Shown here piece by piece: positions 1 to 64,000 of a stretch of DNA of 64,000 bases (its first letter is position 1; each line of letters starts with the position of its first letter). A model generated the notes under the pieces. It had not been told where the DNA came from. It saw only the letters and a program-made list of their open reading frames with translations, and ran no database searches. Source of the stretch: Scenedesmus sp. PABB004 (Eukaryota); the NCBI GenBank assembly GCA_014905635.1, contig JABVCE010000018.1, positions 1 to 64,000 on the forward strand, read 5' to 3'. Made by a program: the position numbers and the translations under genes.

Positions 1-3000
1 CACGCCAGCTCCGCCAGCTCCGGCGCCGCGCGGCGCTGGTAAGAGAAGACCCTGTCGCCGCTGACGCGCACCCCGCCGTGCAGCAGGCTCCAGCCAAAGT
101 GTCGCAGGGCGCGCGGCATGCGCGCCTGCTGCGCGGCGCGCGTAGCAGGCGGCCCAGGCGGGCGGCTCCGCGCGCTCGGCGGCGCGCGCCGGCGCAGTCG
201 CACCAGTGAGCGGGTCGACGAGGTCGTTGGCCGCTGGCTCCTGAACCAGGGTCCTGCGCTGCTCCAGCTGCTGCTCGCCGCCGCTCATGCTCCTCGCGCC
301 GCGCCGCGGCGGCAGCGGCCGCCGCCGGCCCGACGCGCTCCATGACGTGGCGCCGTGGGGGCGAGACTTTCTGCCACGCCGGCAGCCCAGGCTCCGGGTC
401 TGGCGTCTCGGCTCGCTGCCGCTCCGCCCAGCTGCGCTTCTGGCCCGCCTCCCGCCGGCGCGATGGCGCTGGCCGGGCAGGCCTGGCCGTATCCGGCGCG
501 CCAGAGGCCCGGCACGCAGCCACGCCGGCGCCGTCCAGCCCCCTGCCGGCGTGACCTCGCGCGCGCAGCGCAGCAGCTGCAAGCAGCCGCAGGGTCGCGC
601 CGCGCACCGTAAACTGCATGACCCGTGGCCGCGTGCCCGAGCCCCCACACGGAGGGGTCGACGCGGACGTCAGGCCAGAAGCCCACGAGGCACCAGCGCC
701 GCGCCCTGCTGTGCATCTCCGGCTGCTCCGCCGGCGCGCGCCGCCTGCCCCGGGCGCTCCGGCCGCCGCGCGCTGCGCGCCCGCCGCTGCCGCGGTGCCT
801 GCGCCGCGTCCACACAGCAGTCCTCCCACCCCCGCCGCGACCGTCTCGGGCGGGGGCTCGGCGGTGCGGAGCCTGCTGTCAGGCCCCACCTCGAAGAAGC
901 TCGCCGCTGCCCGCGCCCCCAGCGCCCACCGCCGTACCCACCGCACAGCGGGCGGCGGCGGCGGCGGCTGCGGCGGCTGCTCCACCGGCAGCGCCGCCAG
1001 CGGCTGCTGGGGCTGCTGCACCACGCGCCGCCGCCGGCGACGGCGGCGCCGCGCTGGGCCGCAGCGCCTGCCAACCCGGCGCGCTCGGCCCGCTGCGCGC
1101 GAGCGCCTGCTGCCACTCACCCGGCATGACGACGCCGTCGGCGGCCGGCCGCCACGGCAGGCGCGGCGCCGCCTGCCCGAGGCTGTCGCTGCGCAGCTCC
1201 GCGGGCAGGTCCTCGAGCGACGCGATGCGAGCGCCGCCCAGGGCCGCGCCGACGCTGCAGTTGCCCACCAGGGCCTCACCCTGATCTGCTCCACGGTCAT
1301 GCTGCCGTGGGGGATCACCCGGTGCACGCCGAGAGCCGCAAACGCGCAGGCGATCGCGCCCCACCGCCACGGCAGCTGCGCCGCAGCTCCAGCGCGGTGC
1401 CCTGCACGAGGGCGGCGGTGCCCCGGCCAGGCAGCGCGCGCGCGAAGCGCGCCGCCGCGGGTGGCTTCCAGGCCGCCCCCACCGGGTGCAACAGCCTGGC
1501 GGCCGTCTTGGCCAGCATTGCCGTGGTGAAGGCCGCGACGTCGACCTGCGCCTCGCCGCCCATGCTCGCGGGCAGGCACGCGATGGCCGCCCGCGGAACC
1601 TGCCTGATAATGCGGTTGTCGCTCTCGCGGATGCACCAGTTGCCGACGATGTAGGCGGTGACGCGCCGCTGGATGAGGCGCAGGAGGTCGGCCGGCACCG
1701 GCACAAACTGCGCGTGCCAGCCCACGCAGGCCGCGAGCACCTGGCGCGCAACGTGCCGGCGGCCCGGGCGCGTGAGCGCGTACCGCGACCAGTGCGCGAT
1801 GCGGCAGGTGATGGTGCGCAGCCGCTCGCGGTAAAGCTGCGCCGCGTGCCGCTCAACGCCGGTGGCAGAGAGCAGCACGCCCAGGTGCCTGACCGGCGCC
1901 TGCTCTGTGTCCGGGAAGCACACGCCCGTGCTGCACTCGACCAGCTGCCCGCTGCCATCCGGCTGCAGCTGCAGCGCCGGGTGGTCGCCCAGCAGCATGC
2001 CCTTGCACTTGGCCAGGTTGAGCTGCGCGCCGCTGGCCAGGCAGAACGGCGCGACGGCGCCGTCCAGCAGCCGCTTGGCGCTCTCCACTGACGCTGCGTG
2101 CAGGGTGGTGTCGTCTGCGTGCTGGTGGCAGCAGGGCGCCGGCCCTGCGCCGCCGGGCAGCTGCAGGCTGGCAAAACCGGGCTGCCGCTGCACGCGCCGG
2201 CACATGGCCGCCAGCGGCTGCGCCGCCAGCACATACAGCAGCGGGCTGAGCGGGCTGCCCTGCGCGCAGCCCGACGCCACGCTGAACTCGCGGCTGACAT
2301 GGCCGCCGTTGAAGGCGACGCGCGCCCGCGTGCCTGCGAGCAGCAGGCGGACCCAGCGCGTGGTTGCGTCGGGCAGGCCCATGCGCGCGAGGCACCTGAA
2401 CAGCCAGCCGCGGTCGAGGCGGTCGTAGGCCTTGGCAAAGTCGAGGAACAGCAGGCAGCCCGGCGCGCGCGCATCTTGGTGTCTGCGTTGAGCAGCGTGA
2501 TGGGGCGGTAGCTGCTGACCGCCTCGCGCGGCTGGCCGCCCTTGTGGATCAGCGTGATGAGCCCGAGCCGCTGCGTCGCCGCGAGCTGCGGCGCGCCGGC
2601 TGCCTGGTTGAGGTAGTGATAGTTGAAAGCTTGGACGAGCGGCTCGCCCAGCACCTCCCACAGGGCCGCGTAGGCCTCGCAGGTGAGGCCGTCGCTGCCC
2701 GGCGCCGCGCCGCGCGGCAGGCCGGCCAGCGCCGCCGTCGCCTCGGCGAGCGTGAGCAGCCCCTCGGGGTCCTGCCCGCGGCAGGCCCGCTGCTCGGCTG
2801 CCGAGAGCTGCCGGTCCAGCGCGTCCAGCATGCAGTCCTGCTGCTGCTGGTCGGTCGGCCGGACGCCGAACATGCCGCCCGGCACGTCCGCGTCGAAGAA
2901 GTCGGCGATGATGCGGCCGCCCTCCTGGACGCCTGCCCTGGAGGTAAGCGGCACGGCGGGCTGGCCCGGGCGGGCGAGCGCGTGAATTGGCTGCGCGCCG

Positions 3001-3245
3001 CCCGGCGCGCGGCCCAGGCGGTGGAACCAGCGGCTGGGCCCTCGCCGCACTCTTCCCATACCGCCTCCAGAGCGTCCGCCTGCTGCCGCCGCTGCGCCGC
3101 CTCCGCCGCGGCGAGCGCCCGCTCTGCGGCGAGGGCGTTAGCGGCGGCCTCGGGGCAGCCGTACTGCTGGCTGCCTGCCGCCCAGCGCGCTGCGCGCAGC
3201 GCGTGCCGCAGCTGGTGGAGCTCCTGCTGCTCCTGCTGCCGGCGG
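1..3245 (-). mobile_element. L1-clade non-LTR retrotransposon ORF2 segment (RT and downstream region), defective; continues off the window edge
   Basis: Minus-strand frames give APGSDGL, YRPITLLNADTK, LLFLDFAKAYDRL, GCAQGSPLSPLLY, HQHADDT and RHLGV. The segment is the reverse complement of about 11911-15146. It has several frameshifts. Confidence 0.92.
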
Positions 3246-4186
3246 CGCCACGTCATGGAGCGCGTCGGGCCGGCGGCGGCCGCTGCCGCCGCGGCGCGGC
3301 GCGAGGAGCATGAGCAGCGGCGGGAGCAGCAGCTGGAGCAGCGCAGGACCCTGGTTCAGGAGCCGGCGGCCAACGACCTCGTCGACCCGCTCACTGGTGC
3401 GACTGCGCCGGCGCGCGCCGGCGAGCGCGCGGAGCCGCCCGCCTGGGCCGCCTGCTACGCGCGCGCGCAGCAGGCGCGCATGCCGCGCGCCCTGCGACAC
3501 TTTGGCTGGAGCCTGCTGCACGGCGGGGTGCGCGTCAGCGGCGACAGGGTCTTCTCTTACCAGCGCGCGGCGCCGGAGCTGGCGGAGCTGGCGTGCCCGC
3601 ACCCGCTCTGCCGCGCGCAGCAGCAGCCGCCGCTGGAGACGCTCGGCCACGTCCTCGGCGGATGCCCCGTGGCGGCGGCGGTGCTGCAGTGGTTTGCTCA
3701 CCTCTGGGCGCGGCTGCAGCCGGGCTTCCCGCGCGCGCCGCCCCCGCCCAGGGTGATGCTGGCGGACGACTTTGCCAGGTCGGGCGTCGCGCCGGAGCTG
3801 CAGCAGCTCTGGACGCACCTCCGCCTGCTGCTGCTGCGCGCCCCCTGCTCGCCGCGCGCGCGCGGCACGGCGGCGGCCAGCCCGGGCACGCGCCTGTGGC
3901 GGCGATTCGCATCTTTGTGTACTCGGTGCGCGACGCAGTCGTGCTGGACTGGCGCAAGGCAGCGATGGACGTGCGCGCGCTGGCGGGCGTGCCGCGCTCC
4001 TGGCTGTCGGGCTCCGGCAAGGAGCTCACTCGGGCGGATTTCGAACGCCGGTGGTGCCACCGAGGGGTCATCGCGCGCACGGGCCAGCACGGGGGCCGCT
4101 TCACAATGGAGTTCCGGCTCACCGCAGCGGGCGTGCCGGCGCTGCCGGCGGCGCCGGCGCTGGCCCCGCCGGCGGCGCAGGACCCC

Positions 4187-4217
<31 letters not shown>

Positions 4218-4954
4218 AGCGCGGCGGCTAGCTGCAGGGGCCGGGGGGTCCGCGGCCGGGCTTGTTGCGACCCCGGCTGGCTGCGTGTCGCGCCTCTTCT
4301 GCAGCGTGCAAGGTTGGGCGGTGTCCGCCCGTGCCGCGGGGCTGGTGTCTGCGTGTTTGTCGTCGCGCGGCGAGGGGGCTGCAGCCGATGGGGCCGGCCC
4401 CTGGCGCCGCCGGCGTGTTTGGCGGCTGCACGCGCTCCGTGCGCGGCGGCTTGGCGTGCTGCCTGCCCGGTGGGGCGGCTTTCTCGTCGGTGCGCGGTTT
4501 TCTCAGGGGTTTTTGCAGCACAGCCAATTGTTGCCCCCTGGTGTGTGCGTGTGTCGTCGCGCGGCGCGGGGGCTGATGCCGCTGAGGCCGGCCCCTGCCG
4601 CCGCCAGCGTGGATGGCGTTTGCGCGTGATCTCTGCGCGGAGGCTTGGAGCCGGTGCACCTCGCTGCACCGATGCCCGGTGCGGCTCGCCGCACCGGAAG
4701 GGGGGTGTGCGGCCTGATCTGCTGCTGCCCCTTTGATTGCGGGGCATCACCTGGTCTCCTTGGGCGCCCGTTGGGCGTTGGCCTCTGGCTGTGCTGTTGG
4801 GTGATGTGTGGGCCCCCTCTCGGGGGGCGCCGGGGCGCGGTTTTTCACGAGGGGTTGCTGCGCTCTTCCCGTTGGAGTTTTTTTCAGTGGGCTGCCCCTG
4901 GGCCTCGGTCCTTGTCTGGTCACCCATTGTAACAAAAAAAAAAAAAAAAAAAAA
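3242..4954 (+). mobile_element. L1-clade LINE 3' end: ORF2 C-terminus (zf-RVT-like), about 700-bp 3' UTR, poly(A) tail
   Basis: FGWSLLHG...CPHPLC...ETLGHVLGGCP motif, stop at 4229-4231, then TGTAAC followed by a poly(A) run at 4934-4954. Confidence 0.92.
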
Positions 4955-6264
4955 GAGGTCCGCCGCCGGCGGCCGCGGCGCGCCGCGCGCCGCGCGCCGC
5001 CCCGCCCGCGCGCGCGCCGCTCGGCGGCGCCGCGGTGCAGCGCTGCCGGGCGCCGTTCCCCCTGCCCCGCCGCCCCTGCGGAGCGGGGGTGCGGGGCTCA
5101 CACATGCTGCCCGGCCACGGGCTGCGCCGCCGAGGTCCGCCGCCGGCGGCCGCGCCGCGCCGCGGGCCGCGCGCCGCCCGCGCGCGCGCCGCTCGGCGGC
5201 GCCGCGGCGCAGCGCTGCCGGGCGCCGTTCCCCCTGCCCCGCCGCCCCTGCGGAGCGGGGGTGCGGGGCTCACACATGCTGCCCGGCCACGGGCTGCGCC
5301 GCCGAGGTCCGCCGCCGGCGGCCGCGCCGCGCCGCGGGCCGCGCGCCGCCCGCGCGCGCGCCGCTCGGCGGCGCCGCGGCGCAGCGCTGCCGGGCGCCGT
5401 TCCCCCTGCCCCGCCGCCCCTGCGGAGCGGGGGTGCGGGGCTCACACATGCTGCCCGGCCACGGGCTGCGCCGCCGAGGTCCGCCGCCGGCGGCCGCGCC
5501 GCGCCGCGGGCCGCGCGCCGCCCGCGCGCGCGCCGCTCGGCGGCGCCGCGGCGCAGCGCTGCCGGGCGCCGTTCCCCCTGCCCCGCCGCCCCTGCGGAGC
5601 GGGGGTGCGGGGCTCACACATGCTGCCCGGCCACGGGCTGCGCCGCCGAGGTCCGCCGCCGGCGGCCGCGCCGCGCCGCGGGCCGCGCGCCGCCCCGCCC
5701 GCGCGCGCGCCGCTCGGCGGCGCCGCGGCGCAGCGCTGCCGGGCGCCGTTCCCCCTGCCCCGCCGCCCCTGCGGAGCGGGGGTGCGGGGCTCACACATGC
5801 TGCCCGGCCACGGGCTGCGCCGCCGAGGTCCGCCGCCGGCGGCCGCGCCGCGCCGCGGGCCGCGCGCCGCCCCGCCCGCGCGCGCGCCGCTCGGCGGCGC
5901 CGCGGCGCAGCGCTGCCGGGCGCCGTTCCCCCTGCCCCGCCGCCCCTGCGGAGCGGGGGTGCGGGGCTCACACATGCTGCCCGGCCACGGGCTGCGCCGC
6001 CGAGGTCCGCCGCCGGCGGCCGCGCCGCGCCGCGGGCCGCGCGCCGCCCGCGCGCGCGCCGCTCGGCGGCGCCGCGGCGCAGCGCTGCCGGGCGCCGTTC
6101 CCCCTGCCCCGCCGCCCCTGCGGAGCGGGGGTGCGGGGCTCACACATGCTGCCCGGCCACGGGCTGCGCCGCCGAGGTCCGCCGCCGGCGGCCGCGCCGC
6201 GCCGCGGGCCGCGCGCCGCCCGTGCGCGCGCCGCTCGGCGGCGCCGCGGCGCAGCGCTGCCGGG
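4955..6264. repeat. GC-rich tandem satellite, about 7.5 units of 172/177 bp
   Basis: GAGGTCC unit starts at 4955, 5132, 5304, 5476, 5648, 5825, 6002 and 6174. Units are nearly identical. Confidence 0.97.
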
Positions 6265-6327
6265 GGGCCGGGGGGGTCCGCGGCCGGGCTTGCTGCGACC
6301 CCGGCTGGCTGCGTGTCGCGCCTCTTC

Positions 6328-6391
6328 TTTTTTTTTTTTTTTTGTTACAATGGGTGACCAGACAAGGACCGAGGCCCAGGGGCAGCCCACT
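6328..6391 (-). mobile_element. Very short inverted L1 3' end with tail
   Basis: Poly(T) at 6328-6343 followed by GTTACAATGGGTGACC..., the reverse complement of the element's last ~48 bp. Confidence 0.9.
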
Positions 6392-9132
6392 TTTTTGCAG
6401 CAAAGCCAACTGCTGCCCCCTGGTGTGTGCGTGTGTCGTCGCGCGGCGCGGGGGCTGATGCCGCTGAGGCCGGCCCCTGCCACCGCCAGCGTGGATGGCG
6501 TTTGCGCGTGATCTCTGCGCGGAGGCTTGGAGCCGGTGCACCTCGCTGCACCGATGCCCGGTGCGGCTCGCCGCACCGGAAGGGGGGTGTGCGGCCTGAT
6601 CTGCTGCTGCCCCTTTGATTGCGGGGCATCACCTGGTCTCCTTGGGCGCCCGTTGGGCGTTGGCCTCTGGCTGTGCCGTTGGGTGATGTGTGTGCCCCCT
6701 CTCGGGGGGCGCCGGGGCGCGGTTTTTCACGAGGGGTTGCTGCGCTCTTCCCGTTGGAGTTTTTTTCAATGGGCTGCCCCTGGGCCTCGGTCCTTGTCTG
6801 GTCACCCGTTGTAACCAAAAAAAAAAAAAAAAGGTTGGGCGGTGTCCCCCCGTGCCGCGGGGCTGGTGTCTGCGTGTTTGTCGTCGCGCGGCGAGGGGGC
6901 TGCAGCCGATGGGGCCGGCCCCTGGCGCCGCCGGCGTGTTTGGCGGCTGCACGCGCTCCGTGCGCGGCGGCTTGGCGTGCTGCCTGCCCGGTGGGGCGGC
7001 TTTCTCATCGGTGCGCGGCTTTCTCAGGGGTTTTTGCAGCAAAGCCAACTGCTGCCCCCTGGTGTGTGCGTGTGTCGTCGCGCGGCGCGGGGGCTGATGC
7101 CGCTGAGGCCGGCCCCTGCCGCCGCCAGCGTGGATGGCGTTTGCGCGTGATCTCTGCGCGGAGGCTTGGAGCCGGTGCACCTCGCTGCACCGATGCCCGG
7201 TGCGGCTCGCCGCACCGGAAGGGGGGTGTGCGGCCTGATCTGCTGCTGCCCCTTTGATTGCGGGGCATCACCTGGTCTCCTTGGGCGCCCGTTGGGCGTT
7301 GGCCTCTGGCTGTGCCGTTGGGTGATGTGTGTGCCCCCTCTCGGGGGGCGCCGGGGCGCGGTTTTTCACGAGGGGTTGCTGCGCTCTTCCCGTTGGAGTT
7401 TTTTTCAATGGGCTGCCCCTGGGCCTCGGTCCTTGTCTGGTCACCCGTTGTAACAAAAAATCAAAAAAAAAAAAAAAAAAAGCGTGCAAGGTTGGGCGGT
7501 GTCCCCCCGTGCCGCGGGGCTGGTGTCTGCGTGTTTGTCGTCGCGCGGCGAGGGGGCTGCAGCCGATGGGGCCGGCCCCTGGCGCCGCCGGCGTGTTTGG
7601 CGGCTGCACGCGCTCCGTGCGCGGCGGCTTGGCGTGCTGCCTGCCCGGTGGGGCGGCTTTCTCATCGGTGCGCGGCTTTCTCAGGGGTTTTTGCAGCAAA
7701 GCCAACTGCTGCCCCCTGGTGTGTGCGTGTGTCGTCGCGCGGCGCGGGGGCTGATGCCGCTGAGGCCGGCCCCTGCCGCCGCCAGCGTGGATGGCGTTTG
7801 CGCGTGATCTCTGCGCGGAGGCTTGGAGCCGGTGCACCTCGCTGCACCGATGCCCGGTGCGGCTCGCCGCACCGGAAGGGGGGTGTGCGGCCTGATCTGC
7901 TGCTGCCCCTTTGATTGCGGGGCATCACCTGGTCTCCTTGGGCGCCCGTTGGGCGTTGGCCTCTGGCTGTGCCGTTGGGTGATGTGTGTGCCCCCTCTCG
8001 GGGGGCGCCGGGGCGCGGTTTTTCACGAGGGGTTGCTGCGCTCTTCCCGTTGGAGTTTTTTTCAATGGGCTGCCCCTGGGCCTCGGTCCTTGTCTGGTCA
8101 CCCGTTGTAACAAAAAATCAAAAAAAAAAAAAAAAAAGCGTGCAAGGTTGGGCGGTGTCCCCCCGTGCCGCGGGGCTGGTGTCTGCGTGTTTGTCGTCGC
8201 GCGGCGAGGGGGCTGCAGCCGATGGGGCCGGCCCCTGGCGCCGCCGGCGTGTTTGGCGGCTGCACGCGCTCCGTGCGCGGCGGCTTGGCGTGCTGCCTGC
8301 CCGGTGGGGCGGCTTTCTCATCGGTGCGCGGCTTTCTCAGGGGTTTTTGCAGCAAAGCCAACTGCTGCCCCCTGGTGTGTGCGTGTGTCGTCGCGCGGCG
8401 CGGGGGCTGATGCCGCTGAGGCCGGCCCCTGCCGCCGCCAGCGTGGATGGCGTTTGCGCGTGATCTCTGCGCGGAGGCTTGGAGCCGGTGCACCTCGCTG
8501 CACCGATGCCCGGTGCGGCTCGCCGCACCGGAAGGGGGGTGTGCGGCCTGATCTGCTGCTGCCCCTTTGATTGCGGGGCATCACCTGGTCTCCTTGGGCG
8601 CCCGTTGGGCGTTGGCCTCTGGCTGTGCCGTTGGGTGATGTGTGTGCCCCCTCTCGGGGGGCGCCGGGGCGCGGTTTTTCACGAGGGGTTGCTGCGCTCT
8701 TCCCGTTGGAGTTTTTTTCAATGGGCTGCCCCTGGGCCTCGGTCCTTGTCTGGTCACCCGTTGTAACAAAAAATCAAAAAAAAAAAAAAAAAAGCGTGCA
8801 AGGTTGGGCGGTGTCCCCCCGTGCCGCGGGGCTGGTGTCTGCGTGTTTGTCGTCGCGCGGCGAGGGGGCTGCAGCCGATGGGGCCGGCCCCTGGCGCCGC
8901 CGGCGTGTTTGGCGGCTGCACGCGCTCCGTGCGCGGCGGCTTGGCGTGCTGCCTGCCCGGTGGGGCGGCTTTCTCATCGGTGCGCGGCTTTCTCAGGGGG
9001 TTTTGCAGCAAAGCCAACTGCTGCCCCCTGGTGTGTGCGTGTGTCGTCGCGCGGCGCGGGGGCTGATGCCGCTGAGGCCGGCCCCTGCCGCCGCCAGCGT
9101 GGATGGCGTTTGCGCGTGATCTCTGCGCGGAG

Positions 9133-9453
9133 ATAAAGATAAAGATAATTACACCACAGGCTCGCGCCCATTGGTCCCGAGCCCCTTAAGGACGGTGTCC
9201 CGCATCTTCCAGATGTCCATCACATAATCTGCCACAGAGTGAACAGCAAGCTGATCCTGCAGCAGGTCACCAAGCAGATAACGCCGAGCCTGCTCCAGTG
9301 CTGCACACCGACTCGCCGCGCCGGTAACGGCAGCCCGAGGGGCCGCCGCACCAGCAGAGATGCTGCTGACGCTGACCGCCGCGCTGACATCATCAGCCCG
9401 AGGGGCCGCCGTATCAGCCGTGACGCCGCTATCGCTGATGCTGATCGCCGCGC
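9133..9453 (-). mobile_element. 5'-truncated RTE/RTEX-like LINE with (TATCTT)n tail, inserted in an L1 3' UTR
   Basis: Encodes ...VADYVMDIWKMRDTVLKGLGTNGREPVV*, with the stop directly followed by TATCTT repeats. 10-bp TSD CTGCGCGGAG at 9123-9132 and 9454-9463. Confidence 0.85.
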
Positions 9454-9843
9454 CTGCGCGGAGGCTTGGAGCCGGTGCACCTCGCTGCACCGATGCCCGG
9501 TGCGGCTCGCCGCACCGGAAGGGGGGTGTGCGGCCTGATCTGCTGCTGCCCCTTTGATTGCGGGGCATCACCTGGTCTCCTTGGGCGCCCGTTGGGCGTT
9601 GGCCTCTGGCTGTGCCGTTGGGTGATGTGTGTGCCCCCTCTCGGGGGGCGCCGGGGCGCGGTTTTTCACGAGGGGTTGCTGCGCTCTTCCCGTTGGAGTT
9701 TTTTTCAATGGGCTGCCCCTGGGCCTCGGTCCTTGTCTGGTTACCCGTTGTAACAAAAAAAAAAAAAAAGCCAACTGCTGCCCCCTGGTGTGTGCGTGTG
9801 TCGTCGCGCGGCGCGGGGGCTGATGCCGCTGAGGCCGGCCCCT

Positions 9844-10032
9844 TTTTTTTTTTTTTTTTTTTTTGTTACAACGGGTGACCAGACAAGGACCGAGGCCCAG
9901 GGGCAGCCCATTGAAAAAAACTCCAACGGGAAGAGCGCAGCAACCCCTCGTGAAAAACCGCGCCCCGGCGCCCCCCGAGAGGGGGCACACACAATACCCA
10001 ACGGCACAGCCAGAGGCCAACGCCCAACGGGC
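9844..10032 (-). mobile_element. 5'-truncated inverted L1 3' end inserted in another L1 3' UTR
   Basis: Poly(T) followed by the reverse complement of the 3' end. TSD GCCGGCCCCT at 9834-9843 and 10033-10042. Confidence 0.9.
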
Positions 10033-10205
10033 GCCGGCCCCTGCCGCCGCCAGCGTGGATGGCGTTTGCGCGTGATCTCTGCGCGGAGGCTTGGAGCCGG
10101 TGCACCTCGCTGCACCGATGCCCGGTGCGGCTCGCCGCACCGGAAGGGGGGTGTGCGGCCTGATCTGCTGCTGCCCCTTTGATTGCGGGGCGTCACCTGG
10201 TCTCC

Positions 10206-10941
10206 TTTTTTTTTTTTTTTTTTTTGTTACAATGGGTGACCAGACAAGGACCGAGGCCCAGGGGCAGCCCACTGAAAAAAACTCCAACGGGAAGAGCGCA
10301 GCAACCCCTCGTGAAAAACCGCGCCCCGGCGCCCCCCGAGAGGGGGCCCACACATCACCCAACAGCACAGCCAGAGGCCAACGCCCAACGGGCGCCCAAG
10401 GAGACCAGGTGATGCCCCGCAATCAAAGGGGCAGCAGCAGATCAGGCCGCACACCCCCCTTCCGGTGCGGCGAGCCGCATCGGGCATCGGTGCAGCGAGG
10501 TGCACCGGCTCCAAGCCTCCGCGCAGAGATCACGCGCAAACGCCATCCACGCTGGCGGCGGCAGGGGCCGGCCTCAGCGGCATCAGCCCCCGCGCCGCGC
10601 GACGACACACGCACACACCAGGGGGCAGCAGTTGGCTTTGCTGCAAAAACCCCTGAGAAAGCCGCGCACCGATGAGAAAGCCGCCCCACCGGGCAGGCAG
10701 CACGCCAAGCCGCCGCGCACGGAGCGCGTGCAGCCGCCAAACACGCCGGCGGCGCCAGGGGCCGGCCCCATCGGCTGCAGCCCCCTCGCCGCGCGACGAC
10801 AAACACGCAGACACCAGCCCCGCGGCACGGGGGGACACCGCCCAACCTTGCACGCTGCAGAAGAGGCGCGACACGCAGCCAGCCGGGGTCGCAGCAAGCC
10901 CGGCCGCGGACCCCCCGGCCCCTGCAGCTAGCCGCCGCGCT

Positions 10942-10972
<31 letters not shown>

Positions 10973-11915
10973 GGGGTCCTGCGCCGCCGGCGGGGCCAGC
11001 GCCGGCGCCGCCGGCAGCGCCGGCACGCCCGCTGCGGTGAGCCGGAACTCCATTGTGAAGCGGCCCCCGTGCTGGCCCGTGCGCGCGATGACCCCTCGGT
11101 GGCACCACCGGCGTTCGAAATCCGCCCGAGTGAGCTCCTTGCCGGAGCCCGACAGCCAGGAGCGCGGCACGCCCGCCAGCGCGCGCACGTCCATCGCTGC
11201 CTTGCGCCAGTCCAGCACGACTGCGTCGCGCACCGAGTACACAAAGATGCGAATCGCCGCCACAGGCGCGTGCCCGGGCTGGCCGCCGCCGTGCCGCGCG
11301 CGCGCGGCGAGCAGGGCGCGCAGCAGCAGCAGGCGGAGGTGCGTCCAGAGCTGCTGCAGCTCCGGCGCGACGCCCGACCTGGCAAAGTCGTCCGCCAGCA
11401 TCACCCTGGGCGGGGGCGGCGCGCGCGGGAAGCCCGGCTGCAGCCGCGCCCAGAGGTGAGCAAACCACTGCAGCACCGCCGCCGCCACGGGGCATCCGCC
11501 GAGGACGTGGCCGAGCGTCTCCAGCGGCGGCTGCTGCTGCGCGCGGCAGAGCGGGTGCGGGCACGCCAGCTCCGCCAGCTCCGGCGCCGCGCGCTGGTAA
11601 GAGAAGACCCTGTCGCCGCTGACGCGCACCCCGCCGTGCAGCAGGCTCCAGCCAAAGTGTCGCAGGGCGCGCGGCATGCGCGCCTGCTGCGCGCGCGCGT
11701 AGCAGGCGGCCCAGGCGGGCGGCTCCGCGCGCTCGCCGGCGCGCGCCGGCGCAGTCGCACCAGTGAGCGGGTCGACGAGGTCGTTGGCCGCCGGCTCCTG
11801 AACCAGGGTCCTGCGCTGCTCCAGCTGCTGCTCCCGCCGCTGCTCATGCTCCTCGCGCCGCGCCGCGGCGGCAGCGGCCGCCGCCGGCCCGACGCGCTCC
11901 ATGACGTGGCGCCGC
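10206..11915 (-). mobile_element. L1 3' end (ORF2 C-terminus, 3' UTR, tail), inverted
   Basis: Poly(T) at 10206-10225. Reverse complement of 3242-4954. ORF 10928..11902 carries the zf-RVT-like motif. Confidence 0.92.
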
Positions 11916-14900
11916 CGGCAGCAGGAGCAGCAGGAGCTCCACCAGCTGCGGCACGCGCTGCGCGCAGCGCGCTGGGCGGCAGGCAGCCAGCAGTACGGCT
12001 GCCCCGAGGCCGCCGCTAACGCCCTCGCCGCAGAGCGGGCGCTCGCCGCGGCGGAGGCGGCGCAGCGGCGGCAGCAGGCGGACGCTCTGGAGGCGGTATG
12101 GGAAGAGTGCGGCGAGGGGCCCAGCCGCTGGTTCCACCGCCTGGGCCGCGCGCCGGGCGGCGCGCAGCCAATTCACGCGCTCGCCCGCCCGGGCCAGCCC
12201 GCCGTGCCGCTTACCTCCAGGGCAGGCGTCCAGGAGGGCGGCCGCATCATCGCCGACTTCTTCGACGCGGACGTGCCGGGCGGCATGTTCGGCGTCCGGC
12301 CGACCGACCAGCAGCAGCAGGACTGCATGCTGGACGCGCTGGACCGGCAGCTCTCGGCAGCCGAGCAGCGGGCCTGCCGCGGGCAGGACCCCGAGGGGCT
12401 GCTCACGCTCGCCGAGGCGACGGCGGCGCTGGCCGGCCTGCCGCGCGGCGCGGCGCCGGGCAGCGACGGCCTCACCTGCGAGGCCTACGCGGCCCTGTGG
12501 GAGGTGCTGGGCGAGCCGCTCGTCCAAGCTTTCAACTATCACTACCTCAACCAGGCAGCCGGCGCGCCGCAGCTCGCGGCGACGCAGCGGCTCGGGCTCA
12601 TCACGCTGATCCACAAGGGCGGCCAGCCGCGCGAGGCGGTCAGCAGCTACCGCCCCATCACGCTGCTCAACGCAGACACCAAGATGCGCGCGCGCCGGGC
12701 TGCCTGCTGTTCCTCGACTTTGCCAAGGCCTACGACCGCCTCGACCGCGGCTGGCTGTTCAGGTGCCTCGCGCGCATGGGCCTGCCCGACGCAACCACGC
12801 GCTGGGTCCGCCTGCTGCTCGCAGGCACGCGGGCGCGCGTCGCCTTCAACGGCGGCCATGTCAGCCGCGAGTTCAGCGTGGCGTCGGGCTGCGCGCAGGG
12901 CAGCCCGCTCAGCCCGCTGCTGTATGTGCTGGCGGCGCAGCCGCTGGCGGCCATGTGCCGGCGCGTGCAGCGGCAGCCCGGTTTTGCCAGCCTGCAGCTG
13001 CCCGGCGGCGCAGGGCCGGCGCCCTGCTGCCACCAGCACGCAGACGACACCACCCTGCACGCAGCGTCAGTGGAGAGCGCCAAGCGGCTGCTGGACGGCG
13101 CCGTCGCGCCGTTCTGCCTGGCCAGCGGCGCGCAGCTCAACCTGGCCAAGTGCAAGGGCATGCTGCTGGGCGACCACCCGGCGCTGCAGCTGCAGCCGGA
13201 TGGCAGCGGGCAGCTGGTCGAGTGCAGCACGGGCGTGTGCTTCCCGGACACAGAGCAGGCGCCGGTCAGGCACCTGGGCGTGCTGCTCTCTGCCACCGGC
13301 GTTGAGCGGCACGCGGCGCAGCTTTACCGCGAGCGGCTGCGCACCATCACCTGCCGCATCGCGCACTGGTCGCGGTACGCGCTCACGCGCCCGGGCCGCC
13401 GGCACGTTGCGCGCCAGGTGCTCGCGGCCTGCGTGGGCTGGCACGCGCAGTTTGTGCCGGTGCCGGCCGACCTCCTGCGCCTCATCCAGCGGCGCGTCAC
13501 CGCCTACATCGTCGGCAACTGGTGCATCCGCGAGAGCGACAACCGCATTATCAGGCAGGTTCCGCGGGCGGCCATCGCGTGCCTGCCCGCGAGCATGGGC
13601 GGCGAGGCGCAGGTCGACGTCGCGGCCTTCACCACGGCAATGCTGGCCAAGACGGCCGCCAGGCTGTTGCACCCGGTGGGGGCGGCCTGGAAGCCACCCG
13701 CGGCGGCGCGCTTCGCGCGCGCGCTGCCTGGCCGGGGCACCGCCGCCCTCGTGCAGGGCACCGCGCTGGAGCTGCGGGCGCAGCTGCCGTGGCGGTGGGG
13801 CGCGATCGCCTGCGCGTTTGCGGCTCTCGGCGTGCACCGGGTGATCCCCCACGGCAGCATGACCGTGGAGCAGATCAGGGTGGAGGCCCTGGTGGGCAAC
13901 TGCAGCGTCGGCGCGGCCCTGGGCGGCGCTCGCATCGCGTCGCTCGAGGACCTGCCCGCGGAGCTGCGCAGCGACAGCCTCGGGCAGGCGGCGCCGCGCC
14001 TGCCGTGGCGGCCGGCCGCCGACGGCGTCGTCATGCCGGGTGAGTGGCAGCAGGCGCTCGCGCGCAGCGGGCCGAGCGCGCCGGGTTGGCAGGCGCTGCG
14101 GCCCAGCGCGGCGCCGCCGTCGCCGGGCGGCGGCGTGGTGCAGCAGCCCCAGCAGCCGCTGGCGGCGCTGCCGGTGGAGCAGCCGCCGCAGCCGCCGCCG
14201 CCGCCGCCCGCTGTGCGGTGGGTACGGCGGTGGGCGCTGGGCGCGGCAGCGGCGAGCTTCTTCGAGGTGGGGCCTGACAGCAGGCTCCGCACCGCCGAGC
14301 CCCCGCCCGAGACGGTCGCGGCGGGGGGGTGGGAGGACTGCTGCGTGGTGGACGCGGCGCAGGCACCGCGGCCAGCGGCGGGCGCGCAGCGCGCGGCGGC
14401 CGGAGCGCCCGGGCAGCGGCGCCGGCGGAGCAGCCGGAGATGCACAGCAGGGCGCGGCGCTGGTGCCTCGTGGGCTTCTGGCCTGACGTCCGCGTCGACC
14501 CCTCCGTGTGGGGGCTCGGGCACGCGGCCACGGTCATGCAGTTTACGGTGCGCGGCGCGACCCTGCGGCTGCTGCAGCTGCGCTGCGCGCGCGAGGTCAC
14601 GCCGGCAGGGGGCTGGACGCCCGGCGTTGGCTGCGTGCCGGGCCTCTGGCGCGCCGGATACGGCCAGGCCTGCCCGGCCAGCGCCATCGCGCGGCGGGAG
14701 GCGGGCCAGAAGCGCAGCTGGGCGGTGCGGCAGCGAGCCGAGACGCCAGACCCGGAGCCTGGGCTGCCGGCGTGGCAGAAAGTCTCGCCCCCGCGGCGCC
14801 ACGTCATGGAGCGCGTCGGGCCGGCGGCGGCCGCTGCCGCCGCGGCGCGGCGCGAGGAGCATGAGCAGCGGCGGGAGCAGCAGCTGGAGCAGCGCAGGAC

Positions 14901-15735
14901 CCTGGTTCAGGAGCCGGCGGCCAACGACCTCGTTGACCCGCTCACTGGTGCGACTGCGCCGGCGCGCACCGGCGAGCGCGCGGAGCCGCCCGCCTGGGCC
15001 GCCTGCTACGCGCGCGCGCAGCAGGCGCGCATGCCGCGCGCCCTGCGACACTTTGGCTGGAGCCTGCTGCACGGCGGGGTGCGCGTCAGCGGCGACAGGG
15101 TCTTCTCTTACCAGCGCGCGGCGCCGGAGCTGGCGGAGCTGGCGTGCCCGCACCCGCTCTGCCGCGCGCAGCAGCAGCCGCCGCTGGAGACGCTCGGCCA
15201 CGTCCTCGGCGGGTGCCCGTGGCGGCGGCGGTGCTGCAGTGGTTTGCTCACCTCTGGGCGCGGCTGCAGCCGGGCTTCCCGCGCGCGCCGCCCCCCGCCC
15301 AGGGTGATGCTGGCGGACGACTTTGCCAGGTCGGGCGTCGCGCCGGAGCTGCAGCAGCTCTGGACGCACCTCCGCCTGCTGCTGCTGCGCGCCCTGCTCG
15401 CCGCGCGCGCGCGGCACGGCGGCGGCCAGCCCGGGCACGCGCCTGTGGCGGCGATTCGCATCTTTGTGTACTCGGTGCGCGACGCAGTCGTGCTGGACTG
15501 GCGCAAGGCAGCGATGGACGTGCGCGCGCTGGCGGGCGTGCCGCGCTCCTGGCTGTCGGGCTCCGGCAAGGAGCTCACTCAGGCAGATTTCGAACGCCGG
15601 TGGTGCCACCGAGGGGTCATCGCGCGCACGGGCCAGCACGGGGGCCGCTTCACAATGGAGTTCCGGCTCACCGCAGCGGGCGTGCCGGCGCTGCCGGCGG
15701 CGCCGGCGCTGGCCCCGCCGGCGGCGCAGGACCCC

Positions 15736-15769
<34 letters not shown>

Positions 15770-16505
15770 AGCGCGGCGGCTAGCTGCAGGGGCCGGGGGG
15801 GTCCGCGGCCGGGCTTGCTGCGACCCCGGCTGGCTGCGTGTCGCGCCTCTTCTGCAGCGTGCAAGGTTGGGCGGTGTCCCCCCGTGCCGCGGGGCTGGTG
15901 TCTGCGTGTTTGTCGTCGCGCGGCGAGGGGGCTGCAGCCGATGGGCCGGCCCCTGGCGCCGCCGGCGTGTTTGGCGGCTGCACGCGCTCCGTGCGCGGCG
16001 GCTTGGCGTGCTGCCTGCCCGGTGGGGCGGCTTTCTCATCGGTGCGCGGCTTTCTCAGGGGTTTTTGCAGCAAAGCCAACTGCTGCCCCCTGGTGTGTGC
16101 GTGTGTCGTCGCGCGGCGCGGGGGCTGATGCCGCTGAGGCCGGCCCCTGCCGCCGCCAGCGTGGATGGCGTTTGCGCGTGATCTCTGCGCGGAGGCTTGG
16201 AGCCGGTGCACCTCGCTGCACCGATGCCCGGTGCGGCTCGCCGCACCGGAAGGGGGGTGTGCGGCCTGATCTGCTGCTGCCCCTTTGATTGCGGGGCATC
16301 ACCTGGTCTCCTTGGGCGCCCGTTGGGCGTTGGCCTCTGGCTGTGCCGTTGGGTGATGTGTGTGCCCCCTCTCGGGGGGCGCCGGGGCGCGGTTTTTCAC
16401 GAGGGGTTGCTGCGCTCTTCCCGTTGGAGTTTTTTTCAATGGGCTGCCCCTGGGCCTCGGTCCTTGTCTGGTCACCCGTTGTAACAAAAAAAAAAAAAAA
16501 AAAAA
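11911..16505 (+). mobile_element. 5'-truncated L1-clade LINE: ORF2 linker, RT, zf-RVT-like C-terminus, 3' UTR and poly(A); defective
   Basis: GEGPSRWFH, APGSDGL, YRPITLLNAD, LDFAKAYD, QGSPLSPLLY and HADD motifs. Stop at 15781-15783, tail at 16486-16505. No endonuclease or ORF1 visible. Internal deletion with frameshift near 12685. Confidence 0.93.
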
Positions 16506-16506
16506 G

Positions 16507-17557
16507 GCGCTGCCGGGCGCCGTTCCCCCTGCCCCGCCGCCCCTGCGGAGCGGGGGTGCGGGGCTCACACATGCTGCCCGGCCACGGGCTGCGCCGCCGA
16601 GGTCCGCCGCCGGCGGCCGCGCCGCGCCGCGGGCCGCGCGCCGCCCGCGCGCGCGCCGCTCGGCGGCGCCGCGGCGCAGCGCTGCCGGGCGCCGTTCCCC
16701 TGCCCCGCCGCCCCTGCGGAGCGGGGGTGCGGGGCTCACACATGCTGCCCGGCCACGGGCTGCGCCGCCGAGGTCCGCCGCCGGCGGCCGCGCCGCGCCG
16801 CGGCCGCGCGCCGCCCGCGCGCGCGCCGCTCGGCGGCGCCGCGGCGCAGCGCTGCCGGGCGCCGTTCCCCCTGCCCCGCCGCCCCTGCGGAGCGGGGGTG
16901 CGGGGCTCACACATGCTGCCCGGCCACGGGCTGCGCCGCCGAGGTCCGCCGCCGGCGGCCGCGCCGCGCCGCGGGCCGCGCGCCGCCGCGCGCGCGCCGC
17001 TCGGCGGCGCCGCGGCGCAGCGCTGCCGGGCGCCGTTCCCCCTGCCCCGCCGCCCCTGCGGAGCGGGGGTGCGGGGCTCACACATGCTGCCCGGCCACGG
17101 GCTGCGCCGCCGAGGTCCGCCGCCGGCGGCTGCGCCGCGCCGCGGGCCGCGCGCCGCCGCGCGCGCGCCGCTCGGCGGCGCCGCGGCGCAGCGCTGCCGG
17201 GCGCCGTTCCCCCTGCCCCGCCGCCCCTGCGGAGCGGGGGTGCGGGGCTCACACATGCTGCCCGGCCACGGGCTGCGCCGCCGAGGTCCGCCGCCGGCGG
17301 CCGCGCCGCGCCGCGGGCCGCGCGCCGCCCGCGCGCGCGCCGCTCGGCGGCGCCGCGGCGCAGCGCTGCCGGGCGCCGTTCCCCCTGCCCCGCCGCCCCT
17401 GCGGAGCGGGGGTGCGGGGCTCACACATGCTGCCCGGCCACGGGCTGCGCCGCCGAGGTCCGCCGCCGGCGGCCGCGCCGCGCCGCGGGCCGCGCGCCGC
17501 CCGCGCGCGCGCCGCTCGGCGGCGCCGCGGCGCAGCGCTGCCGGGCGCCGTTCCCCC
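16507..17557. repeat. Second block of the same 171-172 bp satellite (about 6 units; a short remnant resumes at 18070-18104)
   Basis: GAGGTCC at 16599, 16770, 16941, 17112, 17283 and 17455, in the same orientation as the first block. Confidence 0.97.
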
Positions 17558-18069
17558 TTTTTTTTTGTTACAATGGGTGACCAAACAAGGACCGAGGCCC
17601 AAGGGCAGCCCACTGAAAAAAGCTCCAACGGGAAGAGCGCAGCAACCCCTCGTGAAAAGCCGCGCCCCGGCGCCCTCCGAGAAGGGGCACACACATCACT
17701 CAACGGCACAGCCAGAGGCCAACGCCCAACGGGCGCCCAAGAAGACCAGGTGATGCCCCGCAATCAAAGAGGGCAGCAGCAGATCAGGCCGCACACCCCC
17801 CTTCCGGTGCGGCGAGCCGCCCCGGGCAACAGCACAGCCGAGCTGCACCGGCTCCAAGCCGCCGCGCAAAGGTCACGCACTAACACCAGCCACGTCGGCG
17901 GTGGCAGGGGCTGGCCTCAGCAGCAGCCCCCGCGCCGCGCGACGACACACAGGCACACACCAGGGGGCAGCATTTGGCTCAGCTGCAAAACCCATGAGAA
18001 AACCGCGCTGTCGCCCCACAGGACAGCACGCCAAGCCGCCGCGCACGGAGCACGAGCAGCCGCCAAACA
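17558..18069 (-). mobile_element. Diverged (older or sister subfamily) L1 3'-UTR copy inserted in the satellite
   Basis: Poly(T) at 17558-17566 and many substitutions relative to the other copies. TSD of about CGCCGTTCCCC at 17546-17556 and 18070-18080. Confidence 0.88.
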
Positions 18070-18104
18070 CGCCGTTCCCCTGCCCCGCCGCCCCTGCGGA
18101 GCGG

Positions 18105-19857
18105 CGACCTACTTCGCCCGCGCCAACGACCTGCGCGACCACTACATCCTCTCGGGCAACGTGATCGACGACGGTCTCTATGGCGACTACATCATCATCG
18201 GCATCAACAAGTCCGACGAGACCTACCAGCACCACATCCGCAACTTCCGCAGCAAGCTGATGACGCGCAAGGACCTCTTTGAGATGCGCGGGACCAATGG
18301 GCGCGAGCCTGTGGTGTAACTATCTTTATCTTTGCTCAAGAGCGAAGACATCAAGCGCGGCAAGCGGCAGACGACCAACGCCCACGCGCTCCTCGTCGCG
18401 ACGCCCGGTGAGCCGCCCGCGCGTGGCGGGCCCGGCGGCGGGCGCGGCGGGCGCGGCGGGCGCCGCGGCCGCGGTCGCGGTGGCGGCCGCAGCGGCTCGC
18501 ACGGCGGCCGCGGCGGCTCGCACGGCGGCGAGGGCAGCCGCCAGTTCAGCTGCACCTTTTGCAGCATGAACAACCACACCACCGAGCAGTGCTGGCGCCG
18601 CCTCAAGCAAGAGAACAGCAGCGTCAGCGCGCAGCCCGGCAGCAACAGCGCGCCCAGCGCGCCCGCCGGGCGCAGCCAGCCCGCCGGGCACGGCGGGCCG
18701 GGCGCGGGCAGCGCGTCGCGCGGCGGCTCCGGCCTGGCCGGCGGCTCGCACGCCGGCGCCGCCCCGCGCACCGGCGGCGGTTACGACAACGCCGGCGCCA
18801 ACCACGCGAAGGCGTGGCTGGTTGGCCGGCTCCAGCCCAAGCGCTGCGCGCTGCAGTCGCGTGTCAGCGCCGGCCAGCGCCACGAGCGGTTCAAGAGCTA
18901 CCGCGAGCGCCAGCGCGCGGCGCTGTGCGAGTGGTACCTTGACACGGGCGCCTCGCTGCACATCTGCAACAACATCTCGCTGTTTGACAAGTTCACCCCG
19001 GACATCAGCGAGGTCGACACTGCCGGCGGCGACGAGCTCCAGGTGCTGGGCTCTGGCACGGTCACGCTCTACCTGAGCGACTTCTGCGGCAGCATCGAGC
19101 TGCGCAACGTGCTGTACGCCCCCGCAATCGTGGCCAACCTGATCAGCCTGGTGCAGTTTGTCAACGAGGGCGGCGGCTTCAGCATGGAGCGCAACGGCAT
19201 CGTCCTCCGCACCCAGAGCGGCAACCGCTATACCGCCAAGACCGACCGCATCGGTGGCGTGCCCTACCTGATCGGGTGCGTTGACGCGGTGGCGGCAGCG
19301 TGGCACGACAGCGCACACGTCTTCAACGCAGAGCCGACGGCGCTGATCACGCGCACCGTGGACATCAGCAACCCCGGTCTCTGGCACGCGCGCTGCGGGC
19401 ACCCCAGCTACGGCCGCCTCGCGCGGCTCCCGGCGCTGGTCGACGGCTTCAACCTCTTGCCTGACGACATCAAGGCCTACGACTCCCAGCACACCTGCGA
19501 GTCTTGCGCCCTCACCAAGTCCACGCGGCAGCCCTACCCGAGCGCCGCGCCCAAGGACCTCAAGCCCGGCGAGCTGCTCCACAGCGACGTGGGCACGATC
19601 CCCGTGCGCAGCGCCGCGGGCTTCAAGTACTACATGACCCTGGTCGACGACGCGACGGGCTACTCCTTCTTCTTTGCCCTCAAAGCCAAGAGCGAGGTGG
19701 CCGACCGCCTCGTCGCGATCATCCCCATCGAGACCAAGACCGGCAACATGGTCAAGGTGCTGCGCTCCGACAACGGCGGGGAGTACGTGGCGGGGGAGCT
19801 CAACAAATTCCTTGCCTCCAAGGGCATCATCCACCAGTACACCCCTACCTACAGCTC
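18105..19857 (+). mobile_element. Ty1/copia LTR-retrotransposon gag-protease-integrase fragment, truncated at both ends
   Basis: CCHC knuckle CTFCSMNNHTTEQC, protease WYLDTGASLHIC, WHARCGH...CESC, then integrase LLHSDVG, TLVDDATGY and LRSDNGGEY, in copia domain order. No RT or LTR seen. Confidence 0.93.
18288..18332 (+). mobile_element. 45-bp tail-only insertion of the RTE/RTEX-like LINE inside copia gag
   Basis: GGGACCAATGGGCGCGAGCCTGTGGTGTAACTATCTTTATCTT flanked by TGC. Removing it restores DLFEMLKSED in frame. Confidence 0.85.
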
Positions 19858-21025
19858 CCTCCCATCGGAATGCTCTAATCTTTCAGCACGCGCCCATGTA
19901 GCCCCCAACCGCCCCCGCAGGCCGCCGGGCTTGCGGGCGCTCCCTGCCCACGCTGGGCGCTGCGCGCGGCCCGCAGGGGATAGCCGCCAACTCGCTTGTC
20001 GCTCCTTGGGGGCGCGCGGCTGCGCGCGCGGGCTGCATCGACGGATCTGGATGGTGCCGGTACCCTGTGATGCAGCGCGCCACCCGCGCCCAGCGGCGCC
20101 CCCTGGCCGACCTGCGGGCTCCCTGGATTGTGGACACGGCGATCGGGAACCACCTCCTTAGTACTCGCGCCCGGGAGGCTTCTCTGGCAACCCGCGCCCT
20201 CGCCATCGATCCCTGGACGGTTGGCGCCCCTGCGGACTGACCCGGGCGAGCTGGCGCCCCAGCCTTGCACCGGAGGAGCGGCTCTCGCCGGCGCGTAGCC
20301 TGGTGCGCGCCGGCGGGGGCTGCGCATCACAGGCGGCGGTGGGGCGGCAGCAGCGCGGCCGGCGGCGCCGGGCGGAGAGGGCGTCCCCGGCGTGCGTAGA
20401 GGTGCACGCCGAGCCGTGGCGCGCTGCTGCTGCGTGACCTTCATTTGGTGCTGAGCTGGGCGCGGCTGGCTCGGGGCGCGGCGCGCGCGTGGGTGTGGGC
20501 GGCGGTGGGGGGGAGCGTGGGCGGGCTTGCGGCAGGCTTTTTGGTGGTGGGCGGTGCGTGCGGCTGGCCTTTTGGCCGAGCCGCCCGCGGGTCCTGGAGG
20601 GGGCTGGAGCTGGTGGGCGTTGGCCGGCGCGGGGCGGCGGTCGCCGCGGGCCACGGCCCCGCGCGCGACGCCCAGCCGGCGCACGCCGGCCCCGCAGTGT
20701 TGAGTCCACAGAGTCTCCACTAGCCGCCCTGCACGGTCTACTCGCGTCTACCGGTCATCCTTCCCCAAGCTCCTAACATTCGGTGCACCACGTCGCAGGG
20801 GGCGCGACTCTGCGAGTGACGGCCGGCGGGGCGCGGCGCGGCGCGGCGTGTGCTGCGTGTGCGCCTGGGCAGGCTTGCCGCGGTTGGTGTGTGGTGCCCC
20901 TGCTGGTGGCGGCCTGCCCCACGTCGTTTGCGTGAGATGAGGCGAGGTTTGCGCTGGTTTTCCCCCGCTGCCCCTGTGGCCCGGTAGGGCCTGCGGCGTG
21001 GTTGCACGGGTCAAGAGGACCAGCT

Positions 21026-22218
21026 ACCGTCCTTAAGGGGCGCGGGCCCGATGTGCGCGAGCATACGGGGTAAATGACCTTGACCGCTGACGCTGCCGCT
21101 GCCGCCGCCGCCAGCTCCAGCCTCCAGCTCCTGGCTGCCGCTGGCCGCCAGCTCAACACCAGCCGCACGCAGGTGCGCAGCCAACGCGCCAGCATGTGCG
21201 CCCCCGCCGCTGGCACCGAGGTCCGCAAGCAGCGCAGCGAGGCGCGCAGGGCGGCCGGGCGCGCCGCACTCAAAGAGGAAGTGCGCGGCCGACTCGGGCG
21301 CGCGCGCCGCGCAGCAGGGGCAGCGCTCCCGCTCCGCCTGCTGCGCGACCGACTCCCCCCGGCGCGCGTGGCTGTGGGCAGCGCGCAGCGGGAGGCACTC
21401 CATGCGCAGGCGCATGAGCAGCTCCGCCGGCCGGCCGCGCCGCGGGCTCCGGGGCTGCAGAGCCAGCCCAGGTTAGTCCCGGGCGCACGGCACGCCGGCG
21501 CGGCGCGTGAAAAAGATAAAGATAAAGATAGTTACACCACAGGCTCGCGTGAAGGAGCGAGTAGAGAAGACACCGCTGCCAAAGGCCTCCCGGTAGCGCC
21601 GCGCCACCGAGCCGCGGCCGGCGGCGGCCTCCCAGGCGCCATCGATGTGGTCGCCAGCAAGGTCGCAAAGGTGAGCAGCAACCTCGTTGCGGCTCATGCC
21701 AGCAGTAGCCACAACATTGACGCCGTAGTCCCGCAGGAGGCCGCCCACGCCCTTCCACCACGGCGTGGCGGGCCAGGCGTCGGCAACACGGCGCAGCAGG
21801 CGGTCGGCTGGCAGGGCGCGCAGGCGGTGCCAGTAGCGCAGCATGAGGGTGTCGCAGACGACATGCAGCGGGGTGATGCCCAGCTCCTGCTGCAGGCACG
21901 CGTGCGACACGTTGGGCGGGCACCCGGTCATGCGCGCCACCAGCCCCGCCTGCCACGAGTCGAGCTCCGCGCGGCGCTCGACCGTGGGGCGGGCCCAGAC
22001 CTGGGCCGCGTGCGTCAGCACAGGTTGCACCACGCCCGTGAGTGTGAGCAGGCGCAGGCGCAGGGGCAGGCGCCGCTCGCGCAGCACCGCTGACGGAGCC
22101 CAGAACGCCTTGTGGCAGATTATGTGATGGACATCTGGAAGATGCGGGACACCGTCCTTAAGGGGCGCGGGACCAATGGGCGTGAGCCTGTGGTGTAACT
22201 ATCTTTATCTTTATCTTT
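21026..22218. mobile_element. Degenerate RTE/RTEX-like LINE cluster: inverted ORF piece (about 21075-22110, minus) joined to a plus-strand 3' end with (TATCTT)n tail (about 22112-22218), plus short tail copies at 21026-21073 and 21512-21545
   Basis: Minus strand gives VQPVLTHAAQVW, ELGITPL...LRYWHRLRALPADRL, MRLRMECLPL and CPCC...ESAAHFLFEC, typical of post-RT C-termini of APE LINEs. 8-bp TSD CGCGTGAA at 21504-21511 and 21546-21553. Confidence 0.8.
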
Positions 22219-22742
22219 GTCCGCAGCAGCCTTGCGGCGCTGCAGGTGGGCGTCCCAGCCGCGGGCGCTGCGGTCGGCCGTCAGCCACGCGGCGCGGCAG
22301 CAGCCGCCGCAGCGACGGCGCGCCGGGTGCGGCCCCCGGCACCACCATCACCGCTGTCTTGGACGCGTCCGCCGAGCTGACGCTGGCCTTGAGCCGCTGG
22401 CCTTGAACCGCCCGCGGGCGAGCGCGGCGCGCGGCGCGGGCACGAGCGCGGCGGCGGGCGGCAGCGCTGCGTGCGGGGCCGCGCGCGCTGCGGCAGCGAC
22501 GCCGGACCCAGGCGTACAAACCCACCGGAACCGGGGACCTGCTGTCTCAGCGTCAACCGGCGGGCGGCACGGAGCTGCAGCCAGCGCGCGTCGCTACAGC
22601 CTCGCGCGTTCCCGCGCCTCCGTGCGCGGCCGCTGCGCCCAGAGTGCTTTCGCTTCACGCAGAACCCTCGAGCATCGCCACCAAAGCAGCAGGGGCCGCG
22701 TAGGCAGCTCACGCCCAGCTCCCCGCGCGCGCCGCCGCGAGC

Positions 22743-23733
22743 ATGGCGGACTTCCACAACGCCGAGCCGCGCAGCCGGGAGGCTCGGCACGCTGCCCAGA
22801 ACAAGGACGTCCGCGAGCGGGGCTTCCTGCGCAACCGGCGGGGCGGGTACGCGCGGCCCGACGAGTGCTCCGGCAACCCACTGCAGCCCGAGCCGGGCAG
22901 CCCGCTCTACGCGGCGGAGGCAAACCGCTTCTACCGCGACGTCGCGGGCGAGCTGAAGGCGCAGAAGCAGCAAAAGGAGCGGCGCCAGCAGGTCCGCGCC
23001 GCGCAGCCGCGCGCTGCTGTCGCGGCGCCGGCGCCACGCGCCGCCAGCTCTGCCGCCGCCCCTGGCAGCTCTCCTAGCAGACGGCCAGCCGCGGGGGCTC
23101 GGCAGCGGCGGCCCATGGCCGCGCGCCGTGTCGCGCCGCCGCGCTGCGCGGTGTGCGCGCGCCGTCGCACGCCGCGCCCGCGCCGCCTCCAGGCCCGCCC
23201 GCTGCCGCGCCGACCCGGCGCCGCAGGAGCTGTACGACAGGAAGCGGCAGGAGGGGCTGGAGCGCGAGAGCGCGCGGTGGAAGGAGATTGACGCAGAGCG
23301 CGCGGCCGAGGCGGAGCGCATGGCGCACGTGCGCGAGGCCGGCACGCGCGGCAAGCAGAACAAGAGCAGCGAGCACTTCAACATCATCACCCTCAACTAC
23401 CACCCGACCAAGGAAGGCCAGCGGCTGCAGCAGAAGGCGCGGCGCTGCGGCGGCTGCGGCGCGGCTGGCCGCGGCCGCGGCGCGCGCAGCAGCGACCGGC
23501 CGCGGGCGCGCCGCCCGGCACGGCGCTCTGACGCTGCGTGGCGCGCGCCGCGCCCGCGCCCTGCCGCCCGCGGCGCCGCTGTGCAGGATGAGATGACGCG
23601 CTACCGCGCGGAGCTGCGCTCGCAAAACCTGTTCAACAAGAGCCACTCTGTGCCGCACAACATCATCACCGGCGAGGCGCGCAGCAACCCCGTGCGCCTG
23701 CCGGCCGCGCCGGCGCCGCCGCCGCTGCAGTAG
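22743..23733 (+). CDS. Uncharacterised coiled-coil protein with two NIIT motifs, possibly cilium-associated; 3 exons (22743-22991, 23227-23436, 23587-23733)
   Basis: Coherent spliced ORF with strong codon bias; one GT-AG and one GC-AG intron. The function is a guess. Confidence 0.7.
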
Positions 23734-23946
23734 CGACGCGTGCGCGCTCGCGCGCGCGCGCCTGGGGGCCTGCCGGCACGCGGCGCCGCAGCCGGCGCCG
23801 CTCGTTGCTGCGCGTCGCTGCGCGCTGGCAGGGGCGAGGGGCGCGGACGCGGCCCGCGAGGGGAGCGTGCACGGGGCGCGCGGGCGAGGGGCGCGAGGGG
23901 TGCGGGCGCGGGCGCGTTAACCAGGGCCGGCCGGTCAGCCGCCGGG

Positions 23947-25625
23947 TCAGCCGCCAGCCGCGCGGCCGCGCTTGCAGATGGCCTGCAGGTCTGACACAAA
24001 GTTGCCGATTGTGTCCAGCTGCTGCAGCGGGTGCGTCTCCGGCGGGTGCGCAATGTGCGACCGCTGGCGGCAGCGGTTGAACACGTTGTCGGCCGCCAGC
24101 ACCACCTGGCCGTGCTCCAGCGTGCGCTGCGACGCCACGCGCAGGCTGTAGTCCTTCTGCAGCTCCTGCGGCGGCGCGACCCGAGGCACGCGCGCGAGGC
24201 GCGTGGGCGCGCGGGCGGCAGCGGCGTCCGGCGCTGGCTGCCGCCGCAGCAACGCGCCGCAGGCTGTCGCCGCCCCACCGCCGCCGCCGCCGTCTGCCGG
24301 CCGCCGCCGCTGCTGCCGGCCGCCGCCGCTGCTGCCGCCGCTGAGGCTGACGCTGCCGCGGCTGCCGGCGGCCACCGCCCGCTGCCGGCCGCCGCCGCTG
24401 CCGCCGGCTGCTGGCCGCGCTGCGGGCCGCCCGCCGGGCCGCCGCCGCGCGCACCTGCTGTGCTGCCTGGCCCTCGATCTCCTCCAGCCGCTGCTTGAGG
24501 TGCGCGAGGCGGTTGGTGAGGCGCAGCACCTCGTCGCGCCGCGCCTTGGTGAGCGCCGTCAGCGACGCGCGCAGCGCCTCCGCCTCGGCCGCCGACGCCT
24601 GCTGGTGGCGCCGCAGGTCGTCGTTGGTGGCCTGCAGCGTGGCGTGGCGGGCGAGCAGGTCCGGCACCTCCTGGTACTCGTCGGCCACCTCCAGCACGCC
24701 CTCGAGGTAGCGCCGGTACCTGCACGGCGCGCGGGCGGGGAGGCGGGGCCGCGCGGGGAGGCAGGGCCGCGGCCGCGGCGGCACGGGCGCGGGCGCGCAG
24801 TCGCGGGCGCGCAGTCGCGGGCGCGCAGTCGCGGGCGCGGGCGCGGGCGCGGGCGCGCGGCGTGCCGCCGCCGGGCGCGCTGCCAGCCCCCCTGGCCCTC
24901 CCCTGCCCGGCCACGCGCGCGCCGCCGCGGCCCCGCCCCCGCGCCCGCGCGCGGGGCTCACTGGCTGTAGCGCTCCAGCACGTCGCCCACGCGCTCCCGC
25001 TCCTCCCGCAGCTGCTCGAGCGTGTCGGTGAGCGTCTCAATCTCCCGCTCCTTGCCCTGCCGGCAGCGCACCTCGTCGGCCGCCTTCTTGTCGGCGCGCG
25101 CGCGCTTGGAGTCGTTCTCCTGCAGGAACTTGCTGAAGCGGATGAGGCTCTCCTGCAGCTCCAGGTCCTTCTTCTTCAGGCCCTCCTCGCGCCGCCGGAA
25201 CGCCTCCTCCTGCAGCGGCGGCGGCGGCGGCGACAGCGGCGCGGCAGCAACGCTGGGGCGGCGATAGAACGGGGACGCCTGGGGCCGGAGGGGCGCGCGG
25301 CGCGCGCCGGCGCGGCGCGGGGCGCGCCAGCGCGGAGGGCGCGCCTTGCGCGCAAACTCCTGCTTCTGCAGCTCCAGCGCCTCCTGCACCTCGAACATCT
25401 GCCGCCGCTTTTCCAGCAGCCGCGTGGAGGGCGACGCGTTCTCCAGCACGCACCGCCGCGCCGCGCCGGGGCTGCGCGCGACAGCAGCGCCGCGCCCGCG
25501 CAGCCGGGCGGGCGTCGTGCCGCGGCTGCGCCGCGCCGGCAGGGCGCCGCGCCGGCGCCGCCAGCGCTGCAGCGCGAGCCCCACCTGGCGCCGGCGCCGG
25601 CGTGCGCCGCCAGCTCGCCGGCCAT
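23947..25625 (-). CDS. CFAP73: CFAP73/CCDC42-family (DUF4200) flagellar coiled-coil protein, 5 exons
   Basis: SPSTRLLEKRRQMFEVQEALELQKQEF and LQESLIRFSKFLQENDSKRARA are characteristic of the family. Splice phases are consistent. Confidence 0.85.
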
Positions 25626-25697
25626 GGCCGCTGAGCGCGCGGCGCTGCTGAGCGGCGGCCCTGCTGCGTTGACCTGCAGGGGGGCGGCCGCCCGGGT

Positions 25698-25762
25698 GGG
25701 CGGCGGTGGCGGCGGTGGCGGCGGTGGTGGCGGCGGCGGTGGTGGCGGCGGCGGTGGTGGCG
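25698..25762. repeat. (GGC/GGT)n trinucleotide tract between the divergent CFAP73 and RPB10 genes
   Basis: Directly visible. Confidence 0.85.
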
Positions 25763-25983
25763 GAGCGAGGTGTGGGGCGGCGCACGTGCGAGCGCGGCGC
25801 AGGGCGGCGGCAGCTCGCCGGGCGCGACCAGCGGGCTTCGCCTGCCTGGCCCTGCGCGGCGTTCAGCAGCCCCGCCCGCCTCCGGGGCGCGCTCACTGCC
25901 ACGCGACGCGACGCTCGCTGTCTCCGGCCTGCAAGCGCCCGCGCTCGCGGCCTGTTCCGGCGCCCCAGGCGCGGCGCGGCGCG

Positions 25984-26547
25984 ATGATCATCCCCGTGCG
26001 CTGCTTCACCTGCGGCAAGGTGAGCTCCCGCGACCGCGCGGCGCGCCGCTGACCTCGGCGCGCGATGGGCGGCGCGGGGGCGGCGGCTGATGGATGTCGC
26101 CGGCCGCCGCAGGTCATTGGCAACAAGTGGGACACCTACCTGGACCTGCTGCAGGCCGAGTACGAGGAGGGGTGAGCGCACAGCGGCCCACAGCGGCCAG
26201 GCGGCGCGCGGGGCCGCCTGCGGGCGACGGCTCGAGCGGCCGGCGGCCGCCGCCGCTGCTGCCATCGCCGCTGCTCGCGGCGGCGCGCCGGCCGGCGGGC
26301 TCCACGAGGGCGCCAGCACGCCGCGTCCCGCCGCCAGCAGCCTCGCCAGAACGGGCAGCGGCAGCGGTCGCCGGGCGCCGACCGCGGCGTCGCCCTGCCC
26401 CGCCTTGCGCCGCCACGCCCCCGCAGCGAGGCGCTGGACGCGCTGGGCCTGACGCGCTACTGCTGCCGGCGCATGGTGATGACGCACGTGGACCTGATCG
26501 AGAAGCTGCTGAACTACAACACGCTGGAGCGCGCCGAGGAGCACTGA
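25984..26547 (+). CDS. RPB10: DNA-directed RNA polymerases I/II/III shared subunit RPABC5, 3 exons
   Basis: [25 protein letters not shown]...[29 protein letters not shown]. Confidence 0.97.
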
Positions 26548-27265
26548 CGAGCGGCGGCAGCGACGCAGCGCGCCCGGACGGGGTCGCGCCGCCGCGCGGC
26601 TGCAGGCGCAGCCGCTGCGCGCCGCGCTGCCAGCGCGCCCAGACTGTACACAAGTCGAGGGGGACGGTAGGGGCGGGGCGGGCGGGGGCCGCTGGCAGGC
26701 CGCGCAGTGCTGGCACTGCCCATTGCTGCTGCGCCGAGGTCAGCCTTGGCGCGGTGCCTGACCGCGCGCACGCGCCGTGCACGCCGGGGGACCCTAGAGC
26801 TCCCTGTGACCTGGGGGCGTGCCACGCGGTTGAACTGACCGTTCGCGTTACTCCGCGCCGGCCGCCGCCAGGCCAGGCGCACCAGCGCCCGCGCCAGCGC
26901 CCGCAGCAGGTGCGGTACACGCGCGAGCAGCGCGCTCACTCCCCAGCCACCTGCATGCGCCGCGGCTGCGACTGGGACGAATGCCGTGCCAGCCCCCTAG
27001 GGAATCACTCTTGGCCCCGCGGTCATGAGCGTGCTGCCGCCGCGCGCGCGGGCGACGCCGAGCAGCAGCAAATAAGTGCGAGTGCGCCAGTCCGAGTTGA
27101 GTTCAGCCCCCGCCAGCAACGCGCACCTGCCCCACGCGTTCGCCGCCCTCGGCCACGCGCGCGCTGTTCAGAGCCCCCCTCCCCTAAACCGCCGCCGCCC
27201 CCTGCGCACCCCAGCCTGCTTGTGCGCGGCCGGCAGCCCCACGGCGCGTGGCGTCCGCGCCGCCG

Positions 27266-30200
27266 CTAATCGCCCTGGAGCCTGCCCAGCCGGGCTGTGG
27301 GGTGCATGCCCGCCGGTGCGGCGGCCTGCGCGCGTTGCTGCCGGGCCTGGGCTGTGACTTGGCTGTTGGCGTGCGCGACCCAGGCGAGGCCCCAGCAGAC
27401 CAGGATCACGATGACGGTGCCCACAAACCAGCGCCACGCCGCCCGCCAAAACCTCTTGGCCATGCGCCAGTCGGCGCCCACCAACTGCCAGGTGGACCGC
27501 AGCGCGGCGCGCCGCGGCGGCGGCGTCTTCTTGGCCAGCACCATGCTCGCGGCGGCGGCGGGGCGGCCCTTGCGCTTCTCCGCGCCGCCGCCAGGCGAAC
27601 CCTCCGCCGGCGCCGCCTTGGCCTTGGCGCGCCCCTTGCGCTTGCCGCCGCCCTCGGCGCTGGGGATGGCGCCGGGCGCCGCGTCGCTGCCGCCGTCGCT
27701 GCCGCCGGGCGGCGGCGCTGGCGCCGCGGGCGTGTCGACGTGCACCGCGGCGCTCCACGCGCTGTGCCCCGTGCCGGCCGTGCCCACCGAGCGCACGCGG
27801 ACGGCGTACGTGGTGCCGGGCGCGAGGCCCGTGAGCGTGGCGCTGGTGGCGCGCGGCACGGTCGCCTTGAGCGCTGGCGCGCCGCCTGCCAGCGGCGCCG
27901 CCTCCAGCTCGTAGCCCGCCGCCTCGGCGGCTGCGGGCGCGGGCTCCGCCGCGGGCCAGCTCGCCAGCAGCACGTGCGTGGGCTGCCCCGCCGCCCCCCT
28001 GGCTCCCCGGGCTGCAGCTCCGCGGCCACGCTCGCCGGCGGCGGCGGCGGCGACAGCAGCAGCGTGACGCTGCTCGCCTCGCTCCAGGGCCCCGCCCCCG
28101 CCACGTTGACCGCCGCGACGCGGACGTCGTACGACGCGCCCGGCTGCAGCCCCGTGAGCCGGTAAAACAGCTCGCCGCCGTCGTACGCCTGCGCCCACGC
28201 GTGTTTGCTGGCGCTCGCGCTGCCGCCGCGCAGCTGCAGCAGGGAGCGGCTCGGGACCGCGCCGTTGCTCTCTGGCGGCATGCCCCAGTTGACCTTCACC
28301 GACGTCGCGGTGCGCTGGCTGAAGCTCGGCCGCGGCGGCGCGCCGGGCGGCGCGGCGAGCGTGCGACACTGCGCGGGCTCGCACCAAGGGCCCGCGCCGC
28401 ACGCGTTGAGCGCGCGGACGCGCCAGGAGTAGGCCCGCCCCGGCAGGAGGCCGCCCACCTCGGCAGCGCAGTCGCCGCCCGACCAGGCGCGGCTCCACGC
28501 CGCGCCCGGCGCCGCGCCGGGGCCGGCGACCTCCAGCTGGTAGCTGCTCACCTCCGCGCCGTGGTCCTCCGCCGGCGGCGCCCAGCTCAGGCGCACGCGC
28601 GCGCTGCTGAGCGCGGCGGCGGCCAGGCCGCACGGCGCGCCGGGCGCGGCGGGGCCGGTGGTCGCGGCCATGGCCTCGCTCCAGGGGCTGCCGCCGATCT
28701 CGTTGTGCGCGCGCAGCCGCAGCAGGTAGTGCGAGGCGGGCTTGAGGTGCTTGACCTCTGCGCTCGTGAGGGGACCAGAATACACCGTCTCCCAGCGCAG
28801 CTTCTCAGCACCCGCCGCCTGCCCGCCGCCGCCGGCCGTGCCGTCTGCGGGGCGGTGCAGGGCGGCACGGGTGAGCGTGCAGCAGAGAGCAGCGCGTGCG
28901 GCACAGCGAGCAGCGCACAGGGTGCGCCGCCGGTCCTCACCGTGCGACTCGTCCTGCTGCTCCTCCTGCTGCTCCTCCTGCTGCTGCAGCTGCTGCTGCT
29001 GCAGCTGCTCCAGCTGCTGCGCCTGCTGCTGCTGCTGCTGCTGCAGCGGCTGGCCGGGGTGCGCGGGGCGCGCCAGGTTGAGCGTGTAGCTGCACACCTC
29101 CTTGCCCTGGCCAAACGGCTCCTTCCACGTGAGGCTGAGGCTGCTGCTGCCGCTGCCCACGACCACGGGCGGCTCCGGCGCCTGCGGCGCAGCCGGCTTG
29201 GTGGCGGTCGAGCCCACGGGCGACCAGGGCCCCGCGCCGTGGCTGTTCATTGCCGCGACGCGGAACTCGTAGCGCGTGCCCGGCAGCACGTCGGTGACCT
29301 GCACGCACATGTCCAGCCCGCTGTAGATGCTGATAAAGTGCTGCGGGATGGCCAGGCTGTCCGCGGGGCCGAGCGCCGCGCTGCCGCCCTGGTCCTCCCC
29401 GCTGCGCATCTCAACCTTGTAGCCAACGATCGGGGCGCCGCCGTCGTGCGGCGGCGCGCGCCAGCGCAGCAGCAGCGACTGCGCGGCGGCGGCGGCGCGT
29501 CCAAGGTGTGCAGCTGGCTGCAGCGCGGCCGGCGGGCGCGGCGCCTGCGCGGCGAGGCCGCCCGCCGCGCGCCCCGCACGCGCACCTTGGTCTCGGAGAC
29601 TGCCTCGGGCGTGGGCGGCGCCAGCGGCGCGTCGGGCGCGGTCGTGACATGCAGCGGGACGCTGAACTGCCCCTGCCCCGCGCCGTTGCGCGCGGCGACG
29701 CGCAGGCTGTACTGGCAGCCCGGTTGCAGCGCGGCAAAGGTGGTCGCAAGCGCGCTGCCGTCAAAGATGATGATCCAGTCCGGCCCCAGCTCCGCCGCGG
29801 CGACCTTGGTCTTGGCCTGCAGCTGCACCTGGAAGCCCTGCACGGGGCTGCCGCCGTCCGCGTGCGGCGGCTGCCACGCCACCGTGACGCTGGTGCGCGT
29901 GATGCCCACCACGCCCAGGCCCGTGGGGCTCGCCGGCACCGTCGCGGCGGTGGTGGCGGCCACGACCGGGCTCCACAGGCTCACGCCCTCCTGCGAGGCG
30001 GCGGCGCGGCAGCGCACGTGCGGCGGGCGCGTCGCACCGCGCCGGGCGGCGGGCGCGCCCGCCCGCCCGCCGCGCAGCGGCGCGGCACGCCCCAGCCCCG
30101 CCGCGCAGCGCGCGGCGCGCTCACCGAGTTTTCGGCGCGCAGGCGGATGCGGTAGGTGAGGCCGCTCGCGAGGTTGGTGAGGCTGGCGCTGGTCGCGGGG

Positions 30201-31806
30201 CCCGCGGCTGCGAGCCTGAAGTCGCCGCCGCGGCCATCGTCCATCTCCAGCGTGTAGCTGCTGACCGGCGCGCCGTTGTCGGGCGGCGCGCGCCACTGCA
30301 GCGTCGCGGCGTCCTTGCTGCACCCGACCTGCAGCGGCGGCTCGGGCGCGGCCGGCACCGACGCCTGCGTGGTGAAGGTGCTGGGCAGGCTCCACGGCCC
30401 CGCGCCCAGCGCGCTGAAGGGGCGGATGCGGAAGGAGAAGCGCTGCCCCGGGCCCAGCCGCGCGAGCTTGAAGCTGCGCTCGTCGCCCAGGTAGGCCTGG
30501 GAGAAGCCCTGCGCCACGCGGCGCGGCGCGGCGCGCACCGCGCGCGTCAGCCGCGCCCGCAGCGCCGCCGCGCAGCTCCCGCCGTGCCGGCAGGCCGCGC
30601 ACCTGCTCGTCCGGCGGCCCGCCCTCCCAGCTCGCGGGCTGCGGGCTGACGGCCAGCTCGTACCGCAGGATCGCCTCGCCGCCGGTCTCGTCGGGCTGCG
30701 TCCACTTGAGCTGCGCACGCGGCGCGCGCACCGGGGGCAGGCATGAAGAGCGGGGGAGGGCACGGGAGGGGTGGGCAGGCGCGAGCGCCGGGCTCCCGCA
30801 CACGGGCGGCTGCAGCGCGCGCGCCGCCGCCGCCGCCGCACGCCCCCGCGGCCGCACCTTGAGAGCGTTGCGCGCGCGTTGCGCCAGCGCCGGCGCCTGC
30901 ATCTGCCCCGGCGGCGAGGGCCGCGTGCGGAAGGGCAGCACGGGCGAGCCGGCGGCGGGGAAGCAGACCTGCTGCGCCGTGCCGCTGACCGTCGCGCAGG
31001 CGGTCGCCACGACGCGCGCCGCGTAGAAGCGACCCGAGCGCAGGCCCGTCACCTGCGCGCGCATCACGTGCGGGCGCAGCCCGCCGCGCGGCCGCAGCGC
31101 TCGTTGGACCAGGCGCGGCGCCCCCCGGCGCCGCCGCTGGCTGCGGGCCGGCGCGCGCGCCGCGCCGCGCCGCGCCGCGCGCACCTGCACCATCTCCTCC
31201 AGCGCCCCCGCGCCGGAGGCCACCGCGCGCCACGCGCCGTCCACCAGCGCGCCCGGCACCTGCTCCAGCAGCTGGTCGGGGCCGGCCGCGGGCGTGGGCG
31301 GGCCGAGCGGCACCTGCTGCACCTGCAGCTCGTACTCCAGCGTGTACGTGCACTCCTCCGCCTGGAACGCCGCCTGCGTTCGCCGGACGGCGGTGAGCGG
31401 CAGCGGGTGACGCGCAGCAGCGGCGGGAGGCCCCGGCGGCGCTGCCGTGCCCGGCGCCGCGGCGCGCCGCCGCAACGCGCCGGGGCCGAGCGCGTTGCGC
31501 CGTCCCACGTCCCCGCCGCACCCCGGGCCCCACCTGCTCGGCGTGGTGGGGCGGCAGCGACCACGCTGCAGGGGTCCATCTGAAGCCAGCGGTGGTGAAG
31601 CTCAGCGCGGCCAGCTCCGGCGCCCGCACGTCGATGACGGGTGCCAGGGGGACCAGCACGCGCTCTGGCTCCTCGCCCAGGCCGTCGGGGCCCTGGTGCG
31701 CCGCGCGGGCAGCTGATGGCGCCCCGCCGAGCGAGCTCGGGGCGGCCATCCCGTCTCCCTGCACCAACATCCGCACGCCAGCGCTGGCGTTGGCCACGTC
31801 AACCAT
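27266..31806 (-). CDS. Multi-fibronectin type III domain protein with a C-terminal transmembrane segment (FNDC3-like architecture), about 8 exons
   Basis: Repeated W-x-x-P-x-DNG...Y...L-x-PG-x-x-Y-x-x-RV-x-A-x-N-x-x-G-x-GPWS units and the hydrophobic stretch WFVGTVIVILVCWGLAWV near the end. Apparent frameshift near 27990. Confidence 0.85.
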
Positions 31807-32215
31807 GGCGGCCCCTCAGGGCATGCATACCCTGAGCTGCCGCGGCGTTTGTTCTCGAACGGTGCGAGCGCGGCCAACACAAGGCCGGGGGGCCTGTCGT
31901 TGTGGGGGCCAGCGACACGGGCTAGGTAGCCAGCGGCTTGGTTTGAGCAGCCGCGGCGGCGGCGTGACGACGGCGGCGGCGCCGCTAGTCGGCGGCGCAA
32001 GGGCTCACACAAAAAGTGCCGCAAGCTCTGCAGCCGGCCGGTTCCGCGCAAAGTCGCGCACTCCGACACCTGCGCGCTCCGCCGCAGCCGCCGCGCCACC
32101 GCTGCGCACCCCCAGCCGCCGATTCCAGCAGCGCCGCGCCGCCGCTGCGCACCCCCAGCCACCCGCGCCGCCGCCGGCTGCGCACGCCCAGGGCGCGGCC
32201 CCACGGCGGCGCGGC

Positions 32216-34383
32216 ATGGCTACCTTCTACAACCCGCGGTGCGGCGCGCAGGAGCAGGCGGGCGGCGGCGCCAGGGAGGGTGCACAGCGACGCGCCGCGC
32301 CGCGCTGCAGCCGGTGCCGCGCCGCGCCAGCGCCGCCAGCGCCGCGCCGCCGTGAGCGGCCGGCGCCGTGCGCGGCTGCGCGGTGGCCGCCCGCAGGCCG
32401 CAGCCGGTGGAGCCGGAGGCGCGCGTGGAGGTGGAGGAGGGCCGCGGCCTCACGGGGCGCGGCGCGCCGCGCCTGCGCGTCGTGCTGGGCACCGAGGGAG
32501 CCAGCAGCCTGTCGTCGGTCGCCACGCTCTGCAACAGCGCGATCGGCGCGGGCGTGCTGAGCCTGCCGTTTGCGTTTGCGGCGGCGGGCCTGGTCGGCTG
32601 CCTCATCCTGTGCCTCGTCGTCGCGGCGAGCGAGGCGTTCACGATGTACGTCCTCGCCAAGTTTGCCGAGCGCTACGACGCGCCCTCGTACGGCTCGCTC
32701 GTCCGCCGCGCGCTGGGCAAGCGCACGGCTGCGCTGCTGAGCGGCGTGCTGCTTGTGTACCTGTGGGGGTCCTGCGTTGCTTATTTGGTCATCGTGGCGG
32801 ACACGGCGACCAGCCTCAGCGCGCTGCACCTCGGCCCCGCCGCGCTGGCGTCGCAGCGCCCCGTCGTGCTCGCCGCCGCGGGCGCGCTCGTGACGCTGCT
32901 CTGCTTCCCCCGCCACCTCTCCGCGCTGGGTGCGCGCCGGCGTGCCGCGCCGCGCAGGCACGCGCCGCGCCGCGCCGCGCTCGCGCGCCGCCGGCCCACG
33001 CAGCTGCCCTGCCGCGCGGTGTGCCCCGCCAGAGAACATGAGCTTCCTGGCCGTGCTGGGCTTCCTGTACACCGCAGGCGTGGTGCTGCTCCGCGGCCTG
33101 CAGGTGCGCGCGCGCGCCGCCGCCGCCGCCTGCCGCGCCGCGCCGGGCGCCGCGCCGCCGACGCCGACGCCGGCGCCGGCGCCCGCAGGCGGTCGCGGCG
33201 CGGCCCGACCCGTGGGCGGGCGTGGCGCTGTTCCGCGGGGACGTGACGGCGCTGTACGCGATCAGGTGCGCCCGCGGGGTCGGGGGGCAGCGGGGCGCAG
33301 CCGCGCGCGGCCGGGCGGGTGGGCGGCCCCCTTGACGCGCCGCGCCCCCTGCCCTTCCCTCCCTGCGCAGCATCGCCGTGTACGGCTTCAACTGCCACGC
33401 CAACGTCGTCTCCGTTTTCTACGAACTGGAGCACTATCCGTCCCCCTTGATCCCGCGCCTGCCGGCCAGGTGCGCCGGCGCGCCGGCGGCGGCCGCGCGC
33501 GCGGCCGCGCGCGCCTGCCCCTGAGCGCCCCGCCCGCCCGCCGCGCCGCCGCCGCCCCGCGCGCAGCCCCAGCGCGTTCCAGGGCCTGGGCCGGCTCGCG
33601 CCCAAGCCCCGCACCTACAAGCTCATCGGCATGCTCGGCGCCATCCTCTCCGCGCAGGCCGTCATCTTTGTGGGCTACATGGCCGTCGGCATCGCGGGTG
33701 CGGCCCGCGCGCGCGCGCGCGTGTGATGTCACACACATCAACGCCCGCGCCGCCGCGTGCCTTTACCGGGCCGCGCCTCACCACGCCCCTCTCTCCCATG
33801 CCCCTCCGCCCCTTCGCCCCTCCGCCGCCGCCCCCCCCAGGCTTCCTGGCCTACCCTGACAACGTGAGCAGCAACATCCTCAACTCCTTCCCACCCGACG
33901 ACGTGCTCATGCAGGTGCACTTGGGCCGGCGCGGCGCGCTCGGGCCGGCGCGGGGCGCCGGCTGGGCTGCGCGGCGCACCTCCCGTTGCGCCGGCTTTAC
34001 AGCCAGCCACCCGCTCGGGCCGCTCACGCAGGTCGCGCGCGGCGTGATCGGGTTTGTCGTCCTCGCCCACTACCCGCTCAACCACCACCCCGCGCGGCGC
34101 GGCTGGGAGGTGCGCCGCGCAGACGCGGCGCCCCCCGCGCCGCGCACGCGCGCAGCGCGCGCGCGCGCCGCGCCGGCCCGAGCGCACCCCGCGCCGTGTG
34201 CGTGCGTGCGCGCAGGACCTGCTGGACGCGGTCGCGGGCGTCAAGACCATCCCGCCCTGGCTGTCGGCGGTGATGACGGTCGTGTTTGTGTGGTCAAACG
34301 TCGCCACCGCGATGGTCGTGCGCGACCTGGGCGAGGTGCGGCGGCGCCGCCGCCGCCGCGCGTGGCGCCTGCCCGGTCGGGGC

Positions 34384-34442
<59 letters not shown>

Positions 34443-34960
34443 CGCGCGTGCCCGCCTGGCCGCCGCCTGGCCGCGCGTGACCGCGGCCGCGTGGCGCGCG
34501 CCAGGTGCTGCACATCATCGGCGGCACCGCGGCGTGCTTCATGATCTTCTTCCTCCCAGGCCTGCTGCTCATGAACGCGGCGATCATCAAGCACACCGCC
34601 AGCAGCGCAGACCTCACAGCGCTGGTGCGCAGCCGCGCCACGCGCACGCGACGCGCCGCGCACGTGCGCACGTGCGCGCGCGCTCCACGCGCCGCGCGCA
34701 TGCCGACGCGCCGCGCCGCGCGCGCGGGCTCGCCCCGCCCCGCCGCCGCCGCGCAGGACGCGGGCTCCGAGGCGAGCCCGTATCCGCCGAGCGCCGCGGG
34801 CGACGACCCCGGCACGCCGCTGCTGCTGGACAGGCGGGCAGGCTTCCGGCAGGAGGGGCTCGTGTTTGCCCCCGCCAAGGGCTGGTGGGCGGGGCTGGCG
34901 CTGGTGGTGGTCGCGCTGTGCGTGCTCAGCGTCACGCTGATCACCTCGCTCATGGGCTGA
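32216..34960 (+). CDS. Amino-acid transporter, AAAP/SLC38 (Aa_trans) family, 11 exons
   Basis: SSVATLCNSAIGAGVLSLPFAF, YGFNCHANV, NILNSFP, YPLNHHPAR and IIGGTAACFMIFFLPG motifs; many hydrophobic segments. Confidence 0.9.
34383..34447. repeat. Compound microsatellite (CT)n(CG)n inside an intron
   Basis: Directly visible. Confidence 0.9.
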
Positions 34961-35133
34961 GCAGCAGCCCCCGCAGCGCGGCGGCCCGCGCGCCCCCGCC
35001 GCGAGGCGGGGCGCCGGGCGGCGCCGGCGCGGCGCCGCGCGCGGTGCGTGAGGGAGGCAGGTGGTCTTGTGACGACAACAGGTGGCTGGCTGTGGCTGCG
35101 CGGCCTGCAGGCCCGCCGCGCTGAGCCCTCCGC

Positions 35134-36402
35134 TCAGCCCTCGTCGACCTTGACCGGCACCAGCAGGCGCACGGGCAGCCGCAGGATGCGGGCCAGCTCC
35201 GCCTGCACCGGCGCGGCGACATAGTCCTGGATGACCTCGCCGCGCCGGCCCACCACGATGGACCGCACGCGCCGGCTGCGCACGCTCACGGTCACCACGA
35301 TGGCCAGCCCGCCGCCGGGGTCGTCCCGCACCGACGTCGCCGCCACGTCCAGCGCGTAGGGCAGCTCCTGGTTGAGGCGCCGGTACAGCCGCTCCCGCAC
35401 CAGCTCCACCGCCAGCTCGCCCGGCGTCGCGCCGTGGGACTGCCCCGGCGGCAGCAGCCAGCGCCCCGGCGCCGCGCGCCGCAGCAGGTGGCGGCGCAGC
35501 GGCGCGACGCCCTCGCCCAGCATCGCGGCGCCCGCAAAGGTGCGCTCGAACGGCGCGATGCCGCGCAGCTGCGCGCCCAGGCGCTCGCAGACCAGGCGCG
35601 CCAGGTCGGGCGGGAGCTTGTCGGCCTTGTTCAAAAACAGCACCGCCGACGGGGGCCGCGCCCAGTCGCCGCCCGGCAGCACGCCCGCGGGCGGCCCCGC
35701 CGCCAGCTGCGCGGCGAGCTTGAGCAGCGCGGGCTCCTGCAGCCGGAACTGCGCGCGGCGACGCGTGGTGGCGGCGGCGGCCGAGCGCGGTGGGTGCAAG
35801 CGGGGCGCCGCCGCGCCGGCCGCGCCGCGCCGCCGCCGCGCCTGGCGCTCCGCGTCGACGATGAACAGCAGCTGGTGCGCCATCGCGGCGGTCGCCCACG
35901 CGCTGCGCAGGCGCTCGAGCGGGCTGCCGGCGGCGTGGCGGTCGATGAGGCCGGGCGTGTCGTAGAGCAGCACCTGCGCGTCGCCCTCCGTGAACGCGCC
36001 GAGCTGCGGGCTCACGGTCGTGTTGCGCTTGCTCGACACGCCGCTGACCTTGGCGCGCGTGAGCCGGTTCACCAGCGTCGACTTGCCTGCGCGCCGGCGC
36101 GCGCCGGCGCCGTCGGCAGCGGGCGCGGCGGGCGGCGCCGCGGAGGCGGCAGCGGCGCGGCACAGGCGGCGGCGCGCGCGCCGGTCGTCGCCAGGCGGGC
36201 GGGCTTCGCCGCTCGTGAGCTGCCCACCTGCGTTGGGAAGGCCCACGACGGCGACCACAGACAGGCGCTGCTCGCTCTCTGGAGGCACGCTCGGCGGCGC
36301 GGCAGCAGCAGCGGCAGCGGCACCGGCGCCATCGCCAGCCGCGCTGCAGAGGGCTCGCCAGCCCGCGGCGCCTCCCAGGCGCGCGATGCGGATGGCGAGC
36401 AT
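35134..36402 (-). CDS. era: Era-like GTPase, probably organellar, with 2 in-frame introns
   Basis: VVGLPNA-GKSTL, SSKRNTT, DTPG and NKAD motifs, and a KH region with QELPY. Confidence 0.9.
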   Translation of the reverse strand: MLAIRIARLGGAAGWRALCSAAGDGAGAAAAAAAAPPSVPPESEQRLSVVAVVGLPNAGGQLTSGEARPPGDDRRARRRLCRAAAASAAPPAAPAADGAGARRRAGKSTLVNRLTRAKVSGVSSKRNTTVSPQLGAFTEGDAQVLLYDTPGLIDRHAAGSPLERLRSAWATAAMAHQLLFIVDAERQARRRRGAAGAAAPRLHPPRSAAAATTRRRAQFRLQEPALLKLAAQLAAGPPAGVLPGGDWARPPSAVLFLNKADKLPPDLARLVCERLGAQLRGIAPFERTFAGAAMLGEGVAPLRRHLLRRAAPGRWLLPPGQSHGATPGELAVELVRERLYRRLNQELPYALDVAATSVRDDPGGGLAIVVTVSVRSRRVRSIVVGRRGEVIQDYVAAPVQAELARILRLPVRLLVPVKVDEG

Positions 36403-36833
36403 TCCATGGGCTGCTGCACGCGCGCTGCTGCAGCGCCAGCCGCGCGCGGCGAGGGGGAGACGGCGGCGGGAACGGCGGCGGCGCCTGCGCCTTGCGCTTG
36501 CGGGCCCCCCGTGGCGGGGCGGCTGCTTGATCCGCCTGGCCGGCGCAGCTCCATGTTACAGGCCGCCCGCGCCGGGGCTCCGCCGCCGCTGTGCCCCGCC
36601 GCCCGTGCTGACCAGCGCGATCCTTGCGCGGCACCCACGCACGCACACGACAATCAGTGGCTGCCTACCTAGCGCACCTAACTCAGCCTCGGTCGATGCG
36701 TGCAACGCCCTGCCGGCCTACTTTGCAGCAAGCGGCCCCCTCTGTGCTGGCCCCGTGCTGCGCGCCCCCACGTCAGCCCTGCTCTTCAGGTCGCAGGCCC
36801 CCACCCCCAGCCGCCCCTGCCGCGCCGCCCCGC

Positions 36834-39800
36834 TCAGCCCAGCAGGCCCTTGAACAGGCCGCCCTTCTTCTTGCGCCCGCCGCCGCCCGCCTCGTCGCCC
36901 TCCAGCAGCGTGGGCGACGTGAGGTCGGGCATGCGCCGCAGGTCGACCGCCGCCGCGCCCCCGGCGCCGCCGCTGTCGGCGCTGCTGCCCGGCGCGCGCG
37001 CGCCGAGCGCCACCGCCGGCGGCGGCGCCGCGGGGAGCGCGCCGACGCTGACCGCCTTGACCGCGTACGGCCCGCCGCCGCCCGCGGCGGCGCTGCGGCG
37101 CAGCGCGGCCTGCGCGTCGCGCATGCGCTCCCTGAACTGCCGGTTCCAGGCCTCGTACTTTTGGCGCAGGCGGTCGAGCTCGAGCTGGACCTGCATGTCG
37201 GGCGCGTCCGCGTCGCCGGAGAGCACCTCGGTGATGAACGCGGCGTCGTCGTCAAACAGCGGCGCCTTGGCGCCCCAGTCGGCCGCGAGGCCCGACACCG
37301 CGGCCGACCCGCGCGGGCTGCCGCCGGCGCCGGGCTTGCGCGGCCCGGCGGCGACGCGGGCAGCGGCAGGTGCGGCAGCCCGCCCGCGTGGCCGGGCATC
37401 TTGGCGCGCAGCGAGTCGATGTACTCCTTGAGCAGCTTGACCTGCCCCATCCACTCCACCGCCTGCTGCTCCAGCTGCTTCGCGTACTTGCTGCGCGCCG
37501 CCTTCTCCGCCTCGAGCTGCGCCGTCAGCGCCGCGACCGCGGCGCCGTCGCCCGGCGCGTCGCCCGGGCCGGCGCCGCGGCCCGCGGCCGCGTGGCCGGC
37601 GGCGAGGCCGCCGCGGCTCGCGGCGAGCACCGCCGCGAGGTCGCCCGGGTCGCCGAGGCCCTCGTCGCGCGCGACGCCCGCGAGCGTGACCGCGGCGTGG
37701 AGGTCCTCCGGGTCCAGGATGCCCTCCTCGCGCACCGCGCTGTACATGGCCACCGCGAGGCGCAGCTCGCCCGCGCTGGTGATGCCGTCCTCGCGCAGCA
37801 CGCCGTACAGCGCGGCCGCGGCCATGAAGTCGCGCTTGTCGGCGATGCCGTGCGCGCCCGCGGCGGCGTACATGGAGCACGCGCGGCGCGCGGCGCGCGG
37901 GTCAAACGCGTGCCCGTCCTTGCGCAGGTGCCGGAACGTGCTCAGCGCGACCGCGAGCTCGGTCGGGTCGGTCACGCCCTGCGCGACCGCGACGCTCCCC
38001 AGCGCCGCCGCCTCGCCGTCGGCGGCGGCGGCGGCGGCGCCGGGCTCGCCGCGCGCGGCCGCGCCGCCGCTCGCGACCGCCGCGGCGGTCGCGGCCGCGG
38101 CGGCCGACGCGAGCGCCGCGTGCAGGCCGGCCGCGTCGGCGATGCCCTCGTCCTCCGCGGCCGCCTGCAGGCGCAGCGCGGCGGAGACCTGCTCCGCCGA
38201 CACGTGCCCCGCGCCCTCCTGCACCGCCGACGACAGCGCGAGCGCCTCGGCCACGACCTCGGGGCTCGCCGCGCCCGCCGCGGCGGCCGCGAGCTTGAGC
38301 GCGTGCCCCAGCGCGCCCGCGCTCGCCACGCCCGCGGCGGCCGCCGCCTCGCCGAGCTGCAGCGCCTCGCGCAGCCGCGCCGGCTCGGGCGCGCCGCCGA
38401 GCTGCTGCCGCGCGACGCCTGCGAGCGCCAGGCTCTGCTGCAGCGGCGCGAGCTCGCACGACCCGAGCTGCTCCTGCACCGCCTTGGCCGCCGCCAGCGC
38501 CTCGCGCAGCCGCGCCTCGCTGCACGCGAGCCCCAGCTCCGCCTGCACCACCGCCGCCGTGCTCAGCGCCTCGCCGACCTGCTCCGGCGGCACGTCGCCC
38601 AGCTGCCGCTGCACCGCCGCCGCCGCGCCCAGCGCCGCGGCGACCCGGCCCGCGTCGGCGTCGCCGAGCTGCTGCTGCACCGCCGCCGCGTTGGCGAGCG
38701 CGCCGCGCAGCGCCGCCTCGCTGAAGTCGGCGCCCAGCGCCTCGCGGACGGCCGCCGTGGTCGACAGCGCCGCCGCGACCTCGTCGCCGCGTGCGCCCTT
38801 GGCGGCCGCGCCCACGCTCAGCGCGGCCGCCACCGCCGCGGCGTCGCAGCTGCCCAGCGCCTGCTCGCACGCCCGCCCCGCCGCGAGCGTCGCCGCCACG
38901 GCCGCGGGGTCGGCGCTGCCGAGCGCCTGCCGGCACGCCTCGCCCGCCGCGAGCGCGGCCGCGACGTCGCCCGGCGCCGCGCCGCTCCCCAGCGCGCCCG
39001 TCGCGGCGCCCGCGAGCGCGAGCGCGCGGCTGAGCTCCTCCGCGTCCGGCGCGCGCCCGCCCGGCGCCGCCGCGCGCGCGGCGGCGAGCAGGCGCAGCGC
39101 CGCGCGCAGCTCGTCGAGGTCGGCGGCGCCGAGCTCCGCCTTGAGCGTGCCGTACTGCGCCAGCGCGGCGCGCACCTCCTCCGGCTCGGTCACGCCGTAC
39201 TGCGCCTTCAGCGCCTCAAACGCCGCCTCGCGCTTGCGCGCCTCCTCCGCCGCCGCGCGCTCCGCCGCCTCGCGCGCCGTGCGCACCGCGACGCGCGCCG
39301 CGACGCGCTTGTTCAGCTGGCGCCGCCGCTCGGCGGCCTGCAGCACGCTGACCGCGCGCAGCTCGCGCTTGTACGCCGCGCGCGCGGCGGCGCCGCGCGC
39401 GTGGCGCTGGATGGTCAGCGCGGCCTTGTGCTGCGCGAGGTCGCGCGCGTAGCACAGCCGCGCGCCGCGCCCGCGCCAGCCCGACTGCAGCGCCAGCGCG
39501 GCGTTGCGCTGGCGGCGGTACGCGGAGCGCGCCCAGTGCATGCGCATGTACGCCTGCAGGCGCAGCGCGCTGCTGTGCATCTTGGCCCACGTGTCCTCCA
39601 CGTACCCCAGCACGCCTGCCGCGACGGGACGGGTGCGGGTGCGGGTGTGGGGCGGCGCGCGCGGGTCAGCCGGGCGCGCCACGCCGCGCGGCGCCGCGCG
39701 CTGCCCCTGCCCCGCCCGCCTCGTCCCCGCCGCCGCCGCGGGCCGCCTCCCTCCCTCCCTCGCGCGCGCACCGGGCTTGAAGAACACCTTGGTGCGCCCG

Positions 39801-42800
39801 AGCTCGTAGTGCCCGCGCGGCACGCGGAACGTGCCGAGCAGCTGCACCACCGACGCGACCGCGTCGCCGCCGCGCGCCGCGAGGCCCTGCTGCTCCGGCG
39901 GCAGCAGCACCTCGTAGCGCGCGACAAAGTCGGCGTGGCGGTAGCGCGTGGGGAAGCCGGCGCGCGACACGCGCGCGACCTCGAGCACGCCGCAGCAGCG
40001 CAGCTGCTGCAGCACCAGGTCGCGCGTGAACGCGCCGGGCGCGAGGCTGGCGTTGGGCTTGATGCAGCGCACAAAGTGCAGCCCCGTCGCGTCCAGCATG
40101 GCCACGAGCTCGCGCAGCTGCTGCGTGAAGCGGCTCGACACCGTCTGCCCGCCGCGCTTGCCCTCCATCTCCTCCGCCTGCGCGCCGCCGATCGCCGACA
40201 CGAGCGGCGAGGCCGAGCTTTCCATCAGCTCCACCAGGTCTGGGCGTGGTGCGGCGCGGCGCGCGGCGCGCGGCGCGGCACGGCGGGTGGGCGGGGGCGC
40301 GGGGTGGGGCGCCAGCGCGCGGCGCCTGTGCGGCGGCCGCGCCGCGCCGCCGCGCCGCGCCGCCGGCCCTGCTCGCTCCCTCCGCCCGCGCCAGCCCCCC
40401 CCCCCCCCCCCGGTGCGTGCGTGTGCGCAGCGCGCTGGCGCGCAGCTGCGCAGCGCGCGTGCGCTGGCGCGCACCCGTGTTGAGCATGTCCTTGTTTTTG
40501 TCGAGGAAGCCGGCCACGTTGTAGGCGACGGGGCCGGCGTAGTGGGTGACGTAAAACTCCTCGGGCGTGCGCGGGTGCGTGCCAAAGTGGTCGTTGCCGT
40601 CAAGCGCGTCGCGCAGCGCGTGCATGAACGTCTCGTCGCTGCCTTTGGGGAAGCGGCACTGGCTGTCGAGCACCGCGAGCACGCCCAGCCCGCGCGGCGG
40701 CATCGCCTCGATCACGTCCACGCACGCCTGGTTGTCAACCCACTCCACCTGCGCGCCCCAGGCGCGGCGGCGGGCGTGGCGGCGGCCGCGTCAGGCGCGG
40801 GGCGGCCGCGTCAGGCGCGGCGGGCGCGGAGTGGGCGCGCGGAGCGGGGTGCGGGCGGCGGGGCGGGGCGCGCGCGCCTTGGTCCAGTCGATGCCCTCGC
40901 TCTCATACTCCTCCTGCTCCAGCGTGAAGAGGTGCCGCGTGAACTGCTGCTGCAGGCGCTCGTTGGCGTAGTTGATGCACAGCTGCTCAAAGCTGCGCGC
41001 GCGCGCGGCGGCGGCGCGGGCGCGGGCGGCGGCGCGGGCGCGCCTCAGCCCCCGCCGCCATGGCCGCGGCCGCTCGCTCGCGCCCGCGCCGCGGTCGCGC
41101 GCCGCCGCGCGCCGCGGGCGCGTCGCGCGCGCCTGTTTGTTGTGAACTGCTCAAAGCCGTAGATGTCGAGGATCGCGATGAACCGCCCGCTCGCCTTCTT
41201 GCCCATGTCGAGCTTGGCGTTGATCGCGGCGACGACCCAGTTGAAGACGCCGCTGTAGAGCGCCTTGGCCAGCGCGTCGCGCGCCTCGGCCGCCTCCTGC
41301 GCGGTGAGGGGCTTGACGATGAGCTCGTCCCGCGTCTTGATCTGCGCAGGGCGGCGGCGGCGCGCGAGGGGAGGAGGGGAGTGAGGGGACGGGGAGTGAG
41401 CGCAGGGGAGTGAGAAAGTGGCGGCGGCGCGGAGAGCGAGAGGCGAGGCGCGCGAGGGCCGCGGTGCGCCGGGCCGCGCCTTTTTGTGCGTGATGGCGTG
41501 CGCGAGGGCCTTGGCCTCCAGGCCGAGCAGCGCGGCGGCGTTGTTCAGCGCGGCGTCGGCCTTGACGCGGCTGCTGTCGTCGGCGTGCACCGCCTCGAGG
41601 CGCAGGTTGCCGAGCCAGAGGATGCCCGAGAGCGTGGCGAGGAGGCGCTGCAGCTCGTCGGGGGTGAGCCCGATGTCGGTCAGCGCGGCGCAGACCTCAC
41701 GGAAGTTGGCCGCGTCGTCGATGCCGTCGATGTCCTGCGCGCGCGCGTGTGTGTGTGTGTGTGTGTGGTGAGTGTGTGAGGGTGGGAGGGGAGGGGAGCA
41801 GGCGACCAGGCGCCCCTGCCCCGACGGCGCGCGGCGCGCGCGCGCCGCCCGCGCCCCCGCGCGCGTGCGCACCGTGCAGCCGCTCTTGGAGAGGTAGGCA
41901 AAGTCTGTCGGCTTGGCGGGCAGGCGCAGCGCCTCGCGCGCCGCCTTGTCGCGCGTGCCGCGCACGAGCTGGTAGAAGATGTGGTAGCTGCGCTCGCCCT
42001 TGAGCTGCCGCACCTGGGGGGTTGGGTGGGGGAGGTGGTTTAGCTTTCAAGGGCGGGGGAGCTGAGGCGAGGGGCGCGCGCGCTGCTGCTGCCCGCCGCC
42101 GCGCTGCCGCACCACGCGGCTCTTCTCCAGCAGGTAGGTGCGGATGCGCGCGCCGCAGATGTGGTTGGTCTTGTTGAAGTGGATCTCGATCAGCTTGCCA
42201 AAGCGGCTGCTGTTGTGGTTGCGCAGCGTCTTGGCGTTGCCAAACGCCTCCAGGATGGGGTTGGTCTGCGCGCGACGCGCGCGCCGCGGCGGCGCTCGGC
42301 GTGCGGGCGGCGGCGCCGCCCCCGCCGCCCCTGCCGCCGCTGCTGGCTCGTGCCGCTGCTGCCACTGCTGCCGCCGCCGCTGCTGCCGATGCTGCCGCTG
42401 CCGCTGCCGCCGCCCGCCAGCTCCCCGGCCGCGCCCGCGTCGGCGGCCGCCGTCGCCTCACCTCAAGCACCTGCCCCTCCACGCCCGTGCCGCCCGCGAG
42501 CGCGGCGAAGAACTGCATCGCCTTCTTGGTCGTCTCGGTCTTGCCCGCGCCGCTCTCGCCGTTGATGACGAGCGACTGGCTGCTGCCCTGGCGCACCATG
42601 TCGCGGAACGCCGCGCCCGCGACGAGGTAGATGTGCGGCGCGAGCTGGTTCACCGCCTCAAACGCGCCCGCTGCGGCGCGCGGCGGGCGGCGCGGAGCAG
42701 CCGGGGCGGCCGTCGGCCGCCGCGCCGGCCCGGCCGCCGCCCCGCTGCGGGCGGCGGCAGCAGCTGCTCGGCGCGGCGGCAGTGCGCCCACGCACCCTTG

Positions 42801-43171
42801 TACGCGTCTGCGACGTCGTCTGTGTAGAGGGGCAGGTTCCTGCAAGGGTTGACTGCGATGAGCACGGGGCCGGCGTTGGTGTAGATGTTGTCGCCGGCGT
42901 AGCGGCGGGCCAGGTTCTCCAGGATGCTCGGCTCGTTGAGGTACGAGAGCTGCGTGAGGTCCGCGATCGCGGCCTGCAGCTCGGGGTTGGCCGGCGCGAG
43001 CGCGGCGGGGTCGACGCCGTCGATCGCCTTGCCGGGCGCGCCGGTCAGCAGGCTCACGCCCAGCCGCCCGTCGCCGCCCGTGTCCCGGATCTCCGCGAGC
43101 AGCCATGTCGCAGCGTCGGCTCGGTACCACACGCGCGAGCCCTTCTGCAGGGCCAGCACGCCGTCGTCCAT
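36834..43171 (-). CDS. Myosin, class VIII-like: SH3-like N-terminus, motor, 3-4 IQ motifs, long repeat tail and class VIII C-terminal domain; about 10 exons
   Basis: PANP...[57 protein letters not shown] and QLRCCGVLE. The C-terminal [11 protein letters not shown]...[12 protein letters not shown] resembles plant myosin VIII. Apparent frameshift near 37340. Confidence 0.92.
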
Positions 43172-43918
43172 CGCGGCCGCCGGCGGCGCGCGGCGCACGC
43201 TGCTGCTGCCGCCTGCGGCGCCGTTGCCTGCGGCGCGGCGGCGCGCGCGCGGCGGCGGCGCCCGCCGCCGGGAGCGCGTAGGTCAGCGGGCGCGAGCGGA
43301 GGCCGGGCCCGCCAGCCGCGGGGCGGGCGGAGGGCGCGGGAGTGCGCGGTGGCCGGGCCCGAGGAGGTTGGCGCTGTCGCGGGCGCTGCCGGCCCCGTGC
43401 CGCGCCAGAGACGGCCCTGGCGCTGCCCCCGCTGCGGTGCAGCTGCGACTGGCGCGCGAGGGGGCTTCCGCCGGTGGCGCAGGCCCGCCCTTGCGCGCAT
43501 CCTACCTCCTCGCGGATGTGCGGCGCTGCGCTGCTCCTCACGCGACGCGCATCGTCGCGTCGCACGCTGCGCTTGCTCCCGACTGCTGGACGGGGCTCCG
43601 CGCGCGTGCTGCCGGTCGGGCCAGTGCCGTGCGAGCTCGCCGCTGCTGCAGGCCTGGCGCGGAGCAAGCGAGCGGAGCGCTGGGCCGACGGAGGCGAGCT
43701 GCGACGAGCCACCGCACCGAGGCTCGCCGGCCACCCGCTCAACTGCCTGCTGCTGCGTCCAGCGCGGCGATCAGGGCCGCTGGGCCCGTCAATTTCCCCG
43801 GCCGCCAGCCCACGACCACGCAGCTGGCCGACCGCCGACGGGACGCATCACCACCGCACTCGCGCGCGCGCGCGGCGGCGCCGGCAGCAGCAGCGGCCGC
43901 GGCCTGTGTGCTGCCGGC

Positions 43919-45154
43919 ATGGCGGCGGAGCAGGAAGCAGTGCGCGCCTTTGTGCGCGTGGCGGCGAGCTCCGCCGAGTGCGGCAGCAGCGGCAGCAGTG
44001 GCAGCGACGCGGGTGCGCCGGGCGCCGCAGTGCGCAGCGGCCGCCCCGCCCGCGCCCGCGCTCACGCCGCCCGCGCCCGCCGCCGCAGGCTGCCCGGTGC
44101 AGGGGGCTGCTCAGGCCAGCAGCAGCGGCAGCAGCGGCAGCAGCGGCAGCAGCAGCGGCAGCCCCTTCTTCTGGGGCAGCGGCGGCGGCGGCGGCGCCGC
44201 CGCCGCTGCCCCGGCGGCGTGCGCCGCGTCGGCGGAGCACGCGTCGCGCATCAACATGCCCCTCCCCGCCAACGCGCCCGCGCCGGCACAGGGCGCGGCG
44301 CTGGACACGGCGCGGCAGCGGTCCAGCATCCCGATCGCCGCCGCGACGCCGCCGGCGCACCAGGCGCCGCAGCAAGGCGACCCCGGCGGCGACACGTGGC
44401 TCTACCCCTCGCAGCAGCAGTTCTTCAATGCCATGCGGCGCAAGGTGCGTGCTCCCGCACCCACACCCGCGCCAGGCAGCAGGGCAAGCCGCGGGCGCTG
44501 CGCGCGGCCGCCGGCGCCGTCGGCGCGCCCGCTCGCCGCGAGCCCCGCCGCCGCGCCCGCGCCCGCGCCTGCCGCCGCGCAGGGCTGGGATCCGCAGGAG
44601 CGCGACATGGAGCGCGTGGTGGCGATCCACAACACTGTGAACGAGCGCGCGTGGCAGCACGTGCTCGCGTGGGAGGCGCTGCACGCGTGCGACTGCGCCG
44701 AGCCGCGGCTCAAGCGCTTCCAGGGCAAGCCCAACGAGTTCAGCCCCAAGGCGCGCCTCCTCAACCTGCTGGTGCGGCGCGGCGGGCGGCGCGGCGGGCG
44801 GCACAGCAGCGGGCGGCGTGGCGGGCGGCGCAGCAGCGGGCGGCGCGGCGGGCGGCGCAGCGGCGGGCGGCGCAGCGGCCGCAACGACGGCAGCGGCCCC
44901 GCCCACGCGCCGCCGGGGCGCGCCGCGCCGCGCAGGGCTTCAAGCTGCCGTTTGACCGCCACGACTGGGTGGTCGACCGGTGCGGGCGGGAGGTGCGGTA
45001 CGTGATTGACTTTTACAGCGGCCCGCCCCAGCCGGGCGCGCCGGCGTCGATGCACCTTGACGTGCGCCCCGCGCTGGACTCGCCGCAAGCGCTGGCGGAC
45101 CGGCTGAGAATGCAGTTTGACTGGGTGCTCAGTGGGCGCTGGCGCCGGGAGTGA
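43919..45154 (+). CDS. HCCS: Holocytochrome c synthase (cytochrome c heme lyase), 4 exons
   Basis: GCPV heme-regulatory motif, [55 protein letters not shown] and LDVRPALDS. Confidence 0.96.
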
Positions 45155-45652
45155 GTGAGGTTGCTGGACGCGCTCGCGCGCCGGCGAGCCTTTGCAATCA
45201 AGACAAAACGAATCACACACGCAGACGGGATCACACTGCGCACGCCGACAAGCAGCAGCCAGAACTTGCCCCGCCCCCCTCGCCTGTCTGTCTGTCAAGC
45301 GCCGTCGCAGCGCGCGTGGGCTTTTTCGTGTGTTGTGCGCGCTGGGCGCGCGCGTGCACATCTACACCGTCGTCCTGCGAATACCCCAGCAGTGCGCGCG
45401 CAGCGGCGCAGCGCCTCAAACGGCAGTAGGGGCTGGAGCCCCGCGCCAGCTGCGGCACGAATCTCATAGTACTAGGCGGAGCGCCGGTGCCTCCATGTAC
45501 ACGACGGCCGGCCGCAGCGGGGTGCGCTGCGGGGCCGTCCAAAACCCGCGGCGCATACTGAATCCTGCCATTGGCCCCCGGAGCCGACGTTGTTCTTCGC
45601 ACCGGCCACGCGGCTGGGCTTGCGTCCGAGGCGGCCAGAGTGCGCGCAGCGC

Positions 45653-46751
45653 TCAGTTGAGCAGCGAGCGCTCCACGGCGTGTGCGTGGTGCTGCCCCCA
45701 CACCACCTGCAGGTCCACCGAGCACATGAAGCCATCGCGGTCGGCTAGCAGGCGGGCGCGCTGCTCGGGGCCGCAGCACACGAGCGTGCGGTGCAGCCGC
45801 TCCGCGACGCCGGCCATGTCGGCCGCCATGCCGGGGACGGCGCGCTGCGCCGCGGCCAGGAAGCTCGCGCGCGTGGCGGCCGGCCCACGCGGCGGCGGGG
45901 TGGCGGCCACGCCGTCGGCCTCGAGCTTGTGCAGCGCCTTGAGGCCCAGCTGCGCGCGCGCGCGCATGCGCGCGGGCGGGCAGGCTCAGGCGGCTGGCCC
46001 GGCGACGCGCGAGCCTGGCGCGCCACGCGCCCCCGGTCTGCGCCCCGCCCGCCGCGCCGACTCACCAGCACCACCTGCAGGACCTGCACATAGGACGGGC
46101 TCCCCAGGTCGCAGCCGTGCACCCCTGCGCGCGAGCAGCGAGACGGGTCAAGGGACGGCGCCTGCGGCGGGCGTCTGGCGCAGCCGCAGCGCGCAGCGTG
46201 CAGCGCGCAGCGCGGCGCCGCGACGTGCCCGAGTCCTGCAGCGCCTGCAGCGCCGCCGCGGGCACGTCGCGCTCGCGGCCGGCGCGCATGAAGTTGCAGG
46301 CCTGCACAACGCGCGGCGCGAGGTCACGCGGGCGCGCCGCGATGCACGCGCCCAGCAGGCGCTCGCCGTCCGCGAGGCGCTGCTCCTCCGGCGGGCCGGC
46401 AAAGGTCGCGCACTCCGCCTTCTGCGCGCAGCACGGCAGCCGCAGCCGCGGCGGCGGCGCACGGGATCGGATCGGCGGCGGCGGCGCGCAGCCGCGGCAC
46501 CGCGCGCAGCAGCGGAGCAGCGCAGCAGTTGCGCTGCGGCGCGCGCCCCGCGCAGGGCCGCGCAGGCGCCGCACTTGGAGGAGGGAGGCGTACTGGTCAA
46601 GGCGTGCCTGGGAGGCCGCCTGGGAGGCCGCCTGCCGCGCCCGGGGCGCCGCGCCCAGGCCCGGGAGTGGCCAGGCTAGCTGCGGAAGCCGCAGCGCGGG
46701 CAGGAAGCGCGCCACGACGCCGCCTCGCGCAGGAGGCGAGCGCCGCATCAT
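45653..46751 (-). CDS. Hypothetical protein, 4 exons
   Basis: Phase-consistent splicing (GT, GC, GT donors) gives a continuous ORF ending ...DRDGFMCSVDLQVVWGQHHAHAVERSLLN*. No family recognised. Confidence 0.55.
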
Positions 46752-47104
46752 CGTGCTGGGCCTCGCCTCGCTGCACGCGCCTGCCCCTGCCCAGCGAGCG
46801 CGCCGGGAAGGTCGCGATGCGGCGGCTCGCCCCCGCAGATGCGGCCCACGGGCGCGTCTCCGACGGGCGCGGGCGGGTCCAGTGATGCGAGCGGGTCAGC
46901 GGGCGTGCGGCGGGGAAACGGGGACATGAGACGCGGCGGCGCCCGGCGGAGCGCCGGACGCCTCCGGGGCTTCCCAGGCGCGGCGGCGGCGTTCATTCGC
47001 TCGCCGACGAACAGGCTCGCACGCACGCCCAACCTCCACCGCACGAGCACGACCTCGGCAGCGCACACAGCCCTCGGCGTCGGCAGCGGCGGCAGCGGCT
47101 CGCG

Positions 47105-48833
47105 ATGGCGGGGCCCGCCGACGACATCGGCAAGTGGCGAGGTGAGGCGGGCGCCTGGCAGCCAGGCGCCCCATGGGATCGCTGACGGCGCTGCAGCACG
47201 GCCGGCGCGCGGCGCGGCGCGGCGGCGGCAGCAGCGGCGCGGCGGCGCGCGGCCCACGCGGCGGCCCATGCATGCGGCGCTCCTGCAGGCCTGTTCAACT
47301 GGTCCATGAAGTTCCAGGACGGCACCTCGGCCACCGACTACGCGAGCGCGCAGGAGCTGTCGCCCGAGAAGCGCGAGTGGTGCGGCCGCGGCGCGCGCGC
47401 CAGACTCGGGCGGCTGGCGCCGCACCGCCGCCGCCGCTGCTCACGCGGCCGCACGCCCGCAGGCTGGAGCGTGCGCTGGCCGACATGATGAAGGACTTTG
47501 CGGAGCGCATGCAGGAGATCAACACCGCGCTGACCGGCGACGCCGGCGATGCAGGTGGTGCGGCAGGCGAGGGCGGCGGCGACGGCGGCGGCGGCGGCGG
47601 CGCGAGCCTGGCAGAGCGCGAGGCGCTGTGCGACGAGCTGCTGGAGATCGTGGAGAGCGTGGACCACGCGCGCGGTGCGCGGCGCGCGGCGCACGGCCGG
47701 CCGGCGGCGAGGCAGCGCGCTGGGCGAGCTGGCGCGCTCGGCGCGCCGCGCAGGGCCGCCCGCCCCGCCGCCCGCCGCGCGACGTCGCCGCGTGCGCCGC
47801 CGCCGCCGCCGCCGCCGCAGACCTGCACACGATCGGCGGCCTCCCGACGCTGCTGGCCCTGACGTCGAGCCTGCACGCGTCGCTGCGCTGGCGCGCGGCC
47901 GAGATCATGGGCACGTGCATGGCCAACAACCCGCCCGTGCAGCGCTGGTTCGCCGACGGCGGCGCGCTGCCGCGCCTCATGGCGCTGCTGGGTGACGGCG
48001 ACGCGCGCGTGGTGACCAAGGCGCTGTTCGCGCTCGGGGCGCTGGTGCGGCACTACGACCCCGGGCTGGAGGCGTTCCGCCTCGCCGGCGGCCTGCCCGC
48101 GCTGCTCGCGCTGCTCGGCTGCGCGACCGACCACGACGTCGCGCCGGCGGCCGGCGCTGCCGCGGGCGGCGGCGGCGGCGGCGCGGCGGCGGCGGGCGAG
48201 CGGCTCGCCGGGCTGCGCCTCGGCGGCGGCGCCGGCGGCGAGGCCGCCGACGCCGCGCAGGCGCGCAAGCTGCGGCGCAAGGTGCTCGCGCTGCTGGGCT
48301 ACTTGCTGGCCAAGCACCCCGCCGACCGGCTCGCGGCGGCCGAGTACGGCGTCGGCGCCGCGCTCTCCGCGGCGCTCGCCGACCCGGGCGCCGACGCGGA
48401 CGGCCGCGCCGCGGCGCTGGCGGTGCTGGTGCAGGTCGCGGGCCACCCGGGCGGCTGGGCGGTGCTGCGGGCGCAGCAGCCGGGCCTGCCCGCGCAGCTC
48501 GAGGCGCTCGCCGCGGCGCACGCGCGCCTCGGCGCCGAGGACCGCGAGGCCGGCGCGGAGGAGGGCGCGCTGCTCGGCGCGGCGCTCGCGCTGCTCACCG
48601 CGCCGGCGCCGCCGGCCGGCGCGGGCGGCGCGCTGCGCGACCACGTGGACCTGGACCCCTACCAGGACGGCGGCGAGCGCGGCGAGCAGACGCTGAGCCT
48701 GCGCGACCCGCCGCCTCCCGCGGGCGGCAGCGGCAGTGGCGCCGAGGCCGGGGCCGGCGGCGGCGGCGGCGGCAGTGGCGGCAGTGGCGGTGGGCTGGCG
48801 CTCATGGCGGTGCCGCAGCCGGAGCTGCGGTGA
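47105..48833 (+). CDS. FES1: Hsp70 nucleotide-exchange factor, Fes1/HspBP1 family, 4 exons
   Basis: WRGLFNWSMKFQDGT, LLEIVESVDHARDLHTIGG, LRWRAAEIMGTCMANNPPVQ and KALFALGALVRH armadillo-type motifs. Confidence 0.88.
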
Positions 48834-49351
48834 GGCTGCTGGGGGAACGTCGCCGCCGTCACGGCCCCGGCGCGCCGCTGAGCCGCCGCGAGCGCACCGT
48901 CAGCGCCGGCGCCTGCGCGGCAAGCAGCAGCGCGCCCGCCGCCGCTCCCCCAGTTCTCTGTCTCGGGGCCCGGGTCGGTGACGAGGTCGCAGCCCCGCGC
49001 GCCCGCCCCGCCGCGCACCGTGCACGACCGAGGAGCAGCAGGCGACGCACGCGCGCGGCCGGCGCTCCGGGCGACCAGGTGCGTCATAGCGCTCGTCATA
49101 GCGCTCTCCCCGCCACCGCCCCGGGCCCTGCGCGCGCGGCAGCGGCGCGAGGCCCGCCAACGCCTCCCCCGGGCGCGCGGGAGGCCCTCGCGGCGCCCGC
49201 TCGCGGCCACAAGCATCCTCGCGGCCTCATCCTCTCAAATGCCCGCCCGCAGGGAGTCGCAGGGCAGCGGCGCGCGCGCTCGGCGCCCGAGCAGCAGCTC
49301 CCTCCCGCGGGGGCGCTGCGCGCGCCAGCCGCGGGGGCCGGGGCGGCCGCC

Positions 49352-51469
49352 ATGGCGCCCTCGAGCCAGGCGCAGCCGGCGTGGCTGGGCGGCGCGTGGC
49401 AGCTGGCGCCGGCGGCGCAGCGCCCGCGCGGCGGCGGCGCCGGAACGCTGCACGCGCGGCCGCCGGGCGCGCTGCTGCTCGCGCACATCCACTCCTCCGT
49501 GGCGCAGCGCCAGAACCAGAACCAGCGGCAGCAGCAGCAGCAGCAGCAGCACGCGCCGCCGTGGGCGTGGCCGTGGGCGGCGCCGCCGAGCGGCGGCGGC
49601 GCCGCGCCGCCCGCGGCGCCGCTCGCCGGCGCGACGTTTTGCGAGGCCGGCAGCCGCCTCCGCAGCCCAGACGCAGCCCCCTGCAACCAGGTGGCCACGC
49701 TGGCGCTGGTCCCCGAGGGCAGCGGCTCGGGCGGGCAGCAGGCGGACCGCGCCGGGCAGGCGCAGAAGCCGGGCGCCCCGCAGTGGCAGCAGGCGCAGCA
49801 GGCGCAGCAGCAGCAGGCCCAGCTGCAGCAGCAGCTGCAGCAGCAGCGGCGGCCAGGCGCGCCGCCGCCGCCGCCGGGGGCGGCCACGAGCGCCGCCGGC
49901 GGCGGCCAGCAGCAGCACGACGGGGGCGGCTCGCCGCTGCCGCCGCCGGGGCTGCGCGCGCTGGGGCGCGCCATCAACGGCGAGGCGGGCAAGCTGCTGG
50001 GCCTGGTTGGCGCGCAGCTGCTGATGCACTTTGCCAACCTCCAGCGCGGCATGGCCGCGCTGCAGCAGCAGCAGCTCGACGGCGCGGCAGACGGCGCGCA
50101 GCAGGCGCAGCGCGCCCCCGCCGGCTGGCGGCCGCGCATGCCGTGGCAGCGCCAGCCGCCGGGCGGCGACGCGGGCGGCAAGGCGGCGGCGGCCGGCGGC
50201 GGCGCCGCGTGGCAGGCGAGCGAGGCGGTGCGGCAGTGGGTCGCGCGCGGCATCGCGGCCGAGGCGCAGATGGACCTGCGCGGCGCGCTCGCGTGCTACA
50301 CCAACGCCGTCACGCTCGCGCCGGGCGACGCGGAGCTGCTCTGCCGCCTCGCGAAGCAGTGGAGCGACCTCACGTACGAGGAGGGCGCGAGCGTGGAGCA
50401 GATCCAGGAGGTCAACGCCAAGGCCGTGGAGTACGCGGAGCGCGCGATCACGCTCGCGCCCAAGGCGCGCCGCTGCGGCGGGGCACGCGCGCGCCAGGGG
50501 GGGGGGGCACCGCCAGGGGCGGGGCGGGCGGCGCGTGCTGGCAGCGCAGGGGGGCGCCGGTCGCGCGGCTGCCACAGCGCGGCGGCAGCCTGGCCGACCC
50601 TCCGCTGCCGCCGCCGCCGCCGCCGCACAGTCTGCGGGCGGCTACATGGCGAGCTGCGTGAGCCGCGGCCGCCTGGCGCTGCTGAGCGACAACAAGACCA
50701 AGGTCCGGCTCGCCAAGGAGGCGCAGGAGGCGGCACGCACCGCGCTCGCGATGGAGCCGGGCAACGACCTCGCGCACCACCTCATGGGCCGCTGGCACTA
50801 CGAGATGGCGCAGATCAACTTTGTCGTGCGCCAGCTCATCCGCCTCGTCTACGGCGCCGCGCTCGCGCCGGGGCGGTTCGAGGACGCGCTGTCAGAGTTC
50901 TCCGCCGCGGTGTCGCTCAACCCGAACAAGCTCATCCACAGGCGCGCGCGGCGGCGTGCGCGGCGGCGCGGCAGCGCGGCAGCGCGGCGCCGCGGCGGCG
51001 CGGCAGCGCGGCAGCGCGGCGCCACGGCGCCGCGGCGCGTAGCAGCAGCAGCCGCCGCCGCGCGGGGCGCGCATCGAGCGCGCGGCCGCCGCTGTTGCGC
51101 CGCCCGCGCAGGGTTGAGCTGGGGCGCACGCACCTGCGGCTGGGCCACCGGCGCGAGGCGTACGAGCAGCTGGTCGCGAGCACGCGGCTGCCGGTGGAGG
51201 ACGTGAATGCGAAGCTGCAGCTCGAGGACGCGCAGCTGCTGCTGGACAAGCTGCGCAAGGAGGGCATCGAAAAGGAGGTCGCCAAGGCCGCCGCCGCCAG
51301 CAGGGACGGCAGCGCCGCCGGCGCGGCCGCGGACTTCCAGGCGGCCGTCGCCTGGGGCAGCCTCGGCAGCAGCGCCAGCGGCAGCACGCACGCGGGCGAG
51401 GCGGGCGCTGGCAGCAGCATCAGCGGCGGCGGCAGCAGCAGCAGCAGCAGCGCCGGCGGCGGCGCGTAG
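49352..51469 (+). CDS. TPR-like protein of the RMDN/FAM82 type with a long Gln/Ala-rich N-terminus, 3 exons
   Basis: ELLCRLAK...AVEYAERA, NKTKVRLA...ALAMEPGNDLAHHLMGRWHYEMA...LIRLVYG. Both introns are GC-AG. Confidence 0.75.
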   Translation: MAPSSQAQPAWLGGAWQLAPAAQRPRGGGAGTLHARPPGALLLAHIHSSVAQRQNQNQRQQQQQQQHAPPWAWPWAAPPSGGGAAPPAAPLAGATFCEAGSRLRSPDAAPCNQVATLALVPEGSGSGGQQADRAGQAQKPGAPQWQQAQQAQQQQAQLQQQLQQQRRPGAPPPPPGAATSAAGGGQQQHDGGGSPLPPPGLRALGRAINGEAGKLLGLVGAQLLMHFANLQRGMAALQQQQLDGAADGAQQAQRAPAGWRPRMPWQRQPPGGDAGGKAAAAGGGAAWQASEAVRQWVARGIAAEAQMDLRGALACYTNAVTLAPGDAELLCRLAKQWSDLTYEEGASVEQIQEVNAKAVEYAERAITLAPKARRCGGARARQGGGAPPGAGRAARAGSAGGRRSRGCHSAAAAWPTLRCRRRRRRTVCGRLHGELREPRPPGAAERQQDQGPARQGGAGGGTHRARDGAGQRPRAPPHGPLALRDGADQLCRAPAHPPRLRRRARAGAVRGRAVRVLRRGVAQPEQAHPQARAAACAAARQRGSAAPRRRGSAAARRHGAAARSSSSRRRAGRASSARPPLLRRPRRVELGRTHLRLGHRREAYEQLVASTRLPVEDVNAKLQLEDAQLLLDKLRKEGIEKEVAKAAAASRDGSAAGAAADFQAAVAWGSLGSSASGSTHAGEAGAGSSISGGGSSSSSSAGGGA

Positions 51470-51887
51470 CGGCATGCTGGCGTCAGGGCGCGGGGGGTGG
51501 GCCCTGAACCGGCGGCGTGTGCAGCCCGCCGCCGTGCGCGGCCGGGAGTTTTTGCCGCGGGTCTGGGGCAGGGCGTCGTTGCTGTGCTGAGATTGCACAC
51601 GAGCAGCCTTGGTATTTTCATTGGTTGCCGCGGCGAGGGGCGGGGCGGTAGCGTAGCGGCGGGTGCGCGTGAGCCGCTGCGCGCGTGCGGCGGCGACTGA
51701 AGCCCGCTCGCGCGGCAGGCCGCGCGGCACGCGCGAGGCAGGAGGGCGCGGCGCTTGATCCACTTCCAATCAACGCCGGCGGTGGCGGCGGCGCGCATGT
51801 GTGCCGTCCACACGCGGCATGTGTGCTTGACCAGCGTGCGATCGTGCTCGCGTGACGGGCTGTTGCAACGCCGACAGGCCCCAGACC

Positions 51888-53201
51888 TCACCGCGCGTGC
51901 TGCTCACCCGCGCCGCCCCCGCTCTCGACGGCGCTCGCGCCGTCGCCGCCCGCGCGCTCCACGACCGACGGCGCGAACGTGCGCGGCACGTCCGTCTGCC
52001 ACAGCGCCGAGCGCGGGTCGGACCACATCGACTGCAGCGCGTGGACGTGGTGCCGCCCCACCACCGCCACGACGGTGAGCGGCGTGTCGGCCGCCGCGCC
52101 GCTGCCGCCGCCCGCCGTTGGCTGTGCCTCCGGCTGCAGCCGCTGCGCCAATGGCGGCCGCGCGCCCGCAGCCGCCGCCGCCGCCGCGGCCTCCTTGATC
52201 TGGGCGGCCATGTAGCGCTGCCGCAGGTTGAAGTGCGCCCACTTGAGCGGCTGCAGCCGCCGCAGGCGCACCGCCGCGGCCTGCGCCTCCGCCGGCGACA
52301 GCAGCGCCGCCGCGGTGGCGCGGCTGACCTTGAACAGCAGCTCCTCCACCGACGCCGCGCCCGCCTGCCCGCCCTCCGCGCCGAGCGCCGCGGCCGCGCC
52401 CGCGAGCTGGCGGTCCCACGCCGCCGCGGCGGGGCTGACCAGCCGCTCCAGCGCCGCGAGGTCGTCGAGCGGGCGGGCCGCGTTGAGCGCCTGCTCGTCG
52501 GGCGGCGCGAAGCCCCGCAGCAGCTGCCCCACCCACGCCTCCTGCAGCGCGATCGGCGCGTCGATGCAGGCGAGGCCGGCGCCCGCCGCGGCCGCGTGCT
52601 GCGCGGCGACGACAAACTCGAGCCCCGGCAGGAACCCCGCCGCGCGCAGCACCGCCGCCGCGGCGGCGGGGCGCGCCGCGAGGTCGAGGCCGGCGTAGAA
52701 GCCGTGCGTCTCCCAGGGGTCGATGAGCCAGTCACGGCCCACGCGCGCGCCCGGCGCGCCCGCGCTAGCGAGCGCCGCCTCCAGCGCGGCGAGCGCGGCG
52801 GGGTCGTCGCCGCGGCCGCCCGCCGCGAGGTGGTCCAGCACCGCGCCGACCCAGGCCGGGTGCGGCGCGCGGGCGTGCGCGGGCGGCGGCGGCTGCTCGA
52901 GCAGCACCAGGGCGGGCGCGAGCGCGAGTGCCTCGCTGACGAGCGCCTGCTGCAGCGGCGCAAACGGCGCCACGCCCACCAGCACCACGCGCGCGCCGCT
53001 GTTGGCGTCGAGCAGCGGGGACGCCGTGCCGTGCGCCAGCCAGGCGCGGTTGGCGGCCGCGAGCGCGGCGACCAGCTCCGCGTCCGGCGCGACCGCCGCC
53101 AGCGCCGACGCCGCCGCTCGGGCGGCGAGCCGCGGTCGCTGCTGCCGTGGCAGCGGCGGCGGCGCACACGCAGCGCGCCGCCCGGCGGCGGAGGCGGCCA
53201 T
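51888..53201 (-). CDS. TraB/PrgY-family-like protein with a possible organellar transit peptide, intronless
   Basis: VVLVGV, VLLE, LEFVVA...LACID, LRQRYMAAQI and VVAVVGRHHVHAL resemble TraB motifs. Confidence 0.65.
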   Translation of the reverse strand: MAASAAGRRAACAPPPLPRQQRPRLAARAAASALAAVAPDAELVAALAAANRAWLAHGTASPLLDANSGARVVLVGVAPFAPLQQALVSEALALAPALVLLEQPPPPAHARAPHPAWVGAVLDHLAAGGRGDDPAALAALEAALASAGAPGARVGRDWLIDPWETHGFYAGLDLAARPAAAAAVLRAAGFLPGLEFVVAAQHAAAAGAGLACIDAPIALQEAWVGQLLRGFAPPDEQALNAARPLDDLAALERLVSPAAAAWDRQLAGAAAALGAEGGQAGAASVEELLFKVSRATAAALLSPAEAQAAAVRLRRLQPLKWAHFNLRQRYMAAQIKEAAAAAAAAGARPPLAQRLQPEAQPTAGGGSGAAADTPLTVVAVVGRHHVHALQSMWSDPRSALWQTDVPRTFAPSVVERAGGDGASAVESGGGAGEQHAR

Positions 53202-53601
53202 CGCGCGCAGTGGGCTTGCGGCGTGAAGTGCCGGATTCCGGAGTGTGGGCGCCAGCGCGCGATCGATGAGCAAAGAGCCTGAGCCCTGCGCCGCCGCGGC
53301 GGTCGCACCTGCCCCCTCACAGCGCTCACAAGGCGCACCGCGCGCCCTGCTCCCGCTCATCGCCCCCACACATCGCCGGCGCCCCTCCCCGTGCCGCGCA
53401 GTCGCCTCCACCGCGCCCCGCCGAGCCGTGCGGCCACGCGCCCCCCGCATCAGCGCCGCCCTGCGCGTCCCGGGCCCACCATCTCGCGCGCTCGCGCTCC
53501 CTCAGCCAATCCCGACTTGTTCACACCCCCTGGAACACGCGCAGCGTCGCCACGCCCGCAAGCGGCGACGCCCGGCGACAGACCCCTGCGCGCGCCCAAA
53601 G

Positions 53602-54538
53602 ATGGCGCCCAAGCCCGCCCCGCTGCTGCTGGACGACGTGAGCAGCCCCCAGGACGTCTCGCCGTTCCAGGCGCAGCCGCCCGCCTCCACCGGCGCGCTC
53701 GCCGGCGCGCCACGGCGCCGCCGCGGCGTGGCCGGCCTGCTCGGCTGCGCCTGCCTGGGCGGCACCGCGGCGGACGCGGAGGCCGACGTGGCGCATGGCG
53801 ACGACGCGGCCGGCCCCGGCCCCGGCAGCAGCGCGCCGAGCGGCGCGCTCGGCACGCCGCGCTCGCCGCGCAAGGCCAGCGCGCTCGGCCGCGGCAGCGG
53901 CCGCCACAGCTTCGACCGCGACGTGCGCCTGAGCGGCTCGCTGCGCACCGGCGGCAGCGTCTACTCGGAGGGCGAGTGGCACGACGCGACGAGCACCTTC
54001 AGCGCCGCGGCCGAGCGCGACCAGGCGGAGGCGCTCGCGGAGGTGGTGCAGCTCGCGCGCGAGCTCGGCCCGGTCAAGGCCTCGTGGATCCCCGACCCGC
54101 CGCTCGCGTTTGGCACGCCCGACATGCAGTTTGTCAGGATCCCCGCCGTCACGGGCTTCGCGGCGTACTGGTGCGCCCGCGGCGCGCGGCGCCGCGCCCG
54201 CCGCGCGCGCGGTCGACCCCCGCGGCGGCGCGGCCTCACCCCGCCCCCCGCCCACCCGCCCTCCCGCGCAGGCTGCGCGACGACGCGCGCACGACGCCGT
54301 TCCCGCAGCCCATCGACGTGATGCTGGGCGCGGGGTTCATCGTGCAGAAGACGCACGCCAGCATCCCGGGCATCTGGATCCAGGAGACCCCCACCACGCT
54401 CTCCATCACCGCCACGCCCGTGTTTTGCCCGCCCGGCATCAGCGGCTACAGCGAGAGCTACGACAAGGTGCACAACACGGAGCAGTCGTGGATGCCGCGG
54501 TGCGAGGGCGCCGCCGCCGCCGTGCCGCCGTGCCGCCC

Positions 54539-54576
<38 letters not shown>

Positions 54577-55010
54577 CACCACGGCAGCCGCAGCGCCGGC
54601 CCTGACGCCGCGCCGCCGCGCCGCGCCGCGCCGCGCAGGCGCGACCTCAAGATGGGCCGCGCGTACGGCAAGCTGTACCTGACCGCCGACGGCATGCTCA
54701 TCGCGCGCGTGTGGCAGAAGCCCGCGTTCAGCGACAAGGTCGACATCATCATGGAGGTGACCCCCGCGCCGGCAGCCGGGCCCGGCGGCGCGTCGGCCGC
54801 GGCGCGCGGCGGGCGGCCACGGCGCTGCTGCCGCCGTGCTGATGGCCCCGCCGCCGCCGCCGCCGCCGCACGGTGCGTGTGTGTGTGCAGGAGTACATGC
54901 GGCTGGAGGAGGGCGGCGAGGTGATCGTCGATCGCATGACCTGCCTGCACGTGCCCAGCGGCAAGCGCGCAACGCAGTTCCAGGTCGGCTTCCGCCGCCC
55001 CGCGCCTTAG
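53602..55010 (+). CDS. Hypothetical protein, 4 exons
   Basis: Clean GT-AG splicing, strong codon bias and a globular-looking C-terminal half. No family recognised. Confidence 0.7.
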
Positions 55011-55728
55011 TGGGGCCGGGGCGCGCAGCACGCAGCACGCAGCACGCCGCCGCGACGCGGGGCTGGGGGCTGAGGGGGGCCGCGCCGCGACTGCACAAGT
55101 CGCCCCGCGGGGGGAGCACTGAGCTGTCAGCCGGTGTGCGCGTTGCGCGTTGCGGCGGCGCGTTGTGGTTGGCCACACCCACACTGAACTGAGCGATAGA
55201 CTTGGACGTTGCTCGCCGGCGTTTCGAGCGGCGGCGAGCAGCGACTAACGACGCGGCGGCGGCGGCTCAGCGCGCGTGCCGGCAATCGCAGCGCCGTCAC
55301 CTGCGCCGCCAGTCCTCTGCGCCAGCGACGCAGTGGCAGCACCCCCGGCCGCGCTGGGCCTGCGAGGCGAACGAGCAGCATCCCGCGGGCGCCCCGGCGC
55401 TCCCTGTGCAGCCCGGAAGCAGGCGGGCGAGGGCCTTGCAGGTGCGTTGTGCCTGACCGGTGACTATGCGGTGCCTGGCAGCCGCTGCGGGGGCCAGGCC
55501 GCGCGGCACCGCGCGACGGCGCCGCTGGGCGGGGCGCCGATCGGTGCAGGGGCCGCGGGCGCCAAATTCAGGCGGCCCCGCGCGTGCAATGGGTCGCTCT
55601 GGTGCTACAGCGCGGCGCGTGGGGCGCTGCGGCCCGCGCTTGGCGCGGCAGGCTTCGCATCCCTCCGGCTGCTGCTGCTGCTGCCGCCCCGCCCACGCGC
55701 TGCTGCCCCGCTCTCCGCAGCCGCAGCC

Positions 55729-57216
55729 ATGGCCGGAGATCGGGACGCCCGCGCCAAGGCGGAGGCCAAGGAAGCAGGTGCGGCCGGCAGCGGCGGCGGC
55801 AGCGGGCGGCGGCAGCGGGCGGCGGCAGCGGGCGGCGGCAGCGGCGGCAGCGGGCGTGGCGCCGCGCGCTGCGCCGGCGCGGCGCTGCGCCTGCGCAGCC
55901 AGCTGAGCGCCGCCGGCGCGGCCCGCGCGCGCAGCCAAGGCCGCGAAGCGCGCGGAGCAGAAGGCCAAGCGCCTGGCCAAGGAGGCGGCCAAGGCCGCCA
56001 CGGGCGGGAGCGCGGGCGGCTCGCTCGCGGGCGACGACACGTCCGACCAGGACGCCGGCGGCGGCGGCGCCGCCGCGTCGGCGCTCGCGGCGTCGGCGAG
56101 CGCGCTGAGCCTGGGCAAGAGCGCGAGCGCCGCCGCGCTGGGCGGCGGCGAGGAGGAGCACGGGCGCTCGACGACGGGCGTGCTCGCGAGCCACCCGCAG
56201 AGCCGGGACATTCAGATCGACTCCTTCACGCTCCTCTTCCACGGCCACGAGCTGCTCGCCGACACGCGGCTCGAGCTCAACTACGGCCGCCGCTACGGCC
56301 TGCTCGGCCTCAACGGCTGCGGCAAGTCGTGCATGCTGCAGGTCCGTGCGCGGGGGCGCAGGCGCACGCGCACGCGCGCGCGGCGTTCGGCGGCGCGGCC
56401 GCCCGCCGACGCGCCGCCGCCGCCTTCCTGCCCTGCCCGCGCGCCAGGCGCTGGCGCAGCGCGAGGTGCCCATCCCGGAGCACATCGACATGTATCTCCT
56501 GGACAAGGAGATCGCGGCGAGCGACAAGACGGCGCTGCAGGCGCGGCGGGCGCCGGCGGGCGCGGCGGGCGCGCCTCGGCGGGCGCGCCTCGGCGGGCGC
56601 GCCTCGCCGCGCGCGGCAGGCGCCGACGCCCCCGCCGCCGGCGCCGCCGCCGCCCGTCCAGGCTGTGATGGAGGTGGACCAGGAGAAGGTGCGGCTGGAG
56701 GCAGAGGCGGAGGTGCTGGCAGAGGCGGAGATGACGCCCGAGGTCGAGGCGCGCCTGGTGCGCGCGCGGCGGCGGCGGCCGGGCAGGCGCAGCGGCGCGC
56801 GGCGGCTGGCCCCGGCTGCAGCTGCTGCGGCGGCCGCGAGCGGCGCGGCTGCAGGCGGGGCGCCGACGCGGCCGCCCGCCCGCGCGCCCGCCCGCGCGGC
56901 GGTGCAGGCGGACGTGTATGAGCGCCTCGACGCGCTCGACAGCGACACGACCGAGGCGCGCGCCGCGTCCATCCTGCACGGCCTCGGCTTTGACAAGGAG
57001 ATGCAGGCGCGCCCGCGGCGGGGGCCGCCGCACGCTCTGCGCAGCGCCGGCCGCCCCGCGCGCCCCCCGCCGCGCAGCGTCTGAGAGCCGCCGCGCCGCG
57101 CCGCGCCGCGCCGCGCCGCGCGTCGCGTCGCGCAGCGCAAGAAGACGCGCGAGTTCAGCGGCGGCTGGCGCATGCGCATCGCGCTCGCGCGCGCGCTGTT
57201 CCTGGAGCCCACCTTC

Positions 57217-57253
<37 letters not shown>

Positions 57254-59286
57254 AGGCCTGCGTGTGGCTGGAGGACTACCTCTCAAAGTTCAAGCGCATC
57301 CTGCTCATGGTCTCGCACAGGCACGGCGCCGCGCCCGCGCCGCGCCGCGCCGCGAGCCCCCACGCGCAGCCGTCGCGCACCGCCCGCGCGCGCCGCGGAC
57401 GCCCCCGCGCGCGCCGCGGACGCCCCCGCGCGCGCCGCCGACCCCCGCGCCGCGCGCCGCCGCCCGCGCAGCCAGGACTTTCTCAACGGCGTGTGCACCA
57501 ACATCATCCACATGCACAAGAAGTCGTTGCAGTACTACAGCGGCAACTACGACAGCTATGTTCAAACTCGCGCGGAGCTGGAGGAGAACCAGATGAAGCG
57601 GTACAAGTGGGAGCAGGAGCAGATCGGGCACATGAAGGCGCGTCGGCGCCGCCCCGTGGGGCGGCGCGAGGCGCCGCCGCCTCGCCGCAGCGCACGGCGC
57701 GCACGGCGCGCGGCCGCGCGCGCGCCCTCCGCGCGCCGCCGCCGCCGGCCGCCGGCGGACGGCCGACGGCCGTGCCGCACGCCTGCGTGTCGTCGCGCAG
57801 GAGTACATCGCGCGCTTTGGCCACGGCTCGGCCAAGCTCGCGCGGCAGGCGCAGTCCAAGGAGAAGACGCTGGAGAAGATGGTCCGCAGCGGCCTCACCG
57901 AGCGCGTGGAGACGGACCGCGTCGTGAAGCTGCGCTTTGAGAACGTCGGCAAGCTGCCCCCGCCGGTGCTGCAGTTCTCGGGCGTCGCGTTTGGCTACAG
58001 CCCCGACAAGGTCCTGTACAGGTGAGACACAGCAGGCGCAGAGAGAGGGAGAGCGTGGCCCGCCGGCGGCCGCGCGGCGGCACCGGCCGCGTCCCTCGTG
58101 CTGGCGGCCGACACCGCGCCGCGCGCGCGCAGGAACGTCGACCTCGGCGTCGACCTGGACAGCCGCGTCGCGATCGTGGGCGCCAACGGGACGGGCAAGT
58201 CGACGCTGCTCAAGCTCATGACCGGCGCGCTGGAGCCGCTGGACGGCATGGTCAAGCGCCACAACCACCTGCGCATCGGCGTCTACCACCAGCACCTCGT
58301 GCGACCACCGCCCCGCGCCGCGCCGCCAGCCCCGCGCGCCCACTGCCAGCGCCCCGCGCGCGCGCTGCCAGCGCCCACGCCCGCCCGTGCCCACGCCCGC
58401 CGCGCCGCGCGCAGACGGAGCTGCTCGACCCGGACATGACGCCGCTGGAGTACATGATGCGTGAGTACAAGGACATCCCCCTGGAGAAGATGCGCAGCGT
58501 GGTGCGCCACGCGCCCACGCGCGGCGCCGCACGCCCGCGAGCGGGCGGGGCCGAGGGCGGCGCGGCGGCGCGCGGCTGAGAGCGCGCCCCGCGCCGCCGC
58601 GCCTGCGTCGTCCGCGTCGCAGATCGGCCGCTTTGGCATCACAGGTGCGGCGCAGACGCTGAGGATCCGGCACCTCTCGGACGGCCTCAAGAGCCGCGTC
58701 GTGTTCTCGTGGCTCGCGCAGCGCACGCCGCACATGCTGCTGCTGGACGAGCCGACGAATCACCTCGGTGCGTTTGGCCGCGCCGCGCCGCGCCGCGCCG
58801 CACCCGCGCTGACGGCGCCGCCGACCGCTGCTCGCGCGCGGGGCCGGCCGCAGACATCGAGACCATCGACTCGCTCGCGCGCGCCATCAACGGCGCGTGG
58901 CCACGCGCGGGGCGCGCCGCGCCTGCGCTGCCGCCCGCCCGCCGCCGCCCGCCCGCCGACCGGACCCGCCCGCCCCGCTGCGGCGCGCGCAGACTGGGAC
59001 GGCGGGCTGGTCCTGGTGAGCCACGACTTCCGGCTGATCAGCCAGGTCGCCAACGAGATCTGGGAGGTGCGCGACGGCGGCGTGCACGTGTGGAAGGGCG
59101 ACATCGTGGCCTACAAGAAGCACCTCAAGGGCTCGCTGGTGCGCCGCAGCCGCGGCTGCGCGGCTGCGCGCAGGGGCACGGCGCCGCGGCTGCGCGCGCC
59201 GGCCGACCCCCGTCGCCCGCGCCCGCCGGCCGCCGCGCGTCGCGCGCGCGCAGGAGGCGCTGCAGAAGCGCAAGGACCTCGCCTAG
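55729..59286 (+). CDS. ABCF2: ABC-F family ATPase (ABCF2/Arb1-like), 14 exons
   Basis: [56 protein letters not shown] and LSDGLKSR; no transmembrane domains. Confidence 0.95.
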
Positions 59287-59862
59287 CGGCCGGCGGGCTC
59301 GTTGCTGACGCTGCAGCGGGGCGCCCCGCTGCAGCTGGTGTTGCGCGCTCCGTCGCGCCCTCGTCCCCTGTACAAGAGCGTGTCCCGAGTGTCCAGAGAG
59401 AGGTCGTGCGAGCGAGCGGGGCGGCGGCGGGGAGGGGCGGGGCGGGCGGCGGCGTTGGGCGACGGTCGTCACCGGCCGCGCGGGGGGCCGCCGGGCGGCG
59501 CGTTTTGGTTGCTGCTCTGCGCCGACGGGGAAGGAGCGTTGCGCCCAGCTTCTGAACAGCCGGGCCGCCGGTCAACGTAACGGCGCCCGCCGCCGCTGTC
59601 CGCGGCTTAGCTTCTCCCTGCGCCCGCCCGGCACCTCGGCGCCCGGCTGACGCTTGCCGCTCGAGAGCACGCCCGGCCCGAATCCCCAAGCGGAGCGCGC
59701 CACCGGGCGGCGCAGCAGCAGCGGACCGCCATCTCGCTCCCGGCCGCGGCCATGCGCCGCCGCGCCGGCCCCTGGACGGGGCCACGCGCCCAGAGGTGAC
59801 GTGCCTGACGCGCTCGGTTGCGAGCAGCCCCCTGACGGGCGCCCGCGCACGCAGCAGCGGCG

Positions 59863-62800
59863 ATGGCGCCATCGCCGCCCGCTGGCTCGCTGGCGCCGCC
59901 CGCGGCGCCGCGCCGGGCTCCGAGCAGCACCAGCGCCAAGGAGACGGTCAAGTACAAGTCCTACAGCAAGACGGAGGACGGCCTGCTCACAGCCAAGGCA
60001 GGGCGGCGGGGGCGCGCGCCCGGGCGCCGCCGTCGCTGGCTGCGCGCCGCGCGCGACTGCTCACAGCTGCCGCCGCCGCTGGCTGCAGTGGGCGCCGAGC
60101 CAGCTCCTGGCCGACCTGCAGCAGCCAACCCTGCACGCGGAGGGCTGGCGCCCCAAGCCGCAGGTGCTGGAGCTGCTCAACATCTCCGAGCACAGCCACC
60201 AGGCGCGCGCAGACTGCGCGCGCGCCGCCAGCGGCCGCATCAGCAGCTGCGCCAGCGCCAGTCGCTCCCGCGCCGTGCTACGCGGCGGGGCAGCCGCGGC
60301 GACGCGCACGCCCCGGCGCCCGCCGCCGCCCGCAGGTCGCGAGCAGCGTGGCCGTGGGCGAGCCGCTGTTCCAGCCCTCGCCGCCCGAGGTGGTGTTCCA
60401 CTCCTACGAGCCGTTCTGCCAGTGCGAGGCGACGCTGCGCCTGCGCAACAACGACAAGGTGCGGCGCCGCCGCCGCCCGGCGCGCGCGCGCGCGCGCTCG
60501 CGCCTGGCCGCACGCGACGCACGCACGCACGTGCGCGCGCGCCGTCGCTGCCGCGGCCAGGTGGCTCGCCGCGTCGCGGTGGAGGCGCTGGACAGCAGCT
60601 GCTTCCGCGTGTCGCGCGTGCCCGCGCCGGGGCAGGCGGTCGGCGGCAAGGTCGCGGCGGGCATGGAGGCGGTCTTCCGCGTAACCTTCACGCCCGACAG
60701 CGCCGGCAGCGCCGAGGCGGCGCTCGTCGTCGCCACGGAGCGGGAGCGCTTCGCGGTGCCGCTGCTCGCCATCGGCGCCGCGCCCGCGCTGGACCTGCCC
60801 GACGCGCTCGCGCTGCCGGCGGTCGGAGCCAAGCAGACGGCCACGCAGGCGCTGCTCGTCACCAACGTCGGCCGCGCGGCCGGCGGCTTCAGCTTTGCCG
60901 CCGCCGGCGCGGCGTTTGCGGTCGCGCCGGCGCGCGGCAGCCTCGCGCCGGGCGAGGCGCTGCAGCTGAGCCTCACCTTCACGCCGCCGTGCCCCGGCGA
61001 GCACGCGGGCGAGCTGCAGGTGTGCTACGACAACAGCCGCGCCACGTTCACGGCGCTGCGCGGGACGGGGCTCGCGCTGGACGTCGGGCTGTCGGAGGCG
61101 GCCGTGACCTTCCTGCCCACCAACATGGGCCGGCTCAGCCAGCGCACCGTGCGCGTGATCAACGCCAGCGACGTCGCGGTCGCGTTCAGCGTCCGCGCGC
61201 GGCCCAGCGCCGAGGCAGAGGCGGCGGCCACGCGTGCCGCGCTCGTGGCGGCGCAGCGCGTGGCGCCGTCAGGCGGCGGCGCGGCAGCGGCGCGGGGGCT
61301 GGCGAGCATTGGCGGCGGCCTGTGCGCGAGCCGCGCGGGCAGCCAGGCGCCGGTGCAGCTGCGCGCGTGGAGCATCGCGGCGGCGGCGGCCGACGAGGAG
61401 CTGGAGCTGCTGGAGTCTGAGCGCAGCGGCGCCAGCGCGGGCAGCAGCCAGTCGCAGCGGCAGCCGGAAGCGCAGCAGTCCCAGTCGCGCTGCAGCACGG
61501 CCGCCAGCGACGCGTCGAGCGCCGCCGATGCGTCGCTGCTGCTGGACGACGGCGTGCTCGCCGCGGCGCGCGCGGCCACGCGCGCGCGGCGCGAGCTGCT
61601 GGCCGACCGTCAGCTGTTTGCGACGCCCCACTTCAGCGCGTTCCCGCCCGAGGGCGTGGTGCACCCGCGCAGCGAGGCCGAGGTGGTGCTCCAGTTTGCG
61701 CCCGACTGCGCGGGCGAGTTTGGGGCCACCGCCTGGGTTGAGCTGCAGGGCGCGGGCGACCGCCTGCCGCTCGCGCTGGCGGGGCGCGGGCTGGGCGCGG
61801 TCGTCGCGTTTGCGTGCGACGTGCTCGACGTCGGCGGCGCCTTTGTCAACACGCAGCACGTCTACGAGGCGGAGCTGATGAACCGGGGCAAGGTCGACGC
61901 GGACTGGGCCCTCGCGCCCTGCCACACGCGCTTCGGCAGCAAGTTTGCGTTCACGCCGTCCGCCGGGCTGCTCGCGCCGGGCGCGACCGAGGTCATCCGC
62001 GCGTCGCTGCTCAGCGACGCGCTGGGCGCGTTTGACGAGTCGTTCCAGCTGCACCTGCGCGGCGGCGGGCCGCCGGTCGCGCTGACCATCCGTGGCCATG
62101 TGGTGGGGCCGCAGTTCTCCCTGGACGCCGCGGGGCTCGACTTTGGCGTCATGGCGTTTGGCTTCAGGCGCGGCGCGGCGCGCACGCCTCGGGGCAGCCG
62201 CGCGCCGCCTGCCGGGTGTCGCGCGCCGCCCCCGCCGCGCGCCCCCGGCGCGCCGAGCGCCCTGGCGGGCGCCGCCGCCTCGCGCGGCACCGCAGGTACT
62301 GCCGCGAGCTCGTGCTGACCAACACAGGCGCCATCCCGCTCGCGTTTGCGTGGCGCCTCGGCGACGAGGCCGGCCCCGGCGCGCGCGGCGACGTCGCCGT
62401 GCTGCCGCCGCGCGGCACGGTGCTGCCGCACGCGTTGCAGGCCGTGCGCGTCGAGTTCACGCCGTCGTGCGTGCAGCGCTACGCGCTCGTGCTGGCCATG
62501 GACATCCCTGGTGTCGGCGCGGGGGCGGCGGTGCTGCCGCTCACGGGCGAGTGCGCGGTGCCGCTCATCTGCCTGCCGCCCAGCGGGGAGCTGCTGGAGT
62601 ATGGGCAGGTCTACGTGCGCCACCGTTACGAGCGCACGTTCACGCTGGTCAACGACAGCAAGCTGCCAGCCAAGTTTGAGGTGCTGCCGCAGGTGAGCCC
62701 CCGAGCAGCGCGCCCGGCCGCTCCCACGCGCGCCTGTGCGCGCACGCGCTCGGCCTCGGCCGCGGGCGCGGGCGCCGCCGCACGCACACCCCGCCGCCGC

Positions 62801-64000
62801 GCCGCCGTGTGCCGCCGCGCCGCGCAGGACCAGCAGAGCCAGGCGCTGGCTGTGTACACGGCGGCCCCCGCGGCGGCGACCATCCCCGCCAAGGGCAGCG
62901 TGGCGGTGACGCTGGCGCTGGAGGCGGAGCGGCTGGGCCGGCTGCAGCTGCCCGTGTACGTGCGCGTCGCGGGCAGCCGCAACAAGCCGCTGCAGCTGGT
63001 CGCGGACGCCAGGGCGGTGGGGCCGTCGCTGGAGTTTGCGCTGCCGCCGCCTGCCGCAGCCGCGCCGCAGCAGCAGCAGGAGCAGCCCGACGCGTCGCTG
63101 GCGGGCGCGACCGCGGCGGCCGCGCCGGCGGCGGCGGCGGCGCCCGGCGACGGCTGCACCAGCGGCAGCGTCAGCGCAGGTGAGCCGACGGCGGCGGCAG
63201 CAGGCGCGGCGGATGCCAGCGGCAACGGCGCGGCGCCGCCGGCAGCGGCGGAGAGCGCTGTTGCCTCGGCCGGCAGCGGTGGGCCCGACGGCACGGCCGC
63301 GCTGCTGGCAGAGGAGAGCACCATCAGCCACGCTGCCAGCGTGGCCAGCACCAGCAGCAGAGCCAGGGGCGCTGGCAGGCGCGGGGGCCGGCCCAAGGCC
63401 AGCCGCGCGGGAGGCAAGCCGCCGGGGCCGCCGCCGCTCGAGTGGGCGGCGGGCGCGGCGATCGCGTGGGGCAAGGTCGAGGTGCTGCAGCCGCACGCGC
63501 GCGAGCTGCGGCTGCGCAACCCCACACCCGTCGATGCGCTGGTCAAGCTCTTTGTGGAGGGTCGCGACTCGGTGTTCGAGGTGCGGCCAGCGGACGAGGC
63601 GGCACGTTGTGGCGGGGCGGCGGCGCCGGTGCAGCCGCGCCAGCTCATGCCGCGCGCTGCCGGCGCAGGTGGAGCCGCGCGAGGTGGTGGTGCCGGCGAG
63701 CGGCGAGGCGTCTGTGGTCGTCAGCGTGCTGCTGGACGACACGGCCACGTTCCGGGACGTGCTGCACGCGCTGGTGGCGGAGGGCGCGGACGTCAACATC
63801 CCGCTGGAGGCGACAGGCGAGCGCCGGCGCGCACCGCTGCGGGCAGGGCTCACCAGCAGCGGCAGCTGCGCGGCGCGCTGAGCCCTGGGCTCGGCGTGCT
63901 GCCCGCCGCCGCCGCAGGGATCGGCAGCACGCTGGTGTCGGAGGTGCTGTCCCGCCCCGCGTTGGACTTTGGCGCGCAGTTTGTGGGCCGCCCGTGGCAG
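59863..64000 (+). CDS. HYDIN: HYDIN central-pair protein, 5' part (continues beyond the window)
   Basis: PLFQPSPPEVVF...LRLRNNDKVARRV, KVAAGME...VTFTPD and TERERFAVPL, followed by tandem ASH/Ig-like domains. Confidence 0.88.

Follow-up and report, generated by a model that had tools for sequence, protein, structure and literature searches.

Abundant GC-AG introns in a GC-rich genomic window of a Tetradesmus-like green alga

GC-AG introns in GC-rich algae and in the present window

In plants and animals, U2-type GC-AG introns account for only about 1.2-1.3% of all introns (PMC6310983, PMC3033335). According to Iwata & Gotoh (2011, PMC3033335), the share is 39.6% in Aureococcus anophagefferens, 22.2% in Micromonas pusilla and 7.7% in Chlorella sp., and it is tied to the G+C content. 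In Emiliania huxleyi about 60% of the donors are GC, as verified by RT-PCR, which was laid to the genomic GC content of 65% (Feldmesser et al. 2014, PMC4028052). Pelagophytes have 14-17% GC donors (bioRxiv 10.1101/2024.10.30.620910). Among the 67,746 annotated introns of Monoraphidium neglectum, 19 are major non-canonical ones (PMC6310983 supplement).

Here, we describe GC-AG introns in one window, that is, the whole stretch of 64,000 nucleotides that was analysed. The exons of an ABCF-type ATPase gene and a myosin gene match Tetradesmus proteins with identities that reach 93-100%; judged from these proteins, the alga is a relative of Tetradesmus and a sphaeroplealean (Sphaeropleales-like) green alga. 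The GC content of the window is 77% (70-80% along its length). Of 29 introns pinned by a junction scan, 17 were GT-AG and 12 GC-AG, a share of 41% in this one window (95% CI 24-61%; P = 1.5e-13 against a rate of 2%).

As in the GC-rich algae described before (PMC3033335), a high G+C content, here exceeding 65%, goes along with a GC-AG share that is an order of magnitude over about 1% (one window), with an unchanged AG acceptor and with equal lengths of GT and GC introns. M. pusilla and Chlorella in that set are green algae as well. The window is more extreme, however (77% GC, introns 88% GC), and it comes from an intron-rich chlorophycean lineage, unlike the intron-poor picoalgae. The share is nominally above the 22.2% of M. 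pusilla (p=0.016), a comparison that covers one window of genomic sequence. E. huxleyi also has many GC donors and about 100% AG acceptors, but it is a haptophyte in which GC is the majority donor, whereas GT is the majority in this green alga; its donors are backed by RNA-seq, EST and RT-PCR (PMC4028052), those described here by protein conservation. Compared with plants and animals, GC-AG introns are about 30-fold commoner here. By analogy, abundant GC-AG introns appear to be a consequence of very high GC that is already on record for some algae. A comparable rate for Chlorophyceae was not found in a literature search and, should the window be typical of the genome, its share would exceed all figures for the green lineage found in the literature.

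Position and reality of the intron borders

In the junction scan all donor/acceptor pairs were spliced in silico and the translation was scored against close homologues, blind to the dinucleotides at the borders. Six introns added by eye (CFAP73, RPB10 and the HYDIN N-terminus) extended the set from 29 to 35, 14 of which are GC-AG; the sample thus comprises 29-35 introns of six conserved genes, all within one window (Table 1).

Table 1 Genes, introns and candidate donors in the window (scan, junction scan; eye, assigned by eye; a slash marks the exon/intron border or, in peptides, the junction).
Feature	Position	Strand	Borders	Basis	Remarks
ABCF-type ABC ATPase gene	55729..59283	+		tblastn + scan vs Tetradesmus obliquus P0001	14 exons, 13 introns (8 GT-AG, 5 GC-AG)
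ABCF intron 1	55778..55934	+	GT-AG	scan	
ABCF intron 2	56342..56447	+	GT-AG	scan	
ABCF intron 3	56541..56661	+	GC-AG	scan	cag/GCGCGG; zero GT-AG candidates in range
ABCF intron 4	56758..56907	+	GT-AG	scan	
ABCF intron 5	57007..57135	+	GC-AG	scan	length 129, in-frame stop
ABCF intron 6	57321..57471	+	GC-AG	scan	VSH/SQDFL; score 93 vs 53 for top GT-AG alternative
ABCF intron 7	57638..57800	+	GC-AG	scan	
ABCF intron 8	58022..58132	+	GT-AG	scan	
ABCF intron 9	58299..58414	+	GT-AG	scan	
ABCF intron 10	58502..58622	+	GT-AG	scan	one point under unconstrained best
ABCF intron 11	58768..58853	+	GT-AG	scan	
ABCF intron 12	58893..58992	+	GC-AG	scan	AIN/DWDGG; sole confirmed GC donor without preceding AG
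ABCF intron 13	59139..59253	+	GT-AG	scan	
Myosin gene	36776..43171	-		Pfam Myosin_head; scan vs Tetradesmus P0007	9 pinned motor-domain introns (6 GT-AG, 3 GC-AG)
Myosin intron	42671..42795	-	GT-AG	scan	
Myosin intron	42266..42461	-	GT-AG	scan	
Myosin intron	42014..42112	-	GT-AG	scan	
Myosin intron	41735..41872	-	GT-AG	scan	
Myosin intron	41342..41479	-	GC-AG	scan	donor 41479; zero GT-AG candidates in range
Myosin intron	40993..41132	-	GC-AG	scan	donor 41132, N/SFEQ
Myosin intron	40749..40877	-	GC-AG	scan	donor 40877, WTK/VEW
Myosin intron	40240..40474	-	GT-AG	scan	
Myosin intron	39616..39771	-	GT-AG	scan	
HYDIN gene, 5' part	59544..64000	+		Pfam HYDIN/CFAP65 Ig domains; homologues P0048-P0050	runs off window end
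HYDIN intron	59998..60088	+	GC-AG	eye, frames vs P0048 N-terminus	aag/GCAGGG
HYDIN intron	60203..60335	+	GC-AG	scan	
HYDIN intron	60459..60560	+	GT-AG	scan	
HYDIN intron	62168..62295	+	GC-AG	scan	
HYDIN intron	62693..62827	+	GT-AG	scan	
HYDIN intron	63581..63668	+	GT-AG	scan	one point under unconstrained best
HYDIN candidate GC donor	63817	+		G-C bases present	acceptor past window end
RMD1-3-like gene intron	50465..50630	+	GC-AG	scan vs P0054, P0056, P0057	
RMD1-3-like gene intron	50942..51111	+	GC-AG	scan vs P0054, P0056, P0057	
CFAP73 intron	25210..25344	-	GC-AG	eye vs Chlamydomonas chain 8glv_AV	aag/GCGCGC, donor 25344, junction K/E
CFAP73 intron	24720..24961	-	GT-AG	eye	cca/GTGAGC
CFAP73 intron	24166..24454	-	GT-AG	eye	donor clear, acceptor less certain
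RPB10 (RNA_pol_N) intron	26020..26112	+	GT-AG	eye	
RPB10 (RNA_pol_N) intron	26172..26426	+	GT-AG	eye	
Candidate GC donor, Era-like GTPase gene	35841	-		G-C bases present	exon end ..AERQ plausible, acceptor not pinned
Candidate GC donor	23437	+		G-C bases present	
Candidate GC donor	46228	-		G-C bases present	preceded by GG rather than AG

A canonical pair was within the top-scoring set at 27 of the 29 junctions and one point lower at the other two, both GT-AG (donors 58502 and 63581). For each of the 12 scan-pinned GC-AG introns, no other splice ending in AG gave back a protein with 85-100% identity to Tetradesmus or other homologues; alternatives with GT-AG borders are either missing in range or 12-40 points worse. 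The conserved reading frame is likewise restored by removal of the two GC-AG introns assigned by eye. Ten of the 14 have a length that is not a multiple of three and one of the remaining four has an in-frame stop, so that they must be removed. As judged from the restored proteins, the abundance of GC-AG introns in the window is confirmed as a real observation, and from protein conservation we infer that splicing takes place exactly at the GC-AG sites drawn.

The initial annotation had listed 18 GC donors, and indeed G-C are the first two intron bases at all 18 on the given strands, preceded by exonic AG at 16 and by G at 18. Twelve were recovered by the scan and two by eye (25344 and 59998); the verdict covers these 14. 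A search for families and homologues around two of the others, 23437 and 46228, gave zero matches. For ABCF, the claim of five GC donors in 13 introns was exact. In HYDIN, said to have four in seven, three GC-AG and three GT-AG introns were recovered, a count that leaves out the donor at 63817 and two further gaps. The overall estimate was one intron in four (18 of about 70, 26%); among pinned introns the share is the 41% given above (24-61%).

Splice-site signals

The donor consensus was proposed to be G(T/C)GCG. This agrees with our counts, since positions +3 to +5 read GCG in nine of ten GC donors and 12 of 16 GT donors. G is at +5 in 10/10 GC donors, and all 14 start with GCGCG, GCACG or GCAGG. 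Typical GC donors are purine-rich at +3 and +4, unlike GCGCG. The consensus of U12-type introns, quoted as ATATCC (donor) and CCTTAAC (branch) in PMC3033335, was absent from all 14. A related core, GTGCG(TG), together with C at -5 and R at -4 of the acceptor, has been described for the GC-rich chlorophyte Ostreococcus lucimarinus, which differs in being intron-poor with rigid signals; the available part of that report does not mention an excess of GC-AG introns (Irimia & Roy 2008, PMC2483917).

The two classes have GCG at +3 to +5, the CGCAG acceptor and their length in common (mean 133 nt for GC, 130 nt for GT introns). Every pinned intron ends with CAG, and in 26 introns C is at -3 in 26, G at -4 in 21 and C at -5 in 21. 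The interior of the introns consists of 6.7% A, 48.5% C, 40.0% G and 4.8% T (about 88% GC), and the GC3 of the ABCF gene is 96.5%. Acceptors that resemble CGCGCAG and have no U-rich tract, as noted in the initial annotation, fit these figures. The commonest branch-like box is CCGAC, present at -21 to -47 in 11 of 26 introns (2.2 expected); CTGAC is present in three.

The classes differ at the exon end. Exonic AG precedes 13 of 14 GC donors but only 9 of 21 GT donors (Fisher p=0.004; scan and by-eye set), which agrees with the initial annotation, where GC donors mostly follow AG whereas GT donors tolerate weak exon ends. Put differently, GC donors make up 13/22 of the AG-ended donors and 1/13 of the others. 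This is the compensation expected if C at +2 mismatches an ordinary U1. In line with it, the predicted number of Watson-Crick pairs with the canonical U1 5' end is similar in the two classes (4.7 for GC and 5.25 for GT donors). In plant and animal GC-AG introns, too, other donor positions compensate for the mismatch. Seventeen of the 29 introns have T at +2, a base that is only 9% of the intron pyrimidines; this is a six-fold excess over the neutral expectation, so that position +2 is still read.

Origin of the GC donors

We consider it probable that the GC-AG introns are ordinary U2-type introns in which the T at +2 was eroded by GC pressure where the helix is otherwise strong. Substitution pressure towards GC, by mutation bias or GC-biased gene conversion, would have raised the GC content to about 96% at silent sites and about 88% inside introns. 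A T-to-C change at +2 would be acceptable where the other positions of the 5' splice-site helix pair strongly (AG at the exon end, G+1, G+5), and GC-AG introns would therefore have risen to roughly 40%, with GT retained at donors whose exon ends are weak. Compositional pressure would be the cause and the snRNAs would be conventional; the evidence from the window leans towards a conventional reading. However, GC content alone is insufficient, as Micromonas RCC299 has 64% GC but a share of 2.7%, compared to 22% in M. pusilla (PMC3033335), and a lineage-specific factor may be needed. Moreover, AG/GCGCG is predicted to pair only weakly with canonical U1, since C at +2 and +4 is mismatched, which leaves room for altered factors.

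The same two points could be taken to argue that the spliceosome of the lineage has changed, by a variant U1 5' end or an extra U1 paralogue, an altered U6 modification or altered proofreading by U1C, LUC7 or PRP8, such that C at +2 and +4 is read as well as U and A. AG/GCGCG would form just 4-5 Watson-Crick pairs with canonical U1, C has gained ground in all three signals that depend on U (41% C at +2, nearly T-less pyrimidine tracts and the CCGAC box), and for Micromonas RNA modifications or U1 snRNP proteins were proposed (PMC3033335). We regard such a change as possible but rather unlikely, as the preference of GC donors for exonic AG and the excess of T (six-fold) show that +2 is still read in the ordinary way, the putative U1 RNAs in the GC-AG-rich Aureococcus and two Micromonas strains start with the canonical 11-mer (PMC3033335), and GTGCG-type donors also occur in another chlorophyte, Ostreococcus (GTGCGTG), where a related preference found no snRNA explanation (PMC2483917). 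An Rfam search of the window gave zero RNA families above threshold and zero snRNA genes. It is tempting to speculate further that this is the most U-depleted splicing code yet seen in the green lineage, with donor +2, the pyrimidine tract and the base two positions ahead of the branch A (CCGAC for CTGAC) shifted to C, the scarce A at exon position -2 carrying the information instead, and co-evolved snRNP components (U1/U2 variants, C-specificity of U2AF/SF1). GC-AG would then be a second canonical donor class and not a tolerated mismatch, but we hold this to be unlikely.

GC donors could also be maintained by selection, their weakness serving regulated splicing, alternative splicing or intron retention. 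They are enriched in alternatively spliced genes of human, nematode and Arabidopsis (PMC2490688) and accompanied by high intron retention in E. huxleyi (PMC4028052). Here, however, the genes concerned have housekeeping or structural roles (ABCF, the myosin motor, HYDIN), the frame would be lost on skipping or retention at 10 of the 14 sites, and a share of about 40% tied to exon-end AG suits tolerance better than regulation, which makes selection quite improbable. That the borders were mis-drawn in stop-poor DNA of 77% GC, or that T-to-C assembly errors hide GT-AG or non-canonical introns, can hardly be right: all six frames of the window do hold open frames, GC dinucleotides are so common that over-calling by hand is possible, and support from scan or eye covers 14 of the 18 listed donors, but this explanation is largely refuted by the outcome of the blind scan, the invariant CAG ends, an exon identity to Tetradesmus that argues against base errors, and the normal GT donors in the same genes.

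For annotation, gene finders restricted to GT-AG would fail at about four in ten introns of this genome, and most genes with several exons would be predicted wrongly. The first gene models of Emiliania were indeed mis-annotated by GT-only predictors (PMC4028052), and counts based on annotation in related algae such as Monoraphidium neglectum are probably too low because only GT-AG was permitted.

Returning to erosion by GC pressure, the window would show, as a natural experiment, to what extent splice signals can be worn away by compositional pressure, and its pattern of exonic AG and intronic GT would quantify the interchangeability of A at -2 and U at +2 in 5' splice-site recognition. For comparison, at a 75% GC locus on a metagenome contig (L016; a single gene) the introns have 69% GC and 20% T, and all six ABCF introns are GT-AG.

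GC-AG introns at junctions fixed by homology

The initial annotation had listed 18 GC donors among about 70 introns drawn by hand, and all 18 indeed begin with G-C on the strand given, preceded by G in every case and by AG in 16. Because GC dinucleotides are ubiquitous in this DNA, hand-drawn borders were not trusted. Instead, all donor and acceptor positions between neighbouring homology cores were scanned without dinucleotide constraint; every combination was spliced in silico and translated, and the junction peptide was scored against the closest homologue. The nearest named homologues are proteins of Tetradesmus obliquus (ABCF, OEZ86_006722; myosin, OEZ86_006714), to which exon identity reaches 93-100%, and this places the window in a strongly GC-rich lineage related to Scenedesmaceae/Sphaeropleales. 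Nine junctions were left out before counting since the homologues there are too diverged or of low complexity: homologue residues 917-946, 1349-1382 and 1404-1440 plus one junction without solution in the myosin tail, residues 11-56 (afterwards read by eye), 344-386 and 787-817 in HYDIN, and residues 51-73 and 91-126 in the N-terminal part of the RMD1-like protein. For six further introns the borders were set by eye, with printed reading frames and PDB alignments as guides (see table). The claimed donors 23437, 35841, 46228 and 63817 do not enter the counts; in the surroundings of 23437 and 46228, no usable match was obtained with Pfam (E<=1).

The scan pinned 29 introns, 13 in ABCF, nine in the myosin motor, five in HYDIN and two in the RMD1-like gene. 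Seventeen are GT-AG and 12 are GC-AG, a share of 41% (95% CI 24-61%; P ~1e-13 against a rate of 2%), and with the introns read by eye GC-AG accounts for 14/35 (40%). At 27 of the 29 junctions exactly one G(T/C)...AG pair lies within the top-scoring set; at the GT-AG introns 58502 and 63581, the canonical pair is one point under the best. The donors 56541, 57007, 58893, 41479, 41132, 40877, 60203, 62168, 50465 and 50942 have no GT-AG alternative in the search range, and at 57321 and 57638 the alternative scores much worse (53 vs 93 and 88 vs 104). More distant HYDIN homologues returned identical canonical solutions at 60459, 62168, 62693 and 63581. Since the length of 10/14 GC introns is no multiple of three and an in-frame stop lies in intron 57007, these introns cannot be read through. 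As judged from homologue-guided splicing, the claimed abundance of GC-AG introns in the window is thus confirmed.

U12-type introns are ruled out by the absence of U12 boxes, and T-to-C errors of the assembly by exons up to 100% identical to their homologues. A window-wide estimate from motifs (AG/GCRCG vs G/GTRMG, the slash marking the exon end) was discarded: counts were 29 and 67 in sense, 31 and 53 in antisense, so that the strands are indistinguishable. Inside the resolved gene parts the same proxy gives an apparent usage of 11/17 and 14/23, which should not be over-read.

Splice signals and the origin of the GC donors

Signals were tabulated for 26 pinned introns. As first described, a GYGCG core is common to GT and GC donors (G+3 24/26, C+4 23/26, G+5 26/26), and the acceptor is preceded by C-3 (26/26), G-4 (21/26) and C-5 (21/26). 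GT introns average 130 nt in length and GC introns 133 nt. Intron interiors contain 6.7% A, 48.5% C, 40.0% G and 4.8% T, third codon positions of ABCF are 96.5% G+C, and the absence of a U-rich tract before the acceptor also held up: the pyrimidine tract is a C tract. The commonest branch-point-like motif is CCGAC, found in 11/26 introns 21-47 nt before the acceptor (~2.2 expected, P ~2e-5), with CTGAC in only 3/26; compared with the usual CTRAY box, C seems to have taken the place of the U ahead of the purine-A.

The two donor classes differ solely in the exon end: 13/14 GC donors follow AG, vs 9/21 GT donors (Fisher p=0.004), in agreement with the initial annotation, or 11/12 vs 7/17 (p=0.008) for introns from the scan only. 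Seen from the exon, 13/22 donors after AG are GC, but only 1/13 of the others.

Most likely, these are U2-type introns of the ordinary kind that have been exposed to extreme pressure towards GC. Such pressure would convert T at +2 to C, and C would be tolerated mainly where A at -2 and G at -1 add pairing. If position +2 were free, the C:T ratio of intron interiors would predict C in ~91% of donors. T is kept in 59% of the scan-pinned donors, and where the exon end is weak it is almost always present; therefore, the position is still read. GC-AG introns classically show just this pattern, though at a far lower frequency.

It had been proposed that the spliceosome of this lineage is itself adapted to GC, which we consider unlikely. 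AG/GCGCG is indeed a weak partner for canonical U1: with the U1 5' 11-mer given in PMC3033335, an average of 4.7 Watson-Crick pairs can form at GC donors and of 5.25 at GT donors (34 introns). Furthermore, two Micromonas strains of similar GC differ in their GC-AG share (22% vs 2.7%), which argues against a purely compositional account, and RNA modification or U1 snRNP proteins have been suggested as possible causes (PMC3033335). However, the dependence on AG and the persistence of T at +2 argue against any need for a change at the U1 base facing this position, and the putative U1 RNAs described in the same source for GC-AG-rich analogues keep the canonical 5' 11-mer. A search of the 64-kb window with Rfam gave 0 matches to any RNA family, snRNAs included. 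The data can be explained without an adapted spliceosome.

Tolerance under GC pressure also fits one comparator. When metagenomes were scanned with the Tetradesmus ABCF protein, 22 loci were retrieved, the majority intron-less or distant; introns were found only in L016 (six, at positions other than in the window) and L017 (one). The former, L016:6001-8143, lies on a 233 kb contig and is 75% GC, with 89% GC at third codon positions of ABCF. In this one gene, all six short introns are GT-AG, have CT-rich tracts and contain 69% GC and 20% T. High coding GC therefore need not bring GC-AG donors.

Precedents in other algae

On average, GC-AG introns make up ~1.2-1.3% of introns (PMC6310983, PMC3033335). 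Higher shares are given for Chlorella sp. (7.7%), Micromonas pusilla (22.2%) and Aureococcus anophagefferens (39.6%), each backed by transcripts (PMC3033335), and for pelagophytes (14-17%; bioRxiv 10.1101/2024.10.30.620910) and Emiliania huxleyi (~60% GC donors, verified by RT-PCR; PMC4028052). Annotation-based figures, in which GC-AG and AT-AC are counted together as major non-canonical introns, amount to 5.7% in Chlorella sorokiniana, 7.0% in Micractinium and 5.6% in M. pusilla, and are close to zero in Monoraphidium neglectum (PMC6310983); the last value probably reflects a limit of the gene finder. The GTGCG donor core is shared with the chlorophyte Ostreococcus, where it reads GTGCGTG (PMC2483917). 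Precedent thus exists for the GC-AG abundance as well as for the donor core. New are the host, which belongs to an intron-rich chlorophycean lineage, and the extent of the phenomenon, with a sample share of 41% (nominally higher than in M. pusilla, p=0.016) in introns of 88% GC. Literature searches pairing GC-AG with green-algal names turned up no such rate for Chlorophyceae, although subscription papers and supplements may hold one. The main practical use lies in the annotation of this genome; in addition, the window offers a clean natural series for the study of 5' splice-site compensation.

Gene content and repeats

G+C is 70-80% across the entire 64 kb, and all six frames carry open frames. 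Published values for members of the Sphaeropleales include 56% to over 70% (PMC12571836). From ~22.7 kb onward the DNA is gene-dense; genes were assigned by Pfam on stop-to-stop ORFs.

Genes, introns read by eye, and repeats in the window
Feature	Position	Strand	Basis	Introns read by eye
CFAP73/DUF4200 gene		-	Pfam	25344 GC-AG (junction K/E matches Chlamydomonas chain 8glv_AV); two GT-AG
RPB10 gene	ATG at 25984	+	Pfam	two GT-AG
fn3-repeat protein gene		-	Pfam	
Amino-acid transporter gene		+	Pfam	
Era-like GTPase gene	35137-36555	-	Pfam	
Myosin gene	36776-43171	-	Pfam	
Cytochrome c heme lyase gene		+	Pfam	
RMD1-3-like protein gene		+	Pfam	
ABCF ATPase gene	55729-59283	+	Pfam	
HYDIN gene, 5' part		+	Pfam	59998 GC-AG
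Reverse-transcriptase-domain ORF	1318-3252	-		
Reverse-transcriptase-domain ORF	12020-15304	+		
171-172-bp satellite, 7.5 copies	4955-6264			
171-172-bp satellite, 6.1 copies	16507-17558			
~656-bp-period tandem repeat	6392-9100			
Ty1/copia-type fragment, ORF	18320-20158	+		
Tandem repeats in introns (examples)	57326-57469, 50951-51037, 40995-41043, 56563-56615, 58329-58406, 59192-59249			

The Tetradesmus homologues of myosin and ABCF carry tags eight apart on one 7.76-Mb contig, indicating synteny. CFAP73 and RPB10 are arranged head to head (25345-25984), with ~0.5 kb between the first recognisable CFAP73 coding residues and the RPB10 ATG; a PDB search with the CFAP73-region ORF 23604-25175(-) gave no match. 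In the Era-like GTPase one frame covers nearly the whole protein and runs uninterrupted through at least one candidate intron, an example of introns hidden by stop-poor DNA.

The first 22 kb contain repeats and mobile-element ORFs, including two with RVT_1 domains. Both satellite arrays are formed by the same repeat (98-99% matches), and each lies within a few kb of one of the reverse-transcriptase-domain ORFs, which points to a single composite element present twice, in opposite orientations. The ~656-bp repeat has at least four copies at 98-100% identity, followed by degenerate copies to ~10250, and coincides with a strong AT skew (-0.39) of 4001-8000. The Ty1/copia-type retroelement fragment encodes Pol beta-barrel, GAG-pre-integrase and integrase core domains. 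Many introns are built largely from short tandem repeats rich in GC, with a period between 8 and 64 nt; repeat-filled introns have also been described for Emiliania huxleyi.
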